Origin: Squalus acanthias
Taxonomy: Eukaryota
Reading direction: 5' to 3'
DNA: 64,000 nucleotides
NCBI GenBank assembly: GCA_030390025.1
Contig: CM059448.1
Location: forward strand, 14,880,001 to 14,944,000
Made by a program: the position numbers and the translations under genes. How positions within the stretch are numbered: the first letter of the stretch is position 1; each line of letters opens with the position of its first letter. This document shows positions 1-64,000 of this stretch, one piece after another. The notes under the pieces are model-generated. The model ran no database searches, was not told the DNA's origin, and was given only the letters and a program-made list of their open reading frames with translations.

Positions 1-780
1 ATGAAATTATCCACTTTGATAGAAAAAATAGAAAAGCAGAGTATTTTTGAAATGGAGAGAGATTGGGAAATGTTGGGTGTTCAGAGGGACCTGGGTGTCC
101 TTGTACACGAATCACTGAAAGTTAACATGCAAGCACAGCAAGCAATTAGGAAAACAAGTGGCTTATTACAAGAGGCTTTGAGTATAAGAGTAAAGACATC
201 TTACTGCAATTACTTCGGGCCTTGGTGAGACCACACCTGGAGTATGGTGTACAGTTTGGGTGTCCTTACCCAAGGAAGAATATACTTGCCATAGAGGGAG
301 TGCAACAAAGGTTCACCAGACTGATTCCTGGGATGGGGGGATTGTACTATGAGAGATTGAGTACACTAGGCCTATATTCTCTAGAGTTTAGAAGAATGAG
401 AGGTGATCTCATTGAAACATACAAAATTCTTACAGGGCTCGACAGGGTAGATGCAGGGAGGATGTTTCCCCTGGCTGGGGAGTCTAGAACCAGGGGTCAC
501 AGTCTCAGAACAAGGGGTCGTCCATTTAGGACGGAGATGAGGAGAAATTTCTTCACTCAGAGGGTGGTGAATCTTTGGAATTCTCTACCTCAGAGGGCTG
601 TGGAGGCTCAGTGAGTATATTCAAGACAAAGATCGATAGATTTTTGGATATTAAGGGAATCAAAGGATATGGGGATAGTGCAGGAAAGTGGAGATGAGGT
701 AGAAGATCAGCCATGATCTTATTGAATGGCAGAGCAGGCTCGAGGGGCCGAACGGCCTACTCCTATTTCTTGTTATGTTC
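1..780 (+). mobile_element. CR1-type (HER1-like) LINE 3' end, degenerate
   Basis: RPHLEY..RMRGDLIETYKIL..RRNFFTQRVVNLWNSLP plus typical 3'UTR; frameshifted. Confidence 0.9.
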
Positions 781-784
781 ATCA

Positions 785-1380
785 TATTCTCAATGACCAC
801 CTAACTTTCAGCCATCATGAAGGTTCTTCCACAGATGTTGGAACACATGGTTTGGGGGGGGGGGGGGGGAGGAAAGAGAGGGGGAGACAGCAAGCAGTAG
901 ACCAGGCTATGAAAAGCAGAGTACACATTGGCCAGTTGCAAAAGGATAGGGAGAGTTGCAACCATGAAGCTAAGGATTTCCAAAGTCAATGTGTTGAGGT
1001 TGGCAGCAGGCAGAGGTTGGCAATGATGGGGTAGAACTTGCGAAATTACAGAATAGGATGCGGCAATGGAGTTTTGCTAGAGATGGAGTTTGCGTAGGGT
1101 GGAGCATAGGAGGACGGTGAGGAGTGTTGTAGAATTCCGGCTTGGAGGGGACAAAAATGTGGATGGTGTAGGTGGAGAACGGATCATCGCAGTAATATGG
1201 TGGAAATGGGTAGTTTTGGTGATGGATAGAATGTGGTATTTTGAAGCTTAATGCAAACAGGATGCAGAGATTGTGCAGCTTGAGTGAGCAGATGGGGGAG
1301 GTGAATCCAATCAGGGCTATGGTGCAGTACTTCTGGTGAGAGCCAAACAGGATGGCTTCAGTCTTGCCAATTAAATTTAA
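785..1380 (-). mobile_element. Decayed L2-like LINE fragment
   Basis: ORF 970-1395 contains LNLIGKTEAILFGS, resembling the L2 reverse transcriptase LNxxKTExLLxG motif. Confidence 0.5.
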
Positions 1381-1524
1381 GTAAGTTTTAAACATGATTA
1401 ATTCTTACCAAGAATCACACTCAGTGTTAATCATTCTATTTCAGATATTGATTGACCTGCTAAGCATTACCAGCATTTTTTCCCTTTTTAAATTTCATTA
1501 ACACTCCATATAACCAAAAATGAA

Positions 1525-4500
1525 ATTCATCCTCCAAAATAAAAATTTATTAATTTTGTAACAAGAACATTGTACTTCATACAACAGTGCATTACTTCAC
1601 ATTATGCAACTTAGCACACTTGCAATAAAAATCTATTGTACAGTGGAACATCCCATAATGAAAAATAGCATACAGTGACAATCTAACATGAAGAGTGGGT
1701 CCAGTGACAGAAACTGCAAATTGTCAAGTGGACTGATTTAAGCTTCATGTGAAAAGTCGTGAACTGGAAACTACAGGATGCACAACAGAGCCTGTGGAAC
1801 AAAATAAATTGTCAAATGTTTCTACCTGATCTCGTCTAAATGTTTTGTTGTTCAAATTTATTTGAAGGCACTTTCATTACTTGTGCCCAAAAAAATATTC
1901 GTTACTATGATAGACATGATAAGGTTTGTACTGTACTTTGAAAAGTGGTGCCGTAAGGCTTATGAAAATGTACCACTAGATTTTAAAAAGCTACGTTTTG
2001 TGGTACTCAAACTAATGTATTACAAAAACAAAGAATTAAAAGTGAAGTTTTATCCATACAGCACATGCAGTCAGTCACATAATTTACATTTTTGTTTAAA
2101 AAAAACGATGGTGTAAAAATCAGTTTCACAAGTGTGAAAACTGAATGCCAAGGCAATAGACGGCACACACACAGCATGAAGGGTACATCTATAATTTAAG
2201 AAAATGTACAGCTTAAATATTCACAATGTAAACAATATAATAACCACAGTTATAAAAGACCACATATAATTGCTTTATACAAAAATGCCCTTTAAAAGTT
2301 GTTTAACTGCAGTGGTTCAAAAACAAATTCCAACAGCAGGCTCCAGACTCATTTGACAACTGTATTTAAACTCTGAGCATCAACGTGTTGTCTGGTCCTC
2401 TAGCAGATAATTTCACATCATGTTCCAGGCAAAATACATTTGGTGATCAGTCTGATCTCTTCCCTTAATTTACAATGGAAGCCATAATTAGCCAATAACA
2501 GATATACAGCAGTACTCGAAGCTTGTAGAGATTGCAGTTTTTAAAAATTTCAATAAAAACACCCTGGTTACTTTGCTACACTTTGAAAGCTTGATTAATT
2601 GCATGAATTCAGGTTGGGACAGGCAGGAATTTTGATACCAAACAGAATCAACAACCCAGCAGTCCAAGCGATTGTGCAAATGTAACACAACGAGGTGTAT
2701 GTGCTACAGGTTGCTATGACTTCAGTTGCCTCAACTGGGGGGGGGGGGGGGGGGGGGGGGGGGAGAAGCTGGGTTCAGTACTCAGATGAGGCACTAGATG
2801 AAATGCGTCTGAGTTCGCAAGACAACAGAGTGACAAGAGAAGTGGCATAATCAAACCGCCCTGCTTGAATAGTCATCTGATCATTAAAAAAAAGTGTAAG
2901 TGATGGTGGCTGAAGGTAGCACAGCCTTCACCTACCCTCTCAACTGGGAGGAACTGGAAGCAGTGTTCCCAAGGAAAGATAACATGAACAGAGAAAACAC
3001 TTTCTTTTGCATATCTAAGAAAAGCACGAGATGTAGATTTCCTTAAACACAAATAGGGACTGAGAGCAAATAATGCTAGTTATAATTGGAACCCAAAATT
3101 CCATTTGATTGCTCTTTTATCACAATTTAAGTATAAATTTTTAATGAATGTTCCAAATCTCATGTATTTTAGACATTACAGCTTTTTCCACATTTATCTC
3201 TCAAAGTGATGATTGGCTGAATCTTTTATAATGACTTCTGCATAGTTTCTTGTGCCAGTTATGCAGCATTTTGATGAATTTATTAAAAAGATACTCATAT
3301 CCAGGATATCCCAGTTAAACCAGAGAACACATTTATAAAGGCTACTATAAATGTAACTAGTCGTTCTGCAGTAAGTTGTGTGATTGCTGTTTAAAATCAG
3401 ATATACATTTTAATATACAGAATATAAGCAGTGCTTACAGCTTTTATTACACCAAGTAAAATTGTGCAATCTCTAGGAGGTGGTACAGAACATCGACAAG
3501 TCTAGATGAGAATGCAGGAAAACAGTAGTATTTGCAAACTTTATGTACATGGGAGAAATAATCATTGTTACAAGAATACTACGGATATTCTCAACTTATT
3601 TTCCACCAGTTTCCAGTACAACTTCTAGCCTAGGTATCGCAGCACTCAGATGCAGCAATATTAAATTATTCCTAGTAGTATGAATGTCTATTGATCCAAG
3701 GAAGACTCTGATGTTCCTAGTGCTGTCACCAAATTGAAGTAAAAATAGATGGCAATTAAAATAGTTCCAGTTTAAAAGAAGAATTCTTGTCCTGATCAAA
3801 TGTACTCCCAGGCAGGGGGAAAAAAAAGTGTTGAATATTATACATGTAACAGGAACGAAGATAGTAAATTTAGATTCACCCCTTCAACAAAATACAAACA
3901 TCAGCGATTTATAAAACTAAAAAAAAGACAAGTTTTTTTTTCTTTAAAGGAGAAATCTCATTGAAAAGTGACTCCCCATTAAGGTTGGTTACACAGGATG
4001 AATTTAAGTCCTTCCAATGGGACCAACAGACGGCACTTCAGGGGCAGAATACACAAAATAGAAAGAAAAGGCAGAGATCAGTTACTACAAGGATTCCCCT
4101 TTAAGCTGATATGGAAGGTCTTATCAAAAGCCCACTGCAGTGTTCAAGTAATAATTCACATTAACCCTGAATGCAGACCACCTTAAAAGGAACACGCAAA
4201 CTAACACAAAAACAATGTGCAAACCCATTTCATAGTGATGGAAAATGAGAAAAGTTCAGTAGGTTGAAAATATTGCAGCTAACAGTCTCTGTATAGCCCT
4301 GCAGAGAGTTAATCTCAATTTTAATTTAAGCAAGCTTGTGGATGATTAGAGGATAGTGCACATCTAGGTTCTGCATGGCCTGCTGTACACCATGTTTCAC
4401 TATAATGCATGGGGGTATACTCCAAGGGCTCAACAGCCATTTTCACAAGACTACACAAGTGTTTTTTTCTGGGGGGGGGGGGTAAAAGAGGAATCCAGAA

Positions 4501-4967
4501 CTGTATCCGTAAAGGAGCTGGTACAATAAAAATCATAATGGTGGATATTTTCCTCTCAGCAGGAGGATCAGACTAAGTACATTATGTATGGTAGGAAATG
4601 CAATGGTACTTAAAAGCAAAAGTGACATTAAATTTGCACAAAAAGAAAAGTACAGAAGTTACCACAAAAAGCAGCTTTTCCCTGATTTCAATTTAGAGGT
4701 ATGTTAAACAACAGACTGGTTGACTTAACTGCAAGCTTGCTCTGTGTTAGCCGGTGTGCTCTTTTAAATGGGATCTTGTGGTTAAAGGGGTCGGTTTCAC
4801 ACAATTTTAAGTCAAAACCAACAAAAGAAAGAAAGCCCAAGGTCTACATGCATTCGTCAAGAAAATAAAACCCACATTTAACAAGATACAGAAAACAAAT
4901 TGTAAAGTGCATGTTCCTTAGAAAAACACCTGCCTCTCATACAGAAGCCAAGCTTTTGGGCTTAGGG
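1525..4967 (-). other. SSH2: Probable SSH2 3'UTR (~3.4 kb)
   Basis: No recognisable transposons; AT-rich; ends at a minus-strand AATAAA with U/GU-rich sequence beyond. The endpoint is inferred. Confidence 0.55.
1546..1551 (-). terminator. Candidate polyadenylation signal AATAAA
   Basis: Plus-strand tttatt, U/GU-rich downstream, at the boundary where repeats resume. Confidence 0.5.
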
Positions 4968-7094
4968 TCACATGGTATTATATAATGGATTGGTTGTCCG
5001 CTTTTTCTCATTAGTCATTTTTAATTGCTTTAACGGATGATTTCTATGATGGTGCCGTCGAGGTGCTATAGCTGTCAGTGGGGTGGGACAAGGTGCGTCT
5101 GTGTCAGAAGGGGAGGAAGGCTTTATCTGTGAAAGATTCTCTTCTGCACTCGCCAGTGGACTCTGTTGGGTTGACTCAACTGCTTTGGCATATTGTATTA
5201 AAGGCTTTTCCACAGGCTTGCTTTGTACAATACTTTCTGATGTTTTAAGTTGCTCTGCAAAACACATTGTGGGCTGAGGATCTTGCTGGAGAATAGAGAT
5301 GGAAACACATTTCTTTTTGCTGGGCTCATCTTCCACAGCACATTCAGCTCTAAACTCACTTGTATTTTGCAAAGTCCATGGTGTGCTCTGGACAGAGTCA
5401 GAAAATGCTTGGTAAGTCTCGGAACTATCCAAGCCCTTTTTAAATAAATCATCCCTCGAGAGCTCCAGGTAACCTAGCTTAGCAATAGATGCTGAACGTT
5501 TCATCTGTGATGGAGTTGTGAGGCCTGCCTGTCTTATCTTAGCTTCAATTTCCTTTGAGCGCTGATTACTAACCCCCAGGGTACCACTTGGATGATTTAT
5601 ACGGTCATTGCTGGAGCCATGGCTAAGATTATGATCAACATTTGAGAAATTTAACATCTCCTGCATTTCTCTGATACTTTCATCAAATCTGTTGAAACTC
5701 AACTCTAAATCCTCATGGCTCAGCAGAGTAATGCAGCCATCACCTGCTCTTTGCAAAGATGTCATTCTGGGGTCAGCTTCCTGAAGCCCCAGATAGATGG
5801 TTTCCTTATCTGGGATCTCTGCATCAGTATCTGTACTTGATTCTGTGACACCTTCCAGGTGCAGTACATGTGTTTGATACTCCAAGCCTTTTTTTGGCAA
5901 ATGTGTTGTGTCACTAATAAATAAAGCAATTTTGTAGTCTGACAAGATGTCATCTACCTCTTCTGAAGGACTAGCAAATTTGAAGGTCATTCCTTCAATT
6001 TCTTTCTTGTGGTTTTGGGCCAAACCTGCAGCATCTAATAATGGTAATAGAGGTGGCTGCCATGGAATATCAGTGGTGTGTACTTCTATCATTTCTGGAT
6101 CATCTGCAGACTGTATGATGGCTTCATTTTCCTTTCCTGGAGATTCATCTTCAATGGTAATCTTTTCTTCTCCCGTCAAGCTAAAGGTACCATTGTCTCC
6201 TTGAGAAGTTGGGGGTTTAAATACATGGGTGTACTCAATGATCTCAATTTTCTTTGGAAGCTGGTTATATGAATCCAGTTCCTCAGAGGTTTCAAAAGAG
6301 TGGACTATCCTATGTTCCACAGTGCTCAAAGATCCAGGTTCAGCTTGTACCAGTTCCAGTCTTGATTGTGTTGGATGCTCGATCACATCTGACTGCGAGT
6401 CTGAGGCTGGTTCTTGATTCTGAGGTACACTGAGCTCGACTAGGAAACGCTGGTCTTCAGCAATCCTTTCTTTTTCTTTATCCTCGAATAAAGATAATTC
6501 AGGAGAGACATCCTCACTTTTATTTGTCGCCACAAATTCACTAGCTGTAGTTCCGTCAATTCTGGAATTTTTACGAATTGGTAATGGTACCACAGGTGAT
6601 TGATGTTCTTGTTCTTGCTTTAATCGTTCTTCAAACTCCTTGGTCGCACGTTTTACTGAGCCAGGACACCATTTTGGCACCTGTTTGTGGCCTATGCTTC
6701 CATCCTGTGCAGATTCTTCAAAGTCTTTCTCCTGGTATTCCTCATAGCTCTTGCCTATTAAATGCTCCTGATGACAGTCATTGTCCTTAGCTTCATTCAA
6801 ATCACTGGCTTTTTTGCAATCATTTTCAGCAACTAAAGAGTCGTTTGCACAAAGTTTTTTTGCAGTGTTGCCATTTTCAGAAGGCCAATGGAAATCTGCT
6901 GGTAGTTCATGAACTGTATTCCTCTTTGGCGTTTGGATCTGGTTAGTGACAACACTTTCTGTCTTGCTTTGGCACAAGCCTGAACTCTGGCTGGACTCTA
7001 TTTCCGTCACTATTTCTTTTACAGAAATAACATTTAATGACTGAGACCTTGTTAAGGAAGACTTTTTGCTGGACGATTTTGATACCAGATTGCC
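4968..7094 (-). CDS. SSH2: SSH2 last coding exon (GNLVSK... KKRTTNPLYNTM*)
   Basis: ccacag acceptor, phase 0; motifs ISVKEIVTEIES, WCPGSVKRATKEFEERLKQEQE, PSQMKRSASIAKLGYL and an SSH2-type C-terminus. Confidence 0.95.
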   Translation of the reverse strand, partial: GNLVSKSSSKKSSLTRSQSLNVISVKEIVTEIESSQSSGLCQSKTESVVTNQIQTPKRNTVHELPADFHWPSENGNTAKKLCANDSLVAENDCKKASDLNEAKDNDCHQEHLIGKSYEEYQEKDFEESAQDGSIGHKQVPKWCPGSVKRATKEFEERLKQEQEHQSPVVPLPIRKNSRIDGTTASEFVATNKSEDVSPELSLFEDKEKERIAEDQRFLVELSVPQNQEPASDSQSDVIEHPTQSRLELVQAEPGSLSTVEHRIVHSFETSEELDSYNQLPKKIEIIEYTHVFKPPTSQGDNGTFSLTGEEKITIEDESPGKENEAIIQSADDPEMIEVHTTDIPWQPPLLPLLDAAGLAQNHKKEIEGMTFKFASPSEEVDDILSDYKIALFISDTTHLPKKGLEYQTHVLHLEGVTESSTDTDAEIPDKETIYLGLQEADPRMTSLQRAGDGCITLLSHEDLELSFNRFDESIREMQEMLNFSNVDHNLSHGSSNDRINHPSGTLGVSNQRSKEIEAKIRQAGLTTPSQMKRSASIAKLGYLELSRDDLFKKGLDSSETYQAFSDSVQSTPWTLQNTSEFRAECAVEDEPSKKKCVSISILQQDPQPTMCFAEQLKTSESIVQSKPVEKPLIQYAKAVESTQQSPLASAEENLSQIKPSSPSDTDAPCPTPLTAIAPRRHHHRNHPLKQLKMTNEKKRTTNPLYNTM

Positions 7095-7956
7095 CTGTGG
7101 AAGAGAAAACAAAATGAGCACAACCCATGTAACATTTATATGGTCTCCCCATAAAAGTGAGCAAATCCCCAGAAAAGCAAACACAATTCTGATTATAAAT
7201 GAAAAAGGATCAATTTTCAAAAACTTTACACTTTACTACAAAACATACATTAATAAATAAATTACATAAATACAGTTGAAATGTAAAATAATAATTAGTA
7301 TTTCACTCCCTTAAAATTTCAGTCTCTCTTTCGCACTTCACATTATAAACCTCATCTCAGGTGGAAGGAAAGCAGAACTCTTCTTTCCCAAGCACCCTTC
7401 AGAGTTGAATGCTAGGAAATTGGTCAATACAAAAGCACACAAGACTGAGTTGTCACTAATGGGAACTAGGACAGTACCACACATGAATATGCCTATTAAT
7501 TTATTTTTTAAAGGCCATATTTTTGTGCTCAAGGTAAGGTATGTCAGTGCTAGCGTCTGGAGCAGTTTCCACTGTTGCCATCCACTATCAGCATCAAGCA
7601 CTCCAAGGAGTACAGGTACAAGACAGCCTTTTGCAAAAGTGTTCATCGTCCACGGTCTCCAACATGCTACGACTCCAACCTGACAACGTTACTGCCAACT
7701 GCACCAATGTTGTATTTTTCCATGTTAGAGAATTTGTGCGAATCAGTGCTGAACGTGGGCAGTTTTATCCTCTGGACTTGCACCCAATAGAAACTGAATT
7801 AAGTGTGTTCCAAATTAATTTCATACACCTGGCAGAGAGACAGGGACTTGCAATTCATCAGTCTGGGATGGATTCAATCCCCATTTCCAGGAAATAGAAT
7901 GGCAGTGCTCCAGCCCAATGTGCCACTCAGTCTCCAACATACTTGGTAACTAACCA

Positions 7957-8094
7957 AAACAAAAGCAAAATACTGCGGATGCTGGAAATCTGAAATAAAA
8001 ACAGAAAATGCTGGAAATACTCAGCAGGTCAGGCAGCATCTGTAGAGAGAGAAACAGAGTTAACGTTTCAGGTCAATGACCTTTCGTCAGAACT
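7957..8094 (-). mobile_element. Short Penelope-like element end (family A) with minimal hammerhead
   Basis: Same sequence as the copies at 34.0, 55.7 and 57.4 kb; target-site duplication gtaactaacca (7946-7956 / 8112-8122). Confidence 0.75.
8058..8094 (-). ncRNA. Minimal type I hammerhead ribozyme motif
   Basis: agtt-CUGACGA-a-AGGUCA/UGACCU-GAAA-CGUU-aact: core, stem II, palindromic stem III and 4-bp stem I. Confidence 0.7.
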
Positions 8095-8375
8095 TAGCTG
8101 TACTGTTTCCAGTAACTAACCATACTGGAAACAGTACAGCTATGTCAGAACATAAAAAACATAATGCAAGAAAGAATTAATTGAACAAAAATGATAAATG
8201 TTCATGGACAAACTTGGCTCATAGAAATTAGATAAATATATATGCATGTTCTTGAAATAATTAACATCTCCAGCTGAAATTCAGAATTTGAGATGCATGG
8301 CGCATTATGCTCAGTTCATCTGCAGTTACTTTTATTAGTTTACAGTTACAAAAAAATTCAGTGTAGTATTTTTAC

Positions 8376-9242
8376 CTTATTAGATTTTGCATCATTATTA
8401 TCCATACATTTATCTCTTGCGTGGGCCAGGTTATCCACTGGAATCTGTCCCTGACCATCCTCAATCCGCTGCTCTTTTTCAAAAGTTTCCTGTGCAGCCA
8501 CTTTTGTAGCACTGTATTTCCCACCACCAAGCTCCTCGGTTTTTGAGTGTGATTGGACTCGAGCCCCATTCTCCTGTGAAAGCTCAATGAATTTTTCTCT
8601 GGCACTGAAGAAGTCAATTCGATCAGTACTTGAGCTGCAAATTCTAGCATCTGCATTAGATGAGACTGGGGAAGCTAATTCCGGTGAAGCTATATGATCT
8701 TCCAGCTGAGGTGCAATTTCAAGTAATGGTGCTGAAATGCCATTTGAGTTTAATCTAACATCTTTTTCCAATTCCTCTACTTCTAAATCAGTAAACACCA
8801 TGGGATGTTCAGGTGAAGAAGAAAGTTCATGTGACCAGGCTTCTGCTGGTTTGTCAGAGTGGCAATCTTGGAGAGAAAAAGCATCAGAGTTGCAACCTGC
8901 AAAACTCTTAGTGATAGTATTGGTGGTCACGGTTACTGGCATTGTTGTAGAAGAGTTCCGTTGTGCAAGTCATCGGGGTTACATTTTGAAGGTATTTCAT
9001 TTTCTGCATTGATCCCAGAATTTAATTCAATTTTTTCCTCATGGACTCCAGGTAAAATTGTGTCTAGGTCATCCAAGAATTGGGGATGATATAGATGTTC
9101 AGCAAGTGGATCAGTTGGCATTTCTGTAGTGGAAGTACTGTCCCTTCTGTTTAAGTCAACAGTAGATTTATTAATACGCTCACGGTGGTCAGAAAGGTCG
9201 CTATCAGAGTGCGATCGCCATAGCTTATTGTGCCTCTGTTTG
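8376..9242 (-). CDS. SSH2: SSH2 penultimate exon (KQRHNKLWRSHSDSDLSDH... / ...STDRIDFFSAREKFIELSQE...), with a frame break near 8933-8970
   Basis: gcag acceptor ending at 9243 and AAG/gtaaaa donor at 8375. Both halves resemble SSH2 but lie in different frames; 867 nt is one base short of phase consistency. Confidence 0.85.
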
Positions 9243-9439
9243 CTGCATTAAAAGAAAACAAACAAGAGGAATAGTTTAAATAAAAGTACTTCTACCACAA
9301 CTAAATATTCCAGGCAAGATACAACATGTGGTTATATAGGACTCAATCGCATTGAAACACCTCAAACATTTCATACAAATGACTGTTAAGTAGACAAAAG
9401 TACAGCAATTATTTCTTTCCCAGCAATATCCAACCAATG

Positions 9440-9832
9440 GCCTCTTGGAAATGTCTTAAAACATTTCACCTACAATAACTACTTTAAAGTACAGAGACTC
9501 TTGCTACTTATGCAAACATGGCATCCATTTTGCGCAGAAGCTCTCTCAAAGAGCAGCAAGATGATTGACCTATTAATCTATTTTTAGTGGTATTGGTTGA
9601 GGGAGGAATATGCGTCAGAACACCAGGTTCACTAACTATCTGAACTTACAGAAAGAGGGTCAGTTTAACTTTCATCATTTGGAGGATATCATCGCCAACA
9701 CTGCAGGACTCCTCTAGTACTACACTGGAGTGTCAGCCTAGATTATGCACTCAAGTCCTATTCAGGGGCTTGTACACTCAATCTTCTAATCCAAAGGTGG
9801 GCGAGAGTTCAGGCCACTGAGTCGAGTTGACA
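9440..9832 (-). mobile_element. Old tRNA-derived SINE (Deu/SacSINE-like), related to 38205-38642
   Basis: Shared blocks with the 38.2 kb copy (tactttaaagt.., agtactacactggagtgtcagc, ccactgag). Confidence 0.55.
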
Positions 9833-10489
9833 ATGGGGCGAGAGAAAAATATTTCCAAGTATCCAAAGTGTAACCATATCCCACCTACTTGAAACTATTT
9901 TTTGCGTGGATATAATGATCATATCATCCCTGGCAGCCAGACAGGCTGGCTTGATGCCAAATTTACAGAATCAATATAGATAATTTCCTCCTATTGTGCC
10001 CCATCATTCATTTTCTACATATAGGCAGTACTACACAGTGCAGACAAGACAGTAAATTCAACTTACTGCAAAGAGAAATAAAAAAGAAAAATTAGGACTC
10101 TCCAAATCCATTTTTGGAGGGGGAGGGGAAGCAACCTTTTGATCAGCCATAAATAATTATAGTATTTGCACAGGATTTTGCAGGATGGAAAAAGACTAAT
10201 TTATTATACAAGCCTCATTAGAAGGCTGAAATGATCCACCAAAGCATTTCTAATGCACTAAGCGTTGACTTCTTTACAGAATACCTGTTGATGAAAAGAA
10301 AATAAAGCAACCAGATCATCCATACAAGTCCCGCATCTGTAGATGGAAAGGTGTAGATAGATTATATTAGCCCAAAATGGATGTGTTTTTTGGGCACACT
10401 TTATTTTGATGTTTTTGTAAAGAATATTACACAATCGGTTACTGTAGTCATCCAAATGAGACTGCCTTCATGCATAAAGAGTCAGCCAA

Positions 10490-10925
10490 GTGTATTAACG
10501 TTAATGGGGGTGGGGGAGAAAAGAGAGAGGTCGCAATCCGGAGGGGGGGGGGGGGCGCTGTGGGAGGCCGAAGGTTTCCTCGAAGGGCAGGGGAGAACCC
10601 CTGCTACTCCTGGCCCACAAGGAGTGCTGAAAAAGGCAACTTAACTTGTGGAGCCGCCAGCTCCTGTCTCCCTTTCACTGCTGGGTTTCCCGATCCCTGG
10701 GAAAGCTGTGCAGCAAGTCGATTTTAAATCTGACTCCCAATCGTGAAAGCCAGATTTAAATATGTAATTAAGTGTCCCGCCTCTCCAAGCTGGGACACTG
10801 ATGCCCCAATATCCACTGCCCTAAAAAAGGCAGCAGGTGCATGTGTAGAGTATTGGGGACGCTTTTCCCGTATTTAACTCTTCAACTGCGCCCCCCTACT
10901 GTCGTGGGAGGATTAATATTGAGAC
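10490..10925. repeat. GC-rich decayed MITE-like repeat
   Basis: Abrupt GC/CpG-rich block similar in style to 37029-37708; ends unclear. Confidence 0.35.
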
Positions 10926-13900
10926 TGAAGTGTCCAGAGGGGAATCTGACAGTTATTATAAGTAGATGATAACACAAGCTTCCAAGTGCTCAAACCCAGT
11001 GATGCCCCCACTTAGGAACACTGAGGTAGTGCATAAATGGACAAGCTTAAACATGAACAAACTGAAGCACAGGCATCTGATGAACATCAATCTGATATCA
11101 CATCTCTTGCAATCACATGTGTATTGCAAACAACAGTTGTCTAGATTCTGAGTGACCAGATTGACATTTGGTCCTTCAATAGCTCCAGTGTTTCACAATG
11201 CGGCAGAATGCAAGTCTCTCTATGCAACATCTCTGATTTTTAAATGGTAGATACGGTAATTACATTCCAGTGAAATACTAGCTAAGAAATCAAATGCTAA
11301 GCAGAAAACTAAAAACTTACAATCCTGTAGATATTGCTAAAAAAAAAATCAATCTTCATTATCCTGTAAAATAAAACTAAATATATTGCTCGAAGGTATC
11401 AAGTCTTTTTTCCTGCTTGGTATTTCCTCATTTGTACTATTACACCATCATTACAACAGTACTAAATAAGTCAAATGACTAGAATTAGAATTTCCTAATC
11501 TAACGTGCTTGTTTGATAGTGCTGCAGCCCTGTTGATTAAAGTGTGTATAAATACAGGCTGTTTGTATTAGTATCATCTTTCCTGTTATACAATAGTGAC
11601 TATTTTGAGATATGAAATGATATTTAGTGATGGGGACAAGTGAATTCAAATACTCAGCAGGGAAAAAAATGTTCAGTGGTTTGTAACCTAATATTTTGAA
11701 CACAAGTTTTCCTGTGATGGTCCAACATACTGTAGTTAAAATTCTTCTCTAATGAAAGATGGCTTGTGAGGGTTATATACACAGATAAAAACACCTCTTA
11801 ACAAACCAAAATATAATCTTTTGGACTACCCTTATGTAGCTAGAAAACCTAACCCAGAGTTCAGAGAAGAAATGGAAGCAGAAAAAGTGCAACATAAGAA
11901 ATCGCAATGAGGCAAGATAGCTCAGCAAGCTGGTTCATTATCTTGATCCATGTATAGGAACAGTTAAGATAATTTTTTCTCCCGCCTATATTTACATCAA
12001 GCTTGTCCCCCCGAAATAGAAAACTGAATTCTTGAGTCCAGACCTGTGTCACTTCCCTCTCTCTGCTCTACCACTTCACAGACTTCTGCCATCATGAATT
12101 CTTTTTCCAAACCCCTTTACCTTGTTCCATCTCTCCCACCTTTCAAAAAATACCTCAAAACTTAGCACTTGAACTGCATTTTCAGTCACCTCCCTAACCA
12201 TCTTCTACCACCTGCTTCGTGTCTATAATCCCTTCCCACTTAGGCTTTTTGTGAAGCATGTTGGGACGCTTCACATTAAAGGCACCAAATAAATGCGCTA
12301 GTTGTTGAATTTTATTAATATTCCAAACAAACCCATTGCACCCATGTGGTAGTCTTCTGCAAATAAATTTTCCAAGTGAGAAACAGTTAATCTCAGTTCA
12401 ATTTAAACTTGAGGTTTTCTCAGCCTATAATCAAGTCCCCAAACTTTTCTTTTCTCCAGCACAAATAACATTCTTTTCCCTATATTCTTTTTTTCTTTCT
12501 TCAGTGAGAGCAGATGTAATTTCCTTAGACCATGGGTGTTCAAACTACCACCTGTGGGCCAAAGTTTCGCAACTCTAAACTATATAGCCCAGATAATTCA
12601 ATTCTATTTTCACTTATTTCTTATTCACTGATTTATCCTGTTTGAATTTCATGGGGATGGAGGCTTGGAAAAGGCTAATCTTAGCAATGATGCTTTATTG
12701 GTAGGTAAATCAGAATATTCTTAGTAACTGCAGCTTGGGATACATGCACATTAATGGGAGCATTGATTTAAACTTCATACGAGACCGGAGAGACACTGTG
12801 GTATATATCCAAGTGGTCCATGAAAATAAAAAGCCCGGACTCTTCCGCCTTTGGCTTCTTTTATCCATTAGAAACTCAGCGGCATCGCTATTGGTCGTCT
12901 TCAAACCCTTCCCAAATCCTGTCTTCCCAAATATAGGGGTATATTTTCCTCAATTTGATAACAATGGTGAAAAAGTTGATGCGAGTATAAAAGAGTGCTT
13001 CTCCACATAATACTTGTACTGACCCTTCAGTAGCAATGAATAGAAGAAATTATACCCAGTGACCAAAGCTGAACTTAACACTCCATGTATGTTCTCATTA
13101 ACATTTCATATGTTCTAAGTATTACCTCCTTATAATTATAGCCTACGGATCTATTTTGTATAACTAACACCCTAATTGTTTTGGCAGTTCATATGTGACA
13201 GCTTTTTGCACTTCAGATTACTGATATAACTTCATTCTGTAATTGTTTTGTTATTTTTTAGTATATCTATTACCTTATATTATTCAAGAACAAGGTGTCA
13301 GAATGCTGCTGTAGTCTACAGGGATAACTGGTGTTACAGTACAACTAGGCCAACAAAAATGTCATTTACTGTTTTGGAAAAACAAGCAGAATTTTTAGCT
13401 ATTAACACAGGAGGTGATCTGCAAAATACTAATGGAGGAGCTTACAAATATGGTATTTTTATGGTTTCTCTATTAATAAAGGAGCTATAAATAATGCTCA
13501 CTCACAATCCACACATACTCTCGAAATGCAATAACTCACATTTCTACAATAATTTACCACGGTTAAGATATGAAACCATATCTAACCCAAGAAAGATTTA
13601 CTGTTTACTCTCTGGATAATGCAGATCTTCAGGCCAGAAGTTAACTACTTGTCGTGTAGACAGAAGCCAGTCTTTTAATAAGATACTAAGGAATGACTTA
13701 GTCTGGGCACACTGTGAGCAACTGTTAAGATAGCACTAAAAATCAGGGTTTCAAGTCTGAAATTTGATTGCTTGCGGTGATATTTAGTTATTAGCTTTTC
13801 CAATTCAAGCAAAATAAACAGTCATCCATTTTGTCAACTTGACCTTTTGGTTGGGATATTAAATCAATAGAACCTAAATGTTAGAAGACGACGTGAGAAG

Positions 13901-16446
13901 CCACCCCGAGATGGGCAACCAATTCTCCCTTTGTTAATTGATGGAAATACTCTTGACATTTCTTGGACTGGCTAGAGCTTCATGTGAAGATTGGGTATAT
14001 AAAATGGAATGCTATACTATATCATTTTTGATAACTTATGAAATGAGCATTTTATAACTAACAAAAAGGAGTGCATAAACTTCCAAGCATTGAAGTTACT
14101 TAATTTAGTTTTTAAATCTGCAGGCATTGCCTATTCTTTGGACTCAAAAATATAAATTTTCTGTAAACTCAAGACACCACATTACAAAGTAGAATTAAAG
14201 AAAAAAACCAGGACTGTGAAACAGTTCCTCCTATATGTTATTCCTCAAAGCTTTCATCGGGTTAATGAAGGAAAATTTAGATTAACATTTACCATTTAAT
14301 AATTAAACTTCCTCATTTTTCTCACCCAAAATCTTATTTTAGCACTGGTCTATGCAAAAGACTAAAATGTTGATAGTAAGAAGTTAATTAAATCAAGATA
14401 TTTACAGATAGTTTAACAACTATTCTTGACTTTACAAATGTAGCACAAGTTTTGACAGATTATTGGCTTAGAAGCAATCTGAATTCATTTGCACAGTGCT
14501 GAATTTATCTAAAGATACATTAGGATGAAAACCTGTATGAACTCTATTAGAATGTATTCTGGGACTAGAATCCCACAGTCCATAGTACAGGTCAGTGGCA
14601 CACACGAGCTAATCAGGAGGCACAGTGAAGCCAGTTTAATGCGAGTGGATCACTATTCCTGGATCCAAATAAATGCTGCAAAGTCTACAATGTCTTCAGT
14701 CATATGAAAGTCTTAACTAACAAATCTCAGCCATTACAAAAATTGCTCTTCAAACGCGAGCCACTACAAAAGCACCTTGTCTGTCTTTAGGGGCAGTGAG
14801 ACAGTTTGAAAATGGCACATTAGTTTTATCACTAGGCTTACTTAGTATATTGATATGAAACACATAATAGCAAAGAGGTTGTGGTGGGGACAGGGGGGGG
14901 TGGTGAAACAAAAAGTAAACACACTTAAGCGAATACATTTTGTGCAACACGGTTACTCCAACCTGTCACACTGCTCCCATCATTTACAAACAAGTGACAG
15001 AATGGAATACTGATGGTGACATGTCTATCTCAAGCTACTCTCTCCAGGAACAACCTAAGTTTGTAAGAGCAGAATCTGTAACTTCACTGCTGGGTGCTAT
15101 TCTCAGTTCAAGTGGACATAGTATGAAAATACCACAGTCACCATTAAACCATTTCACAATATCATAACAGGTCAGCATAGGTCTTGATCCAAATTCCTGC
15201 TAGAAACAAAATCTCAAAATGGATCACATTTAATGTTTAAGCAGATTAATTAAAACTAGGAGCTTTACACACAAAAAAGATTTTGAGGCACTGTAGATTA
15301 AATAATTACATTAGCGGATCTCCAGTGGCAATGCTCACGTTGACTTAGTGGATATGAAAGAGGTTTTGAGAAAGATATGAAGTGGATAGTGGTAAAGTGT
15401 TTGTTTGGCTCAAATCTTCCAGAAACCAATTAGGAAGTGTAGAGTGCTCAAGTATTTTTGGATCGGGCTCAAATTCTGAACCAATCCATATAAGCAGATC
15501 GTGGTTGTGCGTTTTTTGAAAAAAAAATAAGCACTGGAAAACTTGAGACATCAGAAAAGTGACAGATAATTTTTTTGTGTTAATTGCTACAAGACTTTTA
15601 ATATATTGTTATGGTGGATTGGGGGAGAGGAGAACGAAGAGAATGGGTCCAGGGAGCAAACTAATTCTAATCAACCAAGTCCAAACTTGCTCCACCTCAT
15701 TGGTTTAACCTGTTCCTCCTGGAAGACCTTACTCCAGCTTCATGTTTCACTACACAAAAAGAGATCTTTACATTTAAAATATAAAATGGTTAATTATGCC
15801 ATATTCAGGTCAGTAACAGAAACCTTGTCTGTTTTAATCATAAAGACCTTCTGTAGCAGACCACAAACCACACCACTGATTCATCTTTTTACAACATAAT
15901 ATTTGAGACAAGAAAAAGCAAAAATACAAGAACACGTTGAGTACTGCAGGGCACAATGAGAATGGAGGCTGAAGTTCATGGAACTTGCCCCCATTTGTGG
16001 TTTGCTCTGAAGGAATTTAATCATTGCAATCTTGGGTTTCTATTTTGGGATAGGTCACCCAAAGGAAACCAACTCACAGAATGGGAGACCCTGATTCAAA
16101 TCACAATTCGGTTTGACATTTCCACACTCAGACAGCGAGTTGTCTGGGTGAGGACCGTGCAGACACAAGGTGCCCAGCTGACTAAGAGAGGGAAAATTGG
16201 CAGTGGCTCTACCTTGGGTTGCACTGCAGCACCTGGCTCTAGAGCACCATCAGTGGAAGTCGTGGAGATGTACATGGCTGCCCTGCCTGCCGTTCTATCA
16301 GACCCAATCCAGTGTGTGTGTGCCGGGAGGTAAATAGAGGAGAGAAAATGTGAATCAAGAAAGTAAAGAAAAACAAGACATAGCACACATCTGATATTAT
16401 AAATGAAAGCTAACTGAAAAAGCATTATCCAAGATGATGCACCCAC

Positions 16447-16647
16447 CTAGCTAACAAGATACCCTGGTACTCTTCCAGTTGTCTCATGAAGCTGATATTG
16501 GGTTTTGTAACTGTCCGTTTCTCCTTCACATAACTGTAAGCTTTATCCAAATTCCAGCCATATTCTTTCATTGCATATGCAATTACTGTGGACGCAGACC
16601 TGCTGATGCCCATCTTACAGTGAACAAGACACTTGGAACCATTTTTT
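16447..16647 (-). CDS. SSH2: SSH2 exon 13 equivalent with catalytic motif HCKMGISRS
   Basis: 201 nt, ttcag/gtgggt; intact HCx5R loop and TKPNISFMRQLEEYQGIL. Confidence 0.97.
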
Positions 16648-16842
16648 CTGAAGGAAAAAGAAATATGCATTTAGAATCAAACTATTCTAAAGCTATGGCG
16701 GTAGTTTGAGATTGATGCTTGGAAACATATTTATAGATAGACAGGCAGATTTTTAATTTGGTATATTACTTTTCATTGTATGATTGACTCTATAGTCATT
16801 CATATCTGAAGCTTATTTTGAAATATCTTGGAAGTTTGGAAT

Positions 16843-17008
16843 ATAGAAACTTAGAACATAGAAGATAGGAGCAGGAGTAGGCCATTCGGCCCCTCGAGCC
16901 TGCTCCGCCATTCGATGAGATCATGGCTGATCATCCAAACTCAGTACCCTGTACCTGCCTTCTCCCCATATCCCTTGATACTTTAGCTTTAAGAAATATA
17001 TCTAACTC
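16843..17008 (-). mobile_element. CR1/HER1 LINE 3' tail
   Basis: Reverse complement of the tail at 640-780 (gagcaggagtaggccattcggcccctcgagcctgctc). Confidence 0.85.
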
Positions 17009-17260
17009 ATTTTTTTTTCCCTCACAAACTTCATTTTCATCATTCTTCAGTTCTGCTTATACAGTAGGATACTTCTTCATTGGTGCTTTAAATACAAGGC
17101 AACAGAGGCACATCAGCAGCATATTACATTAAACATAAAAAAAAAATACACTTTAAGGCGTAACTATTCCCTCATACCATTGGTATGTGTTTGCAAAATG
17201 TACAAAAATAGAGTTCTATTCTCCTTTATTTAGTTCCTGCAGAATTAGGCCGCGGTCGGC

Positions 17261-17704
17261 TCATTCGCCGGCCTTGGCAGGGAAACGCCGCACCGCCCGC
17301 ACTTCGCATCCTTGTGTTTCATGGTCAGTTCGTACTGAGGGGTCATATCAATGTCCTGCCCTGGCTTTTTCTCAAATCGCAGCTGCTGCAGAAGCGTGGT
17401 GAAAAACAAGACGACTTCCGTGCGGCCAATGCATCTCCTTTTGCCCATGCCAAACAGCTGCACCTTCTCGCACTCCACTTTGTTGATGCTTTTTCCGTCG
17501 GGGTTCAGGAATCGGTCTGGGCGGAAAACAAATGGGTCTTTCCAGAGTGTCGTGTCATGATTCACTTGCCACTGGTTCAAAGACGCACGTGTTTTTAGGG
17601 ATAAAATATCCATTCAATGCAGTGTCTTTTGTTGTGCAGTGAGGAATGGTGAATGGTAGAAAGGACGAGTGACGGAAGGTCTCCATGATGAAAGCTTCTG
17701 TGTA
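17261..17704 (-). pseudogene. CYP1A: Processed, 5'-truncated cytochrome P450 1A fragment inside an SSH2 intron
   Basis: [42 protein letters not shown] / [44 protein letters not shown]; no introns; two frameshifts. Confidence 0.9.
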
Positions 17705-18185
17705 TTTTTATTTTGTACAGACTTCCAGATAACTATAAGCAAGTTTGATAAAGGTGCCACAATTTGTTCCCGACAGTTATAATTAGTACAACAGTCTGGC
17801 TAAATGTAAACCTTAATTTATTATACATAAAATAATTGCAATGCATTAGGAATTTGAGTCTGTTATATGAAACTGATTTGCATACATCTTTAAAATTCTA
17901 ATTTATCTCAAAAAATTGGATTTCAGAATACAAGTTACACTCAGCTAGACTTGAAAAATATTTTGAAATTACTTGCTGCTAACACTGGAAACTTCACTTT
18001 CACAATGTTTAGTTCCATTTCCAAATAATAAGCTTTTAAACTGCATCTCTGAATGGCATCTCCAGTTCTCAGTTTCCACTGAGAAACACCCTGAATTGAT
18101 TTTAAGATACTACAGCCCATCAAAGTTTTGCGCCAAATATTTCAAACCAGGATCTTAAGGAACAAAATACGGTTTTAAAACAACG

Positions 18186-19734
18186 CAGCCAATTCGATTC
18201 ACTCCACGTGATATCAAGAAACGGCAGAGCGCACTAGATACAGCAAAGGCTATGGGCCCCAACAACATCCGGTTGTCGTGCTGGAGACTTGTGCTCCAGA
18301 ACTAGCCATGCCTCTAGCCAAGCTGTTCTAGTACAGCTACAACACTGGCATCTATCCGACAATGTGGAAAACTGCCCAGGTAGGTCCTGTCCACAAAAAG
18401 CAGGACAAATCCAATCCGGCCAATTACCACTCCATTAGTCTACTCTCGATCATTAGCAAAGTGATGGAAGTTGTAATCGACAGTGCGATCACGTGGCACT
18501 TACTCACCAATAACCTGCTCACTGATGCCCAGTTTGAGTTCCGTCAAGACCACTCTGCTCCCGACCTCATTACAGCCTTGGTCCAAACATGGATAAAGGA
18601 GCTGAATTCCAGAGGTGAGGGGAGAGTGACTGCCTTTGACATCAAGGCAGCATTTGACCAAGTGTGGCATCAAGGAGCCCTAGTAAAACTGAAGTCCATG
18701 GGAATCGGGGGACAAACTCTCCACTGGCTGGAGTCATACCTAGCACAAAGGAAGATGGTTGTGGTGATTGAAGGTCAATCATCACAGCCCCAGGACATCG
18801 CTGCAGGAGTTCCTCAGGGCAGTGTCCCAGGCCCAACCATCTTCAGCTGCTTCATCAATGACCTTCCCTCAAACATAAGGTCAGAAATGGGGATGTTCAC
18901 TGATGACTGCACAGTGTTCAGTGCCATTCATAACTCCTCAGATAATGAAGCAGTCCATGCCTGCATGCAACAAGACCTGGACGACATTCAGGCTTGGGCT
19001 GATAAATGGCAGGTAACATTCACGCCACACAAGTGCCAAGCAATGACTATCTCCAACAAGCGAGAGTCTAACCACCACCCCTCGACATTCAATGGCATTA
19101 ACATCGCCGAATCCCCTACCAACATCCTGGGGGTCACCATTGACAAGAAACTTAACTGGACCAGCCACATAAATACTGTGGCAACAAGAGCAGGTCAGAG
19201 GCTAGGTATTCTGCAGAGAGTGCCTCACCTCCTGACTCCCCAAAGCCTTTCCACCATCTACAAGGCACAAGTAAGGAGTGTGATGGAATACTCTCCACTT
19301 GCCTGGATGAGTGCAGCTCCAACAACACTCAAGAAGCTTGACACCATCCAGGTCAAAGCAGCCCGCTTGATTGGCACCCCATTAAACATTCACTCCCTCC
19401 ACCACCGGCGTACCGTGGCTGCAGTGTGTAACATCTACAAGATGCACTGCAGCAACTCGCCAAGGCTTCTTTGGCAGCACCTCCCAAACCCACGACCTCT
19501 TCCACCTAGAAGGACAAGGGCATGGGAATACCACCACCTCCAAGTCACACACCATCGTCACTGGGTCAAAATCCTGAAGCTCCCTACCTAACAGCACTGT
19601 GGGAGTACCTTCACCACACGAACTGCAGCGGTTCAAGAAGGCGACTCACCACCTCCTTCTCAAGGGCAATTAGGGATGGGCAATAAATGCTGGCCTTGCC
19701 AGCGACGCCCACATCCCATAAACGAATAAAAAAA
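18186..19734 (+). mobile_element. 5'-truncated LINE (CR1/L2 group) with a long reverse transcriptase ORF
   Basis: ORF 18362-19591: NPANYHSISLLS, FDIKAAFDQVWH, GVPQGSV, FTDD; 3'UTR ending aataaa...aaaaaaa. Confidence 0.92.
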
Positions 19735-21418
19735 TGTATTAGGTTAGAAAGAAGAGTTTGAGCATTGGAAAAACCTTTCCTTTCTGCTAATAATGCACTT
19801 TCCTATGCTGTTTGTATAAAATTTGAGATATACATGTACACCATCTATATGGATTCATTTAGATATTCAATGCTAGAAGATTGTATTTGATCTGTACAGA
19901 GTATTATTTTTCCAGATTAGGTACTACTTCCAGTGTTTGCGTTCATGGCAGAGCATCAAATGATAAAATAATTTTCCTGCATTACAAAGTTTTTCACTAG
20001 AAACCCATTATTTGGGAACCAGCCCAATTGATTGTAGCAAAGTGCAGCATATTGAGGTTCCATTAGATTCTACACTTTCTATAACAACTTTATAATTTAA
20101 CATAGATTGTGAGGAATGAAGAGACATAATTTCTCAATTCTACATCAAGCCACACCCAGTTCTTCCAGTTCTAGTGTATGTGGGCAATGCCTGCTTACAC
20201 TTCAAAGCCACTCAGCATCCAACATTATGATTATGTTTACAGCAACTATGTTTTTGGCATCTTTGTGAACGTAAATACGCAACTTATTAATTTTCCGAAT
20301 ACAATAATGAAACTTTTTTGTCCTATAACTGTATTCACTGAGTCATCAGGACCAATATTGGTTCATATTTATTATTCAGCTATTCTATCGCTTTAAAGTG
20401 ATCACTTATTCAGAATCAAGGATCAGTAACAACCATCAAAACTTTAAATGACATGAAATGCTGCACATTACACCCCAGGATTATTGTTAAGTGGTACATC
20501 ACTTGAAGGGCTATGTGTTTATAGGATTAAATTCAGCACAAGACTCACCTGTTAGTATGATACCTTCAGAACGTAATGCATTAGCAACCGGTTGCGAGTC
20601 TGGGAACTCCTAAAAATGCACTTTATAAGTGAGGTAGCACTACTGTGGTAAGTGTCATTGTAAGGGTTGGAGATAACTGTAAATTTATCTCCGGAGTCCA
20701 AATTTAAAAAATAGCAACACATTTTGGAATCCCTATTTCAAAACTGCAGCAATAAATATCTACTCTTGACTTTGTACCTATTTTACTTCCAAACTTTCAT
20801 TATCTTAAACATATAGCAACTATAATCAGAATTCCAACTGATCACATTTGCAGTACAAAATGTTTCCTCAATTTATTTGGGCCATCACATCTTCTGGCAC
20901 AGACTCGATGGCTGCCTTCTGTGCTGTACTATTTTATGACTCTGCACTACCAATATTTGAATTAGAAAGCTGACTTTCGTGTTAACACAAAAAGTGTTAT
21001 TTCGATGGGGCTAGTTTAAAAAAGATTTCAGTTGGTAACTACCCAACATCTCAAAGCTCTTTTCAAGCTGGTTTGAAACAAAATGACTTGAAACCAGACT
21101 GACTGACCATCTAATGTGCATTTTGATTGTGCAATAAAAATAATAGGATATGTAATGTGATACAAGATTAATAAATTACAGCTAAATTTATTGCAATTAT
21201 GTGGGGAGCAAAAGGCAGAGAAATCAGAACTAGAAAAGTTGTGTATGATCCCGACCATGCTGTAAATTGGGGTCAGATTGGAAGGAGTAGGGCATAAAGA
21301 TAGGCCATCATTTTCCACCAGACAATGCATATATACTGTATAGATTTTTAAATTTAAAACAAATACAATATTGATAAGAACCACCCAACACCAGAGACAT
21401 GTCCATTTAATTTCGTAC

Positions 21419-21565
21419 TTTGCTTTAGAGATGAATTTATACGTATCATTCCAATACGCAAGCAGATCTGTAGCCTCCTCATCATACACCCTGATATTAT
21501 GGTACTCAAATAGTCCTGGGAAGAAGTTATCAATTTCACGGGTGATGTTCAAGATGTACCGGATC
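21419..21565 (-). CDS. SSH2: SSH2 exon 12 equivalent: IRYILNITREIDNFFPGLFEYHNIRVYDEEATDLLAYWNDTYKFISKAK
   Basis: 147 nt, tttag/gtacga; contains the general-acid Asp (VYD). Confidence 0.95.
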
Positions 21566-22178
21566 CTAAATAGAAATATGAAGAAATTACCATGTTAGGA
21601 TTGGTTATTGCCATACAGAAAGTCTTTAAATTAAATATAACTTCCACTGCCAGGTACACAGGATGAAGTTTAAAAAAAAAAGGTAACTTTTTTGAGAATG
21701 TGAAGTTAAATATATTTTTCACATGTTTTGCATCTTGTAAAAGAGGTTTCTTTTAGATGGTTATAGTACAATGCAGTACCAAAACAAACATGACCGGCCT
21801 GCAGGGGGCGATAGCACCATTGTGATAATCTACAGGATGAATTAATGTGAAAGTTATTGACTAAAAAAACTGTTTGCAAAAGAAAACTGGATACAACCAA
21901 ACTGCCAGTGAAAAGCTTTATAGGGAGGTGTAGTCAACAAACGTGTGCTTATGTTATATTTAGCACATAATTAAACTTGCACCAGATGAGAAAGGATGAT
22001 TATTAACTGATCAATGGTGGCAAAATGTATTTCAATATTGACATTTGAGAACCCTGTTAAAATGGAAAATGCAGAGAATACACAGACTTGTAGCATTGAG
22101 TTTCCAACACACTATCGATCGGAGTGACTGGATACAAGTGCCCACCCATACTTTCCCACATGGTTGAGTTTCTGGCCC

Positions 22179-23050
22179 CATCGGAGACAATGCCATCAGA
22201 TGAAGCGTCAAGAAAGAACAATGTGTTTCCTCACAGGGAGGACAAAAGAAAGCAACAGAAATGAACAACAGAGGTTGTTCTTGCATACATCCTGGTAGTC
22301 AGCTCAATGGAAACATCTTCTTGCCCTCCCTTTCAATTGGGCAATAGAGCTAATTATATTCCATCTAATATTTACGCAATAAAACGGTTTTCAACATGAT
22401 AATTTTTCCACTTACAGATCACAATCATTAAATGCTTTCTAACACGTATAGCAACTGGGTAAAAAAAGGCTACCAATAAATGCCCCAAGCGCTAAAATAC
22501 ACAGGGAAACATGAATCAACAACACTACGGCTCTTTTAATTGACAAAAATAGGTTGTCGCTAGTGATTAAATAGAAAAGTGGCCGCAAGCATGTTTAAAA
22601 TATGCTGCTTAGTTCTTAAAGTCAATATGCTGTCTTGAGAGGAGTTAGATCCTACAGGTGTAACAAAAAGAACTGAATTATAGAAGAAAGAAGTTGTTGC
22701 TGGGAGAATAGGGATGGAAGGAACATTTCCAATAGAAAACACTCCCCTATTAAACTGCTACAATAAAAAAGTAGCTGGTAAGAAGCATTTCTATTTTTAA
22801 TCTTTTCTCTCTCCTCAGAAACCTCCTATTTCAGGTTTCTGCTCAGAGCTATAGCCCTGTCAGCAAAACAGCAAATTAGCTCTATTGCCCAATTGAAAGG
22901 GAGGGCAAGAAGATGTTTCCATTGAGCTGACGACCAGGATGTATGCAAGAACAACCTCTGTTGTTCATTTCTGTTGCTTTCTTTTGTCCTCCCTGTGAGG
23001 AAACACATTGTTCTTACTTGACGCTTCATCTGATGGCGTCGTCTCCGATG
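22179..23050. repeat. 177-bp inverted repeat (22179-22355 / 22874-23050) with a 518-bp spacer
   Basis: Arms are reverse-complementary with 4 mismatches counted by eye. Confidence 0.93.
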
Positions 23051-23592
23051 AGTGGTAAAGAGCTACAAACTATCCTGTAAATCAGACCCCACACAAGTTC
23101 TGGATTTTGACTTGGAGGCATTTGAGCTGGGAAATTTCATACAAGCCTGCAAGTGCAGAGGGCCAAGGGAAAGGAAGTAAAAAATACAAGGGCCTCAAAT
23201 TGATTTTCCCTCAGAATACCTATTACTGGATATAGTTGTTTTATTTCCTGAAATATTTGGTAAGCAAATTCTGAAATGTTCAAGTTTAATTGGGAATCAA
23301 ATTAAGTGGTTTTCATATGTAGAACATTGACCAAAAATGAGATTGGGGGAAAAAAAACTGTATAATTCAAGAATTTGTTTTTATGTCAAATCAACATTTG
23401 ACAATTTGGGCTGGTCTTACAAAAACTTGATAAACACATTTTTAAATGATCATATACAAGAGAAGATTACAACTGAGGGGCATGCAGTACTTTAACAGAC
23501 TAAACCTTTTGCCCTTCATGCAGTGCTGGTCGACAGTTACGTTTGTTGGTTTGGCCAAACATATGAGCATGTTTCATCACAGAGGCCCTTAC

Positions 23593-23639
23593 CCTCGGTT
23601 CTGTAAATCTTCTAAATTGGATGCATTCCACTCCGAGCC
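23593..23639 (-). CDS. SSH2: SSH2 exon 11 equivalent: GSEWNASNLEDLQNRG
   Basis: 47 nt, tttcag/gtaagg; dual-specificity phosphatase domain. Confidence 0.95.
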
Positions 23640-23999
23640 CTGAAAACAGAGACAAAATGGCTGAGATTCAGGTCTAACAGAATAATCCAAACAGATTGTA
23701 CTGATATTGAGCACAGAAACGAAGTAGCTCAAGTGCAGATGCAAGCAAGTCCCCCCCCACCCCCACCTATAATCATATTTGAGCAAAAGGGAAGTTAAGC
23801 TTCCAGCAAACTTGTACCCAGTCAAATTCTTGAATGATTCGATTAGCATATTAAAAGTTCTGTAGCAGTATTACTCTGTTACAACCATCTTACTTTTCCA
23901 GTTTTCTAAAAAAAACTCCAAATAATTGAATTAATGACCATGGCTAATATTACAGGGTAGTACTGGCATGAAGATGATACCAAGCGGGATAATACAATA

Positions 24000-24314
24000 G
24001 TTTCACAGAATCCCCACAGTGCAGATAGAGGCCATTACGGCCCATCGAGCCTGCACCGACACATATCCCACCCTATCCCCGTAACCCCACGTATTTAATC
24101 CCCCCTAACACCAAGGGTCAATTTATCATAGCCAAATCAACCTAACCCGCACATCTTTGGACTGTGGGAGGAAACCGGAGCACCCGGAGGAAACCCACGC
24201 AGACACGGGGAGAATGTGTAAACTCCACACAGACAGTCACCCGAGGCCGGATTCGAACCCAGGTCCCTGGCGCTGTGAGGCAACAGTGCTAACCACTATG
24301 CCACCGTGTTGCCA
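24000..24314 (-). mobile_element. HE1/V-SINE-type SINE with CR1-like tail
   Basis: V-domain signature (gtgggaggaaaccggagcacccggaggaaacccacgcagacacggggaga), tRNA B-box (ggattcgaaccc on plus strand) and CR1-type tail. Confidence 0.85.
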
Positions 24315-24984
24315 CTTTTTAACTACTAATGTGAGTCTTGTAGTTTCCTTAACTTTCAGAGCTAAAGTGCCAAGTATGACACACAAGAAAAACTGGCTCT
24401 CAATCTGTTGCTACCCTGGAGATAAATGTGGCTCTTGATGGGAAGCCACAAATTAACAGTGGTGTTGAAGAATGCAGAGGAGTCTGCTACTCATTCACTC
24501 ACCATCCCAGTGGAAAGAATACAAGTGCCGGTGACTCACCATGGAGGGGGTCATGGGGAATGAAGAGAGGTGAAGTACAAGAATAAAACAGTAAAACATC
24601 CAACCCTGGGCAAGCAGAAAAGGGCACACACTAGTTCCAGGTTATTTTCTGAATGAACTGACAACCATGAGCTGCGAAAAGGTCACAGATTAAAATGGAT
24701 TTACTGAGAGATTCTTTGAAGTAATGCTTATGCCTTGCCACTAAAATAAATTTTCTTTGACTTTAAGGCCAGCTGACTATTGTCTATCTTATAAAACAGA
24801 CTGCAATTCAACATAAGCAGGCAGCAGCTGGCTTCATATTGTGAAACTTTAATACAGGAAACCTCGTCAGGACAGTTTTGAAAAGCAAGTACTCCAAAAT
24901 AAGATAAGTCACAGCAGAGATAAGTTAAGTCAAGTCACAAAGAAAAATGTATTTACATGAAACCGTTTAACTTCCTGCATTTCT

Positions 24985-25500
24985 GATATACTTGCCATAG
25001 AGGGAGTGCAGCGAAGGTTCACCATACTGGTTCCTGGGATGGGGGGGGGATTGTCTGATGAGGACAGATTGATTAGACAAGGCCTATATTCTCTGGAGTT
25101 TAGAAGAATGAGAGGTGATCTCATTGAAACATACAAAATTCTTACAGGGCTTGACAGGATAGATGCAGGGAGGATGCTTGCCCTGGCTGGGGAGTCGAGA
25201 ACCAGGGGTCACAGTCTCAGAATAAGAGGTCGGCCATTTAGGACTGAGATGAGGAGAAATTTCTTCAGTCAGAGGGTGGTGAATCTTTGGAATTCTCTAC
25301 CCCAGAGGGCTGTGGAGGCTCAGTCATTGAGTATATTCAAGACAGAGATCAATACATTTTTGAATATTAAGGGAATCAAGGGATATGGGGATAGTTCAGG
25401 AAAGTGGAGATGAGGTAGAAGATCAGCCATGATCTTACTGAATGGCAGAGCAGGCTCGAAGGGCCAAATGGCCGACTCCTGCTCCTATTTCTTATGTATT
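24985..25500 (+). mobile_element. CR1/HER1 LINE 3' end
   Basis: Near-identical to 280-780. Confidence 0.92.
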
Positions 25501-25782
25501 CACAGCCAATGCAAAGACAAATAGTAGACAGCTGACAGAAAAAAAACAAGCATTCACACAGCACCTTATCACATCCTTGGGACATCCCAAAGCACTTTAC
25601 AGCCAATATAATACTTTTATCACGTACGTGATGAGCACATCTTGGGATTTCTCTGGAATTGACAGCGTTCTAGATGTGTCATAAAAGCTTAAAATGGCTA
25701 CATTTGCATCCTTAAAGACTCTCCAGCCAAGCGGGTAGTACAGTGTGGTAGTGTGCCAATATGGTACACCATAAAGTGGCAG

Positions 25783-26226
25783 AACAACATCTTGCATTTA
25801 TATAGCACCTTTAACATAGTAAAACGTCCCATGGCGTTTCACAGGAGCGTTATTGAACAAAATTTGACACCGAGCCACATAAGGAGATATTAGGGCAGGA
25901 AGAGGTAGGTTTTGAGGAGCAGCTTAAAAGGAGGGGAGAGAGAGGTAGAGAGGCAAAGAGGCTTAGAGAGGGAATTCCAGAGCTTAGGGCATAGGCAGCT
26001 GAAGGTACAGCTGGCAATGGTGGAGCAATTAAAATCGGGGATGTGCACAGAGATAGGGAGGGGCGAGGCCATGGAGGGATTTGAAAACAAGGATGAGAAT
26101 TTTAAAATTGAGGCGTTGCCAGACCGGGAGCCAATGTAGGTCAGCAAGCACAGGGGCGATGGGTGAATGGGACTTGGTGCGAATTAGGACACGGGCAGCA
26201 GAGTTTTGGATAAGCTGAAGTTTATG
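25783..26226 (-). mobile_element. L2 LINE 3' fragment
   Basis: Tail ttgcatttatatagcacc; minus frame PKLWNSL..FKLLLKTYLF. Confidence 0.75.
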
Positions 26227-26766
26227 ACACCCGACATTCCCTATAGATTCGGCTCCTAGTCTCAGGCTACCACAGGGGAAAGGTGCTAAGAGGAGGCAAG
26301 ACAGCTCTCACCAGAGAAGATTTCTAACATAGTCTCTCTGGGAAATATAACCCTTTGGAAATGTTCTTTCCTTCTTTTAATTTTTTTTTACTTACTACAG
26401 GAACTTAAATACTTAGACTTAATACAGATAATAGCAGTAAAAAAATTGTGATAACATTAGTCAACAAGCAGGTTGCAGAGAAATTTCAAGCTTTAAAAGT
26501 ACTCTGGAGAATTTCTCAAAACTTCTAATATTGTTGTAAATAGGAACCCAAAACTAATCACATTTGGGTGAAGGAGGTAGAAAAACCAATGCTGTTTAGA
26601 AGCCAGCACGAGAGGCGCCAGTTGTGATTTCCCTCCCTTTCACTCTTCTTAACTCCCCACCATCCATCAGATAACATTCATTTCTGCTATCACACACATA
26701 CCCACAAGAAAGTGTGATCAGAGGTGCGACAGAGGACAAAGATCAATTATAGTATAATGATCATAC

Positions 26767-26895
26767 CAGGTAGACATGCTCAAATATCTCGGTTGGGTTG
26801 TCCATCTGCCTCAAGATTACAATCATCTCGTTATCAATGTACTCTTTAAATTCTCTCAAGTTACAGACCATCTGCATCTCCAATTCTGTGCGAAT
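26767..26895 (-). CDS. SSH2: SSH2 exon 10 equivalent: IRTELEMQMVCNLREFKEYIDNEMIVILRQMDNPTEIFEHVYL
   Basis: 129 nt, phase 0-0, gcag/gtatga. Confidence 0.95.
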
Positions 26896-27491
26896 CTGCA
26901 ATGAATACAACAATTAGCTATTGAGACTCATGCATTTTACACAAGGCAAAAACCAATCAGCAGTTAAATAACGCAGGGTCAGAAAATTCTTTACTGGTAA
27001 CCAGACTAATGAAACATCAGATTTGGTAGCCCAGTAAAACTATTTTTTCAGTCCAAGTCAAGACAGTTCATTCGATCTTTCATTTAAAAATCGGCAACCA
27101 CCCTTATTTGGAGTCATATTTCAGAATGGAGAGTTACCATATGGAAACCATATGTTCTGCACTGGAAGATGAAATTGAACCCAATCTCCAAACAGTTAAA
27201 ATTGGGCTAGCTGGTTATTACACAGAGACAAGCAAGTGTACATTGCATCAGTAAGAATCTTGGACAAGGTAAAAATGCAAAAGCAAACTTCTAAAATTAA
27301 GTATCCCAATCATTATTTTTATATATTTTTTAAAGTTACGTCACCTTAAGACCTCAAATTGCAAAACATTTGGGTTTTGAAGTTATTTCTCCATTTTATT
27401 TGCATGGTATTAAAAAATGTCAGCCAATGAATATCAATTCAGAATCTATTGTGAATCCTGTCGATTTTCTTTAGCAAGGGTATACACCTAC

Positions 27492-27585
27492 CTCTTTTGA
27501 TGTGACGTTCTCCAAATCCTTCTGCATCATGATCTCTCGAAGTTTAGACTTGATTAGTCTTTCAGTCAGTTCTCGCTCTGTTGGT
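27492..27585 (-). CDS. SSH2: SSH2 exon 9 equivalent: PTERELTERLIKSKLREIMMQKDLENVTSKE (DEK-C-like region)
   Basis: 94 nt, ttacag/gtaggt, in phase. Confidence 0.95.
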
Positions 27586-28212
27586 CTGTAAGTGACACAA
27601 ATACAATAATTATAGTTTTGTTGGAAAGAAACATTATGAGTACAACATAAAAGTCAGCTTTCAAACTGAAGGTCATATTTCCTGGTTAACCTCAACTAAC
27701 AGTTGCTCTACAATGTCATTTATTTTTAAGATCACATCCCCCACTTAAAATTATTCTAATACAGTAATAAATAATAGGACCATGAAAGGGCAAGAAAGAT
27801 GCATCTTACTCCAGGGCAGGACAATATTCACATGTACACATCAACTCTCATTGTTTTCAGCAACAAAGTTCAACTGGGAATTGCCTTCACAACCTTCACC
27901 GTATCAATAAAAACTATTCCTTGGAACTTTATTTTTTAAATTCAGCTAATCAAAATGCTAAAATGTATATGATATAAAAACAGTTTCCTGAGATGGTGTT
28001 TCTAGATTACAGAAAATGCATGTTAGCCTTTATTACGGTGAAGAGATTTCAAGAGCAAATCTACATTTCCAATCTGTAACTCCGGAGAAGTTTGTTGAAA
28101 TTTGCAAAACCGAATGGAGTGGATAATATGCATCAGATGAATCCCCAACTGTGGTAAAAATTACTCATTTGATGGCCTGGTTACTAATTGAATGTCATAT
28201 TTTAAATATTAA

Positions 28213-28920
28213 AACTTGCATTTATATAGCACCTTTAATGTAGAAATGCATCCTAAGGCACAAAGATGCAAGGAAAATAAAGACCCCCAAACCAAAGGAG
28301 GAAATATTAGAAGAGGTGACCAACAGCTTGGCTAAAGAAGGGATTTGAAGGGGGAGATGAGGTAGAAAAGCAAAGGGGTTTAGGGAGTTAATTCCAGAGC
28401 AAGAGACCTAGGCAACTGAAAGCATGGCTGCCAATGGTGGGGATGGTGTGGGAGGGGAGGGGGAATAGCACAAAAAACTAAGTCAAAGCAACAAGAATTT
28501 GGGGGCAGGGAGTTGTAGAGTTGGATGAGGTTAAAGAGGTAGTGAGGGGTGAGACTAAGGAAAGACTGAAACACAGAGGGGAATTTTAACTTTCAGATGT
28601 TGGGGACTAGGAGCTAATGTAGGTCAGCGAGGACAAGGGTGATGGGCAAGTGGTGCCTGGTGTAGGATAGGATGCGGGCAACAGAGTTTTGAATGAGCTG
28701 AGATGTACAGAGGATGAAGAATACAGGCCAGCTCGAAGAATACTGGAATATCCGAATCTGGAGGTGACAAGGCATGGATGAGAGTTTCAGCAGCAGATGG
28801 TTGGAGGTAGCGGAAAAGGTGGACAATGTTACAGAAGTCAAAGTAGGTGGTCTTTGTCTTATTACGCTCCTATGAAGTGCCTTGGGATGTTTTCCTAAGC
28901 CATATAAATAGTTGTTGTAT
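28213..28920 (-). mobile_element. Decayed L2 LINE 3' fragment
   Basis: Same tail as 25783; QLIQNSVARIL..ITLVLADLH motif. Confidence 0.7.
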
Positions 28921-31303
28921 TTTTGTCTGGTCCCTGGACAGAGTAACCACAATGGTTTAGTATTTTAATAAACACGTTATTTCACCTATTATTTTTAACT
29001 ATTAATCACATACATAGATGAAAGGGGGGGCTTTAACATACCGAGTCTCAAGACCTCTTCTACACACAAGCTATACGAAAACATTTGGAGGGCTTGACTG
29101 GTTTGATCTGTGCCATCTTCCCAGAATGTTGGAAATACTGTCATTGAACACTGCAATTTTAATCTGAATCTCTATATTTTAAGCTACCCATATTGCATCT
29201 GTTCACCTGCCATAGAAAGGTTGCACCATCAGCTTCCTAATAAGGTAGCAACTGGATGGTGTCTGTAAGTCAGTGGTTATCTGCAGTGCCCAACTTCTTA
29301 TCACGGTTAGTAAAAATAGTCTTCTTAATCAACAAAGACTGTCAGACGGGAGCCTATCTTCTGGACCAGTTAGTATCAACATGTTCAGATGTGAGACATG
29401 AAAGGTTTTGATTATCAGGTCATTTTTTTTTAATGTAATTTTGCACAAAAATTTATGCAGCAAAATAAATGGAGAAAAAAAACTTCAACCAACAATGTTT
29501 TGTTTCCTACTCAGCTATTTCAGGTTTACCAGAATAATTTTAACAGCCAACCACTCAGTGGAAGAACTTCAACTAGCCTAACAAAAAGAATTAAGACAAA
29601 GATGTGTAATGGATATTGGTGGTAATACATGACTACATTTTATTTCTATTTGATCAGACTGCTGTACAAGGTGTCAGCAGAAACACAGTTGTAGGACAGG
29701 AAAACCGGTTTTATTTGCTATATAGTGGGAAGCAGTTTTTAATTATATAGCTAATGTGCATTATAGAATTTTTAATCTTTTCAGGGTTTCCCCAGAAACA
29801 TTTCAGAGGTTGGCCTGGTGTATGGAATGGGAACGCTCCCAAGAAACCAAAGCAGGTGCAACTTTTGGTTCAAAGCAGCAGGTGACAAATTCAAAATGAC
29901 TGGTGTGACCTCGCACCCAATGGTAATTGGCCGATGAATAGCTTCATTCAGTTATGGGTAAAAAAAAAAAAGGCTGCAAATCAAACAGAAAATGCTAGAA
30001 TTGTACAGCATGCCCATCAGCATCTGAAACAGCTAAGTTAACTGGGTTCTGATGAGGGGAACATAACATATGCCTGCATGACGGGCACTGCATTTCAACA
30101 TAATTCACTACATGTGAAGTGCTTGGTGATGTTTTAGACAGACAGGATATAAGGCTATAGAAAAGAAAGACATTTTAATCCATCAATACAGCAATCTTAC
30201 TTGTATATACCTCCCTGTCCCAAGTACAAATTTAAGATCTATAGGTCATTGTTAAAAGGAAAGCAAGGGCAACATGAAGTCTTTAAAATCAGATGTAGTA
30301 AAATGTACAGATAGGAGCTCATTAATGATGTGTAACGGTCACATAAAAACACAACTGTAATCCCCCCAACCAGGCCTAAACCATGACCACCCATGAATCC
30401 TGCTGATTGTTATAATCAGGTCCCGTCTACCTGTTTAACCAGTATGTACATATTGGATACCTTGCCATTACTTTAAACCTTGGGTTGCAGTGCTAATTCT
30501 TCCCAAGTACTCCAGAATGTGCCCATCTCTTTTCTTCTTCTATATTTACAGGCGATGCAATTATTGCAAACAGAAAAATGTAACCATTGTGGCTTCAAAA
30601 AGACACATAATATTGAACATGTATGCAAAACACTGTACAAAATAGTTTACAGTGCTATCCTATTCCATTCTTCCCTTTTATCTCAATGAAATGGCATAAT
30701 GGCTGCAGCCCTTTAGAAGGAAAACATCTTGTGGTGCATTCCAGTTCTAAAATAAAGTTCACAAGTAAACTCTATGGACTAAAATTGAAGTTTTAAAAGC
30801 AAAAATCATTATGTATAAGGTCTCATCAGGGCTAAGGATCCCTCCTTTTGACTGCAACACTTCAGGAGAGAATTTAATCAGATATAAATGTCTAGGGATG
30901 AAAATCAAAACTTCTGTCTACTGAAGCATTTGTGTCTACATGCTACTATAGTGATAATAAAAGTTATGCTGATTCAAATTCTTTATTAAAGGCTGGAGGG
31001 AAAAATTCCCAGTACTTCCTCAACTGAAATAGTTAAAACCATAGAAGTTGACAGCACTGAAAGAGGCCATTTGATTCATTGTGCCTGTGCTGGTCTTGGC
31101 TGGAAAAATCCAAAACTAAACCCACTGCCCTGCTCTAGGAACACAGGAACAGGAATAGGCCACTTAGCCCCTCAAGCTTGTGCTGTCATTCAATTAGCTC
31201 ATGGCTCAATTAGATCAAGTAGATGCTAACCTAACCCCACGGCACTAAAAGGCTTTTACAGGATGCTGGGGCCTCAAAGATACAGTAATAGGAATGCACA
31301 TAC

Positions 31304-31498
31304 ATTTCAGCAAAAAGGACAGGTGAATCAGAGCGATGAGACTGCACATCCTGCATAGCATTCCACTCATTAACGAAGGACTGGTTGGAATTGATACGGC
31401 TCTCATAATAACTAATCCACGTTAGGTACAGACTCCCGGGGTAGTAGTTGTGCGTCCTGGCAATCTCACAGGCTTTGTGCAAACTCTGCAAAGCTGAC
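31304..31498 (-). CDS. SSH2: SSH2 exon 8 equivalent: SALQSLHKACEIARTHNYYPGSLYLTW...SDSPVLFAE
   Basis: 195 nt, tttcag/gtatgt; overlaps ORF 31231-31491. Confidence 0.95.
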
Positions 31499-32092
31499 CT
31501 GAAAATAAAAATAATTCACACAGTTGGTGTCACACATCAAAAAAGTTTTTCCATAAGACTATTCTGTGCTTAATAAATGAGGCTGTTTTGACAGCAGGGA
31601 TAACAAAGGATTAATTTAGCTGTACACATTTACCAATATCTACCAAAGCAAGTGCATTTTTGATGTTAGAATGACTACTGCATTTTTACATTTGATTATG
31701 ATGCCAAATGAGAAAAATAGCTAGTAAACATGAAGCTTTTGGCTGCAACATTTAAACAATGCACAATGAGCTATAATTGTTTCAAACCAGTCAGAACATA
31801 GCTAAAATTCACAAATAACATGAACTTCTGGTCTTCACATGTACTAGCTTACAGATTTCCTCACAACCAAACTAACAGAGCTTGCTGGCTTTTGCCACGC
31901 TTATCTTCAGCACCATATCTCTTTCTGTAGCCATACAAAATTATGCAACCATTTGTCATTTGCATGTTATTTGAGAATACATGGTCATCTTTTAGCTGAA
32001 ACAGCACAGCAATGGAACTTTAAAATTCATTAACAAACTGGTGCTGGAGAAAACCTGCAGAAAAATAGCAAAAATGTTCAGAAAGTTCTTAC

Positions 32093-32158
32093 CACATTGC
32101 CTGTACAGACACAGGCTTGAAGATGTGAATTCTGTTCACTGTCGACACACTGAATCCT
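32093..32158 (-). CDS. SSH2: SSH2 exon 7 equivalent: GFSVSTVNRIHIFKPVSVQAMW
   Basis: 66 nt, aag/gtaag; conserved HIFKPVSVQAMW. Confidence 0.95.
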
Positions 32159-32368
32159 CTTGGGAGGGAAAGAAAAGCAGAAAAAACATTTGAAGTTATT
32201 AAAGTTATCAGCAAAACTTAGAAAAATAAACAGGCGTAACTCAAAATGGTATGGTGACACGGTGCACCCACAATCTCAGTACAGGAAGGGCTCTGATCTG
32301 TCAACATGAGAAGTCAAGAGGGCTGAACATTTCTACAGTGGGTATAATCAAGAAAGTAAATAAATATA

Positions 32369-32550
32369 AAAGAGAGCAAGAGCGCGCCAGAGAGGAGAGA
32401 GCGCGTGAGCGAAAGAAAGAGAGAGAAAGAAATAAAGGGAGGGAGAGAGAGAAATAAAGGGAGAGCGCGCATGCGAGCGCGCAAAAGAAATAAAGAGAGA
32501 AAGAAAGGAGAGAGAGAGCACGAAGAGAGAAAAGAGATAGAGGAGGAAGT
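32369..32550. repeat. Purine (GA)-rich low-complexity tract
   Basis: Visible GA/GAAA runs. Confidence 0.85.
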
Positions 32551-33257
32551 AATAAAATACCTTTTGGGGAAAACCACACACAATAACCAATTAGTTCACA
32601 GAATTATTTTTTTTAATTGTAAAATGACAATTCATATTTACCATGGCTTTTAGGGAATAACTTCCATCTTTTGGGAGTACACAAGGTGACAATATGGCTG
32701 ATTAAGTGCCATGGTAGCAGAACAAAATGTTTAAACAAAGTAGCTGAGTTGTTTATTGTTGAAAAACTCAAATTCTGTTGGTGGTAATTATGTCATAAAT
32801 GCCATGTGGTAATATGACAGTTCTTGTATTGTGATGGGCAATGGGCTTCCATTGCTGGTTGATTACGGAGTGAATGCTGGTCACATGATTCAGTTCCTAA
32901 CCAACTACTGGCCAGTGAAGTGTTTATTAAACCAACATCTTTGGTAGGAAAATACACCAAATGTAAAAGGCTTCAGCAAGTTAATTCTGTAAACAATCGA
33001 AACTTGAGTATACAGCTAGTAATGACCATCAAGTCACTTATTTCAACTGTGGTAAAAATAAATTCCTCTCTCTTACCAATATTTTTTTTTCTTTGACCTT
33101 CTTGCCTAAAGACGGACTCAGGCTGGGTTAAAGTTTCCCAGTGGCTTCCAGTACCTTGCCTAACTGCCTCTTTTTCATGCAAATTAAAGCAGAAAATATA
33201 AATGGATTTGAGACACCATAGCTGCAAAGAGAAGGGATCGGATAGATATATAGATAT

Positions 33258-33260
<3 letters not shown>

Positions 33261-33302
<42 letters not shown>
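33261..33302. repeat. (GA)n microsatellite
   Basis: About 21 perfect GA units. Confidence 0.95.
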
Positions 33303-33305
<3 letters not shown>

Positions 33306-33691
33306 AAAAGGAATGGTTGTTTAGGCCTAGTGGTTTTATTCCCAAGAATTCTTCTGTTCTTACGAGAGCGCCTAGACAGTGATACAAGCAGGCTGTGACA
33401 AGCCGGGTGGCGAAGAAAAAAAAAAATCAAAACCAATTCTGCCCTCATCAGATATCCACGCAGGCACACTTCCATCAGGCGCGCTTGGATAGGGCAGGAA
33501 TCCAGACTGATTTTTCTTGTCACTTTGTCTCAGATAGGCTCCTTTTATACTAATAGTAACAAATGCCTCTCCTTTGTGTTGTCTTGAAAGCAATATCTTG
33601 GAACAAGAAGAATTTTACTACTTGACATTTAGTGCTGGGTTCCCAAGGTTTTACTATTTGAGATTAGATGTTAGGTACCGAGTGTACTTAC

Positions 33692-33760
33692 CCATCACCA
33701 TCCAAATGGATCAACGTGTCACTCCATAATGGAAGAACCAGGCCCATTGTGCAAGTATTG
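33692..33760 (-). CDS. SSH2: SSH2 exon 6 equivalent: NTCTMGLVLPLWSDTLIHLDGDG
   Basis: 69 nt, gcag/gtaagt; conserved LPLWSDT..HLDGDG. Confidence 0.95.
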
Positions 33761-34043
33761 CTGCAAAGATAATGTAATCTAAAATTAGCATAGTTTCTGT
33801 ATACTATGTTGCACATTGTTTTATGCCGATATCTTCAGCAGAAAGGATTACAGAGAAGGCATAATCAATATAAGTCCATACAACTACAGTCTGTACTCAG
33901 CTCAAATACATTTGGAAAAAGTGAAAAAAACATTTAAACTAACAAGAATTAAACGACTGATATCAAGTGCTCTTGCTCTTGGATAAAAAGCCATGAGTTT
34001 AACAATGGGCTGAAGCACCTTCCACAGCACATTTTTCTCTTAC

Positions 34044-34176
34044 AAAAGCAAAATACTGCAGATGCTGGAAATCTAAAATAAAAACAGAAAATGCTGGAAA
34101 TACTCAACAGGTCAGACAGCATCTGTGGAGAGAGAAAGAGTTAACGTTTCAAGTCGATGACCGCGCGACAGAACTG
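34044..34176 (-). mobile_element. Penelope-like family A copy with mutated hammerhead core
   Basis: Matches 7957-8094; core reads CUGUCGC; degenerate duplication cattt(t/g)tctct at both flanks. Confidence 0.75.
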
Positions 34177-34699
34177 ACGGGATTTCCATTTGTCTCTTTA
34201 CCGTGTTCTGATTGTCACAGTGGAATGGTTTCAATCCTCTAATACATTTTTAAATCTTCAAGTTGAGATCAATTGTATGCAAGGCTAAATATTTGTATTG
34301 TAGGATGAGCACAGTTTTGGTGAGCTTAAGCATATCAAAACATAATTTAAGTCAGCCATTCAGCTGGAGCTGCAATGTGCCAAAGAAAAAAAATGAATGA
34401 ACTTGGTCTGAGCAAACTCCAGACGGTTTTCTCAGTGCATTACTGCTCCGACTGAATCCATAATTTTATTTTTCTTCTGCACTGGCTCGCCTAACATTGG
34501 CTTCACCCAATAGCCAGACAGCACAGAAACAATAGAGATGTAGACACAATATTTTTGAATATAGATATCTGCAGTATGCAGAAAAAACTTAAACCAGTAT
34601 ACGGAAAGTGTAGATTGCATTTATATTATATCAAATTATGTGTAATTTAACATATAACCACCACTTGTGCAGTCCAGATTTTGGAAACTGTGCTTGTGA

Positions 34700-34838
34700 N
34701 NNNNNNNNNNNNNNNNNNNNNNNNNNNNNNNNNNNNNNNNNNNNNNNNNNNNNNNNNNNNNNNNNNNNNNNNNNNNNNNNNNNNNNNNNNNNNNNNNNNN
34801 NNNNNNNNNNNNNNNNNNNNNNNNNNNNNNNNNNNNNN
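34700..34838. other. Assembly gap
   Basis: Run of N. Confidence 1.
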
Positions 34839-36298
34839 AACAGAAATAACTTGTGTTGACTGCACAAGATGACCTCATGGAAAGTTTTATAAAAAGCTCC
34901 CCATGATCATAGGATATTCTTAGGTCCTCCCCCAGCTACATGCTCAAGCCATTTCTAAATGCACCCTGTAACAGAATGGCACACAAGAACCACCATCTTC
35001 AAACATTGAACTATAAAGAGTGTGTGTTGTCTTGTTTACATAGCAACAAGCAGGCATTCATCAGCATGAACCTGACAGATACAATGCTAGTTATTTGCTT
35101 GATCATAAGATCTGAGGTTTATTAGAGAAGTGTTGCATACTGTCACATTGGCAAACAGCTACAGCAGGAAGGTCTTTAAAACAGCATTTTCAGCCTTACA
35201 ACAGGACATCATTGATAAAAGCCTCTATCTGCCCATTGACTATGAAAACCTATAAATGTGTGCAGGGAACATGAGCTGATATAACAATGCAAAGCATATT
35301 ATTCAAACAAGGTTACTTTTGTCAAGTGCAATTTTATTTTTTTTCCTTGTGATATAACACATTAAGAGTTCTTCTTTAGATATCCTTTGTTGGTGATATC
35401 TTAACCCGGCTTTTTGAAGCAATATTTAGCATTTTATGAATAAAAGTTTAATGTTCTAGTGCAGAGATTAATTGATAATAAGTCAGTTAAAATCTTAAGG
35501 TTCATACCCAAACTACATTATTAAAAAAAGTGCAGTTTGGTTTCTTGCAGTATATCTGAAGGTTATTTTAAACTGGTTACAGTAATCTCATCACAGATGG
35601 GATTGCATCCATCACTAAGAATATTGAAAATGATTTTTGGGCAAATTTATTAATTGAGAGATGCTGCAATTTGAAAATAGATATTACAACACAAAAAAAA
35701 CAAAAATGTTAAATAATTGCTGGCTAAAAAATGCAACATGCTCAACAGGTGCATAAGTCTAAATAAACTCAGGAGAGACACACACAAACCACCATGCGAG
35801 AGGGACAGAAAGAATTTGGACAGGATACGTTACAACCCATTAATCATGGGCATCAGTTTAAAAAAATGAGGAAGTGGGATATCCAAATGATCAAATAATG
35901 GCTAAAACCATATTCATTACTTCCCAATATTATGTTGGCAAAAAAAGCATTTAAATTATAAAACAAATCCTTTTACTGACAAAACTAACAACAAAAGCAT
36001 TTCCTGCATGAATAAACTAATTTAATTAATACAAAAACAAGCATTATGTAAAACAACAAGGAATCAGTTACAAGGCAGCAGTTCCAGCAAAGAGCTCAGA
36101 TGATATAAAATGTGACAGCAAAACTCTTATGGTTAATCATGTTCTCTGAATCCCTCAAAGTAATTATTCTGCAGTATATATTTCATAATTTATTTCAGCC
36201 TTAGATCCTCACTATATTAAATGGCAATGAAAGTTTCACCATCAGTTAACTAAGTAAGCTTATAAAATGGTAACAGTCGAAGTTTGAGGTTTTCTTAC

Positions 36299-36417
36299 CT
36301 ATCTTTGAAGAAATCCATTCCTAAAACAATACTTTCTTCCGTGTCTTGTCTGCCATTGGTGGAAACTACCACCATGTACCTAGTCAGTTCTAGATAAGCA
36401 CTTTCCAACCGTACAGC
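36299..36417 (-). CDS. SSH2: SSH2 exon 5 equivalent: AVRLESAYLELTRYMVVVSTNGRQDTEESIVLGMDFFKD
   Basis: 119 nt, cag/gtaag, in phase. Confidence 0.95.
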
Positions 36418-37028
36418 CTGAAATTATTTAAAAGAAAATAAGCTCTAAAAGAGTTGTTATTTTAAGCCTTGATTAAAGAAATCTTTACATTTTAAATTAA
36501 TTTATACATCCTCTCCCAACCTGGGGATAACTTTCGTGTATGCTGGATTATCAGTATTTATTTCACAGAGCCAGTCTGCATCAAAACAACATAGCAATAT
36601 TTTCAAACCAATCTCTGAATGCCAGTCAACTGACCTGGGACGGTTTATGGTCACCTGATCATAAAGCCAAGCTAGTTTACAGCTGTTGCCACTTATGCAA
36701 TCTATTAACTGGCTTAATTATTGTAACGCATTAAAGATCTCCAAATCCTGGTAAGTTTTCTGTTAAGATTGAATCTAAACAGTTTTTGTTCACTATGATG
36801 ATGATAAACAGAGGCATTACACTGATGTTCACACGGCATTATGTACAGTTAAAGCTTTAAGTACATCTGCAAATACTAAACATAGCAGGTATGATTCGAT
36901 GGAGCTTTTGCAAGACTGACCCGTTACAGGCCAATTTTGATTTCAATTTTGGCATGGGAACTGCAAGAATAAATATTTACAGACATAAACACAACCCTGG
37001 AATTGATCTGGAAAATATCCAGAAACAT

Positions 37029-37708
37029 GGGGGTGATTTTAACCCACCCCACTCGGCGAAACGGGGCAGCCGTGCAGGTAAATCGTCTCCAAAAACTTAC
37101 CGCCCCATTCCCTCTCCATACCTGCCAGTTTCTACCCTAACTAGGCCCTATTTTTAGCCGGGCGAGGCACCCGCCCGACATGTGGAAGCCTCATGCAAAT
37201 CAGGGTCCGATGAGGTTGTTAGAACTCCAATTGCATTTAACTGCTGATTGAGCTGGGTGCCTGCCATGTTCAGTACAATTAGTCAGCAAAAAAGTGAGGG
37301 CCCTAAAAAAGTAAGTTTTAAACTTAACTTTGCGGGGTGTGGAGGAACACTCTTACTCCTCTGGCTCCCACAAAAGGAAAGTCTGGGCCTCTGCAGTCCC
37401 AGCTCCTCCCCGCTTCCCACCGGTGAGATCCTGCCAAAACCATCCCCTGCAATGTACCTGCTCACCAGCAGACGGCCTGATCTTTGCCTATCAGCAGCTG
37501 GCCAGCTGCCTCTTTTATGCCCATTTCAGGCAGGCAGCCAGCCAGTGGGATGTAAATGAGGCCTGGGAGTGAAGATAGTCTGGGACTCAAATGAAAATAT
37601 TCTGGAGGGGAGGGGAGGGGAGGGGAGGGGGGGGGGGGGGGGTGTAGAGAATGTGTGACACTTGCCCCCTCACCTATCTGAAACCCACCCCCCATTAAAA
37701 TCCCACCC
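37029..37708. mobile_element. MITE with 14-bp imperfect terminal inverted repeats
   Basis: gggggtgattttaa / ttaaaatcccaccc (12 of 14); GC-rich interior; no clear target duplication. Confidence 0.6.
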
Positions 37709-38204
37709 AGACATTGCTGTGTATAGTAGAAGCACAGAGAGACTTGGCAACTAAAGCCCTTTATGAACACCTGCCACATCACAAGATTTATTGTAAAGTG
37801 CACTTAGTTCGCTCAGGAGCAGTTGCAAAGTAAACTTCCTAAACATCCGTACAGCAACAAGTATTATTTTTAGCTACCTATGCAACAGCGATCTTCATGC
37901 TGTATTATGCTTAAGTGAAGCGAACTAGTATAATTCACATTTAAAAGGATGGACACTTTGTGGAGCACAAGTGCAGCATTGTGGTTAAGTTGCACAGAGC
38001 AGCCTTCTTATTTTGAATGTATTTTCTACTCTTCACCCTCTCTTTGGGTTTTGCCATAAGCCATCCCTCAGCTGAGGAAATAAGACGGCTGTTTACTCTG
38101 ACTTCTGACAATGCTGATCTTGAGCTGGTTGCTAGGAGATAGAAGACAACCCTGTTTTTGATTCTCCCTCAGACTTTAAATTTCCCGCTGAGTTAGAAAG
38201 AAAG

Positions 38205-38642
38205 AAGTCGCATTGATATAGTGCCTTTCACAACCTCAGGATGTCCCAAAGTGCTTCACAGCCAATTAAGTACTTTTGAAGTGTAGTCACTGTTACAATG
38301 TATGGATTCTGCGCACAGCAAGGCCCCACAAACAGCAGTGAGAAAAGTGACCAATTAAACTATTTTAGTGGTATTGTTTGAGGAATAAGTATCGGCCAGG
38401 ACACGGGGAGAACTCCCATGCTCTTCTTCAAATTCTGCCATGGGTGCTTTGCGTCCACCCAAGAGGGACCTTTGGTTTAACATCTCATTCGAAAAGAAAG
38501 CACCTCAACAGTGCAGTGCTCACTCAGTACTGCAGTGGAGTGTCAGCTGAAATGATGTGCTCAAATTCTGAAGTGGGGCTTGAACCCATAACCTTCTGAT
38601 TCAGAGGCAAGAGTACTACCTACCACTGAGCCAAGGCTGACA
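38205..38642 (-). mobile_element. tRNA-derived SINE with L2-type tail (Deu/SacSINE-like)
   Basis: tRNA-like head at the right end (cttgaaccc..ccactgagcc) and L2-like tail at the left. Confidence 0.65.
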
Positions 38643-39573
38643 CCTAAAGTTTTCCTCCTCCCCACAACATGGGGATGTACTTAACCCCTGCTCAATACCG
38701 AGGGGCCCTGAAATGCCTAGAAAATGGTACATGATGGTAGAAAATTAAATAAATTGACAGTTGTGACATGAAATGTAGGTTACGATATTAGAACTAAATT
38801 ATAGGCAGCACAAACATACGAGAACAGTTGATTCAATCTCTCAAGTGAAATGGGTGAATGTATTATAGACCCAAGTCAACACCTAACAAAACTCTTGGTG
38901 GCTAGGCAGTCAATATTTCATGACTTGTCATTAGTTTCCAGGACCTTCCCTATTGCAACCACACAAATACTTGTAATCCCTAATCCTAGGAAGAGGAAGT
39001 TTTTAAAAAACATTCGCAAACAGTGAGCAATATGCTTACAGTAGCACATAAGTAACTCACACCTCACTGCTGTAGTTCACCCGAAAAGGAGGACACATCT
39101 TTAGGAAACAGAAATTGTTTAATTTGGGTGCAAGTTTTGGGAAATAGACTTCAAATTTAAAAAAACTTCAGTTTAGGCTTACATCATTTCTTTATTAAAT
39201 TCTAGCAACAACCCAGTGCATTTATTTTTCTTAGCTTGGCTAAACTTGAGGGGCCAAACATCAACTAGGACACATTTATAAATATATATTCTATGAAAAG
39301 TAGAACACTGTACTTACAATCTATACTGTATTAAACAACAGTATTCCCTTATAAAAAGGCATATGCCAGGGTAGCTAGTCATGCGTTAGTGCCCGGTGAA
39401 TGTTTGACATTCCAAATAGATATCATTCTGTATTTAAGGAGACTACATGAAAAGGACAGGGATTAAAATAAAAGGAGGCAAACAACCAAACGTAGCACTG
39501 TGACCACGATTACCATTAACGTACAATTTTCCACAATATATTGCAGATTCCCTATAAAAATTATGGTTATAAT

Positions 39574-39691
39574 CAATGTTCCCCTTAAGGTGTGCGGCCA
39601 TGCACCAATTGTGAGGTCCCGCGCAGGCCGTTCACAAGCTCCTGCCGCTGGAAGAGAGAGATCACGCAGCAAAATTTTAGAGGGAATATTG
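39574..39691. mobile_element. hAT-type MITE (118 bp)
   Basis: Inverted ends caatgttccc/gggaatattg; 8-bp duplication gttataat/gttttaat. Confidence 0.75.
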
Positions 39692-39749
39692 GTTTTAATG
39701 ATAGAAGCACAGATAATATACAAATTTGTACAATCAAAGGAAAAACCAC

Positions 39750-39970
39750 AATTGCAGGAAATCTGAAATAACAAAAGATGTTAGAAATGAACAACAGATC
39801 AGTCTACATCTGTAAAGAGTAAATGCAGGTTATGACAATTCGGGTATGTACCTTTCATCAGAACAGACGACTTCTGATGAAAGATACACATTCAAAATGT
39901 CATAACTTGCCTTCCCTCTTTATAGATGCTGTCTGACCACCTGTGCATTTCCAACATTTCCTGGTTTTAT
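39750..39970. mobile_element. Old fold-back Penelope-like element with decayed hammerheads
   Basis: Inverted arms pivoting near 39865 (ctttcatcagaa / ttctgatgaaag); resembles family A. Confidence 0.6.
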
Positions 39971-40873
39971 ACTGGAATATGTTTGTAATGCTATCAGCTT
40001 TTTGAGGGGGTTTCATTTTAGTTGACCACATCAGTTGTACAGCTAACAATTAGTGCTACAGAACTGATGTCAACACAATCTGTAAATACGCAAAATTTGG
40101 TGCAGTAAAACTAAATGCCAGAGATGATTTGTCTTCTGAACGGGATTTTTTAGTAAAACAATTTAGTTTTGTTATGCACCTAACTTATGTGGAAGTGTAG
40201 CTTTAACTGTGAAGGAAGGTTTGCAGCCCCAAATCATAGTACACGAGAAAATACACAACAGAGTTAAAGAAAAATCTGCACTGATCACAATTTTTTTTTT
40301 TAAAGTCTAAAGTATTAAATATATTTTTGCTATGTTAACTTTTTCTTATTTATGGAGACCCAAAATTTAATAACTTCACAATGGTGTAAATGCCCAGGAA
40401 AGGCAGATACTAAATATTAAAAAAATATATATCAAACACGTACATACCATGATCAGCTTTCATGACGACACTTTATGCTTTTGGGGTGAGAGGCAGTATA
40501 CAATGAAAGAGTTAAGTATTCTTTGTACTCTTTATTTGTGTTTACATTTGCACGGTCTATCATGTAGACATGACCAGGTCCACAGGCTGCTGTCAGTCTG
40601 CAGCAGGTTGTCTTAAATGCCCAAATAGCTAACTGGTACTAAGTACAGTTGGTAACAAGTTCTCACCTATAGGTGTACAGATTCAAATGTCATGAGTTGC
40701 ATGCAATATTACTGTGTAACCATGCCACTCAAATAAAATGAATGGATTTCCAATTTACTTTACATGTGAGCAGTAGTACCATGCAATTTAGTCTTTCTGA
40801 ATCTGGACTGCAGTGTTTTCAGTCATCCAGCATGGAGCTGTTGCAAGTAGTGTAAAACCTGCACTCAGACTTT

Positions 40874-41577
40874 GGCCTGTATTTTCCGACGCCTACGGGT
40901 GTGCACGAGCTGTGTACACACCCGTACGGACATCGAAAATGCCGGTTTTAGGCATGTGAAGCACATGGGCTGAAAACCGGCATTTCCGATCTGTCAAGGA
41001 TCCTCTTGACAGATCGGACGCCTGCCCTGGAGAAGGGCCTCTGCGGGTGGAGTGTTCCGCTTTCTGCAGAACCTCTGCCCGCTGAAATCACTTAAAAATC
41101 TTACAGCTGGTAAAAGCCTGCTTTTACCAGCATAAGAGTTTAAAAAAGTAAAAACATTTTTTCCACTCATTTATAATTTCAAAATAATTTTTTTTTAAGT
41201 TTATTTTTAGCCCCGTAAAAAACTAATTTATTTTTCAAAAATTAAATTTGTTTAAAATAATTAATGTAATTTTAACTAATTTTAAAAATGTGATTTAAAA
41301 AAATGTATTTAATGTTTTGATGTCTTTTTGGGATGATCTAAGCTGTCAAAAGTATGAAGGGAGATTCCCTTCTCCCATTGGCTCCCATGGCCCACAGGAT
41401 CCCAGGGACGCTTGCGAACCGCATGCGCCCCTGCGATACGTGGGCCCTGCGCATTTCGTCGTGGACAGGCCCAGGAGCAGAAATGGCCGGACCTCTGGAG
41501 CACTCAGGTAAGGGCGTAGATTTTTCCAGATCGGAGGCCTCCGCACGCAGGAAGCGTCCGATTGAAAAATACGGGCC
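40874..41577. mobile_element. Harbinger-like MITE, same family as 50170-50799
   Basis: Inverted ends ggcctgtattttccga / ttgaaaaatacgggcc; colinear with the 50.2 kb copy. Confidence 0.8.
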
Positions 41578-42320
41578 AATGAGTAGAAACTAAACACAAA
41601 GCAAATCCCATCTAGTGGAGTGACTGAATTTGTTTAAACGATGAAATTCAAACATTCAAATACTTAATGTCATCTGTAAACAGGAATAAAAGACCAAACT
41701 AGATTTAAATAATGTCTCATTTCTTTTACAGTAACTGTACATTAAGCACTACACATTAGTGTCTGGTCCAACTCAACAGTAAAGTCAACCCTGTAGTGAA
41801 TATATAACTGCACACAACAGATTTTTTAAATACAGCAGTCATTGATTTGGTTTGATATATCCAAGGTCCACTATAATTCTGAATGTAAATTCATTAAAAG
41901 GGAACTGACTGACTGTTGTTTTAGAAGTTCTTGGAAAAGTAAAAATTGCAATCAAGTAAACTTCAAGGTTTTAGAAAATGAGAAACTACTGTAACTCTTT
42001 GAATCTCTAAACCTCAGTATTTTAAAAAAATCTTATGCAATAGCACTAGGCACTACAGTACCTTTTCCAGATAAGACTTGGAGGTTTTAAAAACAGGCTC
42101 CAAAAAAAATTTCTTACAGCGAAATAATGTGTAAAGTTGCTGATCCTAGAACTCTAAGTTCATTAACTTTCATGAATGCTATTTTTGAAAATTAAGATGG
42201 CTCAAATGAGATTGTGTCAACATAAATACAAATCCAGACCACAAAATCTACTGTGTTGGTGCACAGGACATGGCAACACAACATTTCATGCCACCACTAT
42301 GATGTCCTGTTTGATAAATC

Positions 42321-42443
42321 CTGACGAAGGAGCAGCGCTCCGAAAGCTTGTGATTTCAAATAAAGCTGTTGGACTATAACCTGGTGTTGTGTGACTTCTC
42401 ACATTTGTCCACCCCAGTCCAACACCGGCATCGCCACATCATG
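42321..42443 (+). mobile_element. Short Penelope-like element end (family B) starting at the hammerhead core
   Basis: CUGACGA-a-GGAGC/GCUCC-GAAA-GCUU-guga; target duplication gataaatc (42313-42320 / 42444-42451). Confidence 0.75.
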
Positions 42444-43665
42444 GATAAATCAAGCGGCAGAGTTTAAATGTGGCCGCTGATGCTGACCAGCAACATGGTA
42501 CAATGGCTATATCTAGGAGGGGTGAGCGTTGGTACTGCAGGACTCTGGCACGAAGATTTACACAAGAACCTTTATTTTCCTGCTAGGGCTCTGGGAGAGT
42601 ACCATTCATGTAGAGACCTGCGATCTACAAGTGCCAATCTGTACACTTTGCCTGTGAACCTCTGGTTCCCCAATGCAGAGCGAATGTCAAGAGATTCTAG
42701 TTTTTCCATGTCTCTGACCTCTACTCTTGGGAACCATGAGAAGTTGGGGGTCTGAGTGCTGGAGGCAAGCAATTTGTCAGCTTTATGTTTTAGTGTGCCA
42801 ATGGCAGGAGTACCAAGCTTCTGCCAATGATCGTACATTATCTTATAAAAGTGCTTCACGTTTCTCTTTAGAATTTAATTTGCACTAGAATCATTTCAGA
42901 AAAAGATAGTATAAATATAACCGTATAAAACTATTGCGAATAGAATGAAGGCTGATTTCCACTTATAGTGAACAATTTCTGCTATATATAGGTCAGAAAC
43001 TTTAACAGATTATTTCAAATATCAGTATGAATCTGGCAACTGAAAGTAGCAATTTTTGGGTGGATGATAATACCCTGCATTGTGACTATCTTACACTTGA
43101 CTACTGCAATAAATGGCTACACTATGGGAGCTATTTTTCTCTTATTTAAATTTTTTTTAATTTATCCTTCCCTTTCTAGGTTCCACTTCGCAAACTATGC
43201 GCCACTCCTCAACTGAGCATCATCAGGCAAGCTCATCATTGACCATTGCCAATGCCACTCTGGGTCAGCAGTAAGCAGTACACAAAAGATTTCAGATATG
43301 GTACCTTTCCAATTCTCCAATTCCCAATGTAGAGAGTGCCAAGCCCCTGCTTCACACCTCGCCATATAATGAATCCCCAATTTTAGTAAGGGGGGAGGGG
43401 CAATGGGTAGGGTTGAGTGAGTGAATCAACCCAGTGTTCTTGCATAGCGCTCGATTCAAGGTCAGAGTTGGCTAACGGCCTGCAAACAAGTCAGCTGCTC
43501 ACCCCCTCACTTGGTTGAATGTAAATGAGAATATGAAACAACAAATACATTTCTGTGGGAAAATTTCCCATTGGTTTTGCCAAAGGCACAGTTCTGAGCA
43601 TAAAATCTGCATCAATCCACTGAAAAGAAAAAGCAGAGGAATTTGCATATACACGGATAACTCAC

Positions 43666-43730
43666 CAATCGGATGTTGTCTTCAGGTCTAAGAAGAGTGA
43701 ACATTGCTTGTAGGTGCTGTTGAAGGTCAC
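43666..43730 (-). CDS. SSH2: SSH2 exon 4 equivalent: GDLQQHLQAMFTLLRPEDNIRL
   Basis: 65 nt, AG/GT ends, phase 1 to 0 consistent with neighbours; SSH-N domain. Confidence 0.95.
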
Positions 43731-44800
43731 CTAAACAACAAAAAACAGTAAGGAGCTGGACTTAGAAAAGTGAAAGGAATTAGTGCCAAGTATTTGTGAT
43801 AGCTCACTGAATTTCAGTTACCGTCATTGCAAGTATATACATGGTCGCATGTGACTCTTCTACATGTGCATAGCTGTGCAGATTTTCCCATTTGGAGATG
43901 GATAACATTTCAATCCTAAAACGTTACATGCGCACACACAGATCTCCCATGGCGCTGTACTCATGGAGTCAAAACGAAGTGTAGTTTTTAGATGAAGTGA
44001 GGGGATAATTCGACCAAGCACACAGACAGAATTCAGTCGTCATTTTAAAATCATACATTTTGTCCTTTTTTTCTCCAAAGTTTTGTTTTTCCTATGTTCA
44101 CATTTATCATGGAAACTGTCATTTATACCCTTCCCTATGGCTCCAGTATAAATCACAAATAAAGACTCATTTACAAAGATTCTATCAATACCAAGGAAAG
44201 TCTTAAATCAGTGACCATCATGCACAGCCATTGAGAGGTCACTTGATACAGTCAGAATTTGTTCCCCACAGCTGCAAGAGATGCCACGGGCTGTCTATCG
44301 GAGACCTGAATCTAAACGGTGATGAATTTTTGAAGAAATCCAGCAAGGGGCTTTTAGAACAAGATGTTTATCGAGTTATATTACATAATGCAAGGCTATT
44401 GTAAGAGTTGCAATGATCGTTTATGACAATTAGTTGTTGTCTTATTATTCTGACTGCAATGCTCACTCAGAAGAGCAGAAAGATGGATACTTCTGTTTTC
44501 AGGTGTCGTATACACCACCAGACAACACAAATTTATAAAATTTCACTTTTACACATTGAATAATGAAGAAGCCAAATTCAAGATGGATTGGTGAGTTGCA
44601 AATGCAGAAACTGTCCTCATATGCCATTGACTGTGCAGAAATTAGAAGAAAACTTGAATGTAGAATTAAACCAGAAGTAGGTAATTACAAAATGGAAAAC
44701 TAGGGTGTTGAAGGCTATGCAGTATTCTAATACCACATCTCCCTCATATAGAACAATTTATTCCTCAACACTTTTGTGTAAGTGTTTGTCAGATTACAAT

Positions 44801-45540
44801 GGCCCAGAATTTGAGGTGGGTAGTAACAGCGAACAAATAGTGTTTGCTGTTATTACCCCGTTGAAATTGGCCGCAATTTCAGGATTTAGCACATGCGCAC
44901 CCTAACGCAGAAATCCTGAAGTTGCAGTCAGTCATTCACTGCTCCGACACTGGCTGTGCTGTGGACCCCCCAACCTCCCCCAAACCACATAGCCAGCAAT
45001 CAGTGTAATGGACGATAACTTGGGCTTTACCACAGTAATATCGCTGTTAAATACCCCATTAAAACCTAGACCTTGTTGGATTAGGTGTAACTGGGGTTTG
45101 AACAGCATATTGACTGCTAAACAAACGGTATGGCCCTGAAAAACTAATTTTAATGATGTGGAGTGTCAAATTTAATTAATGAAAATTACAATTCAAGAAA
45201 CTTAAAAAAAGTTTAAGTTTGTTCATATTTATGTCAGGTTTACCTTCCACCCCCCACCCCCATGCAAGAGCCCCAATCTTAATTTTGCTCTCTAACATTT
45301 TTTTTAAAAGTCAGAAAAAAAAGGAGTTTCTTCACTTTCTGCTTCCGTCTGAGAATTCTGCAGTGATTGGCTGCTTAGACAGCCTGTTGACATCACATCA
45401 GCTCGTGCTATGGAATTCCCACTAAACTGCACTGATCTCAACTGCATGTCGAAAAAGCCGAACTTCTCACCAGAGATCGTGAGATCTTTGTGGGCAGTGG
45501 CGAACCCTTGTGCTTCGCCGCTGACCGCAAATTGTGGGCC
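44801..45540. mobile_element. Harbinger-like MITE
   Basis: Inverted ends ggcccagaatttgaggt / accgcaaattgtgggcc; 3-bp duplication AAT. Confidence 0.8.
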
Positions 45541-46762
45541 AATATAAATGCATTCTTTTACAAGACTGTGTAGTAAGCACTTAAGTGAATAATGGCAACA
45601 CATGCCAAGTAATAAGGGAATGAAAGATGGGTAAATAAAGATAGGAAATGATTAATTTCCTCTCAATATCACCTTCAGGAAGTAGATGGGAGTTAAACAA
45701 GTCTGGCAATCTCATACGCTGGTGAGCCTTGAAATACACTAAAGTAACAGGACAGCAAACTGGTAGTTGCAGCTCTTCAAAGCCCTTAGGACACCTACTG
45801 TTTCAATTGCAAGCTGAAGTATAGCCTACAGAGGGGCTGGGCACAACGACTATTTAATCAGATTCGCTGGATGCCCAGATCTATGCTTCTACTGTGGGTT
45901 TGGTTATATTGTTCCTTTAACATTGATGAAGGGTTATGCATCAATGTAAAAATGGCAGCATAACTCAGGAAACTACCAAGTGCACTAATGCTGGGAGGTA
46001 CGAGACCTCTTTTGCAGGCCATCTCACACTAGTTTAAATCTGCACGGAGTACAGTACAATTCCAGTCTTATGGTCTGCTATCATTACTTGCAACAGCTTG
46101 CCTCATGCCAGATATTAAGGAGGAATTATTCATGACAACACTGGGCTAGATTTTACTTTGGAGTGGGTGGGAAGGAAGGAAATTGCAGAAACAAATCCTT
46201 AAACAATTTTGATTTAAAATCATGTGTGCAAGCAGGATACATGATGTTATATGCAATTTCCTCTACCATCTTTTCTGTCAAACATGTAAATTAATTTACC
46301 ACTTCAGGAGTTTGTGGCTGAGAGAGATTTTTGTAAAGAAGGAATCCTACATCAGGTATTCAGTGGATGAACTGCAAATTACCACAGTGATGTTAGTTGG
46401 TAAGTCTGAGTCATGTGATTTTTTTCCAGTTAGCCATTCATTTGTGTAATCTGCTATGCATTACACAATGTTGTCATTTCACATCAGTACTAATGAAACT
46501 AAATGCGTGATTTAATATGTAAATGTTTCATTTGTTGCAGGTGAACTAGCGCTTACATTTGTGCTAAAAGAAACCTAAATTTATCACAATCTTTGCTCCC
46601 ACATTTTTGAAGTTGCTTCATTAAAGCATTCAAGTGAATGGAAATAATCCTCGACACCCCATTCTATACTCAACAGTGCAATATATTAGGACTTTACTTC
46701 GAAACAAATAGCTGTTAAACTAGTAAAAATATTCTGTTAGTCATTAATGGCACATTTTGTTT

Positions 46763-46969
46763 TTGATGCGGAGATGCCGGTGTTGGACTGGGGTGGACAA
46801 AATTGAGAGGTCGCACAACACCAGGTTATAGTCCAACAGTTTTATTTGAAATCACAAGCTTTCGGAGCTATCGATCGCCCCTTCCTCAGGTGAAGTAGTA
46901 AAGAAATACTTTACTACTTCACCTGAGGAAGGGGCGATCGATAGCTCCGAAAGCTTGTGATTTCAAATA
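46763..46969. mobile_element. Penelope-like family B fold-back insertion
   Basis: Reverse copy of the 42321 sequence plus a perfect 62-bp hairpin; duplication acattttgttt (46752-46762 / 46970-46980). Confidence 0.8.
46919..46960 (+). ncRNA. Minimal hammerhead motif (mirror copy on the minus strand at 46852-46893)
   Basis: ucac-CUGAGGA-a-GGGGC/GCUCC-GAAA-GCUU-guga. Confidence 0.7.
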
Positions 46970-47261
46970 ACATTTTGTTTCGCCATCTGCAGCCCTGAAA
47001 TGGTCAGAAAACCAAAGTAAATATTGCACCACTAGAACTTGGGTGCACCAGAGAGGTGGTTTGTCCCACACCAAAGACAACATAAATTGACAGTGACTTA
47101 ATGTAGATGAACATTTTTTGGCCTCCCGGTGGATTGAGTGATTACAGCACTCATGCTCAGTTTGTGCAAGCCTACCATATACAGGCCAGCAACCTTTTGC
47201 TCATAGTGGCCTGTATGGAATGTGGAGAGGATGGGGAGGGGTAGCAGGTGGGGAGTGTGGA

Positions 47262-47716
47262 GAGGATGGGCTGTCCTATGAGGAGTGATTGAGTAGAATG
47301 GGCCTATATTCTCTGGAGTTTAGAAGAATGAGGTGATCTCATTGAAACATTTAAAATTCTTAGAGGGCTTGACAGGGTAGATGTTGAGAGGCTGTTTCTC
47401 CTGGCTGGAGAGTCTAGAACTAGGGGGCACAGTCTCAGGAAAAGGGGTGAGCCATTTAGGACTGAGATGAGGAGAAATTTCTTCATTCAGAGGGATGTGA
47501 ATCTTTGGAATTCTCTACCCCAGAGGGCTGTGGATACTCAGTCATTGAATATATTCAAGACTGAGATCGATAGATTATTGGGCACGAAGGGAATCAAGCG
47601 ATATGGTGATAGGGCGGGAAAGTGGATTTGAGGTAGAAGATCAGCCATGACCTTATTGAATGGCGGAGCAGGCTTGAGGGGCGTATGACCTACTCCTCCT
47701 TCTTATGTGCCTATGT
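47262..47716 (+). mobile_element. CR1/HER1 LINE 3' end
   Basis: Matches the copies at 1-780 and 24985-25500. Confidence 0.92.
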
Positions 47717-48620
47717 AAGTTGCAAAGAATAATTTTGCAAAAAAACCTGCATGTTTTAATGCTGCTGTTGAAAATAGACTACAATATAGACGGCTGGGTT
47801 TCTACTGCAATTGGAGATGCAGTCGGTATTGCTACAAAACACAGTTCTGCAATGTAAACTACAGCATAAAATTGACCAGAACTTATCATGAAGTCATCAA
47901 AATCCTTTGAAAGAAATAGTCTTGACCAATGTGGATGTTGTCTAATCGGGAGGTGACCAAGCCAGATGAGAAATCTTGATAATTTTGCACCAGTCATTTC
48001 GCAGTATTTGTGCTGAAGTCAAAATTCCCACCCTGCCCCCATACTTAGAGCAGAAGTACAAGCTTACTTCCTTTTTTCAGCTTCGAGAATTACAGCTGTG
48101 CCAGCACTCAACCCAGACTTTCAGTAATGATAGTTCCCCATGATGAGAAAGTTAAATATATACACCCATGCTCATTAGTATTACCAATAATTAATTAGGC
48201 TCCACTCCTCATTAAATCCTTAACAGACATGGAAGCTTCAGCAACAACTACGCAGAGGATGCTGGGAAAGCTTCTGTGCAAGCACAGAACAATGTACAGA
48301 ATAGTGATTCACTGTACTAACAGTGTAACTGTATTCATTGATTAAAGTTGCTTTGAATATACAATATAAAATATGTGCATTGTTTATTTCAATTTAAAAA
48401 ACTTCGCGCTAGTGCCATGCGCCAAGAGAAAAATAATTGGTGTTGGTGTGAACGTACAAGAGACGGGGCAAAAGAAAAGTGAATCCATCGGGTGACTTCT
48501 GAAAATCTCTGCACCAGCTTTACTGTGTTATATTCATTGCCCTGGGTTTTAAAAAAAAAATCCAGCTTCACTACAATTCCACCCCAAAAGGTAACTGATT
48601 CCCATTTGTAGGGCACTTAC

Positions 48621-48724
48621 CTGCATGTTTATTGCGCCGGTGATGGAGTCGGGGTGCAGTTGAGCCATTTCCTCGAGGCAGGAATAGGGCAGCGCCCTTT
48701 ACAGTCAAGAAGCTCTCACTTATG
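48621..48724 (-). CDS. SSH2: SSH2 exon (human exon 3 equivalent): ISESFLTVKGAALFLPRGNGSTAPRLHHRRNKHA
   Basis: 104 nt, ttcacag acceptor and gtaagt donor; peptide matches the slingshot N-terminal region. Confidence 0.95.
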
Positions 48725-49119
48725 CTGTGAAAAAGAAAAAAGTTCATTGAAGTAAAAGAAACTAAAACAATAACATCAGAGCAAATTACTTAACAGTATT
48801 AAAATGAACTATGGATACAAGCAGTTCCAATGGATGACGGTAGCACTAGCTGGTTATAAGCACGTGGGGTATATACAAGGCAGAACTCCCCCCCCCACTA
48901 CTCCCAACTGTATTACTCAGTGGACTGTGTATGGCTCCCCTATTAACAGGGAAACCATATAAATTAAGGCCCCTCGTCAGAATGCATTAGGAAATGTAAA
49001 AAAAAGTAAAGAGAAAGAGCTTTAAAGAACTGCCTTGGCTCTTAAACACACATTGTGTTAAGAATATGCTCAACGAAGTTAACCCAAATGGTTTGATGCA
49101 ATAGCTTTCTCAAACTATT

Positions 49120-49462
49120 ACATAAAGATGCAGTAGATGCAATTTATCTAGATTTTCAAAAGGCCTTCGATAAGGTACCACATAATAGACTGATGATCAA
49201 ATTCAGAAGAAACTTCTTTACCCAGGGAGTGTTGCGAATGTGGAACTCGCTACCACGGAGTGGTTGAAGCGAATAGTATAGCTGCATTTAAGGGACGATT
49301 AGATAAGCATATGAGGGAGAAGGGAATAGAGGGTTATGCTAATAAAGTTAGATGAGGAAAGACGGGAGGAGGCTCGAGTGGAGCATAAACACCAGCATGT
49401 ACTGGTTGGGTCGAATGGCCTGTTTCTGTGCCGTATATCCTAGGTATGTAATCCTATGTATG
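49120..49462 (+). mobile_element. CR1 LINE fragment with internal deletion
   Basis: AVDAIYLDFQKAFDKVPH joined directly to RRNFFTQ..WNSLP and a 3' tail. Confidence 0.8.
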
Positions 49463-50169
49463 TAAAGATGCTTTGATCATATGGAAAAAAGGTCTCAACA
49501 AAAATGCAAGCATGACTTCAGATTCAATGTGTATGAGCTTCAAGTGGCATAATATCACTATTAAATTCTAAAAGAAACATTGAAGTTACAACAGAAGTGT
49601 ATTCCTTAGAATAACAGGGGAGAAAAATAGGAGAATTAAAAAGGAAAATGGTGAAAAAAGATTATAAACAACTTTAAATAAAATTGAAATTTGTTTCCAT
49701 GACCACCACAGTAAGAAAGCTTTTTGTAACATCTAAACAGCCTTATTACTGCAATTAGTGCAGGTTTCAGGCTCACTGAAGTAGAAACAATGATTTAGAG
49801 AGATTACAATTTCTCTGGGCATGTCAGCAATATATGGGACAATACAACCATTTATACAGCATCTTTAACATAGAAAAATGTCCCAAATAACTTCACAGAC
49901 ACACAATCAAGAAATGGAAGACGAACTAAAGGAGACGTTAGGAGGGGTGACCAGAAACTAATCGCAACAGATCAGTGAGGAAATGCAATTCACACAATGA
50001 ATTAACAGTAGATTAAAATAAATAATGTCTTAAGCTGTTGGCTTCATTACTTGCAAATTGATATTAATTCAGTTGAAAGTAGAGCAGCAGTGATGACCTT
50101 TGGTACACATGACAATGCACAATTGTATAAAGCTTGGCCTACTCATCTTCAAAGACGAACTGCAACATA

Positions 50170-50799
50170 GGCTCGTATTTTCCAATCCCTACGGGTGTGT
50201 ACGCTCCCGTAGGGACCGCGTAAGTGTCAGTTTCAGGCATGCAAAGCGCATGCGCTGAAAACCGGCATTTCCGATCTGTCAAGAATGCTCTTGACAGATC
50301 GGACACCTGCCCTAGAGAAGGGCCTCTGCAGGGGGAGCGTTCCGCTTTCTGCAGAACCTCCGCCTGCTTTTACCAGCATAAGAGTTTAAAAAAAGTATTC
50401 CCCCCCCCCCCCACTCATTTATAATTTAAAAATACTTTTAAAAAAGGTAAATTTTTACCCCCATAAAAAAATTCTCTTTAAAATTTAATTTAATGTAATT
50501 TTAAAAAGGTGATTTAAAAAAAATTATTTAATGTTTTGATGTGTTTTTTCAGTGATCCCCATTCATACTTCTGACAGGTCTAACTTGTCAAAAGTATGAA
50601 GGGGGATTCCCTTCTTTTATTGGTTCCCCATGGCCCACGTGATCCCAGGGACGCTTGCGAACCACATGCGCCCCTGGGATACGTGGGTCCTGCGCATTCC
50701 ATACAGCAGAGGCCCAGGAGCGGAACCTCAGAAGGGCGTAATTTTTTCCAGATCGGAGGCATCCGCACGCAGGAAGCTTCCGATCGGAAAATACGGGCC
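50170..50799. mobile_element. Harbinger-like MITE
   Basis: Inverted ends ggctcgtattttccaatc / gatcggaaaatacgggcc; homologous to 40874-41577. Confidence 0.8.
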
Positions 50800-52607
50800 G
50801 TAGTATTTAACCCAACAAATTGGACAGGAGATAAAAGATCTTTGGTTTAACTCTGATGGTATAAACCCGCTCAATGGTGCAACCTTCTGAAAGATACTGA
50901 TGATCTTAATCTGTTTTGGTTGCAGTCTGAAAGTCACAACTTTTTCCGTTCATACTCAAAGTAGGAAAATAACAATCTGTGGATTCAATGAGGGGAGGGA
51001 ATTTTGTAACAGTAATTCTTATGAAGGCATCTCTGCACCCTCTTAAAGCCTTTTCAGTTCAGGTCAATATCAGCATCTAGATAATTACTGTACACCAACA
51101 TGAAAATATCTGGAAATAAGTGTCTCCTGCTCCATTTGAAATACAGCTCCAGACTCTCCTACTCCGACTTGGGTGTGCAGTAACTCTGCATGTTGTTATA
51201 TAAACCAGAGCAATTCTTTGAGGTACTGTTCTTTTAAATACAGAAGGACTTGCTCTCGCCAGTGTTCAGGCGGACTTTAAGCTTTCACGGAAGATGTTGC
51301 ATCTTCCAAAAACTGGAATAGTGTAGGCTGGAACATCACAGCGAGAAAGAAATTCGACTATATTTAAATTCACATAGGTTGTTGTAGAAGAGTTTAGAAG
51401 AAAACACTTTTGTCATAGTAAGTGTCCTGTAAGGCATTTGTATACAAGAGATCAGCACAATTACATGAATGATGAAATGACATTAAATGTTTTATGAACT
51501 GTATCTATTGCAACTTTGTTTTTTTATTAAAGTTTGAGCAAAAAAGTTAATTGAAACCCCAAAACAATACTCAAAATCTTTGCACTGGAGAAGCAGAGTG
51601 GCTCTTGGAACACAAGCACCCCCTGGCAAGATTAGAAAAGAATTCCAGAGATAACTGTTTCAGACTGCTCCAGAAATGAAACCCCCTCCCAAAACTCCTA
51701 GTTACAGTAATAGACGAGACTGATTCTCTTGCTGCGTGATGAACCTATTCCTACAGCATTTATCTTACAAAATTTCAAGATAAATGAGATTATATATATG
51801 CCATTTCCCAGCCAACAGCACAGAGACGTACCAGCTCCCGCATTTTTGAAGCTGTTTCATTAAAGACTGAACTTCAACGTATAACATTACATGGAAAGTT
51901 TGGGATCTCTGGGTCAAGCTCCACAATGTTATGCCATCTCTTTAAATACAAAACTATGAAATGCAACTTTGACCACAAACCACAGTTGTAAGCTTTGACG
52001 TCACACCAGGTTTCACTTCTTTCCAATTCTGCAAACAGACAGAATTCTTGTAAACATGCCCTTTCAAAAGAAATTTGTGTTCTCTGAAATAAATTGCAAC
52101 AGACTGACAAATGGTAAGCTTTCATATACCTCAGTGCATGTGAATTAAATAGAGTAGTGACTCTCATGAAAGTCAAATTTTAAACAGCATTAGAAGAAAA
52201 TTTAATTAAAAATTAGGTTAATTTTTTTTTAAAGTTGCTAAAATAGGTAGGCCTAGAATAGATTTAAAAGAAAAGGGATTAGATATCCTGTAGTAGCGAC
52301 TTGAAGGACAACCAGTTTTATCCTTGTCCTCCGACCATCAATGTGTATTAACTATAACTAATTTAAAGCCTAATTGCATTTAATCTGTACATTTCTATTT
52401 TCTGATATTTGAAGTGGAACCATCTGGCCTGTCTGGGCCTAATGTGTTCAATATAGGCTTGAAACTCTTGCATGCTCAAGATTATTGGCAAAAACAGTGG
52501 CCACTATTAAAGGTCAACAGGCTTCTTCTCTTTAATGATTAATTTTACAACAATGCCCCAATGAACTGCTTCATACATTATCACTGAAATCAGTAAGTAT
52601 GTCCAAT

Positions 52608-52860
52608 TGCCCTGCACCCCTTCCAAGGCCAATATATCTTTCCTGAGGCGTGGTACCCAAAAATGAACGCAGTACTCCAGATGGGGTCTGATGAAGGTTC
52701 TGTACAACTGAAGCATTACTTCTTAATTTTTTTAATTCCAAACCCACTTGAAGTGAAGGCCCACATTCTATTTGCATTTTGTAGCTGTGTGCACGTGGAC
52801 ACCAACAGCCCTTTGCTCCTCCACTGCTCCTAGTCTCTCTCCATTAAGAATATAGGACAA
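52608..52860 (-). mobile_element. CR1 LINE fragment
   Basis: LQLYRTFIRPHLEYCVHFWVPRLRKDILALEGVQ. Confidence 0.8.
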
Positions 52861-53487
52861 TCTCAGTATACCATTGGACTGGCTCTGCTTTCTTTACACT
52901 GGGTATAGAAGCAATGGGGTTGAAGTTACCCTGCAGTCAAGTGCAAAGTAAAATAATTTTGTGATGCATGGTGTCTTCTGTGGTAAGGAGCCAAGATGCA
53001 GAAATTCTCAAGAAACGTATTCTTAATTAGGAAAAGATATAAAAGACTAAAAAAGGTACAGTGGTCATTGCCTTTTGTACCATCGAATGCTGCCTCTGAC
53101 TCCACAAAGAGAAAAATATAAGAAACAATGCAATAGTGCTGGATCAATGAACGTACAAGGTTTCTCAGGGGGGAAAAAAAAAGAGGGCAATCTAATCTGA
53201 CTCAAAACATCACACATAGCCAAACTGGTATACGGTACTGCACCAATGGATTCTGACAGACAATAAAATTGGGCTGAGGCATATAATTTAGAATGGATGG
53301 GAGATGGTTAATATAGGACGTTCAACTGTATTTACAAACAATTTTTGTTATAAACACTAGAACGGGCAGCACTTCAAATAAATAAAAGTTACCATTTTTG
53401 GTGCAACTCCCTCACTGTTTACAAAGCCCGTACAATACAAAAGTGGCTCATTCTGGAATGCTAAACATGCCTTTTTTGTGACACAAT

Positions 53488-54227
53488 GGCCCAGAAATTG
53501 ATCTCGCTCTGTTCCCGCGGGGGTAAGGAGCAGGCGCGATCTCTCACTCCGCGTTGGCTTTTTCAGATCCAGCTCGCACAAACTTGATGTTCCAGACATC
53601 AGCTGGGCAGTGCTTGCGTATCCCACCGGCGTAGTGAATTCGTGCGAGCTGTGGGATCACGTGACTCAGTTAGAGCCAATGGCAGCACACCATCTTCCAT
53701 TCATAAGTTTCACATACGTGCTGTGAAAGCTATGAATCTTACACCTCCCCAAAATAACAGCTAAACCTCAATTAAATTTAAAAGAAAAACCATCACATTA
53801 ATAAAATAAGTATAGTTAAATAAATTAACCATTTTAAATAAAAAATTAAATTTTTGAAAAAATTTAAAATCTTTTAAAGTTATAAAAATAAACTTACCTG
53901 TCTTTAAAGTCTCTAAAAAAGATATACTGGTTAAAAAAAATTCAAAAAAACTTAATTCACTACTTACCTTGTTAAAAGTGGGTCTTACTCCTCCTTTTTC
54001 CATTTCTAAATTCTTCCGTCCTTACCTGCGCGTCCAAAGCACGACGTGCACAGCATGCGCGCAGCCTGTAGCGCGCACGCGATGCACCGAGGAACCGCCC
54101 CCTTTTCCAAAGACCAAGTGCCGGTTTTCAGCGCATGCGCAGGGCATGCAGAAAACCGGCAATTGGAGAGAGAATACGTGAGAGTACGCAGTGCGTACTC
54201 TCGCGCAGCGGGATCAATTTTTGGCCC
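53488..54227. mobile_element. Harbinger-like MITE
   Basis: Inverted ends ggcccagaaattgatctcgc / gcgggatcaatttttggccc; AAT duplication. Confidence 0.8.
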
Positions 54228-55680
54228 AATATACCAAAACTATTTTTCTTTGTGTGGGGTGGAGTGGACCAGAGCAAGGGAAGAAGAAAAACACACTAGC
54301 GATATAATTCTTGGCGATTTATGAAAAAGAGCGGAGTTATATGTCAAAATTAATAAATTGTGACGTCCTGGTCTTGTTGCAAGTTGCTATACAACAGCCA
54401 TATGTTGGACAATTAATTTATTCTTCTCCACACCCACCACTACATAGTTATGTACAAAGTTCTAATTATAATGCATATACTACTACCTGCATTATAGCTC
54501 ATGTTCCTCTGTGCTCCATACTTCAAAATTAAATTAGCATGTTCCAAAATTGGATTGCAGCTAGGATAATACGCACATCATTACATTAATTTAAAATATT
54601 TTTAATGAAATAGCCGATTAGTTGAGGAATTATGTTAAGAACACATGATCAAAGAAATAGGAGCAGGAGTAGGCCATTCAATCGTTGGCTTCAATTCCCC
54701 ACACCGTGAAATCAGATTTTATTTAGGTTTTGGGGCAGACACTTGTGCAGCAAATGTTTACTGCTGTAATGACAGAAGTTTTAATTATGCACAGGTCTGA
54801 AGTAAACTGCTGGAGTCCTGCTTGGTTACGCAGCCTAAATCCAAACCTAGAAAGAAGAATTAAGCGCACTGACGTAATAAAGACTCACTACGCACTTGGT
54901 TGAACATAAAGCAAGGCTGGATCCCACGACGATGATATCAACACTCCGCACCCCTATGAAAATGACGCCCCACTTAGGACATCGGGGGATCTGCCGGCAG
55001 CGCTACCGGATCAACTCGGGAGTCTTTATTACGTCAATTTAATCGACTTGTAACAAAACATGGAGGTCTAGTTAGCAGTCACTAGCTTCCTGTTTCCAGA
55101 TTGTCTCTCCCCAAGGTGGGCCCACGCCCGAGTAGTTATACTCCCTGGACGGCGCCCCAGCTGGCCGCCCAGTAGTACTTCCTGAGTTACTTCTTGTAGA
55201 AGTTGCGATTTATGACACGCACATCATTTGGATTAAAGATTAAGCTGCAAATTCAAAACAAATGCAAATGGACAGATATGGAATGAAATGGGTCTTTGAT
55301 ACATTTCACATCAAACTACCCATATGCTGTAAAAGAAGCATCAACAGCTATAGACAAATTTCTCTCATCTTTCAGTCATGCTTGTGTGTAAATTGAGGAG
55401 ATACCTGCCACTCCCTATATTACACTCAACTGTTGAAGATTAGTCTGCCAAATTATAGTATGCACCGAAAAACATAAGCAAGATTCTCCTTGAAGGAAAA
55501 ATGCCGGAATTCCAAGAACACATCTGCAACAATTTGCAATTAGGGATTTCCCTTCTTTTCAATGCTACACAGCACGAACTCGACTCAAATTTCCTCAAGC
55601 AATTGTACATTTACCAAAATATAGTACAAACTCCAATAGAGCCATGCTGTTATTGCAACTGCATATCTTGCAACCCTAAC

Positions 55681-55817
55681 ACAAAAGCAAAATACTGCGG
55701 ATGCTGGAAATCTGAAATAAAAACAGAAAATGCTGAAAATACTCAGCAGGTCAGGCAGCATCTGTAGAGAGAGAAACAGAGTTAACGTTTCAGGTCGATG
55801 TTCCTTCGTCAGAACTG
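55681..55817 (-). mobile_element. Penelope-like family A copy
   Basis: Matches 7957-8094; duplication tatctt(g/a)caacccta (55664-55678 / 55822-55836). Confidence 0.8.
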
Positions 55818-56602
55818 TATTTATCTTACAACCCTATAGGGAAAAATAAAAAATTTTATAGCCCTCATAAAAAGAATGAGGGCACCTTTCAAGAATAAGC
55901 ACATTTTAAACTTCACTATCAATATCTAAGATATAGACACGAAGATTACTCAGTTGTGACTCAAAGACTATGTGCATAGTCATTTCACATTGTTAAACCC
56001 AGTTACCAAATGTACTTGGAAAAATGCTCTTAAGAGTCTAAATGGTCATGACTATACATTGGACAGGTGCCTTTCATTCCATGTCATAATTTTTGAACAA
56101 AATAGATTTTTGATCTATGATGTCCAAAAATATGTTGGTTCATCTTACCATGTTCATTAAATTTTCAACTTACTACAAACACCAGCATTTCTGTATTACT
56201 TAATGTACCAGATTAGTAGCAGAATAAGGACACAATTAATACCAAAATATAAAAACACCATCAGGAAAAACAATTGACACGAGAACCTTTACTTACAAAA
56301 CAGTTTTAGTATGCCTCAAAAATCTAAGGAAAACATTTACTAAATAAGGCACTTTCTAAAAGTTGCATGTACATAGGTAGATAAAGTCATAAGACCACTA
56401 GCATTTTGGGCTTTATAAATAAGGGTATAGAGAACGAGAACAAAGAGGTTATGATAAATTTGTACAAGGCAATGGTTAATCCACAGCTAGAGCACCGTGT
56501 GCAGTTTTGGATGCCCCATTACATAAAGGACATTAAAGTATAGCGAGCATTTCACGTTGATTCACCAGGATGATACGAGGGATGGGAAACTATAGTTATG
56601 AG

Positions 56603-56781
56603 CAATGTTCCCGCTAAGGTATATGCGTGCGCGCGTGGCCGTGCATTAATCTGAAAGGTCCCACGCAGGCCACTCACCGGCTTTTACACTGTAAATACCA
56701 CGCATGCGCAGAAATTTAAAGGGCCCGCACACTAAAAGAAACAGGCCGAGCAGAACAAAATACAGCTTACATGGAACATTG
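56603..56781. mobile_element. hAT-type MITE nested in CR1
   Basis: Inverted ends caatgttcc/ggaacattg; 8-bp duplication gttatgag/gttacgag. Confidence 0.8.
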
Positions 56782-57009
56782 GTTACGAGTTTAAAAAAAA
56801 AAGAAACTTGAGATTCTGGAAATATTTCCACTGGAGCAGAGAAAGCCAAGAGAAGATTTAAAAGGAGGTTTTTAAAATAATAAAAAAAGGTTTTGATGGA
56901 GTGAAAAGGGAGAGACCATGTCTTCAGGTTGAGGAATCAGTGACAAGGAGTCATCAATTAAAATAAGAGTGAGGAGAGAAGTTGGAAGAAATTTCTTTAT
57001 GCAGAAAGA

Positions 57010-57156
57010 GCATGAAATGCTTTGCCACAGGGTGTGGTTGTGTCAGATAGCACTAAAAAAGCATGAAATGCTTTGCCACAGGGTGTGATTGAGTCAGAGA
57101 TCACTAAAAAGCATGAAATGGTTTGCCACAGGGTGTGGTTGAGTCAGAGATCACTA
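57010..57156 (+). repeat. Three tandem copies of a 50-51 bp unit
   Basis: gcatgaaatg at 57010, 57061 and 57111. Confidence 0.9.
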
Positions 57157-57362
57157 CGTATTTTAATGGAAGAGTAGATAAACACTTGTCGTAGATAATG
57201 ACGTACGGCTATGGGGAGAAAGCAGGGCAGTGAGATTAGTTTTGGATTGCTCTAGCAAAGATGGGACACGGACCATATAGGCCAAATGGGCTCTTCCTGT
57301 GCTGTAAAACTTCTATGTTTGTACAAATCTCTAGGGCAGTCTACATGTATGATTATACTGGA

Positions 57363-57738
57363 ATAAAAACAGAAAATGCTGGAAATACTCAGCAGGTCAG
57401 GCAGCATCTGTGGAGAGAGACAGAGTTAACGTTTCAGGTCGATGACCCTTCGTCAGAACTGGAAAAAGTTGGAGATGGAACAGGTTTTTAAGCAAGTGCA
57501 GGGGCAGGGAAAGGGGGGAGGGGAGGAAAGAACAAAAGGGAAGGTCTGTGGTAAGTCCCTGCCCCTGCACTTGCTTAAAAACCTGTTACATCTCCAACTT
57601 TTTCCAGTTCTGACGAAGGGTCATCGACCTGAAACGTTAACTCTGCTTCCCTCTCCACAGATGCTGCCTGACCTGCTGAGTATTTCCAGCATTTTCTGTT
57701 TTTATTTCAGATTTCCAGCATCCGCAGTATTTTGCTTT
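57363..57738. mobile_element. Penelope-like family A fold-back insertion with hammerheads on both strands
   Basis: ~149-bp inverted arms (57362-57510 / 57556-57705); 17-bp duplication tgtatgattatactgga (57346-57362 / 57739-57755). Confidence 0.85.
57606..57642 (+). ncRNA. Minimal hammerhead motif (mirror copy on the minus strand at 57424-57460)
   Basis: agtt-CUGACGA-a-GGGUC/GACCU-GAAA-CGUU-aact. Confidence 0.7.
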
Positions 57739-59883
57739 TGTATGATTATACTGGACTGGAATCTAGCTTGTAATAACCAATAAAGTGGATGAAAGAAACA
57801 AAGGCTCCTTTCATACCAACACTTCTGTATCGATAGCAATGGTTTCAGATGTGGGACGCAAAAGTGGCAGCACAATTTGGGAGCCAGAATGGCGATCTGA
57901 CTCCCAAGGTCCAAACTAATGACAGCACAAAAGTAAACTCGCTGGATTTGCCAAGGCTGCTGACATAACATTTTTCTACTGTTGTGGTACCGTCCTGTCT
58001 AGCAAGTTAATTGGAAGAGGGATGCGGAGATACAGTTGGGATTTAGTGGAACATGTGTGACATTGATGTTATACATGTTGGGCTGGATATTATATTTATA
58101 CTGTTGAATGTTTCTTCTTCAATGGTATCTGAACGCCACCTGTTCACTTCACTGTGTTCCTACATATAGGTAGGCTTTTCTTCAAACTATACAGCAACAT
58201 TTTATTCTTGATGACTGACTTGTTTAATTCTGCAATGTCTGTCAGCCTTAATTTAGAGCATTTAGGTTTTCAAAAAGTTGTTTTTTTTTAAACCCTGCTA
58301 AGTATGGAAACAACCAAAATAAGCAAAAAGGGAAGTTCATATTTCAGAAACTCAACTTTTTAAATACAAAACACTCACAACTTCTGATGCTCATTGTGCA
58401 AAACCTCTTCACTCTGTGTACAAGTGCCTGGTTTTTCAGGCTTTCAAACTGTTGGTAACCAGATGGTTTGTGGTTTTATTTACATAGAAGAAAAGCTACT
58501 ACTCTTTGTATTTGACCTGTTTGTTTAGCTCAAAAAAAAGTGTGGTTAAAGTGAACAAAGCAAACAACTGCACTGCTCCCCAATAAAAAGAGCACATTCA
58601 GTGTTTCTGGTTAGTCTCTCTCCTTTCTCACTCTCTCTTTGTCTGCAATCAAGTACAAGGATTCAATTTGCTGTGCATAAAAGTTTACCTTCCCTAATCT
58701 GCAAATCTATGATGAAAGTGCCCATGAACCTGCTCAACGTGAAAGCAAATTGCTTTGGTTCTGTCTCACAGCACTAATGAAAATCGCTGGTTTTAATTGT
58801 AATTAATTTACTGCTCTGTTAAGTGCACCTATTCAATCACTCGCTTTCATTTTAAAAATTTAAAGAAAAGGCCATTGTACAGCAGCTTGTCAAAGTCAAT
58901 TCAGCTCTAAAGGCAACCATTATTAACAGTTTCACAATCAGGCTTTCAGGCAACAATACCACTCCAAGAGTAAATGAGAGCAGCCTCTTTAATCTTACTG
59001 AAACACATCCTCATTCATCCTATTCAGGAGCGGACATCAAGGAAACCACTGGTAAAAAATAAAAATAAATTTAAAACACTTTCTCAGAGGGTTATTAAAT
59101 TTACAAACTAAAATTATCCACTGCTTTATAGATTGAATTAATAATTCACAAAAAAAGTTTCTGAAATGAGAGTAAAGGATTGAAACCAGATTAAGACCAC
59201 AGAAATAGAAATGGCAAGTCCAATATACATATGAAAAAGAGGTTTACAAAGATTATAAAGAAAAAGAATGCCAATCAGGAAAAAGTAAATTTAGAACAGG
59301 TATTAGAAAAGCTTCTTTATCTTAGTTATTCCAATAGATTTTTGAAACAATCTATTAAAGAGAAAACATTTGGAGTTATGCAAAATATAAATCAGATCTT
59401 ATACAATACGATTGTTAGGAGGCATGGGCTTCGATGTTCAAATGGCCTTTTTCCTTCCCTGACTTTTTCATTCTTTTGAGTTTGTTTGGCCAAATGGCCA
59501 CACAACTCGAAAAGCATTTCCAGAAGAAAAGGCATTTAGTTCAATTCATTCACAATAAAACACAGTAGTGCCATTTGGATATTTTTCTGCAGCAGAATAA
59601 AAGTTGCCAGTAGGTTCAGAATTAAACCTGAGCCTTTGTTCTGATTTCTGTGTCTCCCCCAACTCTATCCTTGGTACCGCTAATGGAGATTGTACTACTA
59701 AAAAGCAATACGGAAATGAGAGACAGAAATACAAGAACAGAAACTGAGGCAAGGCATGGAAAATACAAACTGCAAAGTGGATAGAAAGAACAGAAAGAAG
59801 GGCAAACCAAATTTATCCAATGAACTATGAGGTGTGGTCTGGTGTCATACAGACCAGAAAGGTCTCAGTTTTAGACCCCCCAC

Positions 59884-60071
59884 TCCCCTCCTCATATATT
59901 ATAGTGGACGGAAAGTGCCTATAATTAGCAGGCATAATGCAGAGTCAGTACATGTACAGATCAGTCATCACAGGCATAAAAACAGCACAGAATTTAAAGT
60001 CACACAGTAAAAGAGCTAAACAAGCTGAAAGCTGTGCAGAGATACCATTCACATTTGCTTGAATACTCATC
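59884..60071 (+). repeat. ~185-bp segment duplicated at 61927-62104
   Basis: Direct copy with small indels and substitutions. Confidence 0.9.
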
Positions 60072-60156
60072 AGTCTCAGGCAGAACGGGCACAAATGCCT
60101 GATCTTGGATTGTAGATCGTGCCAGACAGTGCCGGTCACATCAGCAGCTCACTCAC

Positions 60157-60218
60157 ATCCGCTGCAACACCATCGTCAAACGTAGAGCCAAAGGCTCAGT
60201 CAGTCTGCAGCACATCAT
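60157..60218 (-). CDS. Candidate alternative first coding exon of SSH2 (MMCCRLTEPLALRLTMVLQR-I)
   Basis: Open from ATG to a GAT/GTGAGT donor in phase 2, matching the phase of the exon at 48724; internal ATG has strong Kozak context (acgATGg). Confidence 0.4.
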
Positions 60219-60244
60219 CCCGGCTGAGGAGCCCTGCAGCCCGG

Positions 60245-60300
60245 GGAGGGGGTTAAATTTGTGCGCGTCAGATTTGGTGCTTACAGTGTCGATTGGTACA
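60245..60300 (-). promoter_or_regulatory. Candidate promoter: CCAAT (60292-60296), TGACG half-CRE (60266-60270), TATA-like ATTTAA (~60253-60258)
   Basis: Motifs in promoter order upstream of the candidate exon, within a CpG-retaining patch. Confidence 0.35.
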
Positions 60301-60317
60301 CCTCCAGGTACTTAATA

Positions 60318-60783
60318 CAGGAAACTCTTTATTAACCGGCACCGACGGGTCCGGCGTGGTGCCGGTTTATCGAAAGTACCGGATAACGGAGAGTTATATC
60401 TACCGAGGCTATTTTTAACAAAGAAAAATAAATAAAGAAATGTGCAGTATACTTCCGACAGCGCCAGGAGGCCGTGTAGTGGCACTTTTGAAAACTACCC
60501 CTACTGACTAAATCGGCGTTCGCGGACTCGGACTCGGGATCGGCAACATTGCCGGTTATTTGAGAGGAGTTTTTGGAGTACTCGGCGTTCGCGGAGACTC
60601 GACTGCGACTCGGCAACATTGCCGGTTATTTGAGAGGAGTTTTTGGAGTACTCGGCGTTCGCGGAGACTCGACTGCGACTCGGCAACATTGCCGGTTATT
60701 TGAGAGGAGTTTTCGGAGGATGATTTTTGCCGGTTAAGCGAGAATTCCGGATATTTGGGTGCCGGATAAACAAAAGTTTCCTG
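60318..60783. mobile_element. Tc1/mariner-pogo (Tigger-like) non-autonomous transposon with a 70-bp internal tandem repeat
   Basis: TA duplication; inverted ends caggaaactctttattaaccggcacc / ggtgccggataaacaaaagtttcctg; cggcaacatt at 60541, 60611 and 60681. Confidence 0.8.
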
Positions 60784-61926
60784 TACATAATGACATTTAT
60801 GGAAGAAGGTTAAGAACTACAACATTGCTATTACAGGTTGAGAGAAACAATGTATCCTTCACTACAAGAAATTCTATGTCCAGTATATGTCCTAAGCTAA
60901 TATAGCTGAAGCCTGTGGGCACAAAAGCTCCACACCAGATGATCAGAAGCAAACTGCATCACTCCTTAAAAACTGGTTATTTTAGTAACTTGCACATGGG
61001 AACACATTCTATAAAAAGCAATGTCCCTATTTAACATGGCCTATTTAATTAGTGCCAACTGTATAGGCCATTTACATGCAAGCAGGATGACGGAATTTCA
61101 AACCTCACACCATTCAGCACAGAAGGGGATTCAGGTCAGCCTGCTAGCATCTACCATGTCCACCAAGGCCAGACTGACTATATATAGTTAAGCTATGTCC
61201 AGCATTTTATAACTTGTAGAGCTGTGCTCTCCACTTTCCTCAACTGGTCACCGTGATAGAAACAGCCTCAAGCAGGCAGGGCAACTTGTACCAGGAATAA
61301 TAATAATGAAATGAGACTCTGACATTTTTCTGATACAATCATAGTTTGTTAAATCATCAATCTCTTTCTACCATTTTCCAGGAATCAGATATGGCAGTTT
61401 TACTGGATATGCCACTCCCAGTTCAGAAACTGGCAAACCTTCAAAGCACTGACTGAGAGAAGGTTTTTCCTGCAGTCCTGTTTCTGCCCTAAAAACAGGA
61501 GTGCATGATCTACACTTTAGAATATTTATAGGCATGTCCCCTATAATTCCACTCTATAAAAGAATTATTTATCAGAACATTCTGGATATACAGTTTGCCC
61601 ATCCCAACTCCCGTCTGCTTGCCTGAACTCACATTTATACTGGGGTATGGGTGCAACCAGCCCTGCAGAAGCACTAGTGACTATTCACGTGTGGGTCCAG
61701 ACTTGAGCGTTGGCAGGCTGTTCCACTGGTTTTTTTGGGGGTAGGTGGTGCAACACTGTCAAGCCAGATATCGTCCTCTAAAACGCACACCTACCAACAG
61801 GGGTCATTCGATCATGATCAGGAGCAAAGCACATGGCTGATTTACAACCGCCCCCCTCCCCCACTCGAGTCCAGGGATTTTCTTGGGTAATGAAATACAA
61901 AATGAGTGGAATGTCATTTTAAAAAT

Positions 61927-62104
61927 TCCCCTCCTCATATTATAGTGGAAGCAAAGTGCCTATAATTAGCAGGCATAATGCAGAGTCAGTACATGTACAG
62001 ATCAGTCATCATAGCCATAAAGACAGCACAGAATTTAAAGTCACACAGTAAAACAAGCTGAAAGCTGTGCAGAGAGATTATCCATATTTACTTGAATATT
62101 CATC
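61927..62104 (+). repeat. Second copy of 59884-60071
   Basis: Shared aaagtgcctataattagcaggcataatgcagagtcagtacatgtacagatcagtcatca. Confidence 0.9.
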
Positions 62105-64000
62105 GATCTCGCAGGGCATGGGTAGAAAAAGAGAGTCGGAGTCAGAGTACTTTGCCGTACATGTCCTTGCATTTTACCTGAAAGACGTGCTGTAATTGCT
62201 TTTGCTTGTGGCATTATTCGATCAAATCGGGCCCTTTTATTTGGAGGTCAGTACTGAGTAATGGCTTCCAACTTTGTGCCAGATTTGGGAAGGCTTGTGA
62301 AAAAAGGTCCTTTTGAAGATACTTTATGTTATACATGGCAACATAATATTTCCAATGGGTGATTGTTCGACTTTCCAGCAACCTCACCAGCAACATTCAC
62401 AGCCTACCCTTCAATTAACTTGTGACTTTTTAAAAAAAAATCTTCCCATTATCAAAGTAACTTAAACTTTTAAATCTCACAGGCATGCCGACTGAAATAA
62501 CTTTAAAATGCACATTCATACAGTAAAATCATTGCCATTAATTATTTGCAACTTGAACAAAATCAGAACATGAAATATTTATCAAAAACATGCCAGAAAA
62601 TACAGCACCGAATGCAGTCAACTTTCTCAGTACAATAGGATCAAAGTTCATTTATTGACTAAATACTTGCCGTCTGGATTACTTTTCAGACCTAGTGGTA
62701 CTTAAACCTAGTGGACTTTCCTGCTATGGAGAAAGCTTTACTCAAGCACAGAAGCTCTGCTCAGACTCCACACCTCAGCACCCCCACCTTATGACTGTTA
62801 AATTGCAGATTTCTCTCCAAAATAAACCAAATAGAAACTGGATTTGAATGAGGCATTGGTAAATTTGTTCTCTGTTTCACTTATGCTACCCCACTCTCAG
62901 TAAAAGAATACTAATGGGACACATAACAGGTACATAATGTGCACTACCTGGGTTTATCATAAACAATCAAACTATTTTCAGCAATTAATTGAATCTTCAT
63001 AAGGAATTTCATTTAAAATCCCCAAAATATACTGAAATACTCTGATAACGGAGAAGTTGTGGCAACACTCGATATCCAAAAATCACTGAATATTGAACAA
63101 AGCCTTCAATCTCACTGAAGTACGGTACTTTAACTGATTTTTAAACATTTAAATAAGCAAATCTAAGGTTATAAAGTTCAGTCGAGACTTTACCGAAATT
63201 TTCTGAAGCATAACACTCACTTCTGTTTTATTAAAATCCTTAATTAGATCTCCTAATACAGTACATACTGTCACTATCTGCAATGCTGAAATGAACAAAG
63301 GTATCCAAAGCAGTGGATTTACTGCAAGTGGGAGAATTTATCTAATTCCTAACATTTATTAACATAGCTATAGCACAGTATTTACCAAAGAGTCATATTT
63401 TCCATTTTCAGAACAAAAATTAAATATTTTTACAGTGCTCCAATGAACGGAGGTTATCAAAAAAATTTTTTTTATAAAGCTAAACAAGGTCCACTCCCTC
63501 ACCATGACTATTGGCTAATGACTGACTGGTGTGGCATGATGCTGAACTGACATGGAAGTTCCTAGTGCAGAGTTTGGTGATCTCGGACAAAAGCACCAGT
63601 GAAGGCATTAGAATGAACACCTTGGACTGGGTTGGAGAGGGAGGCGGGTGGGGGTATATGACTAGGTTTCCTGCCTTTACCATGCATCTAACCCAGACAA
63701 CCCCTAATCTGGGACACTGGATGGGAGAGGGGAAAGCATTCCCCAGCACTGAAATACTCACCATTAATGATCATAAAAACAAATTGAAAAGGGAAGTACC
63801 TGAATGCAAGTTTATGTGGAGTTGAAAACTAGGTCCTGCAAAATAAAGTGTAGAGACCAGTTTTGATTATTTTGGTGCCAGAGTTCAAAAAAACTTGATT
63901 TTTTTCCCCCACTCATTTGAATGACCCAATAATTTGATTACAGAACACTGCTATCGTTTTTTAAAAAGGCTAGGTTGCTACAATTTTATGAACACACACT

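Follow-up and report, generated by a model that had tools for sequence, protein, structure and literature searches.

Hammerhead insertions in the window

The stretch analysed here (the window) comprises 64,000 nucleotides of the Squalus acanthias genome (assembly GCA_030390025.1, contig CM059448.1, positions 14,880,001 to 14,944,000) and holds six short insertions with hammerhead ribozyme-like motifs, four of family A (8.0, 34.0, 55.7 and 57.4 kb) and two of family B (42.3 and 46.8 kb). The pattern CUGANGA-A-stem II-GAAA is matched at 8066-8090 (-), 42321-42345 (+), 46860-46889 (-), 46923-46952 (+), 55788-55812 (-), 57432-57456 (-) and 57610-57634 (+). The first-pass annotation had described tiny inserts of ~120-380 bp with target duplications; the measured sizes are ~125-385 bp, and duplications are found in all six (in order of position 13, 12, 8, 11, 15 and 19 bp, four with one mismatch).

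Four of the insertions are solo ends. At 7959..8094 (-) lies a family A pseudo-LTR (pLTR) with the long, tailed 3' end, 90-93% identical to the pLTRs of the full-length copies L124 and L125. Its minimal hammerhead (8058-8094, minus strand) is intact, the earlier prediction of its cut (8062/8061) has the right position, and the target duplication (13 bp, one mismatch) is at 7946-7958 / 8112-8124, giving a span of 7946..8124; within it, 8095-8112 is an inverted copy of the flanking host DNA at 8125-8142. The family A end at 34041..34176 (-) has a broken core, CUGUCGC (duplication 34030-34041 / 34187-34198), and the one at 55681..55817 (-) has two mismatches in stem II (duplication 55664-55678 / 55822-55836). 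The family B end at 42320..42444 (+) is 95-97% identical to the 5' pLTRs of copies L116, L117 and L119 and stops where the parent ORF has its start codon (duplication 42313-42320 / 42444-42451); it does not read 'ucac', as had been stated, because it is cut off inside stem I.

The other two are head-to-head double insertions, which had been overlooked as such. The family B pair at 46764..46970 consists of a tailed arm, 46764-46900 (-), and a short arm, 46912-46970 (+), with two intact hammerheads (predicted cuts 46856/46855 and 46956/46957) and a duplication at 46752-46762 / 46970-46980. The family A pair at 57358..57741 has an untailed arm, 57358-57543 (-), and a tailed arm, 57546-57741 (+), again with two intact hammerheads (predicted cuts 57428/57427 and 57638/57639); its duplication is at 57346-57364 / 57739-57757. 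Two older, decayed relatives of family A had also gone unnoticed: a head-to-head pair at 39753..39970 (39.75-39.97 kb; 72-79% to family A) and an end at 29974..30062 (-) (29.97-30.06 kb; 74% over 53 nt).

The ribozyme-like motifs are real: a full minimal-hammerhead descriptor has 21 matches, every one belonging to family A or B, in 264 kb around the window, versus 0-2 in 20 shuffles, and the loose pattern CUGANGA-A-stem II-GAAA has 16 matches versus a shuffle mean of 5.6, with none of 100 shuffles reaching 16. The minimal type I consensus (CUGANGA, an extra base, stem II, GAAA, a palindromic N-N, U-H and stem I) is intact in five of the eight window arms, at 8.0 kb and in both arms at 46.8 and 57.4 kb. 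The earlier statement of full conservation, in all pairings and in the catalytic core, was thus too strong, the arms at 34.0, 42.3 and 55.7 kb being damaged. None of the 12 Rfam matches at E<=5 is to a hammerhead family. In standard hammerhead numbering, we take the helix III palindrome to be 4 nt (ACGU or AGCU) and the outer A14 and U17 of AACGUU/AAGCUU to be core positions.

Full-length parent elements

Full-length copies of both families, in which the expected Penelope RT and GIY-YIG domains are joined to the same sequences, occur elsewhere in the genome, and the suggested link to the minimal hammerheads of Penelope-like pLTRs was right. The layout is pLTR - ORF (RT + GIY-YIG) - pLTR in L124 and L125 (family A; 1004-aa open frames, hammerheads ~3.2 kb apart), L116 and L117 (family B; 920-aa open frames) and L119, with the hammerhead directly upstream of the likely ORF start. 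The family B motif lies ~120 nt upstream of the first Met and is therefore not coding; the family A motif is inside the open frame, the start of which is uncertain (Met 34, 50 or 89). The A and B proteins, 32% identical, both contain DKG, YIDD, a CX4CX2C linker and C..C plus two His around GIY-YIG. Judged by these motifs, each family has a single ORF with RT plus C-terminal GIY-YIG (CCHH), flanked by pLTRs in partial tandems, as in endonuclease-bearing (EN+) Penelope elements; the Pfam matches are partly below cut-off (RVT_1 above for B and below for A, GIY-YIG just below for A).

Neptune-clade EN+ Penelope-like elements (PMC8557442 / 10.1101/2021.04.23.441226) share the C-terminal GIY-YIG with CCHH, DKG, the CX2-5CxxC linker between RT and EN (residues 870-878 in A, 782-790 in B), the partial tandems, an inverted 5' copy and a 30-40 bp tail at one end; the linker is common to Nematis as well, and the choice of Neptune over Nematis rests on the vertebrate host. 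The inserts had been called non-autonomous retrocopies, as families of their own. That reading lacks support: both families occur as the ends of full-length RT + GIY-YIG elements, and the 5' ends in the sample run continuously. The inserts are best explained as 5'-truncated pLTR ends of autonomous Penelope-like elements. Very probably, these are two Neptune-type retrotransposons, each with a predicted minimal type I hammerhead that is likely to cleave itself only as a dimer or with the help of the element's protein.

The abundance claimed for these sequences is borne out by exact-pattern counts across the genome, 34,519 A and 65,141 B motifs. The kind of element has already been described, and the finding as first written is ordinary because the class is known; only the number of motifs (~100,000) and the spread of sub-lineages with a rare core change known from a viroid are additional. 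The minimal hammerheads that metazoan Penelope pLTRs carry (Cervera and De la Pena 2014, PMC4209133) have the same CUGANGA-H-stem II-GAAA-N-N-U-H consensus, short stem I, extra base after A9 and palindromic 15.2/16.2, and are mostly solo copies; where there are two, they lie on opposite strands with 100-700 bp between them. Among the rows of that paper compared here, those of coelacanth have G-U or A-U at 10.1-11.1, as in family A, and the turtle row has GCUU, as in family B; none has the CCGA core, unlike B sub-lineages here, and the part of its supplement that was searched names no cartilaginous fish. The ~103,000 exact matches in this genome compare with ~4,000 in coelacanth and ~9,000 in Xenopus (PMC4209133), under search rules that differ. 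Poseidon of Anolis carolinensis (Frangieh et al. 2024, PMC11167929) likewise has a hammerhead where pLTR and ORF meet, a tail that arises from two neighbouring end points, and an uncut RNA template. Unlike A and B, it is without the linker finger, and its ORF starts at stem II, whereas that of B starts at the tail end and that of A at an uncertain point.

Architecture of the inserted copies

A 1.134-Mb sample provides 74 A and 55 B arms, in which the 3' ends are bimodal, with two fixed end points ~35 nt apart. Head-to-head pairs number 34 and hold 68 of the 129 arms; 24 combine a long and a short end and one has two short ends, the tail on one arm being 30-40 nt. Duplications of 12-19 bp flank 26 of the 34 pairs versus 25 of 300 random spans, a count slightly inflated by the use of a duplication of at least 12 bp as one of two criteria for accepting a pair. 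There is no microsatellite targeting in the target duplications. The 34 pairs thus display the inverted 5' copy, one-ended 30-40 bp tail and variable target duplication of EN+ Penelope elements, and a retro-insertion origin had been rightly proposed.

At the other end, 5' ends are spread continuously from inside the hammerhead to >1 kb upstream. Core-to-core distances in pairs range from -111 to +2089 nt, and inversion junctions and 5' ends vary between copies. Arms that reach the hammerhead carry it uncut, and no pile-up of 5' ends is seen at the cut site (3/74 A and 1/55 B arms within +26..+37). By reference alignment, many 5' ends fall near the 5' edge of the hammerhead (B, 22/55 arms; A, 17 versus 5 in flanks, p=3e-5). 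This pile-up comes partly from sub-families with other upstream sequence and is not significant by core-to-core distance in pairs (for B, 5 against 4 in the neighbouring bins, p=0.14; for A, 1 against 3); we do not claim it, and it may hold for solo A copies. In the best matches, 5' ends cluster sharply at 'TAAGTT', an effect of query-selection bias that is absent from the unbiased sample. Searching the genome's DNA for the 3' UTR lying upstream of the 57.4-kb arm gave no match, which is uninformative because the search skips common words.

Variation in the hammerhead

The minimal hammerhead is intact in 10/40 A and 27/44 B sampled arms. Variants were counted after the removal of four arms with deletions or mis-anchoring. 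Across 26 family B insertions, a stem I pair is C-G in 18 and U-A in 8, and a stem II pair is A-U in 20 and G-U in 6; among the free positions, N7 is C in 16, G in 8 and A in 2, N17 is U in 23 and C in 3, and loop II takes 15 forms. G10.1-C11.1 is present in 24/26 B insertions; family A has G-U (13) or A-U (11) instead, of 25. In alignment A1, of 17 chosen variants, 169/170 cells pair; its rows are related and hand-picked (3/17 recurrent variants, with single mismatches, were left out and three window arms added), and its shuffle values are not probabilities.

Inherited changes within family B keep the predicted fold, with compensatory stem pairs and freely varying N7, loop II and N17. This is the informative covariation; the comparison of A with B, as first offered, sets distant families side by side (32% protein identity). 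The refutation proposed with it, a lack of excess conservation among the copies in the genome, is not a well-posed test: dead copies decay neutrally, and the comparison must use inherited (lineage) variants. Genome-wide counts of core changes in family B, covering U4C, U16.1C, A6 and A14, are 3,753 for U4C (CUGA->CCGA), 79 for U16.1C, 192 for any A6 change and 156 for any A14 change, beside 65,141 canonical motifs. The same U4C change is found in a viroid hammerhead reported to retain self-cleavage; there it is a rare variant of an RNA replicon, whereas here it is inherited by several retroelement sub-lineages in thousands of genomic copies.

Predicted catalysis and proposed mechanism of insertion

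The motif is predicted to cut RNA. Folding z-scores are ordinary (-0.84 to +1.45). In the best fold of the family A monomer (-9.1 kcal/mol) core and cut site are paired with each other, compared with -6.0 kcal/mol for stems I+II. The dimer helix, at 4 bp, is weak (-1.7 and -2.5). Similar motifs have shown low or no activity (PMC4209133), and one of nine dimers tested was cut (10.64898/2026.07.22.740005).

For insertion, we suggest that the element protein would cut both target strands, that reverse transcription would then be primed at two sites within an RNA that is uncut (or re-ligated), and that two early-stopping cDNAs would be joined end to end. The same insertion layout appears in PMC3846280 and 10.1101/2021.04.23.441226, and two internal RT starts in PMC11167929. 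The ribozyme is likely to be selected in source elements, for the processing of tandem or read-through transcripts, and to be a passenger in inserted copies.

Fold-back self-priming, either on the first cDNA or on an antisense template, might instead account for the inverted arm, in place of a second target-primed start. Such a route is proposed in PMC3846280, and there are palindromes or overlaps at some junctions; the 8.0-kb insert, moreover, has an inverted copy of host flank and therefore records DNA-templated switching. We think this route unlikely in that in nearly every pair each arm stops at a different fixed point and either arm may extend further upstream than its partner. Rare core changes, too, are nearly always in a single arm (1 pair in 79, 0 in the first 100 and 1 in the first 100), although later mutation predicts the same. 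Far less probable is a SINE- or retrozyme-like reading, in which the short copies would form a non-autonomous family that propagates itself, with transcription from solo pLTRs and mobilisation in trans. Short copies are in the majority, many of them starting near the hammerhead; in a rotifer, pLTR sequences were enough for mobilisation in trans (PMC3846280), and retrozymes derive from pLTRs (10.64898/2026.07.22.740005). Against this, 5' ends and junctions differ from copy to copy, the 5'-edge pile-up is not significant in pairs, and identical hammerhead variants occur joined to GIY-YIG ORFs. Non-LTR retrozymes, as outlined in PMC7229834 and 10.64898/2026.07.22.740005, share the type I hammerhead and the relation to pLTRs but are tandem non-coding units, whereas A and B are ends of coding elements, solo or inverted, scattered through the genome; in the window, too, the copies are dispersed without tandem units, and we find neither a fixed unit length nor a family lacking a coding parent.

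A further alternative concerns function alone and is compatible with Penelope pLTR identity: the motif may persist because its structure binds protein or positions the RT (or through promoter or coding overlap), with cleavage irrelevant and the CCGA lineages under relaxed constraint. In copies long enough to include it the motif is uncut, the family A motif is within an open frame, and U4C 'considerably decreases activity in vitro' (PMC3088659). Catalytic mutants of the Anolis element still inserted in vitro, where cleavage is thus dispensable, and none of the RNA-seq reads stopped at the cut site of that element (PMC11167929). We nevertheless regard this reading as doubtful, since inherited changes fall at positions where a hammerhead tolerates them (N7, N17 as U or C, U4C, loop II and compensatory pairs), three essential positions are at background and the B motif is non-coding. 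We lean, by a little, towards treating the ~100,000 copies as a natural mutational scan in which self-cleavage would be under purifying selection in Penelope source elements and the inserted template uncut, source lineages accepting only hammerhead-tolerated changes, including CCGA, a core reported until now from viroid-like RNAs and here amplified in several sub-lineages. If true, this would be in-genome evidence that a ribozyme step dispensable in vitro is needed in the living cycle. Hammerheads of Penelope elements have low activity alone. The residual value of the material is as a test bed: two young ORF-bearing families with lineage-level variants, from which a role for catalysis can be read in genome statistics and tested with natural variants.

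Contigs of four runs guessed to be RNA have no GT..AG joint among the matches listed (15 of 186); contigs cannot show ends, and this is evidence neither way. A candidate splice acceptor look-alike lies inside family A stem I.

Hammerhead motifs in the window

The window contains eight hammerhead-like arms (an arm is one inserted pseudo-LTR, or pLTR, end) across six insertions, at 8.0, 34.0, 55.7 and 57.4 kb for family A and at 42.3 and 46.8 kb for family B. Two of the inserts, at 46.8 and 57.4 kb, consist of two arms joined head to head. Older relatives in a decayed state are found at ~30.0 and ~39.8 kb. A descriptor requiring the core, stem II, U-H and stem I was run on 264 kb (the window and 100 kb on either side); all 21 matches belong to family A or B, and 20 shuffles gave 0-2. 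An Rfam search returned no hammerhead family match, and the folding energies of the motifs are unremarkable. Both families conform to the minimal-hammerhead consensus in the accessible text of Cervera and De la Pena (PMC4209133).

The first-pass annotation held that every pairing and the core are kept. This is true of the five arms with an intact hammerhead; the core is broken in the 34.0-kb arm and stem II in the 55.7-kb arm, and in the 42.3-kb arm the 5' strand of stem I is missing. The annotation placed its predicted cut, at 8062/8061, correctly. Target duplications are indeed present, but their measured range is 8-19 bp, not 8-17 bp.

Exact-pattern searches of the genome (3.71 Gb) found 34,519 A motifs, 65,141 B motifs and 3,753 B motifs with the core CCGA (the U4C variant of CUGA), and reversed controls gave none. 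Counts of ~4,000 for coelacanth and ~9,000 for Xenopus, under other search rules, appear in the available part of PMC4209133.

Parent elements

The inserts had been read as non-autonomous retrocopies, with a search for attached reverse transcriptase (RT) and GIY-YIG frames proposed as a check. Such frames were found in both families, and a reading of the inserts as non-autonomous families of their own is not supported: the window arms are ~80-97% identical to the pLTRs of full-length copies with RT and GIY-YIG frames. For A and B alike, following longer copies in the upstream direction led into GIY-YIG frames, and protein searches in which 150 of ~54,000 and ~59,000 candidates were scored then pointed to the full-length copies. 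Full-length A copies (loci L124 and L125) carry a 1004-aa open frame between two hammerhead-bearing repeats; the B copies (L116 and L117) encode 920 aa. The proteins share 32% identity, and each has DKG, YIDD, a CX4CX2C linker and a C..C/H/H motif. Pfam RVT_1 scores above cut-off for B only, and GIY-YIG falls just under cut-off for A. Proteins named from three shark genera share 93-94%, 80-86% and 82% identity with that of family B, which marks the host as shark-like. The linker marks the Neptune/Nematis type, according to the text available for 10.1101/2021.04.23.441226 and PMC8557442.

At L125:3334-8402, a family A partial tandem runs from an ORF end through a pLTR and the full 1004-aa frame to a second pLTR, an arrangement able to give one transcript two hammerheads. 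In a young A sub-family (L124:4366) the core reads CUGAUGA, which supplies an in-frame AUG (Met 34); the window's A sub-family (57610) has ACG there. Pyrimidine tracts ending in CAG, possible splice acceptors, directly precede the A core and Met 50. One family B copy has as its neighbour, at L121:3-2162, an open frame of 720 aa whose motifs resemble RT, RNase H and integrase; the frame is presumably Gypsy-like.

Insertion anatomy and proposed mechanism

A sample chosen by position (1.134 Mb: 264 kb around the window and 870 kb from 18 other contigs) contains 74 A and 55 B arms. Away from the window the densities are 55 and 39 per Mb, which extrapolate to roughly 200,000 A and 145,000 B arms genome-wide. 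The 3' ends are bimodal, at ~+90-100 and +130 for A and at +85-92 and +123 for B, counted from C3 (hammerhead numbering). Head-to-head pairs, 34 in all, account for 68 of the sampled arms; 24 join a long and a short arm, one joins two short arms, and nine have an arm outside both end groups. Target duplications of 12-19 bp flank 26 of the 34 pairs, versus 25 of 300 random spans, and core-to-core distances at the junctions run from -111 to +2089 nt. The same layout of inverted copy and tail is described in the accessible portions of PMC3846280 and Craig et al. (10.1101/2021.04.23.441226), and PMC11167929, as far as available, attributes it to two internal RT starts.

The two fixed end points are 55-100 nt beyond the predicted cut site, and many inserts extend across the motif; thus, their template was uncut or re-ligated. 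Among the sampled arms, 5' ends do not cluster at the cut site. At its 5' end, the insert at 8.0 kb runs into an 18-bp inverted host copy (8095-8112) of 8125-8142, which sits just outside the target duplication; this points to a template switch onto target DNA.

Element structure, end points, duplications and inheritance pattern are directly observed; beyond them, we infer the following steps. The element protein would cut both target strands 12-19 bp apart and, close to the ORF start, prime from two positions on sense RNA. Most cDNAs would end early and then be joined head to head. The hammerhead would have its role at a separate step, where it would probably trim transcripts that are tandem or read-through, either by dimerising via the 4-bp palindrome or with the protein serving as its chaperone. 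The preferred fold of the A monomer pairs the core with the cut site, which counts against easy activity. In the published tests covered by the available text, minimal motifs cut poorly (PMC4209133), cleavage was seen in one of nine dimers of frog retrozymes (10.64898/2026.07.22.740005), and an Anolis ribozyme is protein-dependent and dispensable for insertion (PMC11167929).

Inherited variation and the CCGA core

Across 26 sampled B insertions, a stem I pair is C-G in 18 and U-A in eight, and a stem II pair is A-U in 20 and G-U in six. Changes also recur at N7 (C/G/A) and N17 (U/C), loop II takes 15 forms, and the core departs by U4C (two), C3A (one) and G12A (one). In family A (25 insertions) decay has gone further, and the 10.1-11.1 pair is G-U or A-U.

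Genome-wide, U4C occurs in 3,753 B motifs, versus 79 with U16.1C, 192 with any A6 change and 156 with any A14 change. By hand count of the first 100 matches listed, 71 CCGA motifs have a GGAGU stem II, versus one of 100 canonical motifs; the other 29 lie on different backgrounds, suggesting repeated gains. In CCGA-rich sub-families, a second compensatory pair closes stem II (C-G to U-A via U-G). Head-to-head pairs include 40 of the first 100 CCGA matches listed, versus 2/79 U16.1C, 0/100 A6 and 2/100 A14 controls among matches listed. Of 30 loci examined, 20 are CCGA, and five link a CCGA copy to a GIY-YIG frame. From the shared stem II background, the pairs with CCGA in both arms and the linked frames, it follows that CCGA is inherited from source elements. 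A peach viroid with U4C is reported to keep self-cleavage (PMC9608096), with activity much lower in vitro and sufficient in vivo (PMC3088659), in the parts of these papers available. Searches of the openly accessible literature, Repbase apart, for U4C or CCGA hammerheads yielded nothing about Penelope elements.

Hammerheads, tails and inversions of Penelope-like elements are already described, and the available text of 10.1101/443036 reports their expansion in whale shark. Our literature search found no paper on these shark families, which the supplements to 10.64898/2026.07.22.740005 may list. A and B are thus further families of a known class, with a modest testable extra.

Other features of the window

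A minus-strand host gene (exons 21031-21594, 8361-8969 and 4971-7232) has a weak DSPc phosphatase match (E 0.0033, below cut-off) and may be Slingshot-like. The intact 8.0-kb hammerhead lies between two long minus-strand host frames, on the same strand. A MITE-like element (22179-23050) has 177-nt terminal inverted repeats that are 98% complementary, and an internally palindromic repeat family (40911-41577, 50196-50799 and 53607-54164) is likely DNA-transposon derived. LINE 3' ends and an RT-bearing LINE fragment (RVT_1 match) lie at 280-764, 24986-25497, 47272-47713 and 18332-19588, and short tandem arrays of 70-nt and 50-nt units occupy 60513-60740 and 57005-57155, respectively.
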